Source of the DNA: a virus | IMG/VR virus record: IMGVR_UViG_3300031673_000011 | Coordinates: 22,567-86,566 of that record | DNA length: 64,000 nucleotides | Reading direction: 5' to 3' (one strand) | Part shown: positions 1 through 64,000 of the stretch, piece after piece | Layout: the number at the start of each line of letters is the position of its first letter | Position numbering within the stretch: the first letter of the stretch is position 1 | Notes under the pieces: generated by a model | The model's input: the letters and a program-made list of their open reading frames with translations, nothing else | Database searches by the model: none | Told to the model about the DNA's origin: nothing | Position numbers and translations under genes: made by a program

Positions 1-82
1 TTTTTATAGAGAGTTCATAATCAAAAAAAGGTTAATAGATAAACCTTAAAATATCTATAAATGAAAGGAGAAAATAAGAAAA

Positions 83-574
83 ATGGAACAAGAACTTTTA
101 AACAAAATACAAGATAAAGAGAGAGAACTCTTAAATTTAACTTCTCAATTAGAAGATTTTAAACAAAAAGAGAAAGAATCTATTTTAAAGACAAAAGGAT
201 TTAATAAAGTTTTATATCTTTTAAATCAAGAATTTGAAAGCAGTAGCCAAAGAACACCACAATATTTAGAATTCCATAAGACTTTTAAAAGAGAATTCAC
301 AAATATTTTAAAGGATTATTGCAATAAAATAGAAATATCAAAACCGAACCATTTTGATATATCAGGTTTTTTTGAACTTAAAGACAAAAGAATTTATTAT
401 TTTTCTCTTAGTGATTTAAGATGGAGCAAAGATAGTTTATTAATAAGGACAGCAAAAGGTTTTAAAGATTATACTGGAGGAAGTAACCACGATATATCTT
501 TAGATTTAAATTTTATTGAAAATCTTTTAAGTTACTTAGAAAGAAATAAACATTTTGATAGTGTAAAAGATTAA
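83..574 (+). CDS. hypothetical protein, N-terminal coiled coil
   Basis: 163-aa ORF with upstream AAGGAG; C-terminal LIRTAKGFKDYTGGSN segment. Confidence 0.7.
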   Translation: MEQELLNKIQDKERELLNLTSQLEDFKQKEKESILKTKGFNKVLYLLNQEFESSSQRTPQYLEFHKTFKREFTNILKDYCNKIEISKPNHFDISGFFELKDKRIYYFSLSDLRWSKDSLLIRTAKGFKDYTGGSNHDISLDLNFIENLLSYLERNKHFDSVKD

Positions 575-575
575 A

Positions 576-713
576 ATGAAAATAACAGAAGATAAACAAA
601 ACGAAATTATAGGAGAATTGCTTATAAAAGAAAAATATAAGTTTATTCAAAATGGTTTAATCGGAGAGATCGCCAGGGATATTTTTAAGGAATTAGAGAA
701 AGAATCCAAATAA
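576..713 (+). CDS. small hypothetical protein (45 aa)
   Basis: ATG one base after the previous stop, MKITEDKQ...EKESK*; not in the ORF track. Confidence 0.5.
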   Translation: MKITEDKQNEIIGELLIKEKYKFIQNGLIGEIARDIFKELEKESK

Positions 714-818
714 TTAATTTAATATTCAAACCCCAATTAATTTTTATGAGGTTTTAGGGCTTATTGAGAGAGTGAAACAAACACTTTAAAAAATATTCAT
801 ACTCAATAAGCCGAGAGC

Positions 819-851
819 AAACAAGGGGGATTAGATCCCCCTTGTTTTTTA
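819..851 (+). terminator. hairpin plus U-tract terminator-like element
   Basis: AAACAAGGGGGAT-TAG-ATCCCCCTTGTTT perfect 13-bp stem followed by T run. Confidence 0.7.
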
Positions 852-1304
852 ATTCTTGACTTATTAAAAGAAAAAAAGGAGAAATAAGGAAATAAACTAA
901 AGAATATTAACCAAAAGGAAAAACTAAGATGAAAACAAACGAGGAACTTTTAAAGATTTGGGATAATAAAGAGAATTCATATAAGGATTTTTGGATTTAT
1001 GAAAGATTGACATTAAAAGAAAAAATGATTCTTTTTGATTTATTAAATAATAGGGGGATGAAGGCAAATTAAAAACAATATGTCATTTAACACAATTAAA
1101 AGGAGGTTTAAAAAATGGGATTAATACAAGAATTGGATTATTTCGTTCAGTATTGCAAAACAGAAACAAAAGCAAAACGAATGAAAAAGAAGGATTTTGA
1201 GAGAATTATAAAGGCAGTTGATACTTTGCAAAATGTCATGGAAAGTTTGGGATATTAATTTATTTTATTTTTTAATTTTATTTTTTTCCCAAAAGAGGCA
1301 AAAT

Positions 1305-1325
1305 AAAGAATAGTTACTATTCTTT
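1305..1325. promoter_or_regulatory. 21-bp palindrome, copy 1 (operator-like)
   Basis: AAAGAATAGT-T-ACTATTCTTT. Confidence 0.6.
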
Positions 1326-1664
1326 TTTAATTAAATGAAGTGGAGAAAAAATGATAAGAAAATCAAAAGAATATATAAAAGGATTTACAGATGGATATAA
1401 AAAAGCAAGAAAAGATTTTGAAAAAGTAAGGAAAACATCAGAAAAAAGAATGAAACCAATAAGAGAAGCAATTAGAAAACTTGGTAATCTATAAATTCAA
1501 TTAAACTAAATAGGAGGTATAGAAATGGAATATCAAATAAACTTAACTGCGAAAGAAATAGGAATTATCCAAAGTGCTTTGAGGCACATAGATGGAGTTC
1601 TAAATACAGAACTTATTACAAACCACATAGAAAGTCAATTTGTTGAGCAGTTAAAAAAGAAGTA

Positions 1665-1710
1665 AAAGAATAGTTACTATTCTTTAATGATTAGAAAAGT
1701 TTAAATACTT
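1665..1710 (+). promoter_or_regulatory. palindrome copy 2 overlapping a class-A promoter
   Basis: Identical 21-bp palindrome followed by AATGATTAGAAAAGTTTAAATA (BRE/TATA). Confidence 0.65.
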
Positions 1711-1742
1711 TTTTAATTAAATTAAATAGGAGGTTAAAGAAA

Positions 1743-2039
1743 ATGGGAGAAAGAAATAGCATATATTTGATGAATGATGAAATATATCTTTATTCACACT
1801 GGGATACAGCAGAAGGATTAAGAGATATTTTGAGAAGTGCTTTAATTAGAGGAAAAGAAAGATGGGATGATAGAAGTTACCTTAATAGAATTATCTTTTC
1901 TGAAATGATTAAAGATGAAGTTTTAGAATTAACTGGATATGGTTTATCTAATTTTGTTCCAGATGGGCAAGTTGTTTTAAGTGTAGATGTAGATAAGCAA
2001 GAAGTTAATGGGAAAAGCTTTGAAGAATTTACAAGATAA
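1743..2039 (+). CDS. hypothetical viral protein
   Basis: 98 aa, GGAGGT RBS, IYLYSHWD motif. Confidence 0.75.
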   Translation: MGERNSIYLMNDEIYLYSHWDTAEGLRDILRSALIRGKERWDDRSYLNRIIFSEMIKDEVLELTGYGLSNFVPDGQVVLSVDVDKQEVNGKSFEEFTR

Positions 2040-2066
2040 TCAATTAAACTAAACAGGAGGTATAAA

Positions 2067-2330
2067 ATGAAAATAAAAAAAGTAGTTAGATTAGAGGGTT
2101 CAGAAGAGACAATAGAGGTTACATTCGAACATAATGGGCAAGAAGCAAAATTTACTTATACCCTAATTGGAAGAGAAATTGGGATCGATGAATGCACTTA
2201 TCAAGAAAAAGAAGATGAGGACATTTATGATATTATTCACGATTGGGTTGAAGCATACATAACCACTAAAACGAAAGTTTTATTTGATGGAAAGGAAGTA
2301 AATTATGATGGAATCATCTTAACTAAATAA
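2067..2330 (+). CDS. acidic hypothetical protein
   Basis: 87 aa, GGAGGT RBS. Confidence 0.7.
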   Translation: MKIKKVVRLEGSEETIEVTFEHNGQEAKFTYTLIGREIGIDECTYQEKEDEDIYDIIHDWVEAYITTKTKVLFDGKEVNYDGIILTK

Positions 2331-2728
2331 AACAAGGAGGTATAAAATGGTTAATTTTTGGAATGGTTCGGTTCAAGAAGGAAGTGAAGGATTTGAAGAA
2401 CAAGACGAAGACGAATACGAAGAATAAAGTAGGACATAATTTTTATTTTTATTTTTTGTATTATTAATAGTGAAGGCATAGCCTAATAGCAGGTAATTAA
2501 ACAAAATGGAGGATAAAAATGAAAGAACTAACACAACAAGAAGAGTTAGATAGAGAAGAAACTATAAAAGAAAAGTTTGAAGAAATGTTTAGTAAGTATA
2601 CTTTAGAAGATCTTTATTTAATTCAAGAAGAATTAGAGAAAGAAATAAGGTTAAGTGAAACTGCTAAATCCCAAGGATTTGAGTAAAATTTGAGTAAATA
2701 TTCAATTAAATAAAATGGAGGTAAATAA

Positions 2729-2950
2729 ATGGTATATTTGGGAATAGTCACATCACCCTTATTAGAAGTTTCTGATGGTAAAATGTTTGGTTGTTTCCTT
2801 TTTGTATTATTTCTCCTTGGAATTTATATGTTTTATATTTTTCCAAATAAAGCAAAAAGGATAAAGGAGCAGGAACAGGAAATTGAAAGGTTGATATTAG
2901 TGGTAAAAAAATTAGAAGAGGAGAATGCTCGATTAAGCAGGAATTATTAA
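2729..2950 (+). CDS. small membrane protein with coiled coil
   Basis: One TM helix, GGAGGT RBS. Confidence 0.65.
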   Translation: MVYLGIVTSPLLEVSDGKMFGCFLFVLFLLGIYMFYIFPNKAKRIKEQEQEIERLILVVKKLEEENARLSRNY

Positions 2951-3052
2951 TCTTTTTTGTTTTGTCACCACTAAAAAGTTAATAGAAAGATTTAAATAGT
3001 CTTTGTCTTTCAATGAAAGAATAAACAATCACTTGATTATTCATTTTATAAA

Positions 3053-3619
3053 ATGGAACAAAAAACAATAGGGAAAACAAAACAAAAAAAGGGGGGTGGG
3101 TTATTTAGTGTTGCTCTTTATGTAAGAAATAGTACAACAGAAGAAAGACAAAACCCCAATGTTCAATTAAATCCTTTAATAAACAAATGCAAGACGGAAG
3201 GTTGGAATTATGAAACTTTTCAAGAGTTTGCTTCTGGTTCAAAAGAAACAAGACCAGAGTTGGACAAGATGTTAAAGAAAGTTAGGAATAAAGAATTTGA
3301 TGCTGTTGTTGTTTGGAGATTAGATCGGTTGGGAAGAAATCTTAAACATCTTTTACAATTGATAGAAGAATTTAGGAATAAGAATGTTAGTTTTATTTCT
3401 TTAACAGAAGGATTTGATACCTCAACACCCCAAGGAGAACTATTTTTTCATATAGCAGGAGCATTTGCTCAATTTGAAAGAAAGTTAATTCAAGAAAGAA
3501 TCAACGCTGGATTAAACGAAGCAAAAAGGCAAGGAAAGACACTTGGAAGACCTACAGGTTCTAAAGATAAAAAGCGAAGAAGAACTTCAGGGTATATTCA
3601 TAGGTGGTTAAAAAAATGA
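3053..3619 (+). CDS. serine recombinase (resolvase/invertase family)
   Basis: ALYVRNS catalytic motif, SG..RPEL, VWRLDRLGR, AQFERKLIQER, GRP. Confidence 0.95.
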   Translation: MEQKTIGKTKQKKGGGLFSVALYVRNSTTEERQNPNVQLNPLINKCKTEGWNYETFQEFASGSKETRPELDKMLKKVRNKEFDAVVVWRLDRLGRNLKHLLQLIEEFRNKNVSFISLTEGFDTSTPQGELFFHIAGAFAQFERKLIQERINAGLNEAKRQGKTLGRPTGSKDKKRRRTSGYIHRWLKK

Positions 3620-4263
3620 GAATAATAACTTTAACAGATGTTCATAGAATATTAGATAATACAAAGAAAGAAAGTCAAAGGGCAATATTTTTATTTATGT
3701 ATTTAACTGGGGTTAAAATTGGGGAAACATTTAAACTTGAAAAAAGGGATATGATTGATAGCAATCATATAAAAGTTGGTGGAAGGATTATTTTTATAGA
3801 TTCATTAATATTTAAAAGTTATATTGGAAAATATTTAGAAAACTTTTTACCATTTCATAGATTTGTTGGAATTAGAGCATTACAAAAAACATTTAAAAAT
3901 GTTTTAAAGAAGATTGGTGGGTCTGAAAAATGGACTTTAGATGATTTGAGAAAAGGGTTTTTTGTAAGGTGCTTAGCAGAAGGTAAAGATACTTCAGAAA
4001 TTTGTTATTCTCTTGGGATTAAAGAAAAACAAGTTTATATTATGAGGGATTTACTTTTGTTAAATAATGGTGTTTCAAAAAAAGATAGAGATTTGGTATT
4101 TAAAAGAGACAATTTTACTTGTAAGTATTGTAGTAAAAGTTCTCCTGAAGTTGAATTAGAGATAGATCATATTATCCCTGTAGTGAAAGGTGGGAGTAAT
4201 GATTTAGGAAATTTACAAACATTATGTAAGGATTGTAATGAAAGGAAGGGGGATAAATTTTAA
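3616..4263 (+). CDS. degenerate tyrosine-recombinase-like domain fused to HNH endonuclease
   Basis: YLTGVKIGE / TLDDLRKGF / SLG boxes; C-terminal RDNFTCKYC..LEIDHIIP..GGSN..NLQTLCKDCN; ATGA overlap with the resolvase stop. Confidence 0.8.
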   Translation: MRIITLTDVHRILDNTKKESQRAIFLFMYLTGVKIGETFKLEKRDMIDSNHIKVGGRIIFIDSLIFKSYIGKYLENFLPFHRFVGIRALQKTFKNVLKKIGGSEKWTLDDLRKGFFVRCLAEGKDTSEICYSLGIKEKQVYIMRDLLLLNNGVSKKDRDLVFKRDNFTCKYCSKSSPEVELEIDHIIPVVKGGSNDLGNLQTLCKDCNERKGDKF

Positions 4264-4484
4264 AATGAACATTGAATCTGAAGTAAAAGAAATTATACGA
4301 TCTGGAGGAACTAATGAAGAAAAGGCAAGAAGAATATGTAATACAGCTAACTTTTCAGAGGCAAAGGTTTTAAAGGCATTAAATAAAGGTGGAGAAAGGG
4401 TTTCAGATATTTATTTAAATATAGTTGTGGAGAATAAAAAATGATATACAACTACTACATAAAGGGAGGAATATCTTAAAGAAA

Positions 4485-5066
4485 ATGGAAAACAAAAAAT
4501 ATTCAATAATCTATGCAGACCCTCCTTGGGAATATAATAGTAGAGCAAATCATAAAACAAGGTTTAGAGGGGGAGCTTGTGGTCATTATAATTTAATGAG
4601 TATGGAGGAAATTAAGAAATTACCAATTAATGAATTAGCAGAAGATAATTGTGTTTTATTTATGTGGGTTACATTTCCTTATTTAAATGAACAAATTAAG
4701 TTGTTTGAATATTGGGGATTTAAATATAAAACATTAGGATTTAGTTGGATTAAAATAAATAAGAGAAATGGAAAAGCTTTTTTTGGAGTAGGATATTATG
4801 CTAAGAGTAATTGTGAGGTTTGTTTAATGGGAATTAAAGGAAAGATGAAACCTATATCTAATAATGTAAGTTCAGTAATTATTTCTCCAAGGAGAGAACA
4901 TTCAAGAAAACCAGATGAAGTTAGAGAAAAGATAGTAGAGTTATTTGGTGATGTTCCAAGGATAGAACTTTTTGCAAGACAAAAAGTAGAAGGTTGGGAT
5001 GTATGGGGTAATGAAGTTAAATCTGATATTGAATTAAATTCGGAGGTTCCAACTCCTTCCTTGTAA
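4485..5066 (+). CDS. MT-A70 family adenine methyltransferase
   Basis: IIYADPPW, LFMWVT, HSRKP, RIELFAR, GWDVWGNE. Confidence 0.93.
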   Translation: MENKKYSIIYADPPWEYNSRANHKTRFRGGACGHYNLMSMEEIKKLPINELAEDNCVLFMWVTFPYLNEQIKLFEYWGFKYKTLGFSWIKINKRNGKAFFGVGYYAKSNCEVCLMGIKGKMKPISNNVSSVIISPRREHSRKPDEVREKIVELFGDVPRIELFARQKVEGWDVWGNEVKSDIELNSEVPTPSL

Positions 5067-5223
5067 TAAAAAATGACACAAGCACAATGCAGATTTTGTA
5101 AAAAAATAATAATTGAAAACTGGGAAAAGTTTTTAGAAGAATCAAGTGAAAAATATATTCAATGTCCATATTGTAAAACACAATTTCCCAATCCAAAATT
5201 TACTAAAGAGGAGACAGATTAAA

Positions 5224-5571
5224 ATGGAAAAACAAAAGAAAAAGACTAAAATATTATTTATATGTATGGCCAATACTAACAGGAGCCCTACTTTTGAAAG
5301 ATATTTTAAAAAACATTATGATAAGAAATTTGAAGTAAAAAGCACAGGAACTTATTATGGCTATCCAGAAAGATTAACAGAAGATATACTTGAATGGGCA
5401 GATATAGTTTATGTTATGGATTTATCACAGGAATTGTTTATTTCAAGATATTTTCCAGAATATGTAAAGAAAGTGGAAGTTATAGGAATTTCTGATCAGT
5501 ATAATCCTGATGATGAAGATTTAATTGAGTTAATAGAATATTGGATAAAAAAGAAAGGAGAATTAAAATGA
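5224..5571 (+). CDS. low-molecular-weight protein tyrosine phosphatase-like protein
   Basis: ILFICMANTNRS (CX5R), WADIVYVMD, ISD.Y. Confidence 0.85.
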   Translation: MEKQKKKTKILFICMANTNRSPTFERYFKKHYDKKFEVKSTGTYYGYPERLTEDILEWADIVYVMDLSQELFISRYFPEYVKKVEVIGISDQYNPDDEDLIELIEYWIKKKGELK

Positions 5572-5826
5572 AAGATAAAAAAATTAAAATAGAACGAAGT
5601 AGATGTGTTATGTGTGGGGCATTTCCAGAGAAAAGGATAAATAGGGATACTGAAGAAATAGTTGATATATATTTCATAGACCCAAAAACAAAAGAACAAT
5701 TGTGCGAAAAATGTAATAGAATTAATAATATGATTTATAATACAAGGGGGGAAAAAATATCTGGAAAGATAATAATTAAAAAATGAAAGGAGATTTAAAA
5801 TGAAATTAAGTAAAAATGGTGATTAT

Positions 5827-5863
5827 GTTACCATTATAAAGTGATTAGAAAGATTTATAAAGG
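5827..5863 (+). promoter_or_regulatory. class-A promoter (GTTAC box + BRE/TATA), representative copy
   Basis: GTTACCATTATAAAGTGATTAGAAAGATTTATAAAGG, ~25 nt upstream of ATG 5888; about 17 related copies in the window. Confidence 0.85.
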
Positions 5864-5887
5864 AGAGAATATTAAATAAAATATAAA

Positions 5888-6424
5888 ATGAAAATTAAAT
5901 TTGAATATGGAGATGAAGAAGTGGAAATTCCTAAAGTATTTTTGGATGGTTTTAAACAAGCAAAGAAAGAAGAAAAAGATTTAACGATTGAAGAATATTT
6001 TGATGAATTAGATTATGATAATTATTCAGAATATTATGGTAAAATAGTAGATAAAGAAATGGCTTTATTTTTAATTGCAAAAGAACTTGGAACTGATTAT
6101 GGATTTGGTGGTTATCCGAGAGAAGAATATATGAACTTTGAGGATAATGGATTTAAATATACTATTTGTTGTTTTGGTTGGGCTAATGATGAAAATTTAA
6201 AAAGTGGAGGATATAATTTTATAGGATATAAGGAGAAAATAAGTTTTGTAACAAATAAAGAAATAAAAATAGTTGAAGATAGAATTTCAGATATATGTGG
6301 TGGATTAGCCAGCTTAGCAGAAACAGATGGAACAGAAAGTGATGCTTATAGAGAATATAAATGTGATTTAGATGATAAAAAACTTGAGTTAAGAAGATTA
6401 AAATATAAATTAAATAAAAAATGA
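5888..6424 (+). CDS. acidic hypothetical protein
   Basis: 178 aa behind a class-A promoter; ALFLIAKELG segment recalls the archaeal RPA N-terminal (DUF2240-like) helix. Confidence 0.7.
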   Translation: MKIKFEYGDEEVEIPKVFLDGFKQAKKEEKDLTIEEYFDELDYDNYSEYYGKIVDKEMALFLIAKELGTDYGFGGYPREEYMNFEDNGFKYTICCFGWANDENLKSGGYNFIGYKEKISFVTNKEIKIVEDRISDICGGLASLAETDGTESDAYREYKCDLDDKKLELRRLKYKLNKK

Positions 6425-6681
6425 AACAAAAAAATAAAGAAATAAACCATATAACTATGTGTCCTTATTGCAGACAATTATTTGATATAGCAGTTGGAGA
6501 TAAATTTATGTCTGGAGAAATTAAAAGAAGATGGCCAGAGAAAACAATTCATTATAGCGATTATGATGGTAAAGAAATAATTATTCATCCAGAAGCAGAA
6601 GAATATAAAAAACAGGGAAGGGATATATTAAATAAAGAAATTGAATTAAAAAATGGAACTAAAACAAATACAAACAGATAA
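6421..6681 (+). CDS. hypothetical protein with CPYC
   Basis: Overlaps both neighbouring genes in an operon-like arrangement. Confidence 0.6.
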   Translation: MKQKNKEINHITMCPYCRQLFDIAVGDKFMSGEIKRRWPEKTIHYSDYDGKEIIIHPEAEEYKKQGRDILNKEIELKNGTKTNTNR

Positions 6682-7708
6682 GATATTAGCAAACTTCTCA
6701 CAGCCACGAGAACATTTTGATAAAGAAAAAATAAGAGAACTTTCAGAAAGTATTCTTTCTAATGGATTAATTAATCCAATTACCGTTAGAGAATATAAAG
6801 ATAAGTTTATGATTGTTGCAGGAGAGAGAAGATGGCAGGCACACAAAGTTGCTGGATTAAAAACTATTTCTGCATTTGTTAAAGAATATAAGAATGATGG
6901 GGTATGGATGATTGAAAGTTTAATTGAGAATGTTCATAGAGAAGATTTAATGCCTTTGGAAAAAGCAAAATTCTTAAAAAAGATTAAGGATATTGAAAAT
7001 ATTTCTGAAAGAGAATTGGCTAAAAAGGTTGGAATAAGTCAAACAGTAATTAATCAACATTTATCACTTTTGCCTATTGAGAAAGAAATTGAATTGATTG
7101 GCATGCCAATCAAAGATTATACAACAATTTCACAAATAGCTTCATTACCATCAAAAGATGACAGAGCAAAAGTATTCAAAAAGATGGAAGAAAGAGGGGT
7201 TGCTGAAACTCGTAGAGTAGTATCTGTAATAAAAAAAGCATCACCAGAAGTTAAAGAAGCACTCCTTGACGATAAAATAACTGTTCAACAAGCAGAAAGT
7301 TTAACTAAGATAGAATCTCCAAAAGCAAGAGAGCAAGCACTAAAAGAAGTAAAACAACATAGGCATATTGCAGACATAATTCCAAAATTGAAAGAAAAAG
7401 CAAAACCAGAATTAACAGATGATTTAAAGAAAAAAATGAATTCTGCACAAAAAATAATTTTTAATCATTTGTATGATGCGAGGGTTGGATTGATAAAAGC
7501 AAATAACAGTTTGAGTAAAGCTAATCTTATGTTATATCAATTAATGCAAAGAGAGTTTGAATATGGTTTGTCAGAAAAGACATTAAAAACAACAATGCAG
7601 CAAATGATTGGGATTTTTGACGAAATCAATAAATTCAACATTTTAACTGAAAAGTTTGAAGATTTGAAAGAAACTTTTGTTGGAAGAGTTAAGGAAATTA
7701 AAAAATGA
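6653..7708 (+). CDS. ParB/Spo0J-like protein
   Basis: QPREHFD, GLINPITV, IVAGERRWQA, LIENVHREDL, HTH (SERELAKKVGISQ). Confidence 0.93.
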   Translation: MELKQIQTDKILANFSQPREHFDKEKIRELSESILSNGLINPITVREYKDKFMIVAGERRWQAHKVAGLKTISAFVKEYKNDGVWMIESLIENVHREDLMPLEKAKFLKKIKDIENISERELAKKVGISQTVINQHLSLLPIEKEIELIGMPIKDYTTISQIASLPSKDDRAKVFKKMEERGVAETRRVVSVIKKASPEVKEALLDDKITVQQAESLTKIESPKAREQALKEVKQHRHIADIIPKLKEKAKPELTDDLKKKMNSAQKIIFNHLYDARVGLIKANNSLSKANLMLYQLMQREFEYGLSEKTLKTTMQQMIGIFDEINKFNILTEKFEDLKETFVGRVKEIKK

Positions 7709-8214
7709 CAAAAATTAATTGGGAGTTAGGAAAAGTGACTAAAGAAGAAATTGTTGAACATTTGAAAGAATTTCACCAAGTTGATTTTAATGATAGAAGA
7801 GCATTAGGTATAATAGAATTTATTGAAAATCATTTTCCAGATTTAGTTCAAGATTGTGATGTTATTAGAAATGATTTTTATGGAAAGGTAAGTAAAAAGA
7901 AGATTGATAAAGTTTATTCATTAATAAAATTATCATTGAAAGAATGTGAAACAAATGGAATTCCTGTAGTAAATGTTTATGATTTTAATGAGCAAGGAAG
8001 TCCAGAATGGAGAATTTGTAAACCAACACAAGACCAAATAGAATATTTGAGATTTAAAAGATGGTTAGCAATGATTGAAGGATTAGCAAATAAAACATTA
8101 CTTCAAGGAAATCTTATAGAAGAACTTGCTCTTGATGAAGTTTTAGGGGATATAAAGAGAACAATCATTGAAGGGCAAAAGAAGAGGATAAAACTTAAAG
8201 TAATAGCAAATTAA
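7705..8214 (+). CDS. hypothetical protein coupled to ParB
   Basis: ATGA overlap, 169 aa. Confidence 0.7.
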   Translation: MTKINWELGKVTKEEIVEHLKEFHQVDFNDRRALGIIEFIENHFPDLVQDCDVIRNDFYGKVSKKKIDKVYSLIKLSLKECETNGIPVVNVYDFNEQGSPEWRICKPTQDQIEYLRFKRWLAMIEGLANKTLLQGNLIEELALDEVLGDIKRTIIEGQKKRIKLKVIAN

Positions 8215-8307
8215 TAAAAGTTTCATCATTCTTTTAAAAATAGTAGTTTTGTTACTACTATTTAATATTCACAAAGGTTTATAAATTGGTTTTGTTTAAG
8301 AAAGAAT

Positions 8308-9081
8308 ATGACATTAAAAAAATACGAATTACTTAATGAAAGTTTAAAAGCAGTATCAGAAGGAGCAATAAATCTCCTGGTTTTAAAAGGAAATGCTGGA
8401 TCTGGGAAAACTTTTACAACTCTTAAGTATATGAAGAAAGCAAAGATAAATTACAAATACATTAACAATTATGCAACACCCCTTTCATTCTATAAAATTA
8501 TTTATGAAAATAGGAAAAAAGATATAATTATATTTGATGATGTTCAAAGCATTAATGACCCTAGAATTAAATCCATGTTAAAATCTGTTTGTGGAGAATT
8601 AGATGATGGGAAACGAATGGTTAGTTACTATTCAACATCCCCCTTGCTTGAAAAGAACAATTTGCCAGATTCTTTTGAACCAAAGGCAAACATCGTTTTA
8701 ATTTTTAATGATGATATTTCTGGGTTTGAACCAATAACAAATAGAGGAGTAACAATTGACTTCTTTTTTAATTTCCAGGAATTAATAGAGATTTTTGAAT
8801 TCTTTCAGAAATCAGCTAATATAGAACAGGAAGTTCTTGATTATGTCAAAGAGAGTTGTAATGAAGCTACAAGTAATTTAAGCATTAGAACACTTGTAAT
8901 TCTTTCAAATCTTTATAGGAAGGGATATGATTTTAAAATCTTCGCAAAAGAGATATTAAAGACTGATAAAGGGCTTTATGACTTGATAAAACTTAGTGAG
9001 AAAGATTGGTGTAATGAGACTGGAATGAATAGAGCTACATATTATAGGAAAAAGAAAAGTCGCAAAAGTCGCATCATTTAG
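8308..9081 (+). CDS. P-loop (AAA-like) ATPase with C-terminal HTH-like tail
   Basis: Walker A GNAGSGKT, Walker B IIIFDD, TGMNRATYYR. Confidence 0.8.
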   Translation: MTLKKYELLNESLKAVSEGAINLLVLKGNAGSGKTFTTLKYMKKAKINYKYINNYATPLSFYKIIYENRKKDIIIFDDVQSINDPRIKSMLKSVCGELDDGKRMVSYYSTSPLLEKNNLPDSFEPKANIVLIFNDDISGFEPITNRGVTIDFFFNFQELIEIFEFFQKSANIEQEVLDYVKESCNEATSNLSIRTLVILSNLYRKGYDFKIFAKEILKTDKGLYDLIKLSEKDWCNETGMNRATYYRKKKSRKSRII

Positions 9082-9098
9082 GATGTGTGCTTGTTTAT

Positions 9099-9135
9099 AT
9101 TGCTACTATAAAATGATGATAAAAGTTTATAAAGG
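9099..9135 (+). promoter_or_regulatory. class-A-like promoter of the RAMP/array locus
   Basis: ATTGCTACTATAAAATGATGATAAAAGTTTATAAAGG; GGAGGT RBS at ~9184. Confidence 0.65.
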
Positions 9136-9197
9136 AGTGAGTTTTAAATAAAAGATAAAATGAATCTTTTTATACAAATGAAAGGAGGTAAAGAAAA

Positions 9198-9755
9198 ATG
9201 AAGATATATAATATAACAATTGTAGGAACAAGTCCTTTGCTTATGAATAGACCATCTCAATTAGATATTGGTGATAAATCAAAAACAGCAAAGCGAGAAA
9301 CACAAACCCCTAAGGAAATTGCAGAAGCTAAACTTTATATTGATTCAGAAGATAGAATATATTGTCCTGCTACTTGGTTTCATGGTTGTATAGTTGAAGC
9401 AGGAAAGCAAAAGAAGATGTTAGGCAAGGGTTCTGCGAGAGCAAATTATTCAAAAGTTTGTGGTTCAAGTGTTGAGATAAATCCATTTGAAATTTTATTA
9501 AAAGATAAATGGAAAGTATTTTCAATATTGGCTGTTAATCCAACAACAAAGGGAAAAAATATTTTGCATAGACCCCAATTTGATAAATGGGAATTGAATT
9601 TTGAAGTAGCATTTGAAGAAGAACAAATTGAAGTTTCAGTAATGAAAGAAATATTTGATATTGCTGGAAGACAGGTTGGAGTTGGAGATTGGAGACCTGC
9701 AAAGAAAGGAAGATTTGGAAAATTCCAAGTTACTTTGTGGAAAGAGAAAAAATAA
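9198..9755 (+). CDS. stand-alone Cas7/RAMP-fold RNA-binding protein
   Basis: N-terminal beta strand plus GTSPLLMN, IYCPATWFHGCI, RPQFDKWELNFEV, C-terminal G-rich loop GVGDWRP..KGRFGKF typical of RAMPs. Confidence 0.8.
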   Translation: MKIYNITIVGTSPLLMNRPSQLDIGDKSKTAKRETQTPKEIAEAKLYIDSEDRIYCPATWFHGCIVEAGKQKKMLGKGSARANYSKVCGSSVEINPFEILLKDKWKVFSILAVNPTTKGKNILHRPQFDKWELNFEVAFEEEQIEVSVMKEIFDIAGRQVGVGDWRPAKKGRFGKFQVTLWKEKK

Positions 9756-9762
9756 ATCACAA

Positions 9763-9880
9763 ATCATAATCACCTTAATAAGTGATTGAGGTGGGGTGAG
9801 GTGGGGTGAGGTCCAGTGAGGTGGGGTGAGGTATGGTAAGGTCCGGTTTGGTGAGTTTGTCTATTCTCATAAAAATAGAC
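9763..9880 (+). ncRNA. putative guide RNA unit 1: ATCATA leader, hairpin, (GGT-NN)13, hairpin
   Basis: Hairpin AATCAC/GTGATT; GGT (one AGT) every 5 nt from 9790 to 9850; closing hairpin GTCTATT/AATAGAC. Confidence 0.8.
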
Positions 9881-10015
9881 ATCATAGTCATAGAAATATG
9901 ATTGCGGTGTGGTGGGGTTTGGTAAGGTAAGGTGTGGTGAGGTAAGGTATGGTATGGTGTGGTGGGGTGAGGTATGGTATGGTTTGGGAGTTTTGCTCTT
10001 CTCTAAAAAGGGCAA
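9881..10015 (+). ncRNA. putative guide RNA unit 2: ATCATA leader, hairpin, (GGT-NN)16, hairpin
   Basis: Hairpin AGTCATA-GAAA-TATGATT; GGT every 5 nt from 9906 to 9981; closing hairpin TTGCTCTT/AAGGGCAA. Confidence 0.8.
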
Positions 10016-10137
10016 TCATAATCAAGATAAAAATGTTACCCCTTTCAAGTTAATAGAAAGATTTAAATAGTCTTGATTTATTGATATAATAAGAAATATG
10101 GGAAAAAAGAAAATAAATAAATTAGTAAGAAAATAAA

Positions 10138-10443
10138 ATGAAATCAGAAATTGAATTAGGAGATAAAGTGAAATGTTTGATTACAGGATATGAAGGAGTA
10201 GCAGTTGCTAAAACAGAATTTATTAATGGATGTATTCAATTTAGTATAGCTAAACAATTAAAGAAAAAAGATGAAAGATTTCCAGAATTTGGTGACCCAT
10301 CAATAGATAGTTCAAGTTTAAGGGTTATTAAAAAAAGAGCAGTTGATTTAAGAGAAAAAGAAGAAAAAATAGAAAGGGTAAAAGAGAGAGAAAAACATAC
10401 AGGTGGTCCAACTAAATTTATGGGCCCTATGAGAGGATATTAA
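10138..10443 (+). CDS. phage-type hypothetical protein (SH3-like)
   Basis: IELGDKVKC.ITGYEGVAVAKTEFINGC. Confidence 0.75.
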   Translation: MKSEIELGDKVKCLITGYEGVAVAKTEFINGCIQFSIAKQLKKKDERFPEFGDPSIDSSSLRVIKKRAVDLREKEEKIERVKEREKHTGGPTKFMGPMRGY

Positions 10444-10447
10444 TAAA

Positions 10448-10937
10448 ATGGAAAAGAAAGAAGATATAGAAATAAAAGAAAAAATTGATAGAATTTTATT
10501 AAATCAAAGAGCAATAATGAAAAATTTAGCTTTTGGTTTTCCAACTCTAATGAAAGATGAAATATTAAATCAATCTCTATTAACTGGGATTGAAGGAACA
10601 GAAGAAATTTTCAATAAGAATCTTGAGGAGGATAAAGAATAATATGGGAGAAAGATATGAACTTATAAAAAATTGTGCATATTGTGATACACTTCACGAA
10701 GATATTTACTTTGCTCCTACTTGTGGATTTCACACTTTCTCTTGTGATAAATGTGGAAAAAGAAATTTCATTGTCTTAGATGATTCTTTTACTGTTAAGA
10801 AAATGGAAGATGTCACCTATGAAGATATTTATAACTCAATATCTCAAGCATCAAGTATGATGAGTGAAAAGCAAATAGAAGCTGAAGCACAAAATGTTTT
10901 TAGATCTTTATTAAAAGGGTTAGAAATAGAAAAATGA
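10448..10937 (+). other. two small ORFs (10448-10642; ~10644-10937 zinc ribbon CAYC..CDKC)
   Basis: ORF track, tight packing. Confidence 0.6.
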
Positions 10938-11230
10938 ACAAACTTAAATCACTAACTTGGAAATACTTTTTGAAACAAAAGAAAGAAGAGATAGGAGATT
11001 GGATAGATGATTCTTGGGAGCATATATTCGTTATATCTTTATTTGTTGGAGTTTTTCTTCAAGTAGGTTGGAGTGGAGAAAAGACTTATTGGATTGCTAT
11101 TATTGGATTATGTGTTTTGGGTATATGGGTTATAATTGGAATAATATCATTAATCATTGTCATTTATGATTGGATTAATTCCAATTGGAAGGAAGCAAAA
11201 AGAAAAGCAAAAAAGGAATTACAAAAATGA
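10934..11230 (+). CDS. 2-TM membrane protein, paralog A
   Basis: MNKLKSLTWKYF...NSNWKEAKRKAK. Confidence 0.75.
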   Translation: MNKLKSLTWKYFLKQKKEEIGDWIDDSWEHIFVISLFVGVFLQVGWSGEKTYWIAIIGLCVLGIWVIIGIISLIIVIYDWINSNWKEAKRKAKKELQK

Positions 11231-11562
11231 ATAAACTAAAATCACTAACTTGGAAATACTTTTGGAAACAGAAATGGAAAGAAATAGCAAATGTTTTATT
11301 CATTATATTCATTATTTTAGGAGTATTAGGATTAGTTGTTCAAGCTGGTTGGCTATGTAAATATTCTAATTCAGTTGAATGTGGAAATAGTGTTAAATGT
11401 ATATGCAAAGTTCCTTATGAATCAACTTTTCCCCAATGGATTATGTATTCTGGATTTGTTACAACAGGAATTTGGATAATGATTGGTTTAGTATATTGGA
11501 TTAGTTCTAATTGGAAAGAAGCTAAAAGAAAAGCAAAGAATGAGATTGGTGGTAAAAAATGA
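11227..11562 (+). CDS. 2-TM membrane protein, paralog B with Cys-rich loop
   Basis: Same termini as paralog A; ATGA overlap. Confidence 0.75.
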   Translation: MNKLKSLTWKYFWKQKWKEIANVLFIIFIILGVLGLVVQAGWLCKYSNSVECGNSVKCICKVPYESTFPQWIMYSGFVTTGIWIMIGLVYWISSNWKEAKRKAKNEIGGKK

Positions 11563-11973
11563 AAAGTAAAAGATTAGAAATGATAGAAGAAATATGTATT
11601 AGGAATGAAAGAAAATTCATGGAAGTTGCAGAAATATTTTTAAAATATAATGCAAGAGTTTATGTAAGAAGCATCAAAGGGGGAGAATCTTTTAAATTAT
11701 ACAATCCTATCCTGGAAGAAGAAACAATGAGATTAACAGAAAGATATTTTGATATTAAGGCATATAAAGAATTAAGGAGATTAAAAAATGGTTAAATGTG
11801 CTTTATGTAAAAAGAGAAAGGCAGAATTAACTTATACAGAAGGCATGATGTCTTATATTCATGGATTTACTCAAGAAATATGCAGACTATGTTTTATAAG
11901 TATGCTTGAGAGACATATAAAAGATTGTCAGAAACAATTAAAAGAACATAAAAAATTATTAAAAAATGGTTAA
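11559..11973 (+). other. two small ORFs (11559-11795; 11788-11973 with CxxC pairs)
   Basis: ORF track, overlapping start/stop codons. Confidence 0.6.
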
Positions 11974-12149
11974 ACATAATATTGGATTAAAACCAAAATG
12001 CGAAGTATGTGGAAATAGAGGCAAGGTAACTAAGGAAGGATTATGTGCATTATGTTACAAAGATAGGTTCGGAGTTTGGTCAAGAGATTTTATGGCTGAC
12101 TCCGATAAGAGAGGAAAATGAATAAACAAAAGGAGTTAATAAAGCTAAA

Positions 12150-12773
12150 ATGATAAAAATACAAGATATGCCAAAGATAGAATGTCCTTTTGTAAGAGTT
12201 ATGAATGAAAAATTGGATTATGTAGTTATAGACAAAATTGTAGAAGGATATGAATGGGTCTTCAACGATGAAAATGTTATGGCTATTGAAAAACTCCACG
12301 GAACTAATGTATCTATTGTAATTGAAGAAGGAACTGTTACTGCTATTTTTAATCGAACCGAAAGAATACCATTTATAAATAAAGGAAAGAAATGGTTAAT
12401 TGAAGGTATACTTAATTCAAAAGAACGGGGTTATTTAGAATTTTTAGGAGATGGACAATTCTTTGGAGAGTTAATAGGTCCAAAAGTAAATGGAAATCCT
12501 TACAAATTAAAAGAACATTTGTGGATACCTTTTTCTACTTTTTGCCAAAAACATTTAAGATATAAAAGTTGGGGGAAATATCCAAAAGATTTTAATACAA
12601 TTTCGGAATGGTTTAAAGAATTAATCCCTTTATATTCATCTATGGTTCAAGGGGAAGAAGGAAGGAAAAATGGATTTGTTGAAGGAATAGTATTCACTCA
12701 CCCTGATGGAAGGATGGCAAAACTTCGTAGGGATATGTTTGATTGGTATAGAGGAGAAAGGCATAAAGAATGA
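12150..12773 (+). CDS. RNA ligase-family nucleotidyltransferase
   Basis: Motif I EKLHGTN, motif III FFGELIG, motif IV EGIV, motif V MAKLR. Confidence 0.85.
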   Translation: MIKIQDMPKIECPFVRVMNEKLDYVVIDKIVEGYEWVFNDENVMAIEKLHGTNVSIVIEEGTVTAIFNRTERIPFINKGKKWLIEGILNSKERGYLEFLGDGQFFGELIGPKVNGNPYKLKEHLWIPFSTFCQKHLRYKSWGKYPKDFNTISEWFKELIPLYSSMVQGEEGRKNGFVEGIVFTHPDGRMAKLRRDMFDWYRGERHKE

Positions 12774-13111
12774 AAAAGAAAACTTTAAGACAAGGTTTAA
12801 ATGTTTCAGTCAATGAATTAAGAGATTTAGCAGATGATTTAGAAAGCCAAACAAGACAATTCAATGTAGAACTTGACATTGAAGATTTAGTTGATTTTAA
12901 TAAGAAATGGCTTACCAATATAATAAATAAAGAACCAGAATGTTCAGATACCTGGATATTGGAAAATTAAAATGACAATAAAAGAAGAAAAAAAGTGTGA
13001 AGAACATGAGTTAAATTTGATTGATGAAAACTGGATGTCAGAGGATACAACAATGATTACTGCTAAGTGTAATAAATGTAATTGTGAATTTAGAGGTTTA
13101 ATAACAAAAAT

Positions 13112-16100
13112 ATGATGACAAATAAAACCCCCCAAGAAATTGAAGAAGAAGTTTTGAAGGATTTTGAAGAATGGAGAGAAAAAGGGAATTGGACATCTGA
13201 TAGCAAAGCAATTAAAAAAGTAATCTTCCTGACTTTCCAAAAATCCCAAGAAATGATGAGGGAAGAGATTGAGAGATTGAGATTTATAACTTATTTTGGG
13301 AAAATACCTTCAGTAGCAGAACAAAGTTTAAAATTATCTATACTTGAGGATTTAAAGTCTAAACTTGCAGGGGTAGAAGAATGAAAGGAGAAATTGAAAT
13401 ATGGAATGAAGTGATGAAAGATGATTTAAATAAATCTATTTATAATGTTGGTTTTCAAGAGGGCAGAACTCAAACACTTAGAGAAGAATTAGATTTTTTG
13501 AAAAATGATTTGGTTTTTATGAATGATGTAGTTGGATGTGATGCTTGTATAATTTCTAAACAAAGAGTTCAAGATAGAATTAAACTCATCTCCAAGTTGG
13601 AAGATGATGAGGTAAAAGAATGAGAACTCAAAAGAGAATAGAAGAAGAAATTATAAGAGAGAATTTTGATAAAAATGATTTAAATAGTATATATCTTATT
13701 AAAATAGCAATCCAGAAGACTTTCCAAAAATCCCAAGAACAACAAGCCTCAGCACTTAAGAAAGTTAAAGAGGAAATTCATACTTGTATTGAAAGAGGGC
13801 AATTTAATGAAAGATATTTTGGGAAATTATTAGACAAACATTTCGGTGTTTTAGATAATCAAAAAGAATTAGCAGGGGGTGAGAAAAAATGAAAGGAGAA
13901 AAGAAAAGAAAAAAAGCAAAATTGAAAAGTATTAAGAAACAATTAAAGCACGGAAAGTTTAATGGAAGAAGGTATAGATGATAATAAAAGAGACTTATTT
14001 TCAACAAAGAGTTAATGAAGAAGAGAAATGGATATATAGAAGATTTTATTCTACTAAATCAATAATATTAAATATTTTAACTTTTGGATTATATGGTATG
14101 GCTCAATATGTTAATTATCAAAGGAGAATAGGATTAAAATGACACACCTAACAAAAGAAAAAGGTTTGTGCAAATGTTGGCATAAAGAAGATGTACATAC
14201 TTATAATTATCTCTTAAAGGAAATATTAGATTGTAATTATAAGGATTGTCCTTGTAAAAAGTTTGAGGTTGAAGAATTAGCAGGGGTAAATCATAGTTTA
14301 CAGGGGTCTGCCTCTGAAATAGAAGAAAAGGGTATGCCTGTAAACACCCGAAAGGGTTTAGATTATCCCTCAATTAGCAGAGAGTTTGGACAGGAAGAAA
14401 GGGTTTATGGAAATTATGAATTAAAGTTTGGAGTATCTATTGGAACTGAAGAATTGAAAATTAAGAGGGCAATTCATTTAGCACTTCAAGAAGGCAGACA
14501 ATCCAAACTAAAAGATGAATTAGAGTTTTTGAAAAGATTAATGAGTAATGAATTTACAGAGGGTATTATTGATGGAAAAGAAAGTCCAGAGATTAAGATT
14601 GTTTTGGAAAGAATTAAACAAATCTCAAAAGAATTAGCAGGGGTAGAAGAATGAAAGACGAAGAATTGAAAAAGTATTTAGATTTTTTTGCTACAAAAAA
14701 CCAATATTCTAATTGGAAAAGTGTTTTGAAAGATAAACAAAGTATGTCTTTTACAGCAAAGGAATTTGAAGAAGAAGCAAGAGAATGTTTCCAAAAAGGC
14801 AGACAATCCAAACTAAAAGAAGTTTTGAAAATTGTTGAAGAATTAAAGAAAGTAGCAGATGAAAACGATATGGAAATAGCAATAGATGATGGAGAAAAAG
14901 ATGGTTTTAGAGTTATTGATTTTAGTGAATATATAGAAAGAGAATTTTCACTCCTCTCTCAGTTGGAAGATGATGAGGTAAAGAAATGAGTGAAGAATTT
15001 AAATTTACAAGAGAATGGTTTATGGATAAAGATAATCAAGTTCATACTATTCAAGATGTAGAACTTTTTAATGATAAAGATTGTAAAAATATAATTCAAA
15101 TAGGAGAACATTTTTTAGTAGATTTAATTCCTATTGAAAATGATGTAGAGATTTGGGAAGTTGAAAATACAAAGAAGAAATATTATGTTAAAAATAGAGG
15201 GATGTTACCATTAAAACCAATTAGGAAGATAACAACAGGGAAGCAATTTGGTTATCCTAATGGTTATTGGAAAATAGAAAAAGAATTAGCAGGGGTAAAA
15301 GAATGAGTGATTTAACAGAAGCACAAATTGAATTTGTAATTTATAATAAGGGTTTTCAAGAGGGCAGAACTCAAACACTTGAAAAGGTTAAGGAGATGAT
15401 TGAGAAATTATTAGAAGAATGTAAAGAACATTTAAGAGAAAATCCTTTAAATGATTATTGGGTTGGAAAGGAAATTGGTTTAGAACAAATCTCAAAAGAA
15501 TTAGCAGGGGTAAAAGGGGAATGAAAAAGATTAGAGCAACAAGAATTGTAAATATTTGGGTTAAACCACATAAAGTAAAAGGATATTGGAAAACAATAAA
15601 GAAAATTGTTTATATAAGTTTTAGAGAGAAGAAAAAACAATTATCAGGGGGTGAGGGGAAATGAATTGGAAGATTAGATTAGGATTAACATTTTTAATAG
15701 GAATAATAGGAGGATTGATAATATGGTTTTTATCAAAATAGAAAAAGAATTAGTAGGGGGAGAAGAATGAAAATTATTAAAGATATAATAAAATTGTGGA
15801 ATAAAGGATTTAAGAGGGGATTTAATATTTTTCAATGGTTTCTAATAGGGTTTATGTTTTTAGGAGTTATTGTCAATAATAGGTTTTTAGTTTTATTTTC
15901 TATGTTTGTATGTTTATTTGCTTACTTTGAACCAGGAGGAAAAGAATTAGAGGTTGGAGGAAAATGAAAAGGAGAACAAATTATATTTTATTATCTATTA
16001 TTGGAATGTGTATAAGCACAATATCAATATTAGTTGGAGGAATAAACAATAATTTATTATTTGCAGTTTTAGGGTTGATTGGTGGTTTCAGTATAACATC

Positions 16101-16680
16101 ATTTTCAATAGAAAGAATAAGAGTAATAGAATTTGAAGAAGAATTAGAGGTTAAAAAATGAATATAGAAAATAAGATAGAAATAATAAAAATATTAATTC
16201 TTTTAATTATAGGATATATAATTATTATGGCTTTACTTTCAAAAGAGAATGTTACAATAATAAAAGAAGTTTGTTGTAATTGTATAAATTGCTTTGGAGT
16301 TATAACCCTAAAATGATTTATCATTTAGTTTCTGTTTTATTGGGAGTTGGAATTGTATTATTAATAAATAGGATAGAAAAAGAATTAGCAGGGGGAGAAG
16401 AATGAAAGAAGAAGAATTGAAAAAGGAGATTAAAATATTAAAGAAATTTCCTATGAATAAAAGAGGAAAAGAAATTAAATTAATGGAATTATCTCTTATA
16501 GAAATTCAAAAAGAAGCAGAACTCAAAGGATTTCAAGAGGGCAGACAATCCAAACTAAAAGATGAATTAGAGTTTTTGAAGAAAATAAAAGAAATTTTAA
16601 GAGGAGTTGGGGATATTGGTATGTTAAATAATAAAATTAAAATGATAGAAAAAGAATTGAGGGTTAGGGTAGAAGAATAA
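13112..16680 (+). repeat. array of about 15 small overlapping ORFs sharing interspersed identical DNA blocks
   Basis: Repeated TFQKSQE, GFQEGRTQTL, GRQSKLKDELEFLK, LEDDEVK and KELAGVEE modules, identical at DNA level. Confidence 0.85.
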
Positions 16681-16692
16681 TGGATTATTTTT

Positions 16693-17163
16693 ATGAAAAA
16701 AAGAAGTAAATGGGTAAAAAAGTGTTCTATATGTGGAAAAGTAATTAGAAATTGGAATAAATCTGGTTTATGTACCTTTCATTATAGGAAAGAGTATTGT
16801 AAAAAGCTGGAAGTAAAAGAGAGAAAAAAAGAATACCAGAAAGAATATAATAAAAGACCAGAAGTTAAAGCTAGGAAGAAAGAATATAGTCAAAGACCAG
16901 AAGTTAAAGCTAGAATAAAAAAATATAATAGCAAATATAATAAAAGACCAAAAGTTAAGGCTAAGAGAAAAAAACAACAGAAGGAATATCAACAAAGACC
17001 TGAAGTTAAAGCCAGGAAGAAAGAATATTATCAAAGATCAGAAGTTAAAGCAAGAAGAAAAGAATATTATCAAAGACCTAGGGTTAAAGCTAGAATAAAA
17101 GAACTAAGAAAAGAGAAAAAAGAGGTGAAAAGGAAAAAACAGCTAAGTGTTACTACTATATAG
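16693..17163 (+). CDS. Zn-finger plus RPEVKARKKEY-repeat basic protein
   Basis: CSIC..C..H then 13-17-aa repeats; paralog of the N-terminal half of 59355-60035. Confidence 0.75.
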   Translation: MKKRSKWVKKCSICGKVIRNWNKSGLCTFHYRKEYCKKLEVKERKKEYQKEYNKRPEVKARKKEYSQRPEVKARIKKYNSKYNKRPKVKAKRKKQQKEYQQRPEVKARKKEYYQRSEVKARRKEYYQRPRVKARIKELRKEKKEVKRKKQLSVTTI

Positions 17164-17437
17164 GGGTTAGAAAGATTTATAAAGGGTGAATGTTTAATAA
17201 ATGAGATTAATATGGGAAACATCTTTAAAGAATTCTGCAAAAGCAGAAACAGTTCTTTAGAAAAGAAATTTTCCCAAATTTCAAAAAGATTGGGGGAAAC
17301 TAATTAATCCCCCAATTAATATTATTGGAGAGGGAATGTGGAAGAATGGGAAACAATGGGGAAAACAATGAAAAACAAAAAACAAATTAAACTTTTTTCA
17401 AAAAATGTTTTATACAGATGAAAGGAGGTAGAAAGAT

Positions 17438-19576
17438 ATGAAATTTAAAAAAATTGCATCTGTTATTGGAAGTATGCTTCTTATTGGAGCTTCAATGGGA
17501 GTTGCTATGGCGAATACATATCCGACACCCTTTGTTCAAAATGGAAACGCAGATGTTGCGATAGTTTATGGAACTGGTTCAGCCCCAAGTGATTTAGTTG
17601 CAGCAGGTAAAATTGGGGATAATCTTAAATCTGTTTTTGATAGTTTTAATGAGGATAATAAAGTTTCAACAGGGAATTTTTCAAGTTCTGTAGGAATTAC
17701 AGAAGAAGAAGTTATTCTTGGAAGCAAATTATTTGATTTTGGTAATGGAAAAATGAGAAATGTCTTTACAGATAACCAAATTCCATCTCTTATTGATGAT
17801 AAAATACATTGGGATGATGGAAAGAGTACTAAGACAAGTTTTAATGTCCACGAAGAAATTCTAGTAGGGAATATGAATCTTTTAACTACATTAGATAACA
17901 ATGACTTAAAAGGTGTTGCTTTAACTAATGACAAGGATTTAGAATATCGTTATGTATTTGAGGATGAACTTAATATTAGTAGAATTGGAAATGAAGATGC
18001 TGATGATTTGACAATAAATATTCTTGGAAAAGAGTATTTAGTTGAAGAATTTGGAGATAATTCAATAACAATTTCTAGTTCAGGAGAAAGTGTTCTAAAA
18101 ACTGGAGAAAGTATTATTCTTGAAGGGATAACTCTTACAGTAAGGGATATTTTTGAGGAAGCTGTCCAAATTAATGGTGTATTTATAAAGGAAGGCCAAT
18201 TAAAGAATGTTGATGGATTGAAAGTTAGAGTTGAATCAATTGCTTATCATTCTTCAGATACTTTACCAAGTAAAGTAATCCTTAAGGTTGGAAAGGAAAT
18301 TTCAACTACTTATTCAGATGAAGATGCTTATATTGGAGAAGATGATTCAGATCCAAATTGGGTTTGGAAAATAAGTAATCCTGGAGTAAATGGAGGTTCT
18401 ATTGGTGTTAAGTATGAGCAAAGACAATTAGATTCTGATGATGAAATAGTTTATGTTGGAGAAAGTTATACTTTCCCTGAGAACTATGCAACAGTTCAAT
18501 TAGAAAGCTTAACTGATGTAGATTATGAAGATTTTGAAGTATCCTTCGATAGTTCAAAGGATTTATATTTTGCAGTAGATAATAACACTAAGATGTACGA
18601 AGATGCTAAAGTAGTTGTTCTTAAAGGGAAGTTAGATGATTCCTTTTTGATTAATGGTACAGAAACTGATGAAATTTATTTGAGGTATAACAATGTTTCA
18701 ACTAGTACTATTGTAGAGGATGAGGAAAATGTAATAATACCTTATTCTAATAATACAATGGAGTTGACCAAATTTGAATGTGATAATAGTGGAGGAATAT
18801 TTTATGAAGGAGATTCCATATGTGAGTATCTAGAAGTTCTTGGAACAAAAGTAGTAACTTCTTTAAGTGAAGTTGTAGATGTCTTCTATAATGATGTGAA
18901 TAAAGACTATTCAGATAGTATTAAGCCAAGATTTGCTTTTACTATAAATGGTACTGGAGATATAGGAAAATTAATCTATGAAGATACCAAATTAGATATC
19001 AAAATAGATAATAGAACATTATCTATTGGAGATTTATCAGTTGAATTAAATCCTACAGGAAATTTTACTCATTTAGGAATGGTTTCAGAAGAAGCAGAAA
19101 ACAATGAAATTACTCTTAATCACAAAAGTGTTGGAAATAAAGAGGAAGACATTTTAGGTTATGATGGATTAATCTTATATGATTCTGAAGCTAATTCAGA
19201 GGATGACGAAGTTATCTTTGGTGTCCCAAGTGAAAGAGTTTATGCAACAGTAAGTGTTTTAGGTCAGGGAGAAATGGCTAGTGGAACTGTCCCTCAACTT
19301 GGTGCTATATTGGTTACAGATGATGAAGTAGCTAATGTTGCTACAAAGAACTTAATTGTTGTTGGTGGAAGTTGTATTAATTCAGTTGCTGCTAAACTAA
19401 TTGGTGTTCCGGTAAATACTTGTGGAGCAGAATGGACTGCTAAGACAAATGTTGGTGCAGGACAATACCTTCTTAAGGAATTTGTTTCTCCTTACAATAG
19501 TGGAAAAGTAGCCTTGCTTATTGCTGGCTATGAAGCTGCCGAGACAACTTTGGGTGTTAATAGTTTGATTGCTTAA
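17438..19576 (+). CDS. archaeal S-layer protein
   Basis: Signal peptide MKFKKIAS..AMA, YPTPFV...ADVAIVYG..A..SD..AA..I, acidic body, C-terminal NLIVVGGSCINSVAA..LLIAGYEA.ET. Confidence 0.88.
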   Translation: MKFKKIASVIGSMLLIGASMGVAMANTYPTPFVQNGNADVAIVYGTGSAPSDLVAAGKIGDNLKSVFDSFNEDNKVSTGNFSSSVGITEEEVILGSKLFDFGNGKMRNVFTDNQIPSLIDDKIHWDDGKSTKTSFNVHEEILVGNMNLLTTLDNNDLKGVALTNDKDLEYRYVFEDELNISRIGNEDADDLTINILGKEYLVEEFGDNSITISSSGESVLKTGESIILEGITLTVRDIFEEAVQINGVFIKEGQLKNVDGLKVRVESIAYHSSDTLPSKVILKVGKEISTTYSDEDAYIGEDDSDPNWVWKISNPGVNGGSIGVKYEQRQLDSDDEIVYVGESYTFPENYATVQLESLTDVDYEDFEVSFDSSKDLYFAVDNNTKMYEDAKVVVLKGKLDDSFLINGTETDEIYLRYNNVSTSTIVEDEENVIIPYSNNTMELTKFECDNSGGIFYEGDSICEYLEVLGTKVVTSLSEVVDVFYNDVNKDYSDSIKPRFAFTINGTGDIGKLIYEDTKLDIKIDNRTLSIGDLSVELNPTGNFTHLGMVSEEAENNEITLNHKSVGNKEEDILGYDGLILYDSEANSEDDEVIFGVPSERVYATVSVLGQGEMASGTVPQLGAILVTDDEVANVATKNLIVVGGSCINSVAAKLIGVPVNTCGAEWTAKTNVGAGQYLLKEFVSPYNSGKVALLIAGYEAAETTLGVNSLIA

Positions 19577-19580
19577 TTTT

Positions 19581-19622
19581 AAAGCCCTTTAAAAAGGGCT
19601 CTTTTTCTTTTTTTTTTATTTT
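19581..19622 (+). terminator. terminator after the S-layer gene
   Basis: AGCCCTTT/AAAGGGCT hairpin followed by a long T tract. Confidence 0.75.
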
Positions 19623-19696
19623 CTTCTTAATGTCTTAGTGTAACTACTATTAAGTGGTGGGAAAGATTTATAAATGGTAAATCATTCTTTAAATAG

Positions 19697-20221
19697 ATGA
19701 AATTTAAAGAAATAATAATTTGGTTAGGAATATTTATTGTTGGAAGTTTAATTGTAACTTTTTTGATTTCTCCAGGAAGTTTTGATAGATTTAAGGATAA
19801 TGTTAAAGATATTACTGAAAAAGACATCATAAAACAAACTATAAATAAAACAACTACTTTAACTGAACCAGAAGATATACAAATTACAGAATGTTTAGAA
19901 AGATTTAATGAATGCAAAAGAATTTCTGAAACAAAAACTGGTGTTTCAATAAAAATTATTGAATATAAAAAATTTACAGAATATAATAAAGCATTAGAAT
20001 TTTACACAACATGGACTTCTCCATATACAAAATCTCTTATGGTTAGTGGAATGATGAAAAATTATTTTCTTCCAAAAGATAATTTTCCTATTGTTTTAAT
20101 TGCTTCATCTGCAAAATGGAACATTAATTCTGAATATGGTAATATTCAAGATTCTTATGTTGCTGTATGTGATTCAAATTATAATCTTGTGGAAACAACC
20201 AAAACATTGCATAATTGTTAA
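19697..20221 (+). CDS. membrane-anchored exported protein
   Basis: N-terminal TM; class-A promoter at 19640. Confidence 0.7.
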   Translation: MKFKEIIIWLGIFIVGSLIVTFLISPGSFDRFKDNVKDITEKDIIKQTINKTTTLTEPEDIQITECLERFNECKRISETKTGVSIKIIEYKKFTEYNKALEFYTTWTSPYTKSLMVSGMMKNYFLPKDNFPIVLIASSAKWNINSEYGNIQDSYVAVCDSNYNLVETTKTLHNC

Positions 20222-20288
20222 ACTTGTTACCCCTTTTGAGTGATTAGAAAGATTTAAATAGTCTTGTTTTCTTATTAAATTAGAAAAA

Positions 20289-20948
20289 ATGGTAAAATTA
20301 AAAGTTTTAAAATACAATAAGGAGAAGGCAAGATGGTTATTCTCTTTGCTAAAGTTCTCAGAACTTTTTGCTGTATTTTTATTTATATTCGGTTTTCATG
20401 GATTTGGTTATTTAATTTATAACAATTTCCCTAAATTTTATTTATGGTTTATACCTTCAGGAGTAGTTAATTTTTATTATTTATGGGTTTGTGGTATTAC
20501 CACAATTATCTTTGGAATTTTCGCTTTACTAATAACATTTTCAATATCATGGTTAATCTACTTAATAATTAAAAGTTGGGTTAAAGCTAATTGGAAATGG
20601 GCTAAAACTCTTGCAGAAGATAAAGAAGTTAAGGAAGAAAGATTGAATGAACAAAAGAAATTAGATGAAATAAAAAGAATAGAAAAATTAGAAAAACAAA
20701 GGGAAAAGTTTGGCTATTGTGTAGGAGATACAGCACTTAGAGTTAAAAATGGAACTTTTGGAAAGGTGGGGGATAAGTATAAGATAGATTATGTAGATTA
20801 TGATGGTGATATTGACTGCATATATGGTAATAAAAGTCGTAATTGTACTACAGAGAATTTTAAATTCATAAAGAATCAATTACCCAAGAAACCAAAGTTA
20901 AATCCAACAAGACAAAAAGAGGTTGATGATTTAAAGAAAACAAAATGA
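20289..20948 (+). CDS. 2-TM membrane protein with C-terminal SH3-like domain
   Basis: TM pair then NWKWAK, as in 10934/11227; class-A promoter at 20226. Confidence 0.7.
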   Translation: MVKLKVLKYNKEKARWLFSLLKFSELFAVFLFIFGFHGFGYLIYNNFPKFYLWFIPSGVVNFYYLWVCGITTIIFGIFALLITFSISWLIYLIIKSWVKANWKWAKTLAEDKEVKEERLNEQKKLDEIKRIEKLEKQREKFGYCVGDTALRVKNGTFGKVGDKYKIDYVDYDGDIDCIYGNKSRNCTTENFKFIKNQLPKKPKLNPTRQKEVDDLKKTK

Positions 20949-22568
20949 AAAAAACAACAACAGAAATTTTAAAGAAGATGGATAAAGATAAAGAGCAAAG
21001 AGAAAAATTAAAGAAGATAAGAAGAGAAAGAAATAAAATTAAGGAAAAAATAGAAATAAAAAAGCCACAAAAGAGAAGCATAGAAATAGTAGAGTATGAA
21101 GATGGAACTTTCTCTTTGATTGGTTATGCTTATAATTTGCATTTACAACGTGATGAAATTGAACTAGCTTTTAAAGCATGGCTAGACAATCTACTTGAAA
21201 ATGGGAAGCACTTATAAATAAAAAGTTTGAAAGGAGGGAAAAATATGAAAAATAAAGAAACAACTGGGTATGAAAGAGCAGGTATATCAAATCCTGCAAG
21301 ATTCTTTACAGGTATTGGAATGATATCTTTGGAAGTCATAGCTCTTTTCATAGTTTTTTTATCTCTTTTGAATTGGAGTTTTTTCACAAAACAAATTGCA
21401 GTAATTTTACTTATATCATTTTTGGTAATTATATATAATGTTTTTGCTGGTATTTTGATGTTAAAAGGTTCCAGGGAAAAGAATAGGAGATAAAATTGAA
21501 AAAGGAGGGAAATAATATGAATGAAGATAAAGCAGTTTTAAAATCAGTTTTATGTGCTTTGGCATTTATGCTACTAATAGGTGCTATTGTTATTGGATCA
21601 TCTTTAGTATCAAGCCATTACGAAGTAAAAGCATTTAATAGTATTCACGGAACAGAATATACGACTGGAGAATGGTTTTGGGCAGAACAAACAATTAAAG
21701 ATTATCATTTGGGAACTGTAGAAAATAAAAATTACCAAGTCGATGTAAATTTGAACGATGAAAGATTGAAAGGAGGTAATATAAAATGAGTGAAGATAAT
21801 GAATTAATTGGGATGTTCTTCATTGGTGTATTATTAGGAACATTCTTTTTCTTTTTAATATTAGTTGCATCAAATACATTTAATCCAGTAGAAAGGTTAA
21901 ACATAGACAAAGACCGAATGGTTTCTGACTATGTTAAATTAAATTACCCTGAGTTTGAAAATTGTTCCATAAAATATAAAACATATAATAATATGGATTG
22001 TGAATATTCTGTTAATGGAGCGGAAGTATATTGTAATGAAGGATTACAACCAAGAGATAGTTTAAGTATAATAGGAAACAACCCAGACAGTTTAGTTTGT
22101 TTTGAGGATGGTTTGACTATTAAAGATATCTTTAAATTGAGATTAAGAGAAGAGGGATTAATAGATGATTAAAAGTTTGAAAGGGGGTAGTATAAAATGA
22201 GTGAAAGAGAAAGAATACCAAAGTATAATCCAGCAGATTATAAGGCAGTAGAAGAAACAGCCAGAGGAATGTCAAAACCAAAACTTGAAGAGTATTATGT
22301 TAAAGATAGAGATAGAAGGCATATGAGTTGTGGGGAAGGATGGTGTATTTTTATTGGAATTGTTGCTTTAATCTTTTTTATAGGAGCAATGGGATATTTT
22401 ATTGCAGAAACAAAGATTGCACATGATGTTTCCAATAATATTGAAGATATTTCAGAAGATATTTGTCCAATCCTTGGTTCAGGGTATGTTTCAGATGAAT
22501 TTTTCAAGGATACAACAAGTTACACAAATAAAATAGTTTGCAATAGTATCAATTCTATTCCGAGATAA
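20945..22568 (+). other. cluster of five small, mostly membrane ORFs (20945, 21227, 21496, 21786, 22197)
   Basis: ORF track, RBSs, TM helices. Confidence 0.65.
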
Positions 22569-22609
22569 TAGAGCATCTATATTTGCCTGACTTTTTATAA
22601 GGAAAATTT

Positions 22610-22756
22610 TTATTTCTTTTTCTCTTTTCCTTTTTTTTGTTTCTCTTTTCTGATTCCATAAGAGAGTTCATTTTTCAATTGGAATATTTTTGGGGTTTCT
22701 GATGAGAGGAATTTAACTGTGGCCCTTTTTTCTTTTATTGATAACCTTATTGTCAT
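22610..22756 (-). CDS. small basic protein (48 aa), leaderless
   Basis: MTIRLSIKEKR...KEKKK*; ATG ~22 nt downstream of a minus-strand class-B TATA box. Confidence 0.45.
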   Translation of the reverse strand: MTIRLSIKEKRATVKFLSSETPKIFQLKNELSYGIRKEKQKKGKEKKK

Positions 22757-22775
22757 ACAATATACAGATGATTAA

Positions 22776-22843
22776 ATTATATAAATGTTTGTGGTAATTT
22801 AGCTGATTTCTGAAATCACTTAAAATCACAAACATTTAAATAA
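22776..22843. promoter_or_regulatory. back-to-back class-B promoters (CACAAACATTTAWATA)
   Basis: TATATAAATGTTTGTG (minus) and CACAAACATTTAAATA (plus). Confidence 0.75.
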
Positions 22844-22863
22844 TCTTATATACTGAATTCTCT

Positions 22864-23406
22864 ATGGAACAAAAAAATATAAACTTTTTAGTTTTAGCTT
22901 TTGTATTTCTAATTATAGGTGTAGCATTAATTGGTTCGGTTGCTTCAAATGTTAGTGATAGAACAGATAAAGTAACTATCCTCGATGAAGCATTAGACAT
23001 TAGTGCTGCTAGATTAGGAGATGCTATCTTAAGCATAGATGATACACATGCTTTTACCATAACTAATTACCCTACTAGTTGGAAAATTTTAGATTGTCCA
23101 ATTACTGACTTTGTATTTAAAAATCAAACAGGTGTTGCTACAACTGTAGCCTCAGACTATGCTTTTTTCCCAGCTAATGGAACTTTAGTATTAGTAAATT
23201 CATCTGTATACCATGATGATGGTACAATACAGATTCTTAATACAACAACTATGGATTATACATATTGTGCTGATGACTATCTTAATTCTACTTGGGGAAG
23301 ATCAGTATTAAACACAGTACCAGGTTTCTTTGCACTAGTCTTATTGGCTGGTTCATTATGGCTATTCTATAATGTTTTTAGGAATGTTGGAATTATCAAA
23401 GGATAA
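22864..23406 (+). CDS. spindle-virus capsid-like hairpin protein with inserted glycosylated domain
   Basis: FLVLAFVFLIIGVALIGSVASNV ... RSVLNTVPGFFALVLL; several N-x-S/T sequons. Confidence 0.6.
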   Translation: MEQKNINFLVLAFVFLIIGVALIGSVASNVSDRTDKVTILDEALDISAARLGDAILSIDDTHAFTITNYPTSWKILDCPITDFVFKNQTGVATTVASDYAFFPANGTLVLVNSSVYHDDGTIQILNTTTMDYTYCADDYLNSTWGRSVLNTVPGFFALVLLAGSLWLFYNVFRNVGIIKG

Positions 23407-23511
23407 AATTATATTAAGTTGAAATAGAAGAGAACTATTCTCTCTTCTTTATCTTGGTGTTACCACTTTTAAGTGATTAGAAAGATTTATAAAGGGTGAA
23501 TCTTTGTTAAT

Positions 23512-23928
23512 ATGATGGAAAATAAGAACTGGAAAATTTTTATATTATGTTTTATAGTAGTTCTTTTAATGATCTTTTTAGTCTTTTTAACAGTAGAATT
23601 ATTTAATAATGAATTCGCAAATGTTAATACAAATGAATCTATAAATGTTGACACAAGTGTTGATGTTAAAAATGTGATAGAATATATGAAAGATAATAAT
23701 ATTACTATCTATGGTTCTACGAAATGTTCTTATTGTCAAAAACAATTAAAAGAGTTTCAACCATATCAGGAAGAAGCTATTGAAGAAGGGGTTTTTATTT
23801 TTTGTGATTTAAATCAGGATATAGGTTGTATAGGAATAGAATCGGTTCCTTCTTGGAAAAAGGATGGAAAGATAGTTCATGAAGGATACTTACCACTTGA
23901 AAGTATTGGGGAAAACTATTCATGGTAA
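23512..23928 (+). CDS. membrane-anchored thioredoxin/glutaredoxin-like protein
   Basis: YGSTKCSYCQKQ, GIESVPSW. Confidence 0.8.
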   Translation: MMENKNWKIFILCFIVVLLMIFLVFLTVELFNNEFANVNTNESINVDTSVDVKNVIEYMKDNNITIYGSTKCSYCQKQLKEFQPYQEEAIEEGVFIFCDLNQDIGCIGIESVPSWKKDGKIVHEGYLPLESIGENYSW

Positions 23929-23961
23929 ATATTTATACAATTGAAAAGGAGGTGAAATAAA

Positions 23962-24282
23962 ATGTCAAATTTAAAAGAAACAGCACAGGCATATGAGCCA
24001 AAGAAAACACTTAACATTGCAGATTTAGATAGAGTTGACCTTACTTGGCCTGTTGAAAGTAGAACAGGTGTAACAGTAAAACAAGATGAAGAAGGAAAAG
24101 ATTATGAAGAATCTTATTCATATAAGGTTATGATTGTTAATGAGATAGAATATAGGGTTCCAAACACTGTGCTTGAAGAAATACAGAAGATGGTTGAATT
24201 AGTACCAGAATTACAATTTGTTAATGTTGATAAAACAGGTTCTGGTTATGGAACAAAATATTCTGTAAAGAAAGTAAAATAA
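23962..24282 (+). CDS. putative ssDNA-binding (OB-like) protein
   Basis: EYRVPNTVL..I and V.KTGSGYGTKYSV; strong GGAGGTGA RBS. Confidence 0.5.
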   Translation: MSNLKETAQAYEPKKTLNIADLDRVDLTWPVESRTGVTVKQDEEGKDYEESYSYKVMIVNEIEYRVPNTVLEEIQKMVELVPELQFVNVDKTGSGYGTKYSVKKVK

Positions 24283-24449
24283 TTACCAACTTTACAAAAT
24301 AAATTTATTATTTTTTGCCCCAATGTTTGTGGGGTTCATATTCATAAAAATGAAAAAAAAGAAAACTAAAATAGGTTTAGGCCAAAGAGTTGAACCAAAA
24401 ACAATTCCTGCAATAAGGAAAGGAAAACAAATATGGAAAAAGAATTAAA

Positions 24450-24839
24450 ATGGAAAAGAAAAAAGAACCACTAAGAATACAAATGAGAGAAAATCCTTGG
24501 ATAGTTTGGACATTTGCTTTGGGAATATTATTTGTTTTAATGTGTGTAATAAGTATTTATAAAACAGAAGTTAAAACAGAAAACGAAATACTTTGTTCTG
24601 TAATTGGAGCAACTCCAGCATGGGCAGATGCTAATGGGAAACTTATTTCTTATGGGGCTATAATACCAACAGAGCAATCAATAGATTTAGTAGGGGCTGT
24701 ATTAATCCCAGAGAGAATAAAGCTTCTTTATGTTCCAGGATGTAGTGCTTGCCAAAATCAAATTAATTACTTTAAGGAACAAGGCACTTGGGATAATTAT
24801 GTAAAGGAAGGTTTAACTGTGGATTGCAGTAAATATTAA
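24450..24839 (+). CDS. membrane-anchored thioredoxin-like protein (CSAC)
   Basis: TM plus LYVPGCSACQNQ. Confidence 0.6.
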   Translation: MEKKKEPLRIQMRENPWIVWTFALGILFVLMCVISIYKTEVKTENEILCSVIGATPAWADANGKLISYGAIIPTEQSIDLVGAVLIPERIKLLYVPGCSACQNQINYFKEQGTWDNYVKEGLTVDCSKY

Positions 24840-24840
24840 A

Positions 24841-25218
24841 ATGAACACAAAAAAATATATTGAAATGGTTAATAGGGCAGTAAAGGAGGGAAAGCATAAT
24901 AGACCAATAAAAGTAGTTTATACAAAAAACAAACCTATAACAGAAGGGCAACAAGGAGTTGCTTCTCATATTAATATGAAAAAATATGATAGAATTGCTA
25001 TTTGGAAAGGATTACCAAGAAATTATGAGGAGAAAATTAAAAGAGAAAAAGAATTAAGTGAAAAATTAGGAAAAAAAGTTGAAGTGATTACAAGAGAAGA
25101 TGCTCTTAGGCATGAATTATGGCACGTTCATAAACCTTATGCTTCGGAAAAAGAAATAAGATGTAAATTAGAAAAAAAAGATTTACCAAATAAATTACCA
25201 ACAAGGAGAAGATTCTAA
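24841..25218 (+). CDS. basic protein with HExxH (zincin-like) motif
   Basis: ALRHELWH. Confidence 0.55.
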   Translation: MNTKKYIEMVNRAVKEGKHNRPIKVVYTKNKPITEGQQGVASHINMKKYDRIAIWKGLPRNYEEKIKREKELSEKLGKKVEVITREDALRHELWHVHKPYASEKEIRCKLEKKDLPNKLPTRRRF

Positions 25219-25350
25219 TGATAATACACAACTCAAACGAATGTCTATGTAATGAATCACTTTCAAATGGAAATGAAAAATAAACTTATTATTTTTTTAC
25301 CCGAATGTTAGTCGGGTTCATAATCATAAAAAACAAAAGGGAGGTATAAA

Positions 25351-25659
25351 ATGTATATAGAATTACAAGGAAAAGAACTTAAGAAAGATTGGAAAGCTTT
25401 AGCAAAGAGTGCAAAAGAAAGTGACCCAAATGATAAAAGTATTGGAGAAGAAGAGAGATTATTAATTGATAATGATGAAGAAGAAATTGTAGCTTTAGAA
25501 TTTAATGAAGCTGATGAAAAAATATTCTTTGCTTTTACAAATAAGTATGGATATTTTTCATTCAGTATTCCTTTGAATGATGGTTTGATGTTTGAAATTG
25601 TAGAATGCTTAAAATCAAAAGGGAAAAAAATAGAAAGGTTAATTGATTTGAACAAGTAA
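25351..25659 (+). CDS. hypothetical protein
   Basis: GGAGGT RBS, 102 aa. Confidence 0.65.
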   Translation: MYIELQGKELKKDWKALAKSAKESDPNDKSIGEEERLLIDNDEEEIVALEFNEADEKIFFAFTNKYGYFSFSIPLNDGLMFEIVECLKSKGKKIERLIDLNK

Positions 25660-25683
25660 AATAATTAAGCACTATAAATTAAA

Positions 25684-27204
25684 ATGAAAAACAAAGTTTT
25701 ATTAATCACATCTACATTTGAAAATCCAATTGCTATATCAAAAGTTAATAATAATATTGGAGAGGAAAAATTTGGTTATGAGGAAGTAGAGAAACAGCAT
25801 TATGCTATTGGTCTGGCATATATCCATTCCTATATAGAATCAAAAGGATATTGTGTTGAGGGCCTTTATTTGAATAGTTACCCCTTTGAAGAATGCTTGG
25901 AAAGGATAAAAAATAAGTTGGAGTATTTTTCTCCAGACTTTGTAGGGATTCAGATTTTTTCTGTCAATAGAATTAGTAGTTATAAAATAATAGAATATAT
26001 AAGAGAAAATTATCCAAAAATAAAAATAATAGTAGGAGGATTACACGCTACTTTAATGTATCATCAAATCTTAGAAAAATATCCCTTTTTAACAATAGTA
26101 ATTGGAGAGGGAGAACTAACCTTTGTAGAATTACTTAATAGTTTTAAAGAAGGCAAGAAGAATATGAGGAATATAAAGGGGATTGCATATAAGATAAAAG
26201 GTAAAGTAATTGTAACAGATTCAAGACCATTAATAGAAAATCTTGATGAACTTCCATATCCTAAGCACGAAGTTTTTTTTAGGGAAAACAGGTCACAAGC
26301 TTGCCTTTTAACAACAAGGGGATGCCCTTTTAAATGTAGTTTTTGTTGTATGAATCCACTTACTAAAAGACGAGTTCGTTTTAGATCTGTTAAAAATGTT
26401 GTGGATGAAATAGAATATCTCGCAAAATCTTTTAAAAAAATTAAATTAATTTGGATACATGATGAAACATTTACCTTGGATAATAATAGGGTTATACAAA
26501 TTTGTGATGAAATAATAAAGAGAGGAATAAAAAAGGAATTTATAGCAAGTGGAAGAATAAAACCAATTTCAAAAAAGATGATAAAAAAAATGGAAGAAGC
26601 CAATTTTAAATATCTTATACTTGGGGTTGAAAGTGGATGTGATGATATTTTGAAAAAAGCACATAAAGGAATAACAAAAAAGGATATTGTAGAAACATTT
26701 AAATTATTCAAGAATTCTAAAGTAATCCTGAAAATTTTTATAATCATTGGACTGCCTGGAGAAACAAAAGAAACCATTATAGAAACTTCAAAATTCGTAA
26801 GGGATTTACAGAAGATAATATATATTTCTTTGGGTGATACTGCAAATTACTTAAGAATTTATCCAGGAGCAGAAGTGTATGAAATAGCAAAGGAAGCAGG
26901 TATTATAAGTGATAAATACTGGCTAACAGAACTTTCATCTCCAATCTTTACATTAGAAAATTCCCTTGAAACTCTTAATGAGTTTGGAGAGATTTTTATT
27001 AACTATACTGCATGGAGTAGAATGTTTAGATTAAAAGGATTTATCCATCAATGGATGATGATACCATACTTTTTGAAATATTTATTAACAACTAAACGCA
27101 AATTGCTATTACAAAAGATATTCTTTTTCATAAAATTAAATAAAGAGGGCATTTCTCCTCCCAATCCTGAAGGAATGGGTATCCGAAATGGGAGAATTAT
27201 ATGA
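25684..27204 (+). CDS. cobalamin-binding radical SAM protein (class B methyltransferase-like)
   Basis: GLAYI, IIVGGLHAT, GEGE, TRGCPFKCSFC, GVESG, IIGLPGET. Confidence 0.93.
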   Translation: MKNKVLLITSTFENPIAISKVNNNIGEEKFGYEEVEKQHYAIGLAYIHSYIESKGYCVEGLYLNSYPFEECLERIKNKLEYFSPDFVGIQIFSVNRISSYKIIEYIRENYPKIKIIVGGLHATLMYHQILEKYPFLTIVIGEGELTFVELLNSFKEGKKNMRNIKGIAYKIKGKVIVTDSRPLIENLDELPYPKHEVFFRENRSQACLLTTRGCPFKCSFCCMNPLTKRRVRFRSVKNVVDEIEYLAKSFKKIKLIWIHDETFTLDNNRVIQICDEIIKRGIKKEFIASGRIKPISKKMIKKMEEANFKYLILGVESGCDDILKKAHKGITKKDIVETFKLFKNSKVILKIFIIIGLPGETKETIIETSKFVRDLQKIIYISLGDTANYLRIYPGAEVYEIAKEAGIISDKYWLTELSSPIFTLENSLETLNEFGEIFINYTAWSRMFRLKGFIHQWMMIPYFLKYLLTTKRKLLLQKIFFFIKLNKEGISPPNPEGMGIRNGRII

Positions 27205-27342
27205 CGAACCTAATAACTGCTTTAATGGGAATATTGGATATTCTTGCAGGAATTTTGATACTTCTTATTGCATTTGACAAGATTTTCTTTATAATAATTG
27301 CAAGCTTGATAATATTAAAAGGGGGGATAAGTTTTTTTTAGA

Positions 27343-27900
27343 ATGGTGAATTATAATTATTATCTAGATAAACTTTTTGGAATAGAAGTTATAAGAATTT
27401 TTCCAAGAGAAGCAATTAAATATGCAAAAGATTATTTTCAAAATAAAGAAATTATTGCTCTTGAGATTGGAACATTAAAAGGAGAAAATACAAAATCAAT
27501 GTTTAAAAAATTAAATATAAGTAAGATTTATTTAATAGACCCTTATATAATTTACAATGGTCTTGATAGGGTATATGCTTATAGAAGTTGTAAAAAAGAA
27601 GCAATAAGAAGATTAAATAAGTTTAGTGATAAGATTAATTGGATTTTTAAATTATCTTCTGAAGCAATTGAAGATATAAAAGAGAAAGTTGATTTTATTT
27701 ATATTGATGGCAACCACGATTATTCTTTTGTGAAAGAAGACTTAGAGAATTATTGGGAAATTTTAAATATGGGGGGAATTATGTCTGGGCATGATATACA
27801 ATGCGAAGATGTTAGTAGAGCTGTTTTGGAATTTGCAAGAAAGAAAAACCTACAGGTTCTTTTCGGAGAAAGAAGAGATTGGTGGATAATAAAATGTTAA
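27343..27900 (+). CDS. class I SAM methyltransferase (Methyltransf_24-like)
   Basis: LEIGTLKG, LIDPY, DFIYIDGNHDY, GGIMSGHD. Confidence 0.88.
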   Translation: MVNYNYYLDKLFGIEVIRIFPREAIKYAKDYFQNKEIIALEIGTLKGENTKSMFKKLNISKIYLIDPYIIYNGLDRVYAYRSCKKEAIRRLNKFSDKINWIFKLSSEAIEDIKEKVDFIYIDGNHDYSFVKEDLENYWEILNMGGIMSGHDIQCEDVSRAVLEFARKKNLQVLFGERRDWWIIKC

Positions 27901-28484
27901 AATTAAAAGAGGAAATCATTAAAATGAAGAAAAGAATCAAATTTTTATTATGGCTTTTTAAAATTAAAAAATCAATTAGTCCTCCCCACCTTGTTAAAGA
28001 AAGAACAGTAAGATTTTACGGGAAAAAATATAAAATGACTGCTTTGGTTGAAACTGGAACTTATGAAGGGGAAATGGTTTCTGCGTTGAAAGAAGATTTT
28101 GAAAAAATATTCTCAATAGAATTGGATAAAACCTTAGCGACAAAGGCTAAAGAAAAATTTTCAAAAGATAAGAAGATTAAAATTATTTGTGGTGATAGTG
28201 GAGAAGAATTGAAAAATATATTAAAAATGAATCCCCATCCTTGTTTATTCTGGTTAGATGCACATTATAGTGGTGGTATAACTGCAAGAGGAAAAAAAGA
28301 AACTCCTATTGCTGAAGAATTAAAAGAGATTGTAAAACATTCAAAGAGAAATGTTATTTTAATTGATGATGCCAATGAGTTTGGGAAAGGGGATTATCCT
28401 TCATACGAAGAGATAAAAACAATCCTTAAAGGAGAATTTAACATACAAACAAAAAATAATATAATTAGGATTTGTCCAAAATGA
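27894..28484 (+). CDS. SAM-dependent methyltransferase-like protein
   Basis: VETGTYEG, SIEL, GDS, FWLDAH, ILIDD. Confidence 0.8.
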   Translation: MLKLKEEIIKMKKRIKFLLWLFKIKKSISPPHLVKERTVRFYGKKYKMTALVETGTYEGEMVSALKEDFEKIFSIELDKTLATKAKEKFSKDKKIKIICGDSGEELKNILKMNPHPCLFWLDAHYSGGITARGKKETPIAEELKEIVKHSKRNVILIDDANEFGKGDYPSYEEIKTILKGEFNIQTKNNIIRICPK

Positions 28485-29386
28485 TAAAACAAGATATTGA
28501 AATAGAAAAATTTGTAATTCCTTTTTCTAAGGGGGGACTTGGAGGTAGATTAAAATGTTTATTATATTCTAAAGAGATATTTTCAAATACAAAAAGAAAG
28601 ATATTACTCTATTGGGAAAATAACAAGTATTGTAATTGTAATTTTTCTGACTTATTTGATAAAGATATTGTAGAAATATCAAAAGAAGAATTAAGAGAGA
28701 TAATTAAAAGGGATAATTTTCAAATATTAACAAAAGATATAGATAATGAAAAAAAGTATATCTTGATTGGAGATTTAGGTAGAGCCTTTGCAGGATTTTA
28801 TGGTTCATTGGATATTCCTTTAGGAGAGAAGTTAAAAGAATTAAATATAAAGAAAGAAATACAGGAAGAAATTAATCAATATAAACTTCCAGAAGATGTT
28901 ATTGGGGTTCATATAAGAAGGGGAGATTTTAGGACAATTCCTGTGGGGGAGGTTTCTACAGATGAAAGGTTTATTGAAGCAATGAAAAAGGAGATTAAAT
29001 TAAATAAGAGAGTTGTATTTTTTTTAGCGACAGATGAAAAAGAAACAGAGGATAAGTTTAAGAGAATATTTGGTAATAAAATAATTTCCCATACCAAACA
29101 AATAGAAGAAAATTCTTTTAGGGAAGGAACTATTAAGGATGCTTTGATTGAATTATTATTATTATCAAAATGCAAAAAGATATTGGGGAGCTTTGGTAGT
29201 ACATTCTTGGAAATTGCGTGGGAATTTGGATATAGAATACCAAAGATTATAATTGTTAAAGATGAAGAAAGATTAAAAATATGCAAAGTAAAAGAGAGAG
29301 GGAAAGATAATTGGTTTAACCAAATTAAAAAAATGATATATGAAACTATCACCCCTTTACATATAAGACTATTAGATAAAATTTAG
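28481..29386 (+). CDS. GDP-sugar (fucosyltransferase-like) glycosyltransferase
   Basis: GGLGGRL, GVHIRRGDF, FLATD, ELLLLSKC..I.GS..STF. Confidence 0.82.
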   Translation: MIKQDIEIEKFVIPFSKGGLGGRLKCLLYSKEIFSNTKRKILLYWENNKYCNCNFSDLFDKDIVEISKEELREIIKRDNFQILTKDIDNEKKYILIGDLGRAFAGFYGSLDIPLGEKLKELNIKKEIQEEINQYKLPEDVIGVHIRRGDFRTIPVGEVSTDERFIEAMKKEIKLNKRVVFFLATDEKETEDKFKRIFGNKIISHTKQIEENSFREGTIKDALIELLLLSKCKKILGSFGSTFLEIAWEFGYRIPKIIIVKDEERLKICKVKERGKDNWFNQIKKMIYETITPLHIRLLDKI

Positions 29387-29741
29387 GAGGTTTATAAAAT
29401 GATAAAAAAAATATTTACTTGGATTGGTGGGATTATAAACATAATTTTAATTCTAGCATTAATTTTATACCCTTGGATAGTTAAAGGTGAAAATCCAATT
29501 ACATTTTATTGGAGTTGTCTAAGGGAGCTTTGGCAAGTGATAAAAGAACCTGGATTATTAAGTAAATTCATTAGTTTGTTCAATTGAAAGGAGGTATAAA
29601 ATGTCAAGAGATAAAAAGATAAAGAAAAGTGTTGATAAAATCCATAAAGAAGCAGATAAGATAGAAAAAGAAGTTGCACCAAAGAAGGTATCAATGTATG
29701 GTGATCCAATCGTGAAGATTTTCTAAAACATTTTTTAACAA

Positions 29742-30473
29742 ATGGTTAAAACTTATAGTGGTAAATCTCCTAGAAATGCAAGGATAAAGATAGATTATAC
29801 AGGAGAATGTCCTTCTGTAAGTTTTAAATATCCAAGGAAAGATGGTTATGTGGGATCTATGACTCATTTAGTATTTCTTGTTTGGATTTTATTTTGTTCG
29901 ATTTGTTATATTTTTTTTAGTTTGACTGTACTTGTCCAAGATATCTCGCAAGATATTTCACAAAATAATACTTCAGTTAATGAAACACTAGTTAATGGTT
30001 ATGGAAATGAAACTTATTTAATGGATAAAAGTGAATTAATAAGAAATATTTTAACTTTATTAATACTTTTTATCCCACCACTAATTATCAATAAACTATT
30101 TAAAAAGAAGTTAAATGCTTTGTTCCCAATATATCAAGCATGGAGAGCAGACAAAAAGTATGTTGAATTTAAAGCTAAAGATATAAAGACTTCAATAGTA
30201 AATGGAAAAAAAGAAATTTATGTTGAAATCCCCTACTTTCAAAATATAATTCTAAAATATGAAGCAACTAAAGACTTTTCAAAATATTTGGATATCATGG
30301 AAATAAAAGAACAAAACTTTAAAACAAAAGAATATTCTAGTAAGGAGAAGAAATGGAAAGAAAGAAAAAAGAAGAAAAGAAAAGTTAAAAAACAAAATGA
30401 ATGGTATTGGTATGCTAAATTTTACTTTAATGAAGTTCCAAAAAATGGGAAATTAAGTGTAATTTACAAGTGA
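29742..30473 (+). CDS. 2-TM membrane protein
   Basis: 243 aa, TM pair flanking a loop with sequons. Confidence 0.7.
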   Translation: MVKTYSGKSPRNARIKIDYTGECPSVSFKYPRKDGYVGSMTHLVFLVWILFCSICYIFFSLTVLVQDISQDISQNNTSVNETLVNGYGNETYLMDKSELIRNILTLLILFIPPLIINKLFKKKLNALFPIYQAWRADKKYVEFKAKDIKTSIVNGKKEIYVEIPYFQNIILKYEATKDFSKYLDIMEIKEQNFKTKEYSSKEKKWKERKKKKRKVKKQNEWYWYAKFYFNEVPKNGKLSVIYK

Positions 30474-30528
30474 TGTTACCCCTTTTAAGTGGTGGGAAAC
30501 ATTTAAATACTCTTGATTTATTAATATA

Positions 30529-30735
30529 ATGGGAAAAATGGTAAGTAATAAGGTTGATTCTAAGAAAGTATTTGTTCATTATTTGGATAGAGATAGAAGT
30601 GGAAAAGACTTTGATGTTCAAGGATATTTTGAAGTAATAGAAGAAGGAGAAAAATTTTTAGTGATTAAGTCAGAAAAAAATACAATTAAGATTCCTTATG
30701 GAAGGTTAATAAAGATGAAAGGGGGTAATAATTAA
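30529..30735 (+). CDS. small beta protein, possibly Sm-like
   Basis: FLVIKSEKNTIKIPYGRLIKM; class-A promoter at 30475. Confidence 0.5.
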   Translation: MGKMVSNKVDSKKVFVHYLDRDRSGKDFDVQGYFEVIEEGEKFLVIKSEKNTIKIPYGRLIKMKGGNN

Positions 30736-30743
30736 GATATAAG

Positions 30744-31307
30744 ATGATAGGAATAGGATTTATAATTTTAGCAACATTCTTGTTTTTAATATTTGTATCA
30801 ATAGGTGGGGTAGTATCTTCATATAATGGATTTGTAACATTAACACAAGATATTAGAACACAATTTTCAAATATTATAACAGAATATCAGAGAAGAACAG
30901 ATTTATTCTATAACTTGGTTCAATCAGTTAAATCTTTTAAGACACACGAAAAGTCTACCTTAAAGGAAGTAATTGAAGCAAGGAATATGAGCTTTGGACA
31001 ATCAAAGAAACAAGACATAAAAAATATGGCTAAACTTGATGGATTGTTTTCAAAACTGTTAGCAGTAGTTGAACAATATCCAAACTTAAAAGCAGATACA
31101 CAGCATAATAAGTTAATGGATGAGATAAGAATAACAGAAGATAGAGTAAATATTTCAAGAACAGACTATAATAATATAGTGAATACTTATAATGTAAAAG
31201 TTAAAAGATTCCCAAGTAATATTATAGCAGGAATGTTCAACTTTGATTTAGAAGGATATTTTAAAGGTCAAGAAGGAATAGAACAATCTCCAAAAATAAG
31301 TTTATAA
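30744..31307 (+). CDS. lemA: LemA family protein
   Basis: SYN..V, YQRR.DL..NLV.SVK...HEK.TL, VEQYPNLKAD, YN.KVKRFPSNIIAGMFNF. Confidence 0.93.
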   Translation: MIGIGFIILATFLFLIFVSIGGVVSSYNGFVTLTQDIRTQFSNIITEYQRRTDLFYNLVQSVKSFKTHEKSTLKEVIEARNMSFGQSKKQDIKNMAKLDGLFSKLLAVVEQYPNLKADTQHNKLMDEIRITEDRVNISRTDYNNIVNTYNVKVKRFPSNIIAGMFNFDLEGYFKGQEGIEQSPKISL

Positions 31308-31399
31308 GATGGAAGAAAAAAATGATTCAATTAAGCACTATGAAAAACTTAGAGATAAGTTTACCAATAGGGAACAAGATGAATCAGATGAAATAGAAG

Positions 31400-31822
31400 A
31401 TGAATAAATTTATTTTAATAGGGAGTGGAATTATCCTTCTTGGTTTTTTTATTTTATTATTTTTAGTTTTTAAAGCAAGAAAGAAACATAAAGCAATAAA
31501 GCATTATGAAGAGTTGAGAGATAAGTTATCTGTTAGAGAATTAGAAAAAGAGACTGGAATAACAGAAGATGAATATAATAATTATAATGGATCTAGTGTA
31601 GGTAGTATAATTCGTGGATTTATTGTTTTGTTAGTTGGAGTTAGTTTAATGAAACCAATTCAAGAGCAATTAGGTATTGCAGTTACAAATGGAGAATTAA
31701 CTGGGGTGTCCCAGCAATTAGTAAACTTAGTTCCAATATTTTTTGCTGGAACAATTTTAATAATTGTATTAGGAATTGTAGTAAATGGTTTTGGTGGTTT
31801 AAAAAGTTCTGGATTGGTTTAA
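31400..31822 (+). CDS. spindle-shaped-virus major-capsid-like protein with extra N-terminal TM
   Basis: GSIIRGFIVLLVGVSLMKPIQEQL...LTGVSQQLVNLVPIFFAGTILIIV resembles the fusellovirus VP1 two-helix hairpin. Confidence 0.65.
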   Translation: MNKFILIGSGIILLGFFILLFLVFKARKKHKAIKHYEELRDKLSVRELEKETGITEDEYNNYNGSSVGSIIRGFIVLLVGVSLMKPIQEQLGIAVTNGELTGVSQQLVNLVPIFFAGTILIIVLGIVVNGFGGLKSSGLV

Positions 31823-31937
31823 ATTTATTGGAAAAGATTAACAAGATTATTATAAATGGTTCAAGGAGTAAATTGTTACCCCTTTTGAGTGATTAGAAAG
31901 ATTTATAAACTTGAATTAACTAAGAAATATAGAAAAA

Positions 31938-32306
31938 ATGGTAAATGCTCTGGTTTGGGTTTTAATTGTAATAGTTTTATTAGTCTCACTTGATAAAATA
32001 ATTACTGTTGCGAACATTTTACAAGTCGAGAAAAACTTCCCAGAAGTTGATAGATATTCAATTGAAAAAAATCCTGTAGCAAAATTCTTCTTTGTAAAAT
32101 GTGGATTATTGGGTGGAACAATTATATATGGGATTCTTTCTGTTTTAACCTTTATATTAGCATTAGTCCTCCTTGAATGGACATTAAAATTGTTTGGTGT
32201 TGTTAATGCCCAATCAATTTCCTTATATATTATGATGCTATTATATGGTCTTGTTATCTCTAATAATCTCTTCTTTTTTTTAAAGTACTCTCGTATAGTT
32301 CCATAA
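31938..32306 (+). CDS. membrane protein (D..T..EKNP motif, DUF5658-like)
   Basis: LDKIIT...EKNPVAKF, three TM helices. Confidence 0.65.
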   Translation: MVNALVWVLIVIVLLVSLDKIITVANILQVEKNFPEVDRYSIEKNPVAKFFFVKCGLLGGTIIYGILSVLTFILALVLLEWTLKLFGVVNAQSISLYIMMLLYGLVISNNLFFFLKYSRIVP

Positions 32307-32428
32307 AATAAAATGAAAAAGAAATGTAAAGTGTGTAAAAAATTAAGAGAAATAGAATACGAATTTGCAAATAAGAAAGATAATCAATGTGTATTTTGTA
32401 ATGATAAATATAGGGTAAAAAAGAAAAA

Positions 32429-33004
32429 ATGAGTTTAATTAATAAATTTTTAAGGAAAAGGGGATATGCTATTATAAAACTTAAAGTTGGTATGACGAGA
32501 GGTTCTGTTAAATATGCTAAAGATTATTTTTCAAATGGAGAAATAGATGTAGTAGAAATAGGAGTGTTTGAAGGAACAAATGCTAATAGTATGTTAAAAG
32601 AATTAAATATAAATAACATAATTCTTATTGACCCTTATCTTTATGAACCTAATAGTTATTCCTATAAGGATATTGTTAATGCAGAGAGAAAGGCAGGAAA
32701 ACTATTAAGGTCTTATAAGAATATTAAATGGATAAAAGATAAATCTGAAAATGTCTATAATGAAGTTGGGCATCCAGATTTTATTTATGTTGATGGCAGT
32801 CATAAATATGAAGATGTTAAAAAAGATATAAGTCTTTATTATAATGTTTTAAAAGTTGGTGGAATAATAGCAGGGGATGATTTAACCCTGCCAGGTGTTT
32901 CAAAAGCATTTTGGGAATTTGTATATACAAACAAAATTAAATTGGAAAATGTTTTTTATTCGGATACAGATACAGATTGGTGGATAATAAAGGATGGGAA
33001 ATAG
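32429..33004 (+). CDS. class I SAM methyltransferase, paralog of 27343
   Basis: KYAKDYF, VEIGVFEG, DFIYVDGSH, DWWIIK. Confidence 0.88.
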   Translation: MSLINKFLRKRGYAIIKLKVGMTRGSVKYAKDYFSNGEIDVVEIGVFEGTNANSMLKELNINNIILIDPYLYEPNSYSYKDIVNAERKAGKLLRSYKNIKWIKDKSENVYNEVGHPDFIYVDGSHKYEDVKKDISLYYNVLKVGGIIAGDDLTLPGVSKAFWEFVYTNKIKLENVFYSDTDTDWWIIKDGK

Positions 33005-33009
33005 ATAAA

Positions 33010-34901
33010 ATGAAACAAGAACAAGAACTTAAAAACAAAATAGCAAAGAATCAAATGAAGCATGTTATTAAATTAATGGAAATGGCTAAAGAGGAAGGAA
33101 GACTTCAAGTACAATCAAAATTTATTAATGTGAAAGAAGATAGAAAAGCCATTAAAGATATTATTTATAAAAATCTTAAATTAATAGAAATGGCAGGAAA
33201 TAAGGAAGGTATTTGCCAGGAATTAGCTGATGGCATTTTATTGCATTTTATAGAAAAAGGAAAGAATAAAAAATGGAAACTGATGAAAGAACAGAGGGGT
33301 TAGAAGAAATATACAAGTATGTTTATACTTGTGATAAATGCACAACAAAATATGGTTCAGATAAGAAGGAATTAAAAGAACATATTTGCCCTATCTGCGA
33401 AAAAAAAGAATAAAAATATCTTTATTTTTATAAATGTTACTACTTTATAGTGATTAGAAAAGTTTATAAACCCTTGTTTCCTATTACATTTTAGGTTACT
33501 ACTATAAAATGACTATTGGAAGGTTTAAATAATGACTCTATTTAACATACTATCTTGTCGTGGATTTGGTGCAGAGGTTATTGAAAAAACAACACTTCAA
33601 TTTGGACCTTGTGCTGCTGCAAAGCTTGCCATAGTAGGATTATTTTTCTTGAATGCTATAGTAAGAAAATGGGGTGGCGAGGAACTCGGAATTGAATATA
33701 ATTTTTGGTTAGGTATGGCAGGAGCTTTCCTTGGATACCTTATACTAATTACTCTTACAGGAAAAGTTGGACTATCAATGATTGTAGGAATTGTTGTAAT
33801 GCTTATTGGAGGATACTTTGGAGGAAGTATTCTTGGAGAAGGTGGAGGAGAATATGATGATTGAAAAACTTAAAGAACCAATAGAAATAAAACTTGAACA
33901 ATATGAATGTGGACATTGCAAAAAGAAATCATATATAAATACAGAAGATAAAACAGCAAGAAAATTCTTCTGTCCCTTTTGTATGGAAGAAGCAAAGAAT
34001 GTTAGAATCTTTGATATAAAAATTGAAGGAATTGGAGAATACTGAAATGGAGAAAGAAGAAATGAATAAAAAAGAAGATTTAATAAAGGAAAAATATTTA
34101 CTTTATACTTTTTGGAGTTTAGGTTCTTTATTTGGAGTTATATCTTTTTTTCAATTATTTTTACCAAACAAACCAATACTAATTATTTTTTTATTACCTT
34201 TCATATATTTTACTTGTCTTAATGCATTAAAAATGGTTGGATTTTTTAGGACAAAGGATGAAAAATGATTGATTTAACAATAGCTAATAGTTGTGATAAA
34301 TTTATTTGTATGAGCTTTGATATTGGTTCTATTATAATTGGAATGTGTCTCGGAGTAATATTGATATATATTTTATTTAGAAAAAAATTGATGAGGAAGA
34401 AAGAATGAAAACAAATAATACTTTAAATCTTATATTATTTACAATAATGCTTATAGCATTTATTGGATGTATAATTTATATAGGTGAAAAAGCTGAAAAA
34501 GTAAATAAAATAATTTATGAGAATCCCAACATTGATTTTTATTATTATTGTCCAGACCATTTTGTAAGTGCATATTATAATTGTGAAAAGGGATTTACTT
34601 ATGAAAATTTAACTGGCAAATATTGTAATGGTACTTTAGTCTGCGAAAACGAGTATAAACTAAAATGAAAATAAAAAAGTATATGGATAAAACCTATAAA
34701 TTAGCTTTAGCAATTTCTTTCCTAAGTTATACAGCAAGTTTTTATTTAACACTTGTATTTTTTGGTTGGAAAGCAGCTTTAATATTAGTATTATTTGCTT
34801 TAGGATTATCTGGAATAATCATTTGGTATATACTATTACCAGAAATATATAAAAATATAGATGAAATAGATAAATTAAAAAAGAGAAAACAAAAAAGATG
34901 A
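33010..34901 (+). other. cluster of small ORFs, mainly membrane proteins plus a Zn ribbon (33857-34045)
   Basis: ORF track; class-A promoters at 33436 and 33495. Confidence 0.6.
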
Positions 34902-35548
34902 AAACAAAAGAACCTAAAGAAAATATGACAAACAAAAAGAAAAAGATTGAAAAAACAATAATTGAAGTGTGTATCAAAATAGCAAAACATAATGGAGGAG
35001 CATTAATCATATTAGGAGAAGCAAAATACAAGCCAATGGTAAATCAGGAAGATGTTAAGCACTTCAAAATAATAGAAAATCCAAAACTCCTACAATCTCT
35101 TGCAACAATTGATGGAGCTGTAATAATAAATAAAGATGGAGTAATGGAAGCACATGGAGTAAAAGTTGATGCAGATAAAATTTTAAAGAATTTTGGAACA
35201 AGACATGCTACTGCTTATAGTGTATCTTTTAATAAGTCCACAACTGCTTTTTTAGTTTCAAAAGGAGACGGTAAAGTTAAAATATTCAAAAAAGGAAACA
35301 TAGTTCAAATTGATGCTTTTGAAAGAGGAGTAGAAAAAAAGATACCAGAAATAAGTAAAATTCTTGAAGCACTGGGTGTTGGAAGTATTGGAGTAATTGG
35401 AATGGGTATTTTAACACCAATTATTGGAATTGCTGCTATTCCTGGAATAACAATCTTTGTGCTTGTTGGAGGAATTTATTATTTAATTAAAAAAGCAGAC
35501 GAATGGGGAGAAATTAATATAAAAACAAAGGAAGAAAAAATTAAATGA
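34898..35548 (+). CDS. DisA_N/DAC (diadenylate cyclase-like) domain protein with C-terminal TM
   Basis: GGALIILG, LATIDGAVII, FGTRHATA, LVS..DGKVKIF. Confidence 0.82.
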   Translation: MKTKEPKENMTNKKKKIEKTIIEVCIKIAKHNGGALIILGEAKYKPMVNQEDVKHFKIIENPKLLQSLATIDGAVIINKDGVMEAHGVKVDADKILKNFGTRHATAYSVSFNKSTTAFLVSKGDGKVKIFKKGNIVQIDAFERGVEKKIPEISKILEALGVGSIGVIGMGILTPIIGIAAIPGITIFVLVGGIYYLIKKADEWGEINIKTKEEKIK

Positions 35549-36976
35549 GTAAAACAAAGAAACCTAAAGAAAAATACCGCTATTGCCTACCCAATTTTTT
35601 AGCAAAGGGGATGGCAAAAGTGGATTTTCGTGCCCAAATGCAAGCGGGAATGCTCTCGCAGTTTTTACTTCTTATTGGACTAAGCATAATGGTTGTTTTT
35701 ATGATTTTTTCTGGACAAACAACTGGCTTTTACAAATTCATAGTTATATTTAATCTTCTTTGCGGGTGGCTTTTAATTTCAAGTTATCTCGTAACTACCT
35801 ACGGTCAATATGTAAGTTATGCAGAAGCGATAGGGTACGACCCACAAGCAGAAAGAGCAGCAGTTAAAAAACAAGGGAATATATTTAAAAGAATTAGAAA
35901 TGCTATAAGGAGAAGGAAGGAAAGAAAAAATAAAATATTAGTCTCAGGATTAGTTCCAAGTATTGTAAAGGATGCTCTAGAGAATATGGAGAAGATGGAA
36001 GAAATTCCAAAGGGGCTTGAAGAACAAAAAGAAAATGAAGAAACTAAATAAAAAATCTAAAAATAGTTTAATAGAATCAAAAGGAGGTAAAGAAATGGAC
36101 GAAGAATACGAAGATATAGAAAGCGAAATGGATGATCTAGAAGAAGAGATAGAGGAAGCACCTAAAAAGAAGAATCCAGCAAAAAAACAACAAAGAATGG
36201 TTGAAGAAAAAGAGGAACAACAACCAGAAGAAAGATATGTTGCTTTTTATCAGGAACAACAAATAGGAATTTATGATACAATAACAAAAGAAGTTATTGT
36301 TGATGGTTTAAAAGATCTACCAATAGCTAAAATAGAAGCTTTCAAGTTAAACAAGCTTGATAAAATAGAAATCGCTAGCGGAGCATAAATAAAATGAAAA
36401 AGAAAATTCCTAAAATGAAAGTCTCAAAAAGTTTTAAAAAACCATTGACTAAAGAACAAAGAAAAAGTACATGGACTTTTTTTATAATTTTATTTCCTTC
36501 TGTTATTTTAGCAATGCTTTTGGCTTTTAAGAGAACAACTGAATTTATTATAGTTGGATTGCTTTTGTTTTTTTATCAAGCAATTGTACTAAAGAAATTC
36601 ACTGAAGATTATTATAATTTAACTATTTAATTTCTTTTTAATTTTCATAGAAGCATAGAAGATGATAAAATTAGTATTTACGAGAATAAGAGAAACATTC
36701 ACCATAGAAGTTGAAAACAAAATTATAGTATATAGGGATAAGAAATTTCCTAGGGGGTTTACTTTTATGCCAAAAAAACCTGATTTTGAAAAAATGGTTT
36801 TGTTTTCTAGGAATAGAATTCCAAAAGAAGTTGTAAGTTGGGTAAACGAGTCTAACTCTGGAAGGAATCTAGAAGAGTACCAATCTGCTAAAGATGATGA
36901 GGAATTAATTCCCATAATTATAAAAGATGCAAAAATTAATGGATGTGTTTTTCAGAATCGTATAAATTTAAAATGA
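35545..36976 (+). other. four hypothetical ORFs (35545, ~36095, 36394, 36662), two with TM pairs
   Basis: ORF track, tight packing. Confidence 0.65.
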
Positions 36977-38106
36977 CAAAAAAAGGATATAAACAAACAG
37001 AAAAACATAAACAAAAGATTGGTAAATCTAATAAAGGAAAAAAACTTTCTAAAGAAACTAAACTAAAAATGAGTGAAACACATAAGAGACTTAAAAAACC
37101 TTGGGTTAAAGGGATGTTTAAAGGGAAAAAACATTCTAAAAAAGCCAAAATGAAAATTAGTAATGCATTAAAAGGAAATAAACATCGTTTAGGAAATAAA
37201 GTTTCAAAAGAAACAAGAAAAAAAATAAGTGAGAAACTTAAAGGTAAAATTGTATCAGAAAAAGTTATGGAAAGAATGGTTAAAGATAATCCAGCGAAAA
37301 AATTAGAAGTTAGAAAAAAAATAAGTGAAAATCATCGAAGTAAAAGAGGATATCTTCCCCCTATGCTAGGAAAAAAACATTCTAAAAAGACCAAAGAAAA
37401 AATGAGTAAGGCTTGTAGTGGAAAGAAAAACCATATGTATGGAAAAGAAAATAAATGGGGACACCATTCAAAAGAAACAAAAGAAAAGTTAAGAAAGATG
37501 AGTTTGGAACAATTTAAAAATGGAATTTCAGAAGAAACAAGAAAAAAATTAAGTGAAGCAAATAAGGGAGAAAAGAACTTTTGGTATGGAAAAAAAGGAG
37601 AAAATAGTTCAAGATATGGTAAACATTGTTCAAAAGAAACTAAGAAGAAAATGAGTGAAGCAAGTAAAGGAAAAAAGAAATCAGAAGAAACTAGAATAAA
37701 AATGAGTAAAGCTAAAAAAGGAAAGCATTTATCAGAAGAAAGAAAGAGAAAACTAAGATTATCTACAATAAAATACTTAGAAAAACAATTTAACGATGGA
37801 TTTCCAATGATTCCAGCAATTGGTAAAAACGAAAAAGCAATACTTGATGAAATTGAAGAGTTATATAATTACAAAATTATAAGACAATATAAAATTAAAA
37901 AATTAGGTTACTTTGTTGATGGATATATACCAAAATTAAATTTGGTTATTGAAATAGATGAAGAAAGACATTTTAATATTGATGGTAAATTAAAAGAAAA
38001 GGATATTGAAAGACAAAAAGAAATTGAAAAAGAGCTTAATTGTAAATTTTTAAGAATTAAAGATAATAAATTAAATAATTGCATGTTCCAAGGAATAAGA
38101 AATTAA
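36973..38106 (+). CDS. NUMOD3-repeat protein with DUF559/Vsr-like endonuclease domain (homing-endonuclease-like)
   Basis: Many GKKHSKETK.KMS repeats; C-terminal YFVDGY..LVIEIDE..H...D.ERQ. Confidence 0.88.
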   Translation: MTKKGYKQTEKHKQKIGKSNKGKKLSKETKLKMSETHKRLKKPWVKGMFKGKKHSKKAKMKISNALKGNKHRLGNKVSKETRKKISEKLKGKIVSEKVMERMVKDNPAKKLEVRKKISENHRSKRGYLPPMLGKKHSKKTKEKMSKACSGKKNHMYGKENKWGHHSKETKEKLRKMSLEQFKNGISEETRKKLSEANKGEKNFWYGKKGENSSRYGKHCSKETKKKMSEASKGKKKSEETRIKMSKAKKGKHLSEERKRKLRLSTIKYLEKQFNDGFPMIPAIGKNEKAILDEIEELYNYKIIRQYKIKKLGYFVDGYIPKLNLVIEIDEERHFNIDGKLKEKDIERQKEIEKELNCKFLRIKDNKLNNCMFQGIRN

Positions 38107-38107
38107 A

Positions 38108-38925
38108 ATGACATTGGATGAAGTATTAAATGTTTTAGTTCCTGCAATTATCTTTATATTTTTAGGTGTGCTCATTTATAGTAAAGCAAAGAAACCAATA
38201 GATAACTTTTTTGCAGTAGTTAAAGGTTGGTTTCAACCAAGTGAATCTGGTGGGGGAAAAGAAGAACAATCAACAGAATATAAAATAAGTTATAGAGAAC
38301 CAGCTTACTAAAATGAAACAAAATAAGACATTAAAAGAAAAATGGAATGAAGTAGATGAAGTATGTTCTACTTGTGGGCAAGTAACAAAAGTTAATCGGG
38401 GATTAACTAAACAGAATATAAAAAAAATGTTTAAAAGACCAACAATACAAGATTGTATAATTCTTATTATGATTATTTTAGTAATACTTGGAGCTTTATC
38501 ATATCAAAATGAAGTAAAACAATATAAAGAGATAATTAGAAACCCCCAGGAATTATGTCAAATTTACTACGAAAGTATTATAAGGGGTAACTTTAATAAT
38601 CTCGATGCTTCTGATATCCCAAACATTAAAATAATTGAAAATGAAGAAACCAGCTAGAGATGTACCCTTAATATATATATTTCTATATCAAAAAGCTAAA
38701 AAAAATCTAGTAGGAACACCATTCGTAAGACCTTCTTACCTACTTGAAATCTTAAAAAGAACATGCAGAATTCCACATGTTTTAAACTACCCTATTTTAA
38801 AAGATATGGAGACTTGGGAATTAATAAAGAGAATCAACAAACAGAGTTATGAAGTTCTTAATCATTCCTGTACTAATAAATTAAAACAATATCACTTCAA
38901 ATCAGATCGAAGTCCTTTTGACTGA
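38108..38925 (+). other. three small ORFs ending the + block (38108, 38313, 38641)
   Basis: ORF track. Confidence 0.6.
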
Positions 38926-39056
38926 GATTAATTATGGAAAGTTGTATGCTTTTCTGCAAAAAATGCCAGAAATGTAGGGGTTGTTATAAGGACAAAAATC
39001 TTTGGATATGTTCAGGATGTGGAAGGGAGGTTGAAAAAGAAGAAAAACCTAAATGA

Positions 39057-40787
39057 CTAATTCAAACCAAAATTTATTATTAAGTTTCGTAATATTTGTG
39101 GGTCAATTAAACCTCTTTTTTTAATCCAATCATCTGTTAATATCTCAACTTTATTATGACATTCAATACACAAATAAATTATATTTTCCTTATTATCTCC
39201 TCCTCCATTCGCTCTTGGGATAATGTGATGTAGACTAATGGCATTTCTTTTTAAACATCTTGGGCATAAATTATTAACATAAATACTCTGAAATTTAAGT
39301 AAGTGATATTTTTTAAAATTATCAACAATTTTTATAAATTTCTCCCAACTATTAAAGTAATTTGTAACTAATTTTTTGTCTATCTCATTAAATTGATTTT
39401 CTAAAAATTTAGAAATTAGCTTTTGTTGTCTTATTTGTTTTGGTTTAACATTTTCTCCCATAATATACCATAATTCTTGAATACCGATATGATAAAGAAA
39501 ATCTTGAATTGTTTTATTTCCATAAATTAAAATTTCTTCTTCAAAAGGGATTTTTTTATAATTTTTATTGATTTCTTTTTTTATCTTAAGATACTCTCTA
39601 ACAATTTCAAGAATATTCTTCATTAAAATTAATATTAGCTGTTGATTCATATCATCTTCAATTTTTTCTTCAAAATGAACTTCACAATCTATAGGATAAA
39701 TATAAGTTGGTTTTTTTATTAAACTATTAAAAAAATAAATATTTCCTGAAAGAACTTGTCTTACTTTATATGCCCCTGGATGATTTCCAACAAAATCTAA
39801 AATTAATGCTTTTTCTTTCTTTGGATGTTTTCTCAATGCTCTACCTATCTGTTGAAGAATTAACCCATATGACATCGAAGGTCTTAATAATAATATGGCA
39901 TCAGCATCTGGAAAATCAAGACCCTCATTAAATATATTTACAGTAAAAATTAATTTAAGGTTACCATTTTTAAATTTATTAAAAATTTTATCCCTTTCCT
40001 TTGTATCACAAGTAAATTCTTCACAATCAATTCCTTCTTTTTTAAAAAATTTTACACATCTTTTTACATGCTTTATACTATTACAAAACCCAATGGTTTT
40101 TTTATTAATAGCATACTTTTTATATTTTTCTATAATAGCAGAATCCCTCTCATCAATAAATAATCTTTTATCTAAATCTTTCCTGTTATAATCAATTTTT
40201 CCTTTTTTTATGTTTGTATAATCTATATTATCTTTAAAACCATAATAGAAAAATTTAGTTAAATATCCCCTTTTTATAGCATCATGTAAATTTCCAACTG
40301 TAATTAAATTATTATTAAACAATTCTATAACATCATTCTTATCTAACCTAAATGGAGTTGCTGTTAATCCCAAAAGAAATGATTGAAAGTAATCAATTAT
40401 ATTCTTATAAGTTTTTGCTGGAGAATGATGTGCCTCATCAATTATTATATAATCAAAAACAGATTTATTTAAATTCTTGTAATAGTTTTTTAATAATTGG
40501 ATTGTCACAAAATTAAATTTTTTCAAATTATCAAAACTCTTTTCATTTTTAATTAAATGTAAATTATCCTTTGTAATAAATTCGGAAAAAGCATTATAGG
40601 TTTGTTTTACAAGCTCATTATGATGTGCAACATAAAGAACACTCTTATAATTCATAGAATCTTTAATTGCTATTAAAGTCTTTCCAAGACCTGGAGGCAT
40701 ATTTATTAAAATTTTGTCTGCTCCTTTATCTTTTTCTACCTTAATTTGTTCTATTGCAATTTCTTGAAATGGATTAAGTTCTTTCAT
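39057..40787 (-). CDS. SF2 DEAH helicase (ResIII-like) with C-terminal HNH domain
   Basis: PPGLGKT, IIDEAHH, GLTATP, FNEGLDFP, QQIGRALR; CPRC..HHIIP..GG...N...LCIECH. Confidence 0.92.
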   Translation of the reverse strand: MKELNPFQEIAIEQIKVEKDKGADKILINMPPGLGKTLIAIKDSMNYKSVLYVAHHNELVKQTYNAFSEFITKDNLHLIKNEKSFDNLKKFNFVTIQLLKNYYKNLNKSVFDYIIIDEAHHSPAKTYKNIIDYFQSFLLGLTATPFRLDKNDVIELFNNNLITVGNLHDAIKRGYLTKFFYYGFKDNIDYTNIKKGKIDYNRKDLDKRLFIDERDSAIIEKYKKYAINKKTIGFCNSIKHVKRCVKFFKKEGIDCEEFTCDTKERDKIFNKFKNGNLKLIFTVNIFNEGLDFPDADAILLLRPSMSYGLILQQIGRALRKHPKKEKALILDFVGNHPGAYKVRQVLSGNIYFFNSLIKKPTYIYPIDCEVHFEEKIEDDMNQQLILILMKNILEIVREYLKIKKEINKNYKKIPFEEEILIYGNKTIQDFLYHIGIQELWYIMGENVKPKQIRQQKLISKFLENQFNEIDKKLVTNYFNSWEKFIKIVDNFKKYHLLKFQSIYVNNLCPRCLKRNAISLHHIIPRANGGGDNKENIIYLCIECHNKVEILTDDWIKKRGLIDPQILRNLIINFGLN

Positions 40788-41106
40788 CTTGTAAATTATG
40801 GAATATTTTAGTTACTACAATAGGATTTATCCCAAGAACTTCAGATATTTTCTCTATTGTTCTAGTCTTTTTTGGAATATAGTATCCAGATAATATCTTA
40901 GAACCCATTGACTTTTCAACTCCAAGCATTTGAGAAAATTTACCAATTGAACCACATCTTAAAATTGCAAAAGAACGCAAGTGTGAAAGGGGCACAAAAC
41001 TTACATCAATTTTGCTCTGATTACCCTTACTTTCACTTAAATGGGTGAATTTTCGTTGAATTTCATCTCTCTCGTGTTGGTCAACTTTAATGCTGTCTTC
41101 GTTCAT
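40774..41106 (-). CDS. XRE-like HTH protein
   Basis: IGKFSQMLGVEKSMGSKILSGYYIP...IEKISEVLG; minus-strand class-A promoter at 41179-41216. Confidence 0.7.
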   Translation of the reverse strand: MNEDSIKVDQHERDEIQRKFTHLSESKGNQSKIDVSFVPLSHLRSFAILRCGSIGKFSQMLGVEKSMGSKILSGYYIPKKTRTIEKISEVLGINPIVVTKIFHNLQDERT

Positions 41107-41220
41107 TTTAGCTTTTGAATAATTTAGTTATTATTTCAGAAAATTTAATGCTTTTATAACTATATTATTAAGTATTTACCCTTTATAAATCTTTCCCACC
41201 ACTTAATAGTAGTAACAATA

Positions 41221-41391
41221 TTAACCACTACTTACAGAATTATAAGCACCCAATCCTAAACCTATAGCTAATCCAGCTACAACTGCTAACCCTATCATCT
41301 TAGTCCCAGTCCAAGCAATTTTAGCAACCTCTTTTCCAGGGTTGTCACCATCTCCCCACAATGTAAATCCAGGTTTGTTTTTATTAGTCAT
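41221..41391 (-). CDS. small membrane protein (56 aa)
   Basis: MTNKNKPG...MIGLAVVAGLAIGLGLGAY..*; not in the ORF track. Confidence 0.6.
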   Translation of the reverse strand: MTNKNKPGFTLWGDGDNPGKEVAKIAWTGTKMIGLAVVAGLAIGLGLGAYNSVSSG

Positions 41392-41412
41392 CTTCTTCCT
41401 TTAATATTAATT

Positions 41413-41911
41413 CTATAAATTTAACTCGTCAATTAATTCTTCGGCTGTTAGAACTTTCTTTTTTGATTTTTTATAAATCATTTTAAAACCATAATCATCT
41501 TTAGTCATTTCATGCTCTTCACCTTGTCTCATTCTATCAAAAGGCTTGCAATCTCTAAAGTTTTTAACTCTATCCTTATCTGCATCCCCTAATGGTTTCA
41601 TTAAAGGAAACCTATCTTTAGATTGTTTCCAATTCAAATTAGTAATTGGTTGTGATAAACTAGGTTTAAAAAAACTACCTTTTGTCTTTCTCTTTTTCAT
41701 TTTAAGGTAATGCGTTAACCATTTCTGATGTTGCTCCGATTAAAGGAACCCCAACCATTATCTTAGTAAAACCCTTTATCATTTTCTTTGGTTTTTGCTT
41801 TTTCTTTCCTTTTAGACCTTTCTTACTTGGAAGCATCTTCATAGATTCTCCAAGTAATCCTAAACTCATTACACCAGGGATGATTCCTGCTACTGTTTTT
41901 GCTGTACTCAT
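41413..41911 (-). other. two small basic ORFs (41413-41700, 41702-41911), probably virion-associated
   Basis: Tight operon packing; GDADKD.V.N..DC.P.D motif in 41413. Confidence 0.6.
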
Positions 41912-41913
41912 TT

Positions 41914-42864
41914 TTAATATAACCTCCTTTTTTTATTCCATAGGATTGAACTTTCTCCAGGATTATTAAATGTATTCGGAACATTCAAAAGGCTTGCTCT
42001 TTCACTTACTGCTGTAACTCTTGGCTCACCTTTAATTCCCATACCACTTGGTTGTGGTCCCATTTGCTGTGGTCTAAAGGCTTGTTGTTGAATTGGTCTT
42101 CCAAATTGGTCTATTGGTCTTCCAAATTGATCTACTGCTTGTGGTCTAGCTTGCCCTAAACGAGATAAACCTCTTCCAAAATCACTAAGTCCACCTATAA
42201 TTCTTTGCCCAACACTTGGAGTTTGTGGAACCCTTGCTTCCATTTGTCCCATTAACTCTGCTTGTTGTTGGGCTCTCATAACTTCCATTTCATGTTGTTG
42301 GTCTGGTTCTGCTAAAAATTGTTCTTCTGAAATTGGCTGCTGATATCTCATATCTTGCTGCATTGCCAATTGTTCTGCTTTTTGCTGAGCCATGCCCATT
42401 TGTTGTGCTTGAGCTAATCTAATTTGAGCTTTTTCTGCTGAAAGCATCTTTTTATAAATATGTGTTGGAACCTTTACTGCTCTCCCAGAGGGGAGAACAC
42501 GTACCCTAAAAGTTCCAGTAGGCCTACCTCTTCCAGCTCCACTATTCTTTTTTGTTTGCGTTATTGCTCTAACTAAAGAACCCTTTGGAGCAACTAAAGA
42601 AATTGCTTTTCTAGCAACTGCTGAAAATCTTCTCTCTCTTGCAGGAGTTTTATATGCTGATGCACCATATCCAATAAATCCTTTTGAAACTTTTTGTGCA
42701 AGAGATTTTGCTAATTTTGATGTTTTTCTTTCTTCACTAGAAGAATAAATAGCTTCTAGTTTTTTAAAAACATCAGGATCTCCAGCCCTTCTAACTGCTC
42801 TTTGATATTGCTCTGTACTAATATCAATTCCACTCTCTCTTTTTTCTCTTTTTTTCTTTGCCAT
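41914..42864 (-). CDS. basic, Gln-rich low-complexity protein
   Basis: 316 aa, AT-hook-like GRGRP, DQFGRPI duplication; class-B promoter at 42911-42927. Confidence 0.75.
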   Translation of the reverse strand: MAKKKREKRESGIDISTEQYQRAVRRAGDPDVFKKLEAIYSSSEERKTSKLAKSLAQKVSKGFIGYGASAYKTPARERRFSAVARKAISLVAPKGSLVRAITQTKKNSGAGRGRPTGTFRVRVLPSGRAVKVPTHIYKKMLSAEKAQIRLAQAQQMGMAQQKAEQLAMQQDMRYQQPISEEQFLAEPDQQHEMEVMRAQQQAELMGQMEARVPQTPSVGQRIIGGLSDFGRGLSRLGQARPQAVDQFGRPIDQFGRPIQQQAFRPQQMGPQPSGMGIKGEPRVTAVSERASLLNVPNTFNNPGESSILWNKKRRLY

Positions 42865-42927
42865 CTTTTATTTATTTGCCTTTTTCGTCATTTAATTAAA
42901 ACTCCTAAATTATTTAAATGTTTGTGA

Positions 42928-43687
42928 TTAACTATTGACCAACCTTGGAATTGCTAGGAAGTGTATTGTTAAAATTGTCATTGTTATTAAAATAGTAACT
43001 AATGCATAACCATATCCAATTGCCATTGCTAAAATAAATATTGATAAGAAGTTAAGAACTGTCACTTGTGAAACTCTTCCAATTGTAAATATTATCCAAA
43101 AGAGAACAACTAATCCAATTACAGCTAACCAAAAACTTTGGAATAAATCAACAACTAATAATGTCCAAAGATCAATCATTCTATTTCAACTCCTCCTTTA
43201 ATTCCATTCAATTTATTTATCATCAACTTCCAACACTCCTATTAGACCACCATTCTAATACTGATAAAACATAAAATACTGCTAGTAATCCTCCAGTAAA
43301 TGCCCAAGTTATAATTGCTGGTGTACAAGGCATAGCAGTGCATCCAAAAAAGTTTAATTCATTTGTAATTACAGTATAAAGTGAAGCAATTGGAATTGCT
43401 CCAACACCTAATAATATTGTAAATACTGGAAAAAACAGCGAGGTATCACTTTTAGTTACAAGATAAACCCCTAGAGCAATTGCTCCTCCTATTGCAGTTA
43501 AGGATACAAATGCTAATAAGAAATCAGTTCCACTCCATCCTGTAGGATCCAATATAAAATCCCATACTACTGTATCATTTGAACCAAAAGATGTTAATTC
43601 ATAATCAGGAGTCTCAACTACATTATAAAATATTATAATTGACATTTGTAAGATTAACAAAATCATAATCATATTTGCTAACTTCAT
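42928..43687 (-). other. two polytopic membrane proteins (42928-43179, 43223-43687)
   Basis: Hydrophobic ORFs downstream of the 916-aa gene. Confidence 0.7.
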
Positions 43688-43718
43688 TTTATTTTAACTC
43701 CATTTAATTTATCTATTT

Positions 43719-46469
43719 TCATCTTTGTGCCTGCCTATTTACATTTAAAAAATATGATATTGTGATAATTAATGTAAAACCTAATAAGATATAATTATTT
43801 ATAAAATCATTTCCAGAAAGATTATTAAAGTAAAAGAATCCTTGTCCTGTCATTTCTCCACCAACAAAACTTCCAGATAAACTTCCCATCAAAATAACAA
43901 AAGTCATAATAATTAAAAAGGCACCTGGATTTGAAGTATCACTTCCTAAATTATAATTTAATGTAGAAATTGCTAAACACATAAAGAAAAATACTATAAC
44001 GAGTCTATTAAAATCGTCTGTATCTGAATCATCTCCCCATTCATCTATAACATACTTCATATCTCTAATAAAAGTCAATATACCTGCTTTCCCTGCTGTT
44101 GGTATATCAATAACCCGCCAACGGGCATCTCCTTCTATTAAAACAGTTCCATTACCTATATCAAAATAATACTTTCCTTTAATATCATCCCCAAGATTAA
44201 CTGTGTGCATTACATAAATAGTGCATCCTCCAGGATTACAAGAAGACCATGTTGAATTTAAAACAGCTCCAGTAGAAGAATTTACTAATTTAAATGACAT
44301 ATTAATAATATTACTTTTAGATGAAACCAACTGATATGAAAAATTATAAGTTCCAGCTTGGATAATTCCTGTAGAAGGAGTCCTTGCATACTTTATACCT
44401 TCTATTTGTGAAACATAAATATCAGCACCTATTCCACATTGTAATTGTTGAGTATATTGTGTTTGGGTTGGTCTGATTGTTACTGTAGTTCCAACACAAC
44501 TAGCTATTGCAAAAGTAAATTTATGATCATAATCTGGATTAACCCAGAAAGTTACAAGCCCTGCATCATCTGTTGTTTCCTGTCCAACAATTGTCCAAAT
44601 ACCAGCAAATTGTCTTTCAACTGTAACTTCAACATTACTTATTTTATCACCCTCTTCATCTACAACTTGGATAGTAGAATAAATACCATCTGCACTTGAA
44701 AGAAGATATAAAATTTGATTTGTTGTCGCATTTGTTAAATCGCTTGAAGCATCATATTTCCTTTGGGGATATCCTTCTTTAGAATATTGAATTGAACGAG
44801 TATTGTGCATTGTAACATTTCCAGGGAACAAACAAAAGGTATAAAAATAATTTAAAGAACTATTTGAAAATAACAAAGATTTTTTATAGGTTCCATCCCC
44901 TAACCAATAACTCCAAGTTGAAGAATCTATTGTAGCATTTAGAGCAGAACTTGTTCCTTCATCTTTAAATGTAAAATTTATATATGGAACAGTTAATGTA
45001 GTATTGCATATTCCAAATAGAATTGGGGCAACAGTTTGATTATAGATTGTTGTATTCTCTGCATAAGTTGAACTTAAATTCCATTTGTAATAAAAAGTAT
45101 TTGCTCCAATTTGACTTGGGGGAACTTGTAATGTCTTACTTAATAAATAATTTTCTCCAGAACTTGTTACTGTTGCAGAATAACTTGTTCCATTATAAAC
45201 TAAATAAGCAGAACTTGGAGTATATCCTATTGGAGTTGTAATATTTAATGTATATACTTCAGAAGTAATTGTTTCATAAGTCAATGAATTATATGTATTT
45301 GAATTAATTGTTGAATTCAAACTAAAAGAATAATTAGAAGTAGCCCAAGAACAAGCATTATAAGTTAAATTTCCATAACAAGCATAAGAATTCCAAATAG
45401 AATTTCCTAAATTTATATTAAATAATTTACTAACATTGGTTGAATTAGTAAATAAATCAGTAACTGTTGTTTGATTAGATAGTGTTCCATTTAAATACCA
45501 TATATTATAAGTATTATTTATCCAAGAATAACTATTATTTACCCACGACATTGAAAGACTTACATTAAATAAATTACTTGGTGCTGTAAATACTTTATTA
45601 TTTGTTGGATAAGTTAAAGTAACATTTATCAAGGTCTCTCCTCCTTCTCCCTTAAATCCATAAAAATTTCCATCACTTGCTCCAGATATTAAATACCAAA
45701 TTCCATCTTTTTGGAAAACAGATGGTGCTGCCCATGCCCCAATATCTCCCAACGAATCATTTATTGTAAAATCAGGTAACCATTCTGTTCCACTCCAAGC
45801 AAAACCAAGAAATTTTCCATCATCTGCTCCTGGGTATCTTGTTCCACTTATCAAATACCAAATTCCATCTTTTTGGAAAACAGATGGTGTGTACCAAGCG
45901 TTTACATTTGTTGGAAGACTTGCATTTATTGTAAGATTTGTTACCCATTGAGTTCCACTCCAAACGAAACCCCAAAAACCTGCTATACTCTGACCTCCAG
46001 TTATCAGATACCAAGAACTATCTTTATAAAAAACATTTGGATTTCCCCTATCTGTTACACTTGGTAAGGAAGCATTTATTGTTAAATTAGTAACCCATTG
46101 AGTTCCACTCCAAGTATAACCATAAAATTTACCATTTAGTTCTCCACTTATTAAATACCAAGAAGAATCCTTGTAAAAAACCGATGGAGCTGAATTACCA
46201 CCAATATCAGGCAAGGAAGCATTTATTGTGAGATTTGTTGCCCAAGCAGTTCCAGTCCAAACATATCCAAAAAATGCCCCACTCTCCTCTCCACTTATTA
46301 GATACCAAGAACTATCTTTATAAAAAACAGAAGGTTTTGAATTAGTTCCTATATCTGGCAAACTTGCATTTATTGTTAAATCTGGAGTCCAGAATGCTGC
46401 ACTAACACTTCCTAAACTAACTAATAAAAACATTCCTAAAATTAAAGAGAAGATTAATTTATTTTTCAT
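43719..46469 (-). CDS. large glycosylated surface/spike (adhesin-like) protein
   Basis: Signal peptide, five ~47-aa repeats (TINASLP..PSVFYKDSSWYLISG), many sequons, three C-terminal TM helices. Confidence 0.8.
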   Translation of the reverse strand: MKNKLIFSLILGMFLLVSLGSVSAAFWTPDLTINASLPDIGTNSKPSVFYKDSSWYLISGEESGAFFGYVWTGTAWATNLTINASLPDIGGNSAPSVFYKDSSWYLISGELNGKFYGYTWSGTQWVTNLTINASLPSVTDRGNPNVFYKDSSWYLITGGQSIAGFWGFVWSGTQWVTNLTINASLPTNVNAWYTPSVFQKDGIWYLISGTRYPGADDGKFLGFAWSGTEWLPDFTINDSLGDIGAWAAPSVFQKDGIWYLISGASDGNFYGFKGEGGETLINVTLTYPTNNKVFTAPSNLFNVSLSMSWVNNSYSWINNTYNIWYLNGTLSNQTTVTDLFTNSTNVSKLFNINLGNSIWNSYACYGNLTYNACSWATSNYSFSLNSTINSNTYNSLTYETITSEVYTLNITTPIGYTPSSAYLVYNGTSYSATVTSSGENYLLSKTLQVPPSQIGANTFYYKWNLSSTYAENTTIYNQTVAPILFGICNTTLTVPYINFTFKDEGTSSALNATIDSSTWSYWLGDGTYKKSLLFSNSSLNYFYTFCLFPGNVTMHNTRSIQYSKEGYPQRKYDASSDLTNATTNQILYLLSSADGIYSTIQVVDEEGDKISNVEVTVERQFAGIWTIVGQETTDDAGLVTFWVNPDYDHKFTFAIASCVGTTVTIRPTQTQYTQQLQCGIGADIYVSQIEGIKYARTPSTGIIQAGTYNFSYQLVSSKSNIINMSFKLVNSSTGAVLNSTWSSCNPGGCTIYVMHTVNLGDDIKGKYYFDIGNGTVLIEGDARWRVIDIPTAGKAGILTFIRDMKYVIDEWGDDSDTDDFNRLVIVFFFMCLAISTLNYNLGSDTSNPGAFLIIMTFVILMGSLSGSFVGGEMTGQGFFYFNNLSGNDFINNYILLGFTLIITISYFLNVNRQAQR

Positions 46470-46542
46470 AGTTTACTCCCAAGTATAAATAACCTTTCAA
46501 CACCAAATATCAAATTCATTTCCATTTTCAAAAGGAATGAAT

Positions 46543-46893
46543 TTAATATTGCTGATATTGTGGTTGTGCTGGTTGTTGTCCCCCTTTCATTATCAATCCA
46601 ACAGCACCAAGGATAAGCATAATAAGTATAAGTGGCGGGCCTATCGATAACATAGCACAAGTTGTAGCATGCGTATTCCCAAGAGATTCATTAAAACAGG
46701 TAGTATTACTCCCGATGCCATTACAGAGGTCTGTTGTACTTTTACAATTCAATACACTTTGGTCTCTTAATCCATCAAATTGATCTTGGATAGTTGGCCA
46801 AAACGAAGTTATTAGTAAAACAGATACCACAAGCATAACAATACCGAAAATAAAAGACATTTGTCCTCGCTTATTATCCATTATTGTATTCAT
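46543..46893 (-). CDS. capsid/pilin-like hairpin protein with class III signal peptide
   Basis: NKRG|QMSF then hydrophobic helix, Cys loop and second hydrophobic helix; GGAGG RBS. Confidence 0.65.
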   Translation of the reverse strand: MNTIMDNKRGQMSFIFGIVMLVVSVLLITSFWPTIQDQFDGLRDQSVLNCKSTTDLCNGIGSNTTCFNESLGNTHATTCAMLSIGPPLILIMLILGAVGLIMKGGQQPAQPQYQQY

Positions 46894-47029
46894 TCTATTT
46901 TGTTCCTCCTTTCATTTGTATTAAATATACGGGCAGGCTCATTAGAACCTGCGAGCTCAAAGTTAAGATAAGAAATATGGAAGGGTTGTATATTGCCTAA
47001 GCTTAAGAAATGAGTGTGATTATTAATTA

Positions 47030-47191
47030 TCATTTTTTATTTTTAAAATCTCCTAATGGAGAAACTTTTGGTTTTTTTAATCCAAAGAACCTATTTAATA
47101 TTTCATCATAAGTTTCTCTCTTTGTTATTCTTTGTTTCTTTAATTTCTCAAGTGTCTTATATTCTATCTGAATAGTTGTTCTTTGTTTCAT
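47030..47191 (-). CDS. ribbon-helix-helix (archaeal antitoxin-like) DNA-binding protein, 53 aa
   Basis: MKQRTTIQIEYKTLEKLKKQRITKRETYDEILNR; directly behind class-B promoter 47214-47230; not in the ORF track. Confidence 0.75.
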   Translation of the reverse strand: MKQRTTIQIEYKTLEKLKKQRITKRETYDEILNRFFGLKKPKVSPLGDFKNKK

Positions 47192-47301
47192 ACATAGCAT
47201 ATACATAACAACTTATTTAAATGTTTGTGATTTTAGAATTAGGGGATTTTTAATTAATTATTTTAACTCTCTTGTAATACTATTGAATTCTTCTACTTCT
47301 T

Positions 47302-48930
47302 TCACTTATCTAAATCTTCGTATATCTTCAATTGTTTAACCCTACTTTTATTACTGATGATATTACAAAATTCTTTAAAAATAAACCAATTACCTTTTAA
47401 TACTTCAAAAAATAAAAATAAAAGATACTTAGGAATTCTTCTCTTTTGATATTTTAAAGAATAAACTTGATATGGAAAATTAAATAAAAATGCTTTCTTT
47501 AATAAATCATAATTCTTAGTTTTTAACTTATTGGTTTCAACTAAAGGAAAAGAAACAAAATTTACATTATTTTCTTTTACAAATGTTACCTCTTGAAATA
47601 TATTCTTTAATTCATTAATATTTTTAATAAAGAACTTTTTAGTAACCATTAACTGCTCTGGGATTATTAATGAATTAAATTCCTCTATTGATATATTTTT
47701 AATTGCCACTCTTGAAAAGAACCTCAAATATTTCTTCATACTTCCTTTAGAAACATAATAATCACAACAGCTTATTTCTTTTCTAGATTTTAATAAAGAA
47801 TATACTTGCATATACTCTTTTAAGTTCAAATCCTTGGATTTTTCTGAAATAAATGTAATATAATCATAATCTTTAACTAATTCTTCAATTTCTTTCAAAT
47901 CTTTAGTGAGATGATTTTTTTCTAAGGAAATTATTTTTTTATCCAATTTAGGTAGATTTATTCCATTAGATTTTATTTTGGAAAGTTTCCCTAAAATTTT
48001 CTTTAATCTTTTTGAAAAACTAAAATCTTTCAAAACTTTCTTATGAATTGCATTTGTTATCTTATCTCTTTCCTTTTTATTTTTTAAATAATATTTCACT
48101 TTTTCCAGAAGCTCTTCTTTTGTTTTAAAAGAAACAATTTCTTTTCCTTCCTTTGTAAAATTGTAATACTCTGGACAATATTCTGTAAGAACAAATGTCT
48201 TACATGAAGCCCCTTCAAAAAACTTGTAATTTTTATGTGTTAATCCATCTGAACCTCTTGATAAGCAAAGATAAATTTTAGTTTTGTTTAATACATTAAT
48301 CATCTCTTCTGTTTCTAATGGACCTTTATAAATATCTACAAAATCTGAAAACTTATCCCATTCAAAACCAAAAACATTAACATTGATTCCATTGTCTTTC
48401 AAATATTTTATATACTCATATCTAAGAGACTTCTCACCTAAAGCTCTCCCAATAAAAGTTACATCATATTCCTTTTCTATTTTAATTGGTTTGTAAAGTT
48501 CTGTATTTATTCCTTCAAGATTACCAACTTTATAAATTCCTTCTTCTTTATACCTTGGTATCCATTCTGGAAGTCCAATAAAACCATAATCCATAAAAAG
48601 AATGATAAACCTTGAAAAGTTTTCAAACATGGTATCATCATCTCCAAGAGGAAATATTAATTTTGTTTTTGGAGATAATTCCTTAATCTTAAAAAATGTA
48701 TCAAAATATAATTCAGTATGACCTGCATAAAAGAAAATGAAATTTGGTTTTTCTTTTTCTACAAAATCCAATAACATTTGATTCATTTTATCTTCCCCAT
48801 ACTTAATAGTTGTCCAACGAATGTCAAAAGATATAATTTCCTTGCATAATTTTTTTAGGGTTAAATATCCATTTTGATATGGGGAATTAAATTTACTTAA
48901 ACTCCCCGCAAATAGTATTTTATTTATCAT
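47302..48930 (-). CDS. glycosyltransferase (CgeB/YkvP-like GT-B)
   Basis: YDVTFIG, KFFEGASC..FVLTEY, GKEIVSF, ELLEKVKYYL. Confidence 0.85.
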   Translation of the reverse strand: MINKILFAGSLSKFNSPYQNGYLTLKKLCKEIISFDIRWTTIKYGEDKMNQMLLDFVEKEKPNFIFFYAGHTELYFDTFFKIKELSPKTKLIFPLGDDDTMFENFSRFIILFMDYGFIGLPEWIPRYKEEGIYKVGNLEGINTELYKPIKIEKEYDVTFIGRALGEKSLRYEYIKYLKDNGINVNVFGFEWDKFSDFVDIYKGPLETEEMINVLNKTKIYLCLSRGSDGLTHKNYKFFEGASCKTFVLTEYCPEYYNFTKEGKEIVSFKTKEELLEKVKYYLKNKKERDKITNAIHKKVLKDFSFSKRLKKILGKLSKIKSNGINLPKLDKKIISLEKNHLTKDLKEIEELVKDYDYITFISEKSKDLNLKEYMQVYSLLKSRKEISCCDYYVSKGSMKKYLRFFSRVAIKNISIEEFNSLIIPEQLMVTKKFFIKNINELKNIFQEVTFVKENNVNFVSFPLVETNKLKTKNYDLLKKAFLFNFPYQVYSLKYQKRRIPKYLLFLFFEVLKGNWFIFKEFCNIISNKSRVKQLKIYEDLDK

Positions 48931-50392
48931 GACCTTTCTTAGCCTCTTTATTTATACTATCTACTATCTCCCTAAGTTTAAGGTCTTTTTTATCCATATT
49001 CTTTTCAGCACTTGTAATTCCCCATTCAACAACAATTGAATCAGACATTCCAATGAATGCATGTGGTTTAAATGCTGGAATAACTGCAGACTCGCCCTTA
49101 ACAAGTAACCGTTTTTCGTTTCCACAAATAAATTTGATAGACCCCTTAACCACTACCAAATTCTCCTCCTTTGAATGTATACACCCCCCTCGAGCATATC
49201 CTTCTTTTAATTCAAGAAAAGTAAATTCCTTTCCATCCTCTAACATATTTTCAATTAGATAAATACCCCCTCTTTCATCTTCATGTATCTTTTTAAGTTT
49301 CTTTTGATTATAGAATTCTGATATCTTTTCACAGATAAATTTTATTTGTTCTTCAGAAATAGCTGGCCCATTTGGCAACCATAAGCAATTATCTGAAATA
49401 GAACTGGAATTTAGATAAATTATATCTCCTCCTTGATTCTTATATGGGGAATTCATATGAATAGCTGGCCAACATTCTCTTGGAAATATTTCAAAGGTGT
49501 TTAAAAAACTAACTAGTTTTGCTCTTTCTTCACAAGTTATATCTATCCAAAGTGGAATTTCCCCTTTTCTCAATAGAAAAAAATGAACTTCTTTTAAACC
49601 GTGTAGTTCTCTTTCATAAATCTCCCTTTGCCTTAATAATAATTCTTTCCTTTCATTTATCTTTCTAAATTGAGCAAGAGCGAGAGCAGCAGATAAATCA
49701 TTAAACTTAAGGTTATAACCTTCTATTTCGTGCAGGAATTCTTTATTACTAAATCTTCCAAAATCTCTTAGTCTTCTAATTAGTTCATAATATCTATCAT
49801 CATTTGTCACTATAATTCCTCCTTGCCCACTTGTAACAATCTTATTAGATTGTAATGAAAAACAACCAACTTTTCCAATAGTCCCTAAATAATTTTCCCC
49901 TAATTTTGAACCTAAAGCTCCTGCAGCATCTTCAATTATTGTTAAATTATGCTTTTCTGCTATTTCTTTTAGTCTATTCATATTTGCGCTTCTCCCCAGG
50001 ACATGAACTGGAATTATTGCAATTGTATTTGAATTTATTTTATCTTCTATTATATCTGTATTAATTGTCCCGTCCCCTGCAAATACATCTACCAAAATTG
50101 GTCTTCCTCCAGCCCAACCCACTGCTGTTGCTGTTGCTATCATTGTTAAATCTGGTATTAAAACTTCAAAGTTTTCTTTTTGTTTTATTAAAGCATCTGC
50201 CTTAACTGCTAAGAAAAGAGCTGCCGTTGCATTTGTTGTTAATATAACATATTTTACTCCCAAATATTTTTTTATTTCTTCTTCAAGTTCTTTTGTTTTA
50301 GGACCTTCATTTATATAATTTGAGTTTATAACATCCGATACTTCTTTTAACTCTTCTTCTCCAAATTTAGGTTCATTCCAATTAATTCTCAT
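48920..50392 (-). CDS. DegT/DnrJ/StrS sugar aminotransferase with C-terminal cupin
   Basis: IIEDAAGA, FSLQSNKIVTSGQGG, GYNLK; cupin DERG..RGGCIH...PAFKPH. Confidence 0.92.
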   Translation of the reverse strand: MRINWNEPKFGEEELKEVSDVINSNYINEGPKTKELEEEIKKYLGVKYVILTTNATAALFLAVKADALIKQKENFEVLIPDLTMIATATAVGWAGGRPILVDVFAGDGTINTDIIEDKINSNTIAIIPVHVLGRSANMNRLKEIAEKHNLTIIEDAAGALGSKLGENYLGTIGKVGCFSLQSNKIVTSGQGGIIVTNDDRYYELIRRLRDFGRFSNKEFLHEIEGYNLKFNDLSAALALAQFRKINERKELLLRQREIYERELHGLKEVHFFLLRKGEIPLWIDITCEERAKLVSFLNTFEIFPRECWPAIHMNSPYKNQGGDIIYLNSSSISDNCLWLPNGPAISEEQIKFICEKISEFYNQKKLKKIHEDERGGIYLIENMLEDGKEFTFLELKEGYARGGCIHSKEENLVVVKGSIKFICGNEKRLLVKGESAVIPAFKPHAFIGMSDSIVVEWGITSAEKNMDKKDLKLREIVDSINKEAKKGHDK

Positions 50393-50670
50393 TTTCTTAA
50401 ATACCCCATTAAACTATGAATTCCCCAACCAAGAATGAAACCACCAAATATTACAATTAAATACCAAACTAAAGGATTTAACATAAAACCAAATAGTCCC
50501 ATTCGCATAGTCAATTCTCCACTACAATATAAAACTCCTTCAGCAGATATAACTTGGTCTAATTTTGGACAAAATACTCCCTGTACAAATGCTTGAGAAA
50601 AATAATCTAATATTGCTAAAATTGGAATTAAATAACTTCCCCACATCTTGAATGGATTATATGATTTCAT
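50389..50670 (-). CDS. small membrane protein
   Basis: Two TM helices, KSYNPFKMWGSY. Confidence 0.65.
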   Translation of the reverse strand: MKSYNPFKMWGSYLIPILAILDYFSQAFVQGVFCPKLDQVISAEGVLYCSGELTMRMGLFGFMLNPLVWYLIVIFGGFILGWGIHSLMGYLRK

Positions 50671-51755
50671 TTTAATCCTCTTGCCAATTCTTTTGCTTTA
50701 TTTATATAATAATCATCTTCTCTCTTTATTTGTTCTACTGGAATCTTTCCTGCTTCTTCCATTTTTATTTTTAAATCGGATGCAAGCATCATCTTAGCCA
50801 GTTCTTTAAATTTTGTTTTTGGACTCCAATTTAATATTTTCTTTGCTTTTGAACAATCCCCTAATAACGCTGGAACTTCTGCTGGACGTTTTTGATTATC
50901 ACTCAGAATTACAAAATCCTTCCAGTTTAGACTTAATAAATTAAAGACTTCCTCAACAAATTCCCTAACAGTATGAGTTTCCCCTGTTGAAATAACAAAA
51001 TCATCTGGTTCGTGATGCTGAAGAATTTTCCACATTGCTTCTACATATTCTTTTGCATACCCCCAATCTCTTTTTGCATCTAAATTTCCCAAAACAATTT
51101 TGCCTCTTTTTCCAACAATTATATCTGCAGCAGAAAAAGTTATTTTTCTTGTAACAAAATTTAATCCTCTTCTTGGAGATTCATGATTGAAAAGAATTCC
51201 ACTACATGCAAAAAGCCCATAGCTTTCTCTGTACAATTTTGTCAAATGATATGCTCCTAATTTGGATATACCATAAGGACTTTGAGGAAGCATAAGGGTA
51301 TTTTCATTTTGAGGGGGAGGGGAACTCCCGAACATCTCACTTGAAGAAGCTTGATAATACTTGCATTTAAGATTCATATCTTTTATTGCTTCCAATATTC
51401 GCAATGCACCTAAAAGATTATAATTAATTGTAGACTCTGAATTATTGAAACTTATTCCCACATGACTTTGGGCCCCTAAATTATATATTTCATCTGGCCG
51501 AACTTCTTCTATAATTTTTCTTAGGCTTGTTGTATCAGATAAATCTGCATATTGCAAATAAAAAGGAGATTCTTTTGTCTTTCCATAAATCTCATCATAA
51601 ATATCCAAATGATCTATTCTAGAAGTATTTGGATAACTTGCTCTTCTAACAATTCCTCTTACCAAATATCCTTTTGAAAGCAAAAATTCAGCTAAATATG
51701 AACCATCTTGTCCACCTATTCCAGTAATCAAAGCTACTTTTTTTCCATTTATCAT
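50667..51755 (-). CDS. gmd: GDP-mannose 4,6-dehydratase
   Basis: ALITGIGGQDGSYLAEFLL, NLGAQSHV, YQASSSEMFG, SPYGISK, FNHESPRRG, GNLDAKRDWG. Confidence 0.96.
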   Translation of the reverse strand: MINGKKVALITGIGGQDGSYLAEFLLSKGYLVRGIVRRASYPNTSRIDHLDIYDEIYGKTKESPFYLQYADLSDTTSLRKIIEEVRPDEIYNLGAQSHVGISFNNSESTINYNLLGALRILEAIKDMNLKCKYYQASSSEMFGSSPPPQNENTLMLPQSPYGISKLGAYHLTKLYRESYGLFACSGILFNHESPRRGLNFVTRKITFSAADIIVGKRGKIVLGNLDAKRDWGYAKEYVEAMWKILQHHEPDDFVISTGETHTVREFVEEVFNLLSLNWKDFVILSDNQKRPAEVPALLGDCSKAKKILNWSPKTKFKELAKMMLASDLKIKMEEAGKIPVEQIKREDDYYINKAKELARGLK

Positions 51756-51756
51756 T

Positions 51757-52167
51757 TTATTTTATCCCATAAATGGTCCTATATTTAATTGGTCTTTCCC
51801 TTGGTTGTTTTGGTTCTATTATCTCTTGTATTTTTTTTAAATTTCCTTTAAAGAATATTTCTTCAATTATAATTTCTCCATACTGTTGCTTACTCCATCT
51901 CCAAAAATTTATTATAAAATTAATTGAACAAATAATTAACAATATTACTATAATTATAATTCCAATTAATGAAAATCCGATTATGGGGGTTATTTCTTGA
52001 TTTATGAGAAAATCAATTAATTTAAAATTTTTATATACTATCTTAATTAGAATAAAAACTAATGCTAAATAGATAATAGAAACCCAAATATTTTGTTTAC
52101 TTTCAAAAATTATCTTATAATCTTTCTCCTTATTCATCTCGTTACTTAAATTAAATTCTCCTTTCAT
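51757..52167 (-). CDS. 2-TM membrane protein
   Basis: ORF track. Confidence 0.6.
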   Translation of the reverse strand: MKGEFNLSNEMNKEKDYKIIFESKQNIWVSIIYLALVFILIKIVYKNFKLIDFLINQEITPIIGFSLIGIIIIVILLIICSINFIINFWRWSKQQYGEIIIEEIFFKGNLKKIQEIIEPKQPRERPIKYRTIYGIK

Positions 52168-52757
52168 TTTATTGCCTCCAAATTTAAGCTGATTAAATAA
52201 CCATTTTCTTTGTCAAATTGGTTCTCTGGTGTTGAAGTAAATTCCTTGCTTGGCAAATAAGATTGGGAATGGTCATCAATCTCATTATGGGGTGGAGTAG
52301 TTTTCCAGTCATATTTTCTTATATCTTTAAAACCAACTTGTCTTAACAATTCATTTAAATTATTAAAATCATATGTAGTTTTATGATAAATAAATTCTAG
52401 ATTATCTTCTTCTTCTTTCTGGATTTTCATCTTCCCATATAAAGGCCCCAAGATATTTTGCAAAGGAAATTTCTTCTCAGTATACAATTTTGCCATTTGC
52501 TCAAAATCGGGAACAGCAATTCTTAGTATTCCCCATTCTTTCAAAACTCTAAACCATTCTTTTAAAACATTAAAACCTTCTTCTCTGTCAAAATATTCAA
52601 ATACATGAGAAGCGTAAATTAAATCAACCGAATTGTCATCAAAAAAAAGAAGTCTTGTAATATCATGTGAAGTCACATGGGGATATTTTCCTTTATCTAT
52701 ATGAATCCAATCTTTCCCAAAATCTCTCCATCCACACCCTAAATTAAGCTTTATCAT
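52164..52757 (-). CDS. SAM methyltransferase (Methyltransf_11-like)
   Basis: KLNLGCG, DNSVDLIYASHVFEY, EWFRVLK..GILRIAVPD. Confidence 0.88.
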   Translation of the reverse strand: MIKLNLGCGWRDFGKDWIHIDKGKYPHVTSHDITRLLFFDDNSVDLIYASHVFEYFDREEGFNVLKEWFRVLKEWGILRIAVPDFEQMAKLYTEKKFPLQNILGPLYGKMKIQKEEEDNLEFIYHKTTYDFNNLNELLRQVGFKDIRKYDWKTTPPHNEIDDHSQSYLPSKEFTSTPENQFDKENGYLISLNLEAIK

Positions 52758-52760
52758 TTT

Positions 52761-53606
52761 TCACAATAACTTTCTAATCTTCTTTTCATTTCTTGTCCTA
52801 ATATAGTGAAGTAATAATATTGATGAATAGTAAATTCTTTTAATTAAATTTATTTTCTTATTCAAATGTTTATGATCGTCCATAGTTTTATCTCTATAAA
52901 ATTCCTGTGTTCTTCTCTTTGCTACACTTATTGAATTTGGTTGTTCTCTATATTTTACTAAAAACTCTGGGAGATTTGTAAGATTCTTTTTCTTGTCCAA
53001 TGCTTCCAAATAAAAATTATAATCTGTTGCAGCAGGATATTCTTCATTATAATAAAAGCCTTCATTCCTATACATTATTGAAGAATTAACAATACTGCAA
53101 CTTTGTGGAAGTCTCCAAGCTAAAATCTTATAATTATTATATTTTCTAAATCTACGACTCTCATTTCCATTTTCATCTATATATATTGCTGAACTTCCTA
53201 CTAAAAAGATATGGGGATTCTTCTCTAAGAAATTAAATTCTTTTTTAAGTCTTTCTGGAAAAGAAATATCATCTGCATCCATATTAGCAATATACTTTCC
53301 CCTTGCAACTTTTAATCCTAAATTTCTTGTTTCAGAAACATTTAACTTTTTTTTGCTATCTATCAAAACTATTCTCCTGTCTATATTTTTATATTTCTTG
53401 ATAATATTTAATGAATTGTCTGTTGAACAATCATTAATTAATATAAATTCAAAATCCTTAAAAGTTTGATTTAACATAGATTGAATACATTCATCTAAAA
53501 ATTTCTCTGCATTATATACTGGAGTTAATATTGAAACCTTTGGAGACCTTACTATTTCTCTTTCTTCATCAATCCACCTTAAAGCAATTTTCTCTTTTTC
53601 ATTCAT
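52761..53606 (-). CDS. GT2 glycosyltransferase
   Basis: VSILTPVYN, INDCSTD, ARGKYIANMDADD. Confidence 0.93.
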   Translation of the reverse strand: MNEKEKIALRWIDEEREIVRSPKVSILTPVYNAEKFLDECIQSMLNQTFKDFEFILINDCSTDNSLNIIKKYKNIDRRIVLIDSKKKLNVSETRNLGLKVARGKYIANMDADDISFPERLKKEFNFLEKNPHIFLVGSSAIYIDENGNESRRFRKYNNYKILAWRLPQSCSIVNSSIMYRNEGFYYNEEYPAATDYNFYLEALDKKKNLTNLPEFLVKYREQPNSISVAKRRTQEFYRDKTMDDHKHLNKKINLIKRIYYSSILLLHYIRTRNEKKIRKLL

Positions 53607-53704
53607 ATTATTAGAATTTTATTTTACCTTAATAACTTCAACATAACCCCATTTATAAACCTTTCTAATCACTGAGAAGTGGTAACAAAAGTATGTTCTT
53701 ATAA

Positions 53705-53887
53705 TTATTTCTTTTTCCCTTTCTTTCTATAAGACTTAATTTTTATTTTGGGAATAGTCATCTCCAATAATTCCTGTGGAGTTATCCTTCTTTTTTTTAA
53801 CTGCCTTGCTTTTAGACAAAATGAAATTTGTTGTGTACGACTATTCTTAGTGGCAGTTACCATATCTTTCAACCTTATTTCTTTCAT
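53705..53887 (-). CDS. small basic protein (possibly AbrB-like)
   Basis: GGAG RBS; NSRTQQISFCL segment. Confidence 0.55.
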   Translation of the reverse strand: MKEIRLKDMVTATKNSRTQQISFCLKARQLKKRRITPQELLEMTIPKIKIKSYRKKGKKK

Positions 53888-53906
53888 TTTCTTTTATTAC
53901 TCCTAT

Positions 53907-54029
53907 TTATTTTTTCTTATAAGTTTTTTTTGCTTGTTTTGCTGCACTTATTCCTTTAAATTCTGGATGTTCCTTTCTAAATTTAGCAAGGTGAATCATC
54001 CACGGATTCAATTTTCTTTTTTGTACCAT
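53907..54029 (-). CDS. small basic HMG-like DNA-binding protein (40 aa)
   Basis: NPWMIHLAKFRKEHP...AKKTYK; fills the gap in the operon; not in the ORF track. Confidence 0.6.
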   Translation of the reverse strand: MVQKRKLNPWMIHLAKFRKEHPEFKGISAAKQAKKTYKKK

Positions 54030-54037
54030 ATTGTTTT

Positions 54038-54624
54038 TTACCCCCTTTTCTTTTTTAAATTATGTATTTTAATTTTCTTTGTTTTAGCAATAGCATATCC
54101 AATACTTTCTACTTCTTTCAAATCATATTCCTTTCCATACTTCTTTTGAAACTTCTTTGGAACTTTCTTCCCTAAGTATTGTTTCTTTACTGCTTTTTGC
54201 AATTTTTTAAATTTTCTTGTTTGTGGCATCTTTATTTCTTTCCTCCTTTTTTCTTTTCTTTCTTTAAAGGTTTTCCAATTTTCTTTAAAGGTCTTTTAAC
54301 TAAAGGTTTTTTAACTAAAGGTTTTTTAACCAAAGGCTTTTCAAACCCCTTCAATTGATTTCCTATTGCTAATAATCTTTCTTCAAAAACTTCCTTTTGC
54401 TTTTTTAAAAGTTCTATCTGTTCTTCATTTGAAAATTCTTTTGGTTGAATATTAAATCTAAATCCTCTTTCAAAACCTTTACCAAATCTACCAAAACCTC
54501 CACCAAAATTTCCACAGAACATTCTACTAAATTCAGAGGATTCAGTAGGAACTTCGAAATTTATACAAAATCCTTGTCTAGTCATTGGAACTTTTCTTTC
54601 TGGTTCTTTTTTATCTAAATTCAT
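54038..54624 (-). other. two basic ORFs (54038-54229; 54232-54624 with KKPLV repeats)
   Basis: ORF track, GGAGGT RBS. Confidence 0.65.
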
Positions 54625-54754
54625 TTTTATTCTTTACCTCCTTTTTATTTTATTAATAAAATATAAAATATAATTTCTATGTAATCTACTTTCTTTTAAG
54701 AAGCCACAACTTAATAAAATTGAAAGTTATAGCTTCTTAATTTTTAAAGTATTA

Positions 54755-57700
54755 TTACTTTGTTTTCTTTTTAGGTCTACCTTTTTTCTTTGCCATATTC
54801 GTTTTTTTCCTCCTTTTAATTTGATTATTTGTTGGTTGTTTGAAAAATCCTAGTTGTGATTTCTTCATCTTAGCTATTCCTCCAGCATATGATATTTCTT
54901 CTTTCTCTCCAGGAGTTAATATTCTTAATAATTTCTTTTGAACCATTACACCTTTTTCTTTTCCAGGTCTAAATAAAACTTTTCTGTATGGACTTAACTT
55001 TGCTCCTGTCCTTACAACTTTCTTTCCCTCTTTCGCTTTAACAATTCTATAAGATGCTGCTGCTTCACCCAATACTTTTTCTTGAGCTCTTGCTTCTGCT
55101 CCCATTTCTGTAGCAAATGCAAAAGGTATCTCAGCCCTTTCCCATTTTCCTTTTCTCCTTACTTCATAAGTATATCCTATTTCTGGAACTGGCTTTCTTA
55201 TTTTTGATGGTGTTATTGCTTTCTTCCAAAGCCTAGGAAATATTCTTGGAGGTCTTAATTTTGGTATTGGTCTAGGAACTTGTCTAGGAATTTGGATTGG
55301 TCTTAGGATTGGAAATTGTCTTATAGTTTCCCTTGGAACTTGGACTTCTCTAGAAACTAATAATTCTCTTGGAATTAATCTTTCTTTAGGGACTAATCTT
55401 TCTCTTGGAATTAATAACCCACGAAGTTCCTCTCTTGGAATTTGAATTTCTTTAATCTCCATTCTTCCAACTCTCTTTAATCCTAAATCAGTTTCATATT
55501 TAAATCTTTCACCAACTTTTGGAACTGAAATTAATTTTATTTTTTCTCTGGTAATTATAGGAGCCTCTGTAGGAATTTCTGTAAGAGCTTCTGTAGGAGT
55601 CCCCAAACCAACTCTTTCAGTTGGTAAAATTACAGATGGTTTAATAACTGATGGCATACGCATTGCTGGAATTTCTGCAACTTCATAAGTTCCAGCACCC
55701 CAATATTCACTTGTAACTTCTCCAGCTCCTCCAACCATTCTAGGAATTCCAATAAGTCCTATTTCAGAAACTGGCTTTGCGATAGTTTTAACTTTCTCTA
55801 TTTTTTCTGGATAAAATTTAACTTTTGAAGGAACTTTTCTTAAAAGTTGTTCTCTTAATATATCCTTCTGAGAAATAACTTGTTTCATTTCAAATGCTTG
55901 CTTTCCATCTACTACTTCTGGAACTACTGAAAATGGAGTTCTCTCTGGTGCTCTTGGTTTTTTAATTTTAGTAGAAGGAAATCCTTTTGGTTCTTTAATT
56001 TCAGGTACTCTCATTTGAAAAGGTGCAACCCCTCTTGATTTTCCAACTGTAAGAACAGTATAAGGTTGTTCTACAAATTCTCTTACCTTTAATGCAAGTT
56101 CTGGTTTATTTTTCTGTAATTGTAAAGTAAACTCTTTAACATTATCAACAACCTTCCCATCTTTTATAATTTCTACAATTCTTTGTTTTTCTGTAGACCT
56201 TCCTTTTTCAAATAATGCTTTTAATTCTTCTTTTGAATATTCTCCCCTAATTAACTTTCCAAGTTCTTCTTCTGTACTTTTCTTTAAGAAATCTATTGAC
56301 TTAGCTCTTTCAAAAGGAGCTAATTCCCTATATTCAACTTCAGATATTCTTATTGAAATACCATCTTCTAACTTTATGACTTTAGATTTTCCAATCTTAG
56401 CCATTGTTGAACCAGGTTGTTTTAATGGTGAATCATAACTAACATAAACATCCCCAGCTAGTGTCTTAATTCTTCTAACTCTTTTTCTTGCTTCTTTAAT
56501 TACATCTATCTTAAAAAGCTTTGGAGCTTCTTTCATAGTAGTCACTATTTGAAATTCTGTAGTTGATTTAAGCGGTTTTCCTCTAACTCCTTTTTGATAT
56601 AAAAATTTAAATTGTTTTGCAATGCTTTTTCCCTTAATACCAGCTCCAACTATTTCTAATTGAGCTTTACTCTTACCAATCCAAGGAGAATATTTTAAGG
56701 AAGGAACTTCTACCACTTTAGGTATATCTCCTAAGCTTCCTTTCATTAATAAAAACTTTTCTGGAAGCTGCATTGTTAAATCAACTCTTCCCTTAGAAAC
56801 ATCTTTTAATAATTTAATTTCCCTTTCTGTTAATACAGAAACTTGCATTTTATCAATTAATTTAGATAAAATATTCTTTTCACTACCAGTCAATTTTAAA
56901 CCCTTTGTAACTTCTTTAAAATTAATGTTTGTTGTTTGTGGTAATTGTTTTCCAGTTAAAGGATCTCTACCAACTTCTCCCCTAGTATATTTAAATCTTT
57001 CTTCTGCAATTTTTGCTGTTTCTTTTTCTATTTTTATAAGCTCTTCTTGAGATTTACCAATATCTTTTAAATGTTTTTCCCAATTACTTTCAGTCATTCC
57101 AAGATATTTTGCCCTTGGAATAGCTGTCTTCTTAATAAATTTTGCTCCTTTAACAGCACCAATTGTTCCTAAGAAAGCCAAACTTATTCCTGCTCCAACT
57201 GCTCCTTCTGTTTTAACTTGTTCAATTATTCCTGGAAGATATTCTGCTTCTAATTCTTTTCTTGTCATTTTATCTTCTAACTCATAACCTTCCTCCAATG
57301 TCTTTTTTGATTCATCATATTCTTTTGAATAAGGTTTCCATACTTCTTCTTCAAATATTCTTTCAGCTTCTTTTTCAGGATGTTTAAATGCTTGAACTCC
57401 TTCAGCAACTTCGGAAACCATATAAGTTGGTCCAACAACTGGAACAGCATAAGTTAAACCTTTAATTGCTGTTTCAAAACCCATTCCAACTTGTTCTTTA
57501 GTAATTGGAATAACCTTTCCAGCATCTATTGCATCTGCCCATGCTTGAGTTCCTTTTTTTGGTTTTACTTCATATTCTCCACCAATCCACTTACCTGGCC
57601 AACTCTTCTTTGGAATATTTTTAAGAGTAGTTTCATAAATATCTTCCCATCCTTCAGCAGCCGTTTCAGCAACCCACTCAACACCTTTTGCAAGAAGTCC

Positions 57701-58810
57701 TGCTGCTTCTAAATAAGTAACACCTGTTGTTGGAACCTCTTCAACACCCAGCTTTTTCCAAACAAAACGTGGAATGGGTAATGGAATTTCTTCTTCAATT
57801 CCAGGGATCTTTGATACAAGTTCTCCAGCTTTTCTTAAAACTGGTTTAAGTGTTCTTTCATAACTTCCTCTTTCTTGAGCTGCTTGTATTTCTTTCTGCT
57901 CTTCAAAAGTTGGTTGCCTCATTATAGCAGTTCCTCCAACACCCAAACCATAAGGAGCTATTTGGTATGTTTTTGTTTTAGGGCTATAAATTTCAGGTCT
58001 CCTTTCAAATTCTTTTATGTCTCTATATTCTTTAACTACACTTGTAACTCTTTCTCCAAAAGTTGGTTTAATTATTTGCCTAGCATATTCCGGGGTAAAG
58101 GTAACTCCTCCTCTTGCTAAACTTGCTGTTGCTAATTTTTGTGCTTGAGAAGAAGTATATCCTAAATCTTTATAACGTTGTGTTTCAAATTGTTGCTGTT
58201 CAATTTTAGGTTGGGTATATTTTTCATAAATAACTTTTGCTGTTGAAGTTCGGTATAATTGAGAAGGATCAAATGATGGAAGTGATGGAGCACCAACTAT
58301 TTTTGTTCCTGCTGGAATATTTACTTGTGCCATTGACATTCCTATTCCTTCAGGAGAAATATACGAACTAGTAACAGGATCGTAAGTTCCTGGTGCTTGA
58401 GCTGCAATTCTTGCTCCATAATCAGCACCTGCCAATTTTATGGCAGACGGTGCAGTTGGAACTGCTACTGCCTTACCTTGAGCATATGCAATATCCTTCA
58501 TAGCCAGTTCCCTATTTTTATATAATTTATCAATTTTTCTTCCGACAGAACTTCTTGGATCATATCTTTTATGTTGGGTGAAAATTTTTTCTGCTTGTCT
58601 CCATTCAGCACTTTCTTGAACTGCTCTATTATATGCTGCTAAATCTGCTTCGTATTTCTTTTGTGCTGCAATATCTGCTTGAGAAACTTGTTGTGGTTGA
58701 ACTGCTGCTTCTGTAATTTTATATTGAGAAATAGCTTTTTGAGCTTCTTGTTTTCTTTTTAATAATTCTGCTATTCCTGATTTTTGTAGGAGTTGTGATA
58801 TTGATACCAT
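54755..58810 (-). CDS. 1351-aa protein, probable virion/internal protein
   Basis: Long ORF, central hydrophobic segments, (I/V)PRE/PRQ-rich C-terminus. Confidence 0.8.
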   Translation of the reverse strand: MVSISQLLQKSGIAELLKRKQEAQKAISQYKITEAAVQPQQVSQADIAAQKKYEADLAAYNRAVQESAEWRQAEKIFTQHKRYDPRSSVGRKIDKLYKNRELAMKDIAYAQGKAVAVPTAPSAIKLAGADYGARIAAQAPGTYDPVTSSYISPEGIGMSMAQVNIPAGTKIVGAPSLPSFDPSQLYRTSTAKVIYEKYTQPKIEQQQFETQRYKDLGYTSSQAQKLATASLARGGVTFTPEYARQIIKPTFGERVTSVVKEYRDIKEFERRPEIYSPKTKTYQIAPYGLGVGGTAIMRQPTFEEQKEIQAAQERGSYERTLKPVLRKAGELVSKIPGIEEEIPLPIPRFVWKKLGVEEVPTTGVTYLEAAGLLAKGVEWVAETAAEGWEDIYETTLKNIPKKSWPGKWIGGEYEVKPKKGTQAWADAIDAGKVIPITKEQVGMGFETAIKGLTYAVPVVGPTYMVSEVAEGVQAFKHPEKEAERIFEEEVWKPYSKEYDESKKTLEEGYELEDKMTRKELEAEYLPGIIEQVKTEGAVGAGISLAFLGTIGAVKGAKFIKKTAIPRAKYLGMTESNWEKHLKDIGKSQEELIKIEKETAKIAEERFKYTRGEVGRDPLTGKQLPQTTNINFKEVTKGLKLTGSEKNILSKLIDKMQVSVLTEREIKLLKDVSKGRVDLTMQLPEKFLLMKGSLGDIPKVVEVPSLKYSPWIGKSKAQLEIVGAGIKGKSIAKQFKFLYQKGVRGKPLKSTTEFQIVTTMKEAPKLFKIDVIKEARKRVRRIKTLAGDVYVSYDSPLKQPGSTMAKIGKSKVIKLEDGISIRISEVEYRELAPFERAKSIDFLKKSTEEELGKLIRGEYSKEELKALFEKGRSTEKQRIVEIIKDGKVVDNVKEFTLQLQKNKPELALKVREFVEQPYTVLTVGKSRGVAPFQMRVPEIKEPKGFPSTKIKKPRAPERTPFSVVPEVVDGKQAFEMKQVISQKDILREQLLRKVPSKVKFYPEKIEKVKTIAKPVSEIGLIGIPRMVGGAGEVTSEYWGAGTYEVAEIPAMRMPSVIKPSVILPTERVGLGTPTEALTEIPTEAPIITREKIKLISVPKVGERFKYETDLGLKRVGRMEIKEIQIPREELRGLLIPRERLVPKERLIPRELLVSREVQVPRETIRQFPILRPIQIPRQVPRPIPKLRPPRIFPRLWKKAITPSKIRKPVPEIGYTYEVRRKGKWERAEIPFAFATEMGAEARAQEKVLGEAAASYRIVKAKEGKKVVRTGAKLSPYRKVLFRPGKEKGVMVQKKLLRILTPGEKEEISYAGGIAKMKKSQLGFFKQPTNNQIKRRKKTNMAKKKGRPKKKTK

Positions 58811-58833
58811 ATTATTTTAAATTTACACAAGAA

Positions 58834-59241
58834 TTATCTAAGTCTTTTCAACCCTTTTGCCATTGTTCTTGAATGAAGACGAGTTCTTCCTTGAAAAGGC
58901 ATACATGGAATACCAATCACTGGTTTTTGAACTACTAATCCAATTGGTTGAAAAATTGGTAATGGAAGTAATTCTTTACTGCTATCATAAGCAGTTAATA
59001 AACCCAAACGTCTTTTTTCTTCAGCTTGAAGGTCTGCATTATATTTATCAATTCTTGCTAAATTTAATTGTAAATCTTTTTGTTGTTGCGAAATCTTTTG
59101 CTGATATACTCGTTGTTGCTGTCTTTCAACACGATCCATTAATGGTCTTGAACCATGAAGCTGCATGGCACTTGGCTGAGAAAACTTAATTTTATTTAAT
59201 TCTCCTACTTGGCTAACAATCTTGTCTCTTGTTTCTAACAT
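58834..59241 (-). CDS. hypothetical coiled-coil protein
   Basis: Likely start MLETRDK at 59241, downstream of class-B promoter 59275-59291. Confidence 0.65.
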   Translation of the reverse strand: MLETRDKIVSQVGELNKIKFSQPSAMQLHGSRPLMDRVERQQQRVYQQKISQQQKDLQLNLARIDKYNADLQAEEKRRLGLLTAYDSSKELLPLPIFQPIGLVVQKPVIGIPCMPFQGRTRLHSRTMAKGLKRLR

Positions 59242-59354
59242 TTTTTTATTACTGGTAGAATTAATAGTCCACAATATATAAATGTTTGTGATTTGAAATA
59301 ATTTTAGAATTTTTGTAATTATGAGTAGTAATAACACTTCACACATAAAAAATA

Positions 59355-60035
59355 TTAATTTTGTAGAAATTTATTTCCTTTACTTCTATTTTTGGACTTT
59401 AATAACCATTGATGATTCTCTGGTTCAAAAGCCCATTTAATTTCTTTAGGATTATCTAAATCAAATCTACTTAAAGGCATAATGTGATCCACATCATAAT
59501 TTTTAATATCTTTTGGAAATGGTTTTAAATGTTCTATTATTTTTTTATAATCTATACCATATTTTTTAGAAGGCATTATCTTTCCTGTTGTTGAATATAA
59601 TTTTAATGCCCTATTTAAAGTGCTTCTTAAATCAATTATCAATTTGTAATTAATATCATTGCTTCTTCTATCTTTAATATAAGTTTTCATATAGATATTC
59701 ATATACTCTTTTCTTTCTGGTTTCTTTTGATAAGTTCTCATGTATTCACTTTTTCTTTTTTTTACTTCTGGTCTTTGAGAATATTCTTTCTTCCTAGCTT
59801 TAACTTCTGGTCTTTGTTGATATTCTTTCTTTCTTGCAATAACTTCTGGTCTTTGATTATATTCTTTTAAGTATGCTTTTCTTTTTGGTCCCTTAACATA
59901 TCCTTTAGCATACTCCTTTTCTTTTTCCTTAAATTCTGGTATCTTCCTACATTCTTTCATATATAAGCTATGATAACACTTTTTACATAGACTTTTACAA
60001 AAAACATCATTTATCCCACAAACTCTACATTTCAT
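59355..60035 (-). CDS. RPEVK-repeat protein with C-terminal HNH/endonuclease VII-like domain
   Basis: CRVC..CKKC, repeats, DVDHIMPLSRFDL..F...NHQWL....NRSKGN. Confidence 0.82.
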   Translation of the reverse strand: MKCRVCGINDVFCKSLCKKCYHSLYMKECRKIPEFKEKEKEYAKGYVKGPKRKAYLKEYNQRPEVIARKKEYQQRPEVKARKKEYSQRPEVKKRKSEYMRTYQKKPERKEYMNIYMKTYIKDRRSNDINYKLIIDLRSTLNRALKLYSTTGKIMPSKKYGIDYKKIIEHLKPFPKDIKNYDVDHIMPLSRFDLDNPKEIKWAFEPENHQWLLKSKNRSKGNKFLQN

Positions 60036-60217
60036 TTTCCCATTGGAATAATCATTATGATTGCTTCTGGTATTACAGAAATAGATAATCCATCTTCTGA
60101 AACAAAATTAACAGACTGCTTAGTTACAGAAACTATTTTAGCCCTATACCAAAAGTTATTAGAAAGAGTTATTTTTACTTTCTGACCTTCATACTGACTT
60201 ACTGATTCGTAATCCAT
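60032..60217 (-). CDS. Sm/LSm-like small protein
   Basis: GQKVKITLSN..WY.AKIVSV....V.F....G..ISV; class-A promoter at 60244-60280. Confidence 0.55.
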   Translation of the reverse strand: MDYESVSQYEGQKVKITLSNNFWYRAKIVSVTKQSVNFVSEDGLSISVIPEAIIMIIPMGK

Positions 60218-60293
60218 TTTAATTACTTATATTAAGAAATTAACCTTTATAAATCTTTCTAACCCCTATATAGTAGTAACAAAATAAAAGGCC

Positions 60294-61236
60294 TTAATTA
60301 AAAGGCCAATTATTTTGCTTTTCTGCTAAATACTGTCTCACAGCTTTTTCAACCTTTACAGAATACAAATCTTCGAGATCATGTAAAAACAAAGTTAAAT
60401 TTGTATAATCACTAAGATTGATAACCCTTGTACAATTATCAGGAGCATAGCTTCCACTAGTCTTTGGAGTAATTTTAATTTGTGTTTTTTTACCCCTTCG
60501 CTTATAAATCAAAAGATACTCTCCAGCCATTTTACCTAGAAACTAAAAAAATCACAACCCCTACTACTATAACCCCGAGAATTATCAGCACTGTTTTATT
60601 AATTGCTATTTTTTTCTTTGCAGCACCAACTATTGCTTGCATTGCAGCTTTAATAATAAACTCATCTGAATCCGTTGAGTCTCCCCTCGCTTTAATTTCA
60701 TCGTAATCAAGATTGCTTATTGGTCTTCTATCAATTTCTTTTATACAAAGGCATTGATATTTTCCTAATCTCCAAAATGCTCTTGGGTCAACTTCATGTG
60801 GTCTATTTCTTATTATAACCATATCCGAAGCATAGAGTGGATGAAGTTTTGGAGGTTCAATTATCCCTTTCCTATTAAAGTACCAAACAAGAATTTCTTT
60901 CCCCTTCTTATTTGCAAGTTTCATAACTCTTCTCCATTTAAAAGGAAACTTAAATCCCCTTTTCTTTTTCATAAACTCTTGGGTATGTTTTATTTTATCT
61001 CCAAACTTTTGTTCAAAAAGTATTCTATTCAATTTCTTATTTGGAGTCAAACTAATATCTGGTTTTTTTCCAACTAAATTAGAATAAATTAAATTAACCT
61101 TTTGATTTTGACTAAAATTTTTCATATCAATCAAAAATTCTTTTGTTAAATTTTTAATGCTTCTATCTAAACTTTCTTCATTCATTGTTCTTGACCTTGT
61201 ATCCGTGAATCTTCTTTTTCTGAAAATATTCGCCAT
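60294..61236 (-). other. two hypothetical ORFs (60294-60530; 60532-61236 with C-terminal TM)
   Basis: ORF track. Confidence 0.65.
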
Positions 61237-61880
61237 TTAGATTTTTTATTAAATTGTGGAAGGTTTGATACACTTGAAGAAGAATCTCTTGAGGCATACC
61301 TTTTTGAAGTAATGAATAATTCACTGAACCATCCTAATTTACTCATCGCTGTATCTGTTATTACTCTTGATTGTTTTCTAAAAAACTTAGCTACTCCAGG
61401 ATGATGAAACGTTTCTGCTATTAAAGCAATTCTCTCACAATCTCTAACACTTAAATTCCAATTTCCAAGTTCTACTTTATCTAAATTACTTACTTTCTTT
61501 GAATCTGGTTTCGCAAGAACATCTTTAAATAAACCATAAATTCCTCCTGGAGATACTGATTCACTCCCTCCTGCTTCAGCTTCCCAATTCCCATCATCTA
61601 CATTGTCTTCATCTCTAGAATATCCTTCTTCGGGATATTCTCCTTGGGGATATTCTTCTGGATACTCCCCTTGATATTCTCCTTGGGGATATTCTTCTTG
61701 AGGATATCCTTCTTCTAAATATTCATCTTGAGGGTATTCCCCTTGAGGGTATTCCCCTTGAGGGTATTCCCTGTTAATATATCTCTCATTAGATTTTATA
61801 AAAGTTCTTCTAGGAATACCTACATTAAGAACATTCTTTTTCTCAATTCCATGTTCAACCTTTTCTTTCTTTCCTTCCAT
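61182..61880 (-). CDS. protein with acidic EYPQG pentapeptide repeats
   Basis: 15-nt tandem repeats at 61620-61771. Confidence 0.75.
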   Translation of the reverse strand: MEGKKEKVEHGIEKKNVLNVGIPRRTFIKSNERYINREYPQGEYPQGEYPQDEYLEEGYPQEEYPQGEYQGEYPEEYPQGEYPEEGYSRDEDNVDDGNWEAEAGGSESVSPGGIYGLFKDVLAKPDSKKVSNLDKVELGNWNLSVRDCERIALIAETFHHPGVAKFFRKQSRVITDTAMSKLGWFSELFITSKRYASRDSSSSVSNLPQFNKKSKWRIFSEKEDSRIQGQEQ

Positions 61881-61918
61881 ATTTCTTATCTTAACCCCCT
61901 TTCATCTATATAAAACAT

Positions 61919-62518
61919 TTATTCTTCTTCATTTGATATAAACCATTCATATGCAGAAGAAAACATAAAGATAATTCCTAATCCTAAAAGAGATATTGCA
62001 ATACCTCTTGTATACAAATTTGCAACATCACAAAGTCCATAAATCATAGCATACATTCCAGCTAATATAAGTAGTATAGAACCTATAAATCCAAGAGGTG
62101 GGATTTTAAGACCAATACCCAATCCAACAAAGAGAAAGGCAAGGACCCCTAAAAAAATTAAGACTCCTAATTTTCCTGAAGGATTAACTTCAAAACAAAA
62201 TGTTTCCGTAGCCAATGTTCCATCTTTATCTCCTGCAACATAATAAAAATAATCTCCATTAGTTTCTATATAAAAAGGATAATCATACATTCTTCCATTC
62301 TTAGTCATATTTACATCAATATATAATTTTGAAGAATTTGGATACATTATTGAATCTAATGTTACATAAGAACAAGTATCACATATTTGACTTAGATTAA
62401 TCTCTGTTCCTGATTTGAATGTTCCAAGCATAGTGCAGTCTTGAATAGCAGAAGCAAAGCTAATTAAAAACAATCCTAAAAGCATTATTAATAAAAATTT
62501 ATTATTTTTCATTTTCAT
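61919..62518 (-). CDS. exported protein with three C-terminal TM helices (virion envelope-like)
   Basis: Signal peptide, Cys-containing beta domain, TM cluster. Confidence 0.7.
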   Translation of the reverse strand: MKMKNNKFLLIMLLGLFLISFASAIQDCTMLGTFKSGTEINLSQICDTCSYVTLDSIMYPNSSKLYIDVNMTKNGRMYDYPFYIETNGDYFYYVAGDKDGTLATETFCFEVNPSGKLGVLIFLGVLAFLFVGLGIGLKIPPLGFIGSILLILAGMYAMIYGLCDVANLYTRGIAISLLGLGIIFMFSSAYEWFISNEEE

Positions 62519-63726
62519 AAACTCCCTGCCTGATATAAACATCCAGTTGGAATGCTTAACATTTTATTTGCTGGGTCGTAAGACCAACAAGTTGATGGTG
62601 CTCCTGCTTCCCAAACTGCATAAATTGCCCAACCTGTACTTCCTGTATTTTGATTGCTAGTTTCACTACTTGGAAGAGTTGATGCAGTTTCACGATAACC
62701 TTGCGAACCTGCTACATAAGCGCTATCTGCATAAGTTGTAGTTGCAGTATTATCTAATTGAACTGCTAACCAATAAACTGTTTCTGCTGTAATTGTTATA
62801 TTTAAGCCTGTTCTAACTTTCCAACCTGCATCAGTTCCTTTTGCATTTGTTCTTGATACTCCAGAAAGAAGGCTACCCGGTCCAGTAGTTCCTTGATTAT
62901 CATCATAAACTCCTACCTCAAAATTAGACGCTTCTGTGGCAGTATCACACCACCAGCCTATTTCTATAATCTTTATTGCATTTGCTGGGCTTGTGTGTTT
63001 ACATGCTGTATAATAACCATCAAATACATTATTAGCAACACCACCAGGGTCATCCGTCGGTGCAGTTGTTACAAATCCACAATTTGTTCCTAAAACTAAT
63101 GCATGTTTATCTAATGTATTATTCAAAATACTTAATTGAACATCCATAAATTCTCCCCAAGCTAAATCTGTTTGTATTCCAAGAATTATCTTAGTTTTTG
63201 GAAGAACATCTAAAGGAACATAAGGCAACCAATCACCTTCTTTAGTCATATATACCCAAGTATAGTTCTTTTTATATGATTTATTATAATTAGGATTAAG
63301 AATTATTAAATCATTTACATCTATAAATCCACCATCTTTTAAAACAGATTCATTCTCTATACCTTGCCTCATATCAATAAACAAAACTTCTCCCAACATA
63401 TTTAATTTAGGTTTTGAAAAATTAGAAAATTCATACCATATAACAACTCTATCTTTTCCTGAAGTAATCTCTAAAGTTTCATTATAAGTTTTATGAGATA
63501 ATAATGTTACTAAACCTACTAATTCAGTTCCTTCTATAAACTCAATAATCATATTATCATTCGTATAATTAATTGTTATTGGTTCAACCAAACCAGCAGA
63601 AACTATTCCTTCTCCTATTATTTTATCCAATAAACTTATTCCACTTTCATTTTTATTTATAACTAAAAAACTCCCAAATAACAAAACCACAATTATCCCC
63701 AATATAACAATTAATTTATATTTCAT
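62515..63726 (-). CDS. membrane-anchored beta-rich structural protein
   Basis: N-terminal TM; Thr/Gly/Trp-rich C-terminal domain. Confidence 0.7.
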   Translation of the reverse strand: MKYKLIVILGIIVVLLFGSFLVINKNESGISLLDKIIGEGIVSAGLVEPITINYTNDNMIIEFIEGTELVGLVTLLSHKTYNETLEITSGKDRVVIWYEFSNFSKPKLNMLGEVLFIDMRQGIENESVLKDGGFIDVNDLIILNPNYNKSYKKNYTWVYMTKEGDWLPYVPLDVLPKTKIILGIQTDLAWGEFMDVQLSILNNTLDKHALVLGTNCGFVTTAPTDDPGGVANNVFDGYYTACKHTSPANAIKIIEIGWWCDTATEASNFEVGVYDDNQGTTGPGSLLSGVSRTNAKGTDAGWKVRTGLNITITAETVYWLAVQLDNTATTTYADSAYVAGSQGYRETASTLPSSETSNQNTGSTGWAIYAVWEAGAPSTCWSYDPANKMLSIPTGCLYQAGSL

Positions 63727-64000
63727 CCTTTGATAAACACTCCTGTAGCATTTCTACAAATTTCTCCTGAAACCATTCCACCACACGTATTTAAAGCAAG
63801 AATAATTCTGCTTCCAACTGATAAATTACTATTTGTTATATTCAAGTTTCCAGTCATTGTCCCGCCTGCAAGATTTAATTTAGTATTCAAAGCATTTGTT
63901 ACAGAAGTATTCTGAGCATTAATATAATTTGTCTGGCTTGTATTCTGAGCAGTCATTGTTGTATCAGCATAGTTCTTCATTGAAATATTAATAGCATTTA
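63723..64000 (-). CDS. C-terminus of a fibre-like structural protein (runs off the window)
   Basis: AQNTS repeats and KLNLAGGTMTGNL fibre motif. Confidence 0.6.
   Translation of the reverse strand, partial: NAINISMKNYADTTMTAQNTSQTNYINAQNTSVTNALNTKLNLAGGTMTGNLNITNSNLSVGSRIILALNTCGGMVSGEICRNATGVFIKG

What the first reader, a model, noticed from the sequence alone, without database searches (positions are those of the whole stretch)
9099..10024. Stand-alone Cas7/RAMP gene plus (GGT-NN)n RNA array: candidate RNA-guided system with a non-contiguous guide code
Seen: a 185-aa protein with a C-terminal G-rich loop (GVGDWRP..KGRFGKF), its own promoter and RBS, and no other cas gene or CRISPR array in the window. 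Its stop is followed after 7 nt by two GC-rich units in an otherwise very AT-rich genome. Each unit is ATCATA + hairpin, then an invariant GGT every 5 nt with variable dinucleotides, then GGTTTGG(T)GAGTTT and a closing hairpin. Unit 1 NN (9790-9854): GG GA GG GA CC GA GG GA AT AA CC TT GA. Unit 2 NN (9906-9985): GT GG TT AA AA GT GA AA AT AT GT GG GA AT AT TT. Established: Cas7-family RAMPs polymerise along guide RNA with a fixed nucleotide period. Inference: one subunit binds each GGU and presents NN for pairing, so the NN string spells a gapped target, making a minimal programmable virus-encoded effector, perhaps against competing elements or host genes. I recall a recently reported viral family with this layout (GGY/NN repeats, called VIPR) but cannot verify that here; if correct, this would be an archaeal-virus member.
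Basis: partly seen in the sequence, partly recalled or inferred. Interest (0 to 1): 0.97.

Follow-up and report, generated by a model that had tools for sequence, protein, structure and literature searches.

The report
VIPR guide-RNA system in archaeal virus
This is a genuine but already-described kind of system: a VIPR locus (one small Cas7-like protein plus two guide RNAs built of GGT-NN repeats) carried by a large virus of tiny DPANN-type archaea, with its natural targets still unknown.

Summary
Window 9198-9755 encodes a 185-aa homolog of the solved SUSP1 Vipr protein (PDB 36pp; E 1.3e-9 alone, 1.7e-18 as a profile). Nine of ten published contact residues are conserved.

Two vrRNA genes follow, with 13 and 16 GGT-NN pentamers. 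They are the only such arrays in the 86.6-kb virus record. Relatives carry same-strand arrays in 75 of 80 IMG/VR loci and 76 of 84 close loci. GGY is fixed and NN varies, even where vipr genes are 93-100% identical (14 of 14 comparable pairs).

The system class, VIPR, was published in 2026 (bioRxiv 10.64898/2026.04.26.720920 and .720927, plus two later preprints). This scan has already noted it 938 times in at least 529 genomes. So this is a new member of a known kind.

New points here:
- An archaeal (DPANN-like) host is supported.
- No conserved accessory gene lies beside vipr.
- The clade has a 5' CATAGTCA-hairpin handle and a 3' pseudoknot-like tail.
- No target reaching 80% was found.
- Two weak leads: guide 2 reads like an intein N-terminal block, and the end of guide 1 matches vipr's own EINPFE codons.

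The parts
9126..9133 (+). TATA-like box TTTATAAA upstream of vipr (putative archaeal promoter; the GTTAC box is degenerate here)
   Evidence: Read. The same TATA version occurs in this virus's repeated promoter: GTTAC-N22-TTTAWAWA has 18 matches against 2.6 expected. The transcription start was not determined.
9186..9190 (+). Shine-Dalgarno GGAGG, 7 nt before the ATG
   Evidence: Read directly.
9198..9755 (+). vipr gene: 185-aa Vipr protein, the RAMP-like VIPR effector
   Evidence: PDB 36pp_D 'SUSP1 Vipr protein': E 1.3e-9 over residues 1-183, and profile E 1.7e-18. BLASTP to phiSUSP1 gives 29% identity, E 4e-16. phrog_4652 matches at E 2.9e-26. Residues R125, D164, W165, R166, K27, R33, K70, G76 and K77 align with SUSP1 R138, D177, W178, R179, K33, R39, K82, G87 and K88.
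9763..9772 (+). Boundary motif ATCATAATCA (first of three copies); an inferred processing or boundary signal
   Evidence: The related motif [CT]AT[AG]NT[CT] lies upstream of 96 of 117 distinct clade arrays, against 16.5% of shuffles.
9768..9787 (+). 5' handle hairpin of vrRNA1 (AATCAC / loop CTTAATAA / GTGATT)
   Evidence: Fold -7.3 kcal/mol, z -2.0. The stem differs from unit 2 by a compensated C:G to T:A change. The clade shows 35 distinct stem strands.
9790..9854 (+). vrRNA1 repeat tract: 13 GGT-NN pentamers (sixth is AGT-GA at 9815-9819). NN = GG GA GG GA CC GA GG GA AT AA CC TT GA
9845..9881 (+). vrRNA1 3' tail: GGTTTGGTGAGTTTG plus a hairpin (stem 9858-9865 / 9874-9881, loop CTCATAAA). 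A possible pseudoknot pairs UGAG (9852-9855) with CUCA (9866-9869)
   Evidence: Fold -9.1 kcal/mol, z -2.1. The same architecture with different stems occurs in L084, L127, L159, L116/118 and L142. The SUSP1 tails show the same logic.
9881..9890 (+). Boundary motif ATCATAGTCA between the two units
9886..9903 (+). 5' handle hairpin of vrRNA2 (AGTCAT / AGAAAT / ATGATT)
   Evidence: Fold -4.7 kcal/mol, z -4.1; 1 of 200 shuffles folds as well.
9906..9985 (+). vrRNA2 repeat tract: 16 GGT-NN pentamers. NN = GT GG TT AA AA GT GA AA AT AT GT GG GA AT AT TT
9981..10015 (+). vrRNA2 3' tail: GGTTTGGGAGTTTTG plus a hairpin (9993-10000 / 10008-10015, one G.U pair, loop CTCTAAA). A possible pseudoknot pairs GGAG (9987-9990) with CUCU (10001-10004)
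   Evidence: Hairpin found by script and seen in the alignment. My fold of 9981-10006 was cut too short to show it.
10015..10024 (+). Third copy of the boundary motif ATCATAATCA, with no array behind it
   Evidence: The same motif follows the last tail in L142 and L108.
10035..10069 (+). Promoter of the next gene (GTTACCCCT ... TTTAAATA). It marks the downstream limit of the locus
   Evidence: Exact match to the 18-copy promoter pattern.

Best explanation
The locus is a VIPR (Viral Interference Programmable Repeat) system carried by an 86.6-kb virus or mobile element of a DPANN-type archaeon.

Shown here:
- The protein is a Vipr homolog with the published RNA- and DNA-contact residues.
- Two GGY-NN arrays lie directly behind it on the same strand.
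- The gene-plus-array association holds across the family.
- GGY is fixed while NN turns over quickly.

Inferred from the published SUSP1 work:
- vipr and both vrRNAs are probably made as one transcript from the TATA box at 9126.
- That transcript is probably cut at the ATCATARTCA boundary motifs into RNAs of about 120 and 135 nt.
- One Vipr protomer binds each GGU and flips it out.
- The filament presents the NN dinucleotides, which pair with double-stranded DNA while skipping every third target base (NNx).
- The 3' pseudoknot-like tail caps the filament.
- Binding silences transcription of the target.

Predicted recognition strings:
- Guide 1: GGnGAnGGnGAnCCnGAnGGnGAnATnAAnCC(nTTnGA).
- Guide 2: GTnGGnTTnAAnAAnGTnGAnAAnATnATnGTnGGnGAnATnAT(nTT).

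The most likely role is silencing genes of a competing mobile element. No conserved accessory (vap) gene accompanies vipr, so binding alone is probably the whole activity.
For: Protein.
- PDB 36pp_D SUSP1 Vipr matches at E 1.3e-9 and at profile E 1.7e-18, with no Cas7 chain at E <= 1.
- BLASTP to phiSUSP1 Vipr gives E 4e-16.
- Nine of ten residues named in the cryo-EM paper are conserved; H17 is N here.
- The family has 2,981 clusters (at 50% identity) at E <= 1e-3.

Arrays.
- These are the only two arrays in the whole record.
- 75 of 80 IMG/VR loci and 76 of 84 close loci carry arrays of 6 or more units, almost all on the vipr strand.
- Over 2,650 units, position 3 is Y in 97.7%. My detector does not require this. 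Positions 4 and 5 have 1.78 and 1.72 bits of entropy.
- In 14 of 14 comparable pairs with 93-100% identical vipr DNA, at least one array differs. L001 and L087 have identical vipr genes but 14 and 50 units.
- NN usage tracks sense-strand codon positions 1-2 of this virus (r 0.96, against 0.82 and 0.66 for the other frames and 0.39-0.56 for antisense). This fits the wobble-skip rule.

Self-targeting. The best own-genome scores are 17/26 and 22/32, equal to the shuffled control. The paper reports the same for its systems.

Tail. The logic matches the SUSP1 tails.

Mechanism, rule and role come from papers 10.64898/2026.04.26.720920 and .720927.

Archaeal context.
Against: - No natural target was found. 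Six exact sub-pattern scans of IMG/VR gave only chance-level extensions, best 21/26 and 25/32 with 16-18 bases forced.
- 401 genomes of the phylum of a Nanoarchaeota MAG gave 0 hits for guide 2. Guide 1 gave 3 hits against 2 control hits.
- Guides of relatives do not hit this genome or the clade's vipr genes more under skip 1 than under skips 0, 2 or 3.
- Expression, processing and RNP formation are untested. No RNA run holds the stretch.
- Guide 1 is low-complexity (GG GA repeated) and has one AGT unit, so it may be decaying.
- Vipr has only a partial copy of the virus's promoter.
- The pseudoknot rests on three pairing classes. My loop-shuffle test was weak (mean 2.96 against 2.63).
Confidence: 0.88

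Rival explanations
1. It is a working VIPR system, but the guides regulate host genes (the DPANN cell or its partner organism) or the virus's own genes rather than a rival element. One option is autoregulation of vipr through the six 3' NN of guide 1.
For: No rival-element target was found. Of all 19 six-NN windows from both guides, only one has an exact match in the whole record. It is guide 1's NN8-13, and it falls in frame on vipr codons 93-98 (EINPFE, window 9474-9490). That site is one of about 185 in-frame sites among 173,040 positions.
Against: - The full guide matches its own vipr at only 17/26, below the 80% the paper uses.
- The last two NN (TT, GA) belong to the constant tail.
- 401 DPANN-phylum genomes gave nothing above control.
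- Published systems show no self-targets.
Confidence: 0.15
2. The locus is a decaying VIPR remnant. The protein is intact, but one or both guides are no longer functional and are drifting by slippage.
For: - Guide 1 has an internal 10-nt period ((GGTGG GGTGA)n) and one AGT unit.
- Guide 2 has a 25-nt period with 85% matches.
- The third boundary motif has no array behind it.
- No target was found.
Against: - The ORF is intact and the contact residues are kept.
- Both units keep a complete 5' hairpin and 3' tail.
- The identical sequence is held in contigs of four soil metagenome runs, with no differences outside the repeat the tool skipped.
- Degenerate internal units are called frequent in the paper's methods.
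Confidence: 0.08
3. It is not an RNA guide at all. The GGT-NN tracts would be DNA-level elements (protein-binding repeats, G-rich structure) or an orphan Cas7 with a degenerate mini-CRISPR.
For: Nothing specific. Transcription of the tracts is unproven here.
Against: - The family-wide, same-strand association with vipr.
- A fixed GGY with variable NN.
- Conserved hairpins flanking each unit, with compensatory changes.
- Direct homology to a protein solved in complex with such RNA.
- No CRISPR repeat, Cas1 or Pfam RAMP match.
Confidence: 0.02

Closest known systems
VIPR systems (Vipr + vrRNA). Reference: type II of Escherichia phage SUSP1 (bioRxiv 10.64898/2026.04.26.720920, 10.64898/2026.04.26.720927, 10.64898/2026.10.15.759431)
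   Same: - A homologous effector of about 20 kDa with the same G-loop (GVGDWRP) and thumb arginine.
- vrRNAs of 13 and 16 GGY-NN pentamers, within the published 9-16.
- A constant 3' tail: a hairpin whose loop can pair with the end of the repeat tract, as in the SUSP1 tails.
- A viral carrier.
- No self-target.
   Different: - Only 29% identity to SUSP1 Vipr, with a 4-residue insertion (AKKG) after GDWRP, and H17 replaced by N.
- No vap gene. None of 14 neighbouring proteins recurs beside vipr in 165 related loci, except the ATPase in one locus.
- Both vrRNAs sit directly behind the vipr stop codon with no promoter of the virus's type between them.
- Each vrRNA has a 5' CATAGTCA-hairpin handle that the SUSP1 units lack.
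- The host is archaeal.
- The type (I-VII) could not be assigned, because the classification data are in supplements I could not open. The lack of a vap gene, and a weak hammerhead-like element in a 79%-identical relative (L089, HH9 21.8 bits, E 0.005, below the gathering score), fit what the text and legends say of type I. That fit is inference.
Class 1 CRISPR Cas7 / RAMP backbone subunits (Cas7, Csm3, Cmr4)
   Same: According to the papers: an RRM core, a glycine-rich loop and a thumb; one subunit per fixed RNA period; and periodic base flipping.
   Different: - No detectable sequence match to Pfam RAMPs, PADLOC Cas models or any Cas7 chain in PDB.
- The period is 5 nt with 3 bases flipped, against 6 nt with 1 flipped.
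- No CRISPR array, Cas1 or other cas gene was found.
- The guide is encoded in the repeat itself.
Hammerhead-interspersed and staggered VIPR arrays (legends of figs S18, S19 of 10.64898/2026.04.26.720920)
   Same: These are alternative ways of separating adjacent vrRNAs. Relatives of this Vipr show a hammerhead-like element (L089) and overlapping out-of-phase arrays (for example L017 and L019).
   Different: The window has neither. Its units are separated by the tail hairpin plus the ATCATARTCA motif plus a 5' hairpin. Rfam finds nothing in 9000-10200.

Membership tests
VIPR (Vipr + vrRNA) | Effector homologous to described Vipr proteins | tested here: met
   PDB 36pp_D SUSP1 Vipr at E 1.3e-9 and profile E 1.7e-18. 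tblastn matched 126 phage records, among them SUSP1, SUSP2 and Felixounavirus records at about 29% identity over 99% of the query.
VIPR (Vipr + vrRNA) | Residues that hold GGY and the DNA strands (SUSP1 H17, R138, D177, W178, R179, K33, R39, K82, G87/K88) | tested here: met
   Nine of ten are conserved in the pairwise alignment, and H17 aligns with N17. Most are invariant or nearly invariant in the 40-sequence alignment A1.
VIPR (Vipr + vrRNA) | RAMP-type fold (RRM core, G-loop, thumb) shown by structure | not testable with these tools
The ESM Atlas holds no model. The fold is inferred only from full-length homology to the solved protein.
VIPR (Vipr + vrRNA) | Adjacent tandem YNNGG (GGY/NN) repeats, at least 4 units (9-16 in the characterised clades) | tested here: met
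   13 and 16 units at 9790-9854 and 9906-9985, on the same strand and 35 nt after the stop codon. They are the only such arrays in 86.6 kb.
VIPR (Vipr + vrRNA) | GGY conserved and NN hypervariable among relatives | tested here: met
   Over 2,650 units, G is 97.7% and 99.7% at positions 1 and 2 (partly forced by detection). Y is 97.7% at position 3 (not forced). NN entropy is 1.78 and 1.72 bits. In 14 of 14 comparable near-identical vipr pairs, at least one array differs.
VIPR (Vipr + vrRNA) | Constant structured 3' tail (a pseudoknot in the SUSP1 clade) | tested here: inconclusive
   A hairpin is present in both units, and stems covary across relatives. Pseudoknot pairing is seen in three classes (GAG:CUC, AAGU:ACUU, AGUU:AACU) and parallels SUSP1. 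The shuffle test was weak, and a column-wise count was not possible on the MAFFT alignment.
VIPR (Vipr + vrRNA) | Accessory vap gene (typical, not universal) | tested here: not met
   None of 14 neighbouring proteins is conserved next to vipr in 165 loci, except the ATPase in L116. Pfam, PADLOC and NCBIfam give no DNA-binding or nuclease partner. The paper names vap genes for types II-VII only, so this does not exclude membership.
VIPR (Vipr + vrRNA) | Natural target matching at least 80% of NN under the 1-nt skip rule | tested here: inconclusive
   None was found in the own genome, 909 kb of fetched loci, IMG/VR (six exact sub-pattern scans) or 401 DPANN-phylum genomes. These searches cannot see targets with scattered mismatches or targets in unsampled elements.
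VIPR (Vipr + vrRNA) | vrRNAs expressed and bound by Vipr | not testable with these tools
   No RNA run holds the stretch. This needs sRNA-seq or a pull-down.
CRISPR-Cas Cas7 / RAMP (strict sense) | Match to Cas7/RAMP profiles and association with a CRISPR array and other cas genes | tested here: not met
   - No Pfam family at E <= 10.
- PF03787 and Cas1 are absent from the record.
- No PADLOC model matches.
- No Cas7 chain in PDB at E <= 1.
- No CRISPR-like repeat in the window.

The most novel reading that the evidence does not exclude
The two guides may reveal target classes not described in the main texts of the VIPR papers I read.

Guide 2. Read as codons, it follows the N-terminal splicing block of an intein (G-[FL]-K-K-x3-[ILM]-x2-G-D-x-[IV]-F).
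- 4 of 6 exact IMG/VR hits to its core lie in Hom_end_hint domains.
- The virus's own intein N-block is one of only 4 positions in 173,040 that score 21/32 or more, and it aligns in register.
- So the virus may silence or exclude a rival intein allele while sparing its own.

Guide 1. Its tail-proximal six NN equal vipr's own conserved EINPFE codons. This hints at anti-VIPR targeting or autoregulation.

Clade architecture. This DPANN-virus clade may also use a distinct way of making guides:
- co-transcription with vipr;
- CATAGTCA-hairpin handles;
- uninterrupted arrays of up to 72 units in relatives.
Probability: 0.25. Interest if true: 0.6.

Novelty: new member of a known kind. Interest (0 to 1): 0.3.

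Why it matters
VIPR is a recently described RNA-guided DNA-recognition system with a gapped code, proposed to predate CRISPR. This locus adds a clean, minimal example: one gene and two guides, with no accessory gene. It sits in a large virus of DPANN-type archaea, a host group for which almost no virus biology is known.

It does not change what VIPR is. Its practical value is threefold:
- It is a compact archaeal ortholog for comparison.
- Its clade, sampled here in 84 close loci and 122 distinct arrays, shows how fast guides turn over next to identical effector genes.
- It gives two testable target leads: an intein N-block and vipr itself.

Tried and rejected
Targets.
- The own genome is no better than guides with shuffled NN order.
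- IMG/VR sub-pattern scans gave these results:
  - guide 1 NN1-10: 0 hits;
  - guide 2 NN1-9: 8 hits, at most 24/32;
  - guide 2 NN7-15: 1 hit, 21/32;
  - guide 1 NN4-11: 10 hits, at most 21/26;
  - guide 2 NN4-12: 6 hits, at most 25/32;
  - guide 1 NN6-13: 46 hits, at most 21/26.
  All are at chance once the forced bases are discounted.
- In 401 genomes of the phylum of a Nanoarchaeota MAG, guide 2 had 0 hits. Guide 1 had 3 hits against 2 control hits.
- Guide 1 against 144 vipr homologs scored at best 18/26.
- 1,620 ten-NN windows from relatives' guides, run against this genome, gave the same score distributions for skips 0-3.
- 1,887 eight-NN windows run against 80 vipr genes gave the same result.
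- I first read the top own-genome hit of guide 2 (genome 12725) as intein-like. Pfam shows it is a NifU_N gene, so I dropped it.
- Five intein homologs match only 7-9 of 16 residue classes at the homologous site.

RNA.
- Rfam found nothing real in 9000-10200.
- Rfam found nothing at gathering score in 20 close loci.
- A column-wise covariation count of the tail was abandoned, because MAFFT put loops of 7 and 8 nt out of register.
- My loop-shuffle test for the pseudoknot was weak.

Expression. No RNA holder was listed for the stretch. The laid runs were DNA contigs only, and the tool skipped 9784-9847 as a repeat.

Annotation. Pfam, NCBIfam and PADLOC give no name for the protein. ESM Atlas neighbours are unnamed viral clusters.

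Not seen. They hold the type assignments, the taxonomy, and whether this record is among the 664 loci. Claims about type, and about what is 'not described', are limited to the texts read:
- 720920: outline; Results and Discussion in full; Methods parts 1-2 of 4; passages including supplementary figure legends.
- 720927: abstract and Results part 1 of 2.
- 759431: abstract, outline and four passages.
- 760802: abstract and passages.
Full report
WHAT IS THERE

The window is part of a single-contig virus record of 86,566 bp with 28.7% G+C. At 9198-9755 (+) lies a 185-aa ORF, preceded by GGAGG (9186-9190) and a TATA-like TTTATAAA (9126-9133).

Seven bases after its stop codon comes ATCATAATCA. Two units of the same build follow:
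- a short 5' hairpin (9768-9787 and 9886-9903);
- a tract of GGT-NN pentamers (13 units at 9790-9854 and 16 units at 9906-9985);
- the string GGTTTGG(T)GAGTTT(T)G;
- a closing hairpin with an A-rich loop (9858-9881 and 9993-10015);
- ATCATARTCA again (9881-9890 and 10015-10024).

The one slip is that the sixth unit of array 1 reads AGT, not GGT (9815).

Runs of four or more GG at a 5-nt period occur nowhere else in the record on either strand. The next gene has its own promoter at 10035-10069. That promoter is one of 18 copies of GTTAC-N22-TTTAWAWA in the window, against 2.6 expected and with 0 of 100 shuffles reaching 18.

THE PROTEIN

Pfam, NCBIfam and PADLOC give no name for it. PHROGs places it in phrog_4652, of unknown function (E 2.9e-26).

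Against the Protein Data Bank, the only real match is 36pp chain D, 'SUSP1 Vipr protein'. The match is E 1.3e-9 over residues 1-183, and E 1.7e-18 with a profile of 40 relatives. No Cas7, Csm3 or Cmr4 chain appears at E <= 1.

BLASTP against the phiSUSP1 gene product gives 29% identity, E 4e-16. In that alignment, nine residues the cryo-EM paper names as holding G1, G2, Y3 and the two DNA strands are conserved:

| SUSP1 | This protein |
|---|---|
| R138 | R125 |
| D177 | D164 |
| W178 | W165 |
| R179 | R166 |
| K33 | K27 |
| R39 | R33 |
| K82 | K70 |
| G87 | G76 |
| K88 | K77 |
| H17 | N17 (changed) |

Most of the conserved positions are invariant or nearly invariant in the clade.

The family is large: 2,981 clusters at 50% identity at E <= 1e-3.

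RELATIVES AND THEIR ARRAYS

Of 80 IMG/VR loci encoding relatives, 75 carry at least one array of six or more GG units at a 5-nt period, nearly all on the vipr strand. No shuffled control was run on these loci.

Of 84 closer loci (44-88% identity; 4 from IMG/VR and 80 from metagenomes), 76 carry arrays.
- Five of the eight without arrays end within 50 nt of the gene.
- Three (L090, L099, L105) have room but no array by my criterion.

Over 122 distinct arrays and 2,650 units:
- position 3 is T or C in 97.7%, which my detector does not demand;
- positions 4 and 5 carry 1.78 and 1.72 bits of entropy.

Fifteen locus pairs have vipr DNA at least 93% identical. One pair lacks an array at a contig end. 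In all 14 comparable pairs at least one array differs. L001 and L087 have identical vipr genes but 14 and 50 units. Array ends tend to be shared while the middle is replaced.

WHAT IT IS

The system was published in 2026 as VIPR. I read the Results, Discussion and part of the Methods of bioRxiv 10.64898/2026.04.26.720920. I read half of the Results of 10.64898/2026.04.26.720927. Their main points are:
- The effector is a Vipr protein related to CRISPR RAMPs.
- vrRNAs have 9-16 YNNGG repeats plus a structured 3' tail.
- One protomer binds per repeat, with GGY flipped out.
- NN pairs with double-stranded DNA while skipping one target base.
- The outcome is transcriptional silencing, mostly of rival mobile elements.
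- There are seven types with varied array layouts.
- Members occur in phages and archaeal viruses.

Two later preprints extend this. One covers SUSP1 against its satellite and solo vrRNAs aimed at rivals' vipr. The other is a language-model atlas that recovers 99 VIPR-like clusters.

This scan has already noted VIPR 938 times in at least 529 genomes. The locus is thus a new member of a known kind.

HOST

The record encodes several archaeal markers:
- an MCM helicase (PF00493, E 9e-52, with OB and lid domains);
- a protein with the archaeal S_layer_C domain (E 5e-11);
- promoters of BRE/TATA type.

The five GTDB-genome contigs that encode relatives are labelled Nanoarchaeota (59%), 'bacterium' (57%), Woesearchaeota (48%), Parvarchaeota (43%) and Dehalococcoidales (37%). 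An archaeal, DPANN-type host is therefore likely but not proven.

Six soil-metagenome runs hold the stretch. Contigs in the four runs I laid are identical to it. The same soils also hold many other contigs that share only the conserved vipr 3' end and GGT repeats and then diverge. These are other VIPR loci.

HOW THIS MEMBER DIFFERS FROM THE SUSP1 REFERENCE

- No accessory gene. None of 14 neighbouring proteins recurs beside vipr in 165 related loci, apart from the ATPase in L116.
- Likely co-transcription. Both vrRNAs lie between the vipr stop codon and the next promoter, with no promoter of the virus's type before them, so co-transcription and processing are likely. This is inference.
- A 5' handle. 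Each unit has one, and it is a clade feature.
  - The motif [CT]AT[AG]NT[CT] precedes 96 of 117 distinct arrays, against 16.5% of shuffles.
  - A hairpin of 5 bp or more abuts 69 of 117 arrays, against 19.6% of shuffles.
  - There are 35 different stem strands.
  - The SUSP1 units lack this handle.
- A similar tail. The tail resembles SUSP1's in logic. The bases right after the last GG can pair with the 5' part of the hairpin loop:
  - window UGAG:CUCA and GGAG:CUCU;
  - relatives AAGU:ACUU and AGUU:AACU;
  - SUSP1 GUAG:CUAC and GUGG:CCAC.
  My statistical test of this pairing was weak.
- A possible hammerhead in a relative. One 79%-identical relative has a hammerhead-like element before its first vrRNA (HH9, 21.8 bits, E 0.005, below the gathering score).

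The missing vap gene and the hammerhead-like element fit what the text says of type I. The typing data are in supplements I could not open.

TARGETS

NN usage in the clade follows sense-strand codon positions 1-2 of this virus (r 0.96). The other frames give 0.82 and 0.66, and antisense frames 0.39-0.56. This is as expected for wobble-skipping guides that read like the coding strand.

No target at 80% or more was found for either guide. I searched the own genome, 909 kb of fetched loci, IMG/VR (six exact sub-pattern scans) and 401 genomes of the phylum of a Nanoarchaeota MAG.

Two leads remain.

Lead 1: guide 2 and inteins.
- The core of guide 2 decodes to [KN][KN]V[DE][KN][IM][IM]VG.
- 4 of its 6 exact IMG/VR hits lie at the start of Hom_end_hint (intein) domains (E 1e-14 to 1e-20).
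- I then checked the virus's own intein, an insertion carrying LAGLIDADG-like motifs (read by eye in the translation) in a DUF5131/radical-SAM gene. The Pfam intein match is below its cut-off (25.3 bits against 35.8). Its N-block scores 21/32 in register. Only 4 of 173,040 positions score that high.
- Five homologous inteins match 7-9 of 16 residue classes.
- This is resemblance at the level of a motif, not a target. An earlier motif-level claim in this scan partly fell on later checking.

Lead 2: guide 1 and vipr.
- Of all 19 six-NN windows of both guides, only one has an exact match in the record. It is the last window of guide 1, and it lies in frame on vipr codons 93-98 (EINPFE, 9474-9490).
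- The full guide matches its own vipr at 17/26, and 144 homologs at 18/26 at best.
- The clade's guides show no skip-1 enrichment on vipr genes.

VERDICT

The thing is a bona fide VIPR locus in an archaeal virus. It is already known as a kind and ordinary within that kind. It has a clade-specific RNA layout and unknown targets.

Noticed in passing
window 9474-9490 (vipr codons 93-98) and 9825-9854 (last six NN of vrRNA1): The last six NN of guide 1 (GA AT AA CC TT GA) match vipr's own conserved EINPFE codons in frame. This is the only exact six-NN match of either guide anywhere in the 86.6-kb record. The full guide matches only 17/26.
   Followed up: partly
window 9906-9985; genome C1:15313 (L166:15313-15359); L192, L193, L194, L196: Read as codons, guide 2 resembles an intein N-terminal splicing block. 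4 of 6 exact IMG/VR hits to its core are in Hom_end_hint domains. The virus's own intein N-block is among the 4 best of 173,040 positions (21/32, in register).
   Followed up: partly
L114:3554-3913, L091:3089-3348, L087:785-1034, L083:3098-3342: Close relatives carry uninterrupted in-phase GGY-NN arrays of 49-72 units, far beyond the 9-16 given for the characterised clades. The median in this clade is 18 units. Whether these are single long guides or unprocessed multi-guides is unknown.
   Followed up: partly
L001:3599-3668 and L087:785-1034: Two viral contigs have 100% identical vipr DNA and the same 5' handle and 3' end, but arrays of 14 and 50 units. This shows rapid expansion or replacement of the guide middle.
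   Followed up: partly
L089:3051-3138: A hammerhead-like element (CUGAUGAG...CGAAAC...GUC) sits directly before the first vrRNA of a 79%-identical relative. It scores Rfam HH9 21.8 bits, E 0.005, below the gathering score of 52.
   Followed up: partly
genome C1:1-142 and C1:86425-86566: The record begins and ends with the same roughly 142 bases (a direct terminal repeat, or the overlap of a circular assembly). IMG/VR nevertheless classes it as linear, and CheckV puts it at 55% complete.
   Followed up: no
window, 18 sites, e.g. 1673, 5827, 8251, 10035, 17149, 20226: A repeated promoter, GTTAC-N22-TTTAWAWA with an AGAAAG BRE-like stretch, has 18 matches against 2.6 expected. Vipr itself has only the TATA part.
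   Followed up: yes
L166:14908-16695 (genome C1): A DUF5131/radical-SAM-like gene is interrupted by an intein-like insertion with LAGLIDADG-like motifs (CYDEKT... start, ...FCGN|S end, read by eye). The Pfam Intein_splicing match is only 25.3 bits, below its cut-off. Next to it lie a NifU_N gene (12650-13036) and an MCM helicase with an N-terminal HTH (9944-12637).
   Followed up: partly
window 16788-17112 (+) and 59760-59867: A 39-nt coding tandem repeat (AGAAAGAATATAATAAAAGACCAGAAGTTAAAGC...) reappears in reverse complement about 43 kb away.
   Followed up: no
L017:2384-2831 and 3993-4318; L019:1821-2885: More distant IMG/VR relatives show chains of overlapping, out-of-phase arrays. These fit the 'staggered' layout mentioned in the paper's fig. 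S18 legend.
   Followed up: no
window 9677-9744 and 9915-9982 (contig depth in runs X1, X4, X5, X6): In the soil metagenomes that hold this virus, summed contig depth is 5-10 times higher over the conserved vipr 3' end and the GGT repeats than over the rest. The extra contigs run on into different arrays. Many distinct VIPR loci therefore coexist in these samples.
   Followed up: partly

Follow-up and report, generated by a model that had tools for sequence, protein, structure and literature searches.

This locus raises the question of whether three small hydrophobic proteins, encoded at dispersed positions in a 64,000-nt window of contig IMGVR_UViG_3300031673_000011, are capsid paralogues of a spindle-shaped virus with a large genome, as a preliminary description of the window had proposed. 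Our analysis indicates that the contig is likely an uncultured archaeal virus with a circular genome of ~86.4 kb and a capsid of hydrophobic alpha-helical hairpin proteins resembling VP1/VP3 of SSV1, with two of the three proteins, P0001 and P0002, as paralogues. The homology, the completeness of the genome, its conserved gene order and the lack of tailed-virus hallmarks are all shown by the data. The three ORFs are present: P0001 (22864..23406, plus strand, 180 aa), P0002 (31400..31822, plus strand, 140 aa) and P0003 (46543..46893, minus strand, 116 aa). The two hydrophobic helices ascribed to each can be observed in Kyte-Doolittle profiles of P0001 (residues 3-32 and 147-173) and P0003 (9-36 and 76-107), but P0002 has three segments (1-29, 64-85 and 103-137). 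The shared motif 'L(V/L)N.VP.FF' is real but looser than it was written, reading VLNTVPGFF in P0001 and LVNLVPIFF in P0002. BLASTP between pairs of the three proteins gave E-values of 9.0, 2.0 and 0.054, without significance, and paralogy is therefore not directly visible.

The window ORFs are tied to fusellovirus capsids only through the family of two adjoining minus-strand genes outside the window, P0004 (contig 5492-5722, 76 aa) and P0005 (contig 5222-5482, 86 aa). These, rather than the ORFs first flagged, are probably the major capsid proteins of the virus. The comparison with SSV1 VP1 and His1 capsid proteins that had been suggested does find relatives, by way of this pair and a diverse profile of its family (A5, 25 sequences). 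Among 177,635 distinct PDB sequences, the sole chain matched by A5 at E ≤ 10 is VP1 of SSV19 (7XDI, chain 7xdi_A; E 7.8e-10); in the SSV1 record A5 matches VP1 (1.7e-13) and VP3 (7.2e-7), and in His1 it matches VP21 (3.8e-4). P0004 alone has 7xdi_A as its best PDB match by phmmer (E 1.1e-4, residues 4-69 aligned to 18-81). The SSV1 VP1 profile phrog_11172, which scores VP1 itself at 1.5e-75, matches P0004 (1.6e-7), P0002 (6.8e-6), P0005 (3e-4) and P0001 (2.5e-3); at E ≤ 1e-3 it finds three places on the 86-kb contig against none in 14 control genomes. Likewise, the SSV1 VP3 profile phrog_5402 matches P0005 (8e-8), P0004 (4.9e-5), P0001 (3.6e-4) and P0002 (3.3e-3). AF2 models P0004 as a hairpin of two helices (pLDDT 76) for which Foldseek ranks 7xdi_A first in the PDB (probability 0.99, TM 0.71/0.77, 34% identity) and a fusellovirus VP3-like protein within the top 3 in BFVD, at E-values without significance (0.15 and 0.13, respectively); ATP-synthase c subunits, too, are similar to such short hairpins (TM ~0.55). 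With the close-family profile A2, VP1 scores only 1.3e-4, directly followed by the membrane protein SERINC3 at 0.057, so hydrophobic composition contributes to the scores; A2 does not detect His1 VP21, and P0004 as tblastn query gave nothing at E ≤ 1 among 50,697 records of phages and archaeal viruses. The P0004/P0005 family counts 1224 clusters at 90% identity and 326 representatives at 50% identity (E ≤ 1e-3), and its surface loop holds a sequon with invariant N38 within 'YNxS/T'. Most of the 86 related loci (60) encode two capsid-like ORFs, 23 encode a single one and three encode three.

The 76-aa-family HMM was searched against all 1160 stop-to-stop ORFs of at least 30 aa on the contig. 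It matches P0001 at E 2.2e-12 over both helices, N-terminal (15-50) and C-terminal (146-186), and P0002 at 6.6e-8. For P0001, A5 matches the C helix at 5e-10 and the N helix at 9.9e-5, and the family of this protein (A4, 31 sequences; 55 clusters at 90% identity) aligns with the 76-aa family in hhalign at a probability of 97.6% (E 2.7e-12) over 39 C-helix columns. Its AF2 model (pLDDT 79) places strands at 36-147 between helices at 3-30 and 151-175. Judged by sequence, P0001 is a divergent capsid-protein paralogue that retains both helices and carries six N-X-S/T sequons, with a ~110-aa insertion in the loop that is rich in beta strands and sequons and may be glycosylated. The loop of SSV19 VP1 makes up the outer capsid surface, as described in PMC9351363. 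P0001 would join the capsid lattice alongside the capsid protein with its loop domain exposed on the virion surface, where this domain may serve a decoration or binding function. P0002 consists of an N-terminal membrane anchor, a charged linker and a capsid-family hairpin (~62-140), and its phrog_11172 match spans profile positions 64-131 of 137. It is matched by A5 at 1.5e-12 and by the SSV1 VP1 region in direct tblastn at 1.1e-5, and the capsid-profile matches include full-length relatives such as P0416 (54% identity). P0002, too, has the sequence of a divergent capsid-protein paralogue. The SSV1 VP1 precursor has a similar layout with an N-terminal extension before the hairpin, which suggests that P0002 may be a minor capsid protein made by processing. 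Both proteins would presumably be incorporated into virions.

The contig measures 86,566 bp, and its ends overlap by 142 bp with one mismatch. A 1714-codon ORF continues in frame, without a stop, across the circular junction and the overlap, so the contig is a complete circular genome of ~86.4 kb, of which the window is about three quarters; in IMG/VR the record is listed as linear, with a CheckV completeness estimate of 55%, both counter to a closed circle. The expectation of a genome above 64 kb is thereby borne out. Its GC content is 28.7%, and the metagenome sources are of mesophilic type. The genes recognised include an MCM helicase, a ParB-like nuclease, a serine recombinase and DNA methylases, alongside many of a metabolic or auxiliary kind; no polymerase was found on the contig. 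Tailed-virus hallmarks had been reported as missing from the window, and the Pfam and/or PHROG scans, covering all 21 ORFs of at least 280 aa, found no terminase, portal, HK97 or double-jelly-roll capsid on the whole contig. Ribosomal genes in the flanks had been named as evidence to the contrary; neither these nor other core cellular genes occur among the ~60 proteins scanned, and no tRNA was found in the 86.4-kb circle. The one match to a 'terminase small subunit' PHROG runs through the HNH domain of a 156-aa HNH endonuclease that matched 37 PHROGs, most of the 25 listed being HNH endonucleases; it speaks, if at all, against this picture.

Fuselloviridae (SSV1, SSV19) have in common with this genome the ~75-aa hydrophobic two-helix hairpin, with a significant full-length profile match, a sequon in the surface loop and a tandem pair of paralogous capsid genes, VP1-VP3 corresponding to P0004/P0005. 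They differ in genome size (15.5 kb for SSV1), in the SSV replication set, in place of which MCM is found here, in the number of capsid-family genes, four or five of which are scattered across the present genome, and in the ectodomain carried by one paralogue. Apart from one 34-aa match (E 0.004), no further gene is shared with SSV1 or His1 by tblastn at E ≤ 0.01. VP21 of His1 (Halspiviridae) belongs to the same capsid family, albeit weakly, with phrog_11172 at 1e-3 on the two-TM ORF21 besides the A5 match, while the linear 14.5-kb genome and protein-primed polymerase of His1 are unlike the genome described here. Large genomes are also described in PMC9894754 for viruses likewise derived from metagenomes, with hydrophobic alpha-helical capsid proteins, two divergent capsid genes in some, auxiliary metabolic genes and a genome divided into structural and enzymatic arms. 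As reported there, these encode family B polymerases, and the largest, a predicted spindle virus of ANME-1, has 72.6 kb and was not circularised, compared by description with the closed circle here. A genome above 64 kb thus has a precedent among predicted spindle viruses, which are published up to 72.6 kb, and the present one represents a new, large lineage of a known kind that is rich in capsid paralogues. DNSV-1 and DNSV-2 of Nanohaloarchaeota are described as DPANN-associated spindle-shaped viruses with two paralogous capsid genes, an AAA+ ATPase and one giant gene (>1900 codons), like the giant ORF here, but as having 21-22 kb, hypersaline sites and a tyrosine integrase (bioRxiv 10.1101/2025.02.15.638363), compared with 86.4 kb, a serine recombinase, additional paralogues of the capsid protein and a putative host not linked by spacers in the present case. 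A genome of 86 kb and capsid paralogues numbering four or five may alter the architecture, and a virus with a VP1-type hairpin could form a pleomorphic, bacilliform or giant tailed spindle particle. Cultured viruses with this capsid type have genomes 3-6 times shorter, P0001 carries its large surface-loop domain, and the fold of SSV19 VP1 has been likened to the capsid protein of rod-shaped APBV1 (PMC9351363). We nevertheless regard such a particle as unlikely, since the groups described as encoding this capsid protein are spindle-shaped or predicted to be so (PMC9894754; bioRxiv 10.1101/2025.02.15.638363) and sliding of lattice strands in SSV19 permits variable capsid size according to PMC9351363. 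A classical spindle shape is what the capsid family suggests.

Behind P0004/P0005, which would head the minus-strand late block, come a secreted, heavily glycosylated protein of 1714 aa, conserved proteins between 200 and 400 aa long, a 1351-aa protein, a glycosylation cluster, P0003 and a 916-aa glycoprotein. The 1714-codon ORF follows the capsid pair immediately downstream, starting at contig 5009, and its C-terminal end lies at 63723..64000 (minus). The protein has a signal peptide and 133 N-X-S/T sequons; a 1669-aa part of it has no Pfam, PHROG or PDB match, and partial homologues lie downstream of capsid genes in related contigs L025 and L027. The 916-aa membrane glycoprotein candidate (43719..46469, minus), with a signal peptide, 36 N-X-S/T sequons and three C-terminal hydrophobic segments, had been proposed as the adhesin. 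It matches nothing in Pfam, PHROG or PDB sequences, and has a homologue on L024 (32.5% identity, 532 columns); the 1714-aa protein beside the capsid pair is at least as good a candidate. The sugar-nucleotide and glycosylation cluster (47302..53606, minus) contains a glycosyltransferase, a DegT aminotransferase with a cupin, a GDP-mannose 4,6-dehydratase, a GtrB-like glycosyltransferase and a methyltransferase. Four conserved genes at 60532..63726 (minus; 403, 207, 232 and 234 aa), which in relatives come after the capsid gene and the giant ORF and which have no Pfam matches, may encode a virion tail or an assembly module. Homologues of the last three follow the capsid gene in the same order in all five longer related loci (L024-L028), and the 403-aa protein is matched in L024 only. 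A 331-aa P-loop ATPase is kept near the capsid gene in L026-L028 and matches phrog_5484 (SSV1 B251/His1 ORF16) at 1.5e-5 to 2e-4, a profile that also matches nine of 14 control genomes at E ≤ 0.01; pairwise phmmer is weak and the PDB gives no match. The AAA+ ATPase that is a signature of spindle viruses is not securely identified, nor is the packaging ATPase that was to be sought.

Regarding the host, the S-layer-like protein at 17438..19576 (plus, 712 aa; PF05124 S_layer_C, E 5.4e-11) has homologues in 55 of 201 genomes from the phylum to which the Pacearchaeota-labelled MAG G001 belongs (44% identity at best), and its nearest ESM Atlas clusters are mostly Nanobdellota. These homologues hint, weakly and indirectly, at a host among Nanobdellota (DPANN), as had been suggested; the capsid gene occurs in only two of 401 sampled genomes of this candidate phylum and one related contig sits in a MAG labelled Mycoplasmatota. 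Alternatively, the contig might represent a vesicle-forming element, a large plasmid of archaea or a piece of a small DPANN chromosome with capsid-like membrane proteins. Such an element could carry the MCM, ParB-like nuclease, recombinase, methylases and metabolic genes, the packaging ATPase is insecure, related contigs are binned in cellular MAGs, and small plasmid-like elements with spindle-virus capsid genes are described in bioRxiv 10.1101/2025.02.15.638363. We consider this improbable: the circle is closed and devoid of the cellular genes sought, the module of capsid, giant glycoprotein and small proteins is common to IMG/VR contigs, and the rarity of the capsid gene implies that it is not a cellular gene of the candidate phylum. 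Furthermore, the Pacearchaeota-labelled contig has homologues of the viral genes throughout the 17.6 kb examined, with no integration border there.

P0003 is a conserved two-helix membrane protein with four cysteines in which no paralogy to the capsid protein is detectable. It is absent from the 76-aa-family HMM matches at E ≤ 10, has no A5 match at E ≤ 1, gives a probability of 0.2% in hhalign of its family (A3) against A2 and has no BLASTP match among 149 capsid-profile representatives. The proposal of three paralogues of fusellovirus type accordingly stands for P0001 and P0002, and P0003 is not detectably one of them. Its family comprises 119 clusters, some members of which carry precomputed PF23958, and sub-threshold Pfam matches are DUF7649, T4SS_pilin and DUF7287. 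The P0003 N-terminus is of the K/R-G-Q type with a hydrophobic stretch after it, a motif that marks class III (pilin-type) signal peptides, and thus looks like such a peptide. P0003 is a separate conserved membrane protein of the virus group, possibly with a minor virion or envelope-modifying role. In another reading, all three proteins would be small membrane or pilin-like proteins of an ordinary kind whose likeness to capsids stems from hydrophobic composition and chance. This draws on the pairwise BLASTP, the SERINC match and these pilin features, but is very improbable: it can hold for P0003 only and is contradicted for P0001 and P0002, which match VP1 in alignments that span both helices in order, conserved motifs included. 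A further small ORF, P0127 (41702..41911, minus, 69 aa), has no hydrophobic segment above the Kyte-Doolittle threshold and consists of a helix-2-like segment, a Lys-rich linker and a helix-1-like segment. The 76-aa-family HMM matches its two pieces in swapped order (E 1.6e-6), A5 matches it at 2.6e-4, and it is collinear with the tandem capsid genes of L026 across the stop codon between them (E 7e-6), weakly suggesting a possible permuted capsid derivative.

The capsid genes proper are predicted to lie beyond the window, where two minus-strand genes encode proteins of 76 aa (P0004, contig 5492-5722) and 86 aa (P0005, contig 5222-5482). When the 1160 contig ORFs of at least 30 aa were scanned with the P0004-family HMM, the strongest matches were P0004 (E = 1e-46) and P0005 (1.5e-40), followed by three ORFs located in the window, namely P0001 (2.2e-12), P0002 (6.6e-8) and P0127 (1.6e-6), the next best ORF scoring 0.67. 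P0004 and P0005 can be aligned with both helices of P0001 and with the C-terminal half of P0002. Among PDB chains, the best match to P0004 was 7xdi_A, the “VP1” of SSV19 (E = 1.1e-4), with a near end-to-end alignment, and for the A5 profile, built from 25 diverse family representatives, VP1 was the sole chain recovered at E ≤ 10 (7.8e-10). In the comparison with SSV1 VP1 and His1 proposed in the preliminary description, A5 matched VP1 (1.7e-13) and VP3 (7.2e-7) in the SSV1 record and the annotated two-TM ORF21 (3.8e-4) in that of His1. In the reverse direction, P0004, P0005, P0001 and P0002 were all matched by both phrog_11172, which scores SSV1 VP1 at 1.5e-75, and phrog_5402, which scores SSV1 VP3 at 6e-44. 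As a control at E ≤ 1e-3, phrog_11172 matched none of 14 cellular genomes, compared with three places on the contig. A tblastn search with P0004 against a collection of phages and archaeal viruses gave nothing at E ≤ 1. At the level of profile and sequence, P0004, P0005, P0002 and P0001 qualify as similar to VP1/VP3 over both helices, and P0004 with P0005 is the predicted true capsid gene pair.

AF2 models P0004 as a helical hairpin, with helices at residues 2-32 and 41-73 joined by a short turn helix (34-39). Its nearest PDB neighbor in Foldseek was again 7xdi_A (TM 0.71/0.77, 34% identity), which outranked ATP-synthase c subunits at a non-significant E of 0.15. A VP3-like protein from a fusellovirus ranked among the top three in a library of viral structures, likewise at a non-significant Foldseek E. 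Such values are customary for hairpins of 70 residues. The profile of the close 76-aa family (A2) recognized VP1 more weakly, at 1.3e-4, with a SERINC membrane protein second at 0.057. Because the Foldseek E-values are non-significant and A2 is weaker, the capsid assignment stands mainly on A5 and the reciprocal PHROG matches. The modeled fold of P0004, two long hydrophobic helices with a short loop, fits the VP1 type, and a protein of this kind would be the main component of a spindle-shaped virion. In a report on SSV19 (PMC9351363), the two helices of VP1 are packed into seven helical strands with the termini directed inward and the loop forming the outer surface. The loop of the present family contains an invariant Asn in a Y-N-x-S/T context. 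From this sequon, together with the glycosylation genes of the virus itself, it is probable that the capsid loop would be exposed and N-glycosylated.

The preliminary description had reported three capsid paralogs in the window, each with two hydrophobic segments. Both its observation and its interpretation hold in part. The three ORFs are present, and two segments are found in P0001 and P0003, whereas P0002 possesses three; as for the family, P0001 and P0002 belong to it by their HMM scores and P0003 does not. Pairwise BLASTP among the three returned nothing significant, and Pfam nothing above threshold. In P0001 (window 22864-23406, plus strand, 180 aa), the two hydrophobic segments (3-32 and 147-173) flank a stretch of approximately 110 aa that includes six N-X-S/T sequons. 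Compared family to family, P0001 is related to the 76-aa proteins with a probability of 97.6% and an E of 2.7e-12. In its AF2 model, unlike in the plain hairpin, the loop gives way to a beta-rich domain of about 110 aa, for which no convincing neighbor was found in PDB, the best being phage tail-tube proteins with TM ≤ 0.3 and E of about 0.01. In the simplest model, P0001 would be a subunit of the capsid lattice that presents a surface domain. Since this domain is located where the SSV19 loop forms the outer surface, it provides a testable case of neofunctionalization of a capsid protein.

P0002 (window 31400-31822, plus strand, 140 aa) has hydrophobic segments at 1-29, 64-85 and 103-137, and shares a motif with P0001, reading LVNLVPIFF in the former and VLNTVPGFF in the latter. 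Its arrangement mirrors the precursor layout of SSV1 VP1, a protein that is matured by proteolysis. Among the 149 listed representatives of the capsid profile, 34 are of at most 100 aa, 78 of 101-160 aa and 37 longer than 160 aa. Full-length relatives of both P0001 and P0002 occur among them, implying that the loop-insertion and N-extension architectures are recurrent sub-families and not accidents of one genome. P0127 (window 41702-41911, minus strand, 69 aa) consists of a helix-2-like segment, a Lys-rich linker and a helix-1-like segment, and it aligns over the junction of two tandem capsid genes, that is, with helix 2 of one copy and then helix 1 of the next. P0127 could represent a permuted version of the capsid protein or else a chance match, the alignment being weak evidence for the former.

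In the remaining ORF, P0003 (window 46543-46893, minus strand, 116 aa), residues 9-36 and 76-107 form the hydrophobic segments, with four cysteines in the loop between them. P0003 was absent from the family-HMM matches at E ≤ 10 among the 1160 contig ORFs and from the A5 matches at E ≤ 1; hhalign of its family against the 76-aa family gave a probability of 0.2%, and BLASTP against the 149 listed capsid-profile representatives gave no match. Judged from these comparisons, P0003 is not a detectable member of the VP1-type hairpin capsid family and should be dropped as a third “paralog”. A K/R-G-Q motif ahead of its first helix is kept in 30 aligned members; such a motif before a hydrophobic helix is typical of class III (pilin-type) signal peptides, and P0003 may have one. 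The Pfam matches of P0003 were all under the curated cut-offs. The contigs that carry the P0001 and P0003 families include large ones that agree in length (70,454, 44,428 and 30,552 bp), and both families therefore look like regular components of the virus group.

The genome, expected to exceed 64 kb, can be read as a complete circle of 86,424 bp (about 86.4 kb). The window covers positions 22567-86566 of a contig of 86,566 bp. The 142 bp at one end of this contig (window 63859-64000) overlap those at the other (contig 1-142) with a single mismatch, and an ORF of 1714 codons, beginning immediately after P0005, stays open in frame across the junction and extends into window 63723-63998. The record is labeled linear in IMG/VR, with a CheckV completeness estimate of 55%; possibly no terminal repeat was called because of the single mismatch in the overlap. 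The GC content is 28.7%, and no tRNA was found on the contig. As the preliminary description had noted for the window, hallmarks of tailed viruses are lacking: no terminase, portal, HK97 or double-jelly-roll capsid was matched among the 21 contig ORFs of at least 280 aa with Pfam and/or PHROGs, in a scan that took in a minority of the ORFs below 150 aa. Among the ORFs scanned, the HK97-fold capsid, portal and large terminase expected of Caudoviricetes were not found. The only PHROG match to a “terminase small subunit” was with the HNH domain of a small endonuclease.

Nitrosopumilus spindle viruses have genomes of about 27-29 kb. The genomes of SSV1 and His1, which are cultured and have a VP1-type capsid, are of about 15 kb, compared with 86.4 kb here. 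The nanohaloarchaeal spindle viruses described in a preprint (bioRxiv 10.1101/2025.02.15.638363) have genomes of 21-22 kb, with two paralogous capsid genes and one gene exceeding 1900 codons. An ANME-1 tepeuvirus, described as of predicted spindle type with 72.6 kb, unclosed (PMC9894754), is the largest predicted spindle genome that was found in print, and it is both smaller than the present genome and, unlike it, not closed. Metagenomic spindle-type viruses are already established, and the present virus is a large variant of them; its novelty consists in a genome that is closed at 86.4 kb, four or five capsid-family genes dispersed over it, and a paralogue with a loop insertion. In the literature searched, which took in few subscription journals, there was no account of these three features, and no description of large spindle viruses of Pacearchaeales- or Woesearchaeales-type archaea. 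The occurrence of four or five capsid-family genes in a closed genome of this length raises the question of how a lattice of 76-residue hairpins scales with genome size. A mixed lattice would be one answer. In this model, the plain 76- and 86-aa hairpins would build the shell, P0001 would stud it with a glycosylated loop domain of about 110 aa for binding or shielding, and the precursor-type P0002 and the permuted P0127 would adapt the lattice to particular sites, for instance the tips or the points where strands start. If so, through the mixed lattice a very simple capsid protein could be scaled up to package at least 86 kb. It is a tentative and rather doubtful proposal that this complete genome founds a spindle-type group of Nanobdellota (DPANN) viruses, abundant worldwide and previously undescribed, with a mixed lattice and the largest genomes among viruses that use a VP1-type hairpin.

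Along the minus strand, P0004 and P0005 are followed by the 1714-aa ORF and then by proteins of 403, 207, 232 and 234 aa; further on are a 1351-aa protein, the glycosylation cluster, P0003, a 916-aa protein and P0127. The 1714-aa product has a signal peptide and 133 sequons, and the 916-aa protein a signal peptide, 36 sequons and three C-terminal hydrophobic segments. A PDB sequence search with the giant ORF and the 916- and 234-aa proteins gave no matches. The 1714-aa protein, a neighbor of the capsid genes, is no worse an adhesin candidate than the 916-aa protein favored earlier. The 1351-aa protein (window 54755-58810, minus strand), a partial homologue of which is present in L025, contains no cysteine, sequon or hydrophobic segment, in sharp contrast to the neighboring glycoproteins, and matched nothing in Pfam or PHROGs. 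Downstream of the capsid gene, the 207-, 232- and 234-aa proteins have homologues in unchanged order in each of the five longer related loci (L024-L028). L025 and L027 contain matches to parts of the giant ORF, and L024 contains one to the 916-aa protein.

With regard to the replicase and packaging ATPase sought on the rest of the contig, an MCM helicase was found, and for the ATPase a weak candidate. The candidate is a 331-aa P-loop ATPase (contig 18763-19758) that, together with a 152-aa neighbor, is encoded near the capsid gene in L026-L028. Its sole PHROG match is phrog_5484 (SSV1 B251 / His1 ORF16), at E = 2e-4 over positions 23-233 of 239. Searched per genome, phrog_5484 scored 1.5e-5 over the N-terminal half of the protein, and 9 of 14 control genomes were matched too. 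Pairwise phmmer was weak, and neither Pfam, nor PDB by sequence, nor tblastn against phages gave a match. A second P-loop protein, of 257 aa (8308-9081), was rejected as a spindle-virus ATPase, its relatives being hypothetical proteins of large bacterial phages and its Pfam matches weak and of the generic AAA/STAND kind only.

The capsid family is widespread. At E ≤ 0.01, 1224 of 1226 candidate clusters (90% identity) were matched, as were 326 representatives (50% identity) among 1.84 billion at E ≤ 1e-3, 71 of them at E ≤ 1e-10, and at least 395 metagenome loci with the family were confirmed. An IMG/VR scan with family peptide patterns confirmed only four loci, which implies, given how common the family is in metagenomes, that a sizeable group of viruses of archaea probably escapes current detection pipelines. 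Among 86 related loci, two capsid-like ORFs were present in 60, one in 23 and three in 3, counts that are lower bounds because the loci are cut by short flanks. A contig of 171,723 bp encodes two capsid-family proteins (P0082 and P0095), and other related contigs measure 93 kb and 70 kb. In the further loci L034-L113, many metagenome contigs stop at the capsid gene or soon after, suggesting that the giant ORF downstream is a frequent point of breakage in assemblies.

Related contigs occur in MAGs, one labeled Candidatus Pacearchaeota (G001) and another Mycoplasmatota; composition-based binning can place viral contigs in the wrong MAG. In the phylum of G001, the capsid profile was found in 2 of 401 genomes, so the gene is no common provirus of that archaeal phylum. 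In a search limited to the candidate host phylum, 55 of 201 genomes encoded, on large cellular contigs, full-length homologues of the S-layer-like protein of the virus (PF05124, window 17438-19576, plus strand), with 44% as the best identity. Nanobdellota also prevail in the nearest ESM Atlas clusters of this protein and in the top structural cluster of MCM. On this indirect evidence, the chance that the host is a DPANN archaeon is judged to be about even or slightly better. With such a host, of approximately 0.7-1.5 Mb, the virus genome would amount to 6-12% of the host genome.

Besides MCM, the replication and DNA genes recognized with Pfam and PHROGs comprise C5 and MT-A70 methylases, a helicase-HNH fusion, a ParB-like nuclease, a serine recombinase and an RNA ligase. 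Envelope and surface functions are represented by a LemA-family protein (window 30744-31307, plus strand), the S-layer-like protein and the sugar-nucleotide/glycosyltransferase cluster. Other enzymes encoded are a B12-binding radical-SAM enzyme and a protein with a diadenylate-cyclase domain (window 34898-35548, plus strand); a c-di-AMP synthase would be an unusual auxiliary gene for an archaeal virus. Outside the window, a DUF5131/radical-SAM-like protein of 596 aa (contig 14908-16698, plus strand) weakly resembles an intein splicing domain over residues 139-475, scoring 25.3 bits against a cut-off of 35.8 bits. The serine recombinase, identified by its resolvase domain, and the next ORF occupy window 3053-4263 on the plus strand, and in the latter a short tyrosine-integrase-like N-terminus is joined to an HNH endonuclease. 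Several more HNH and homing endonucleases are dispersed over the genome.
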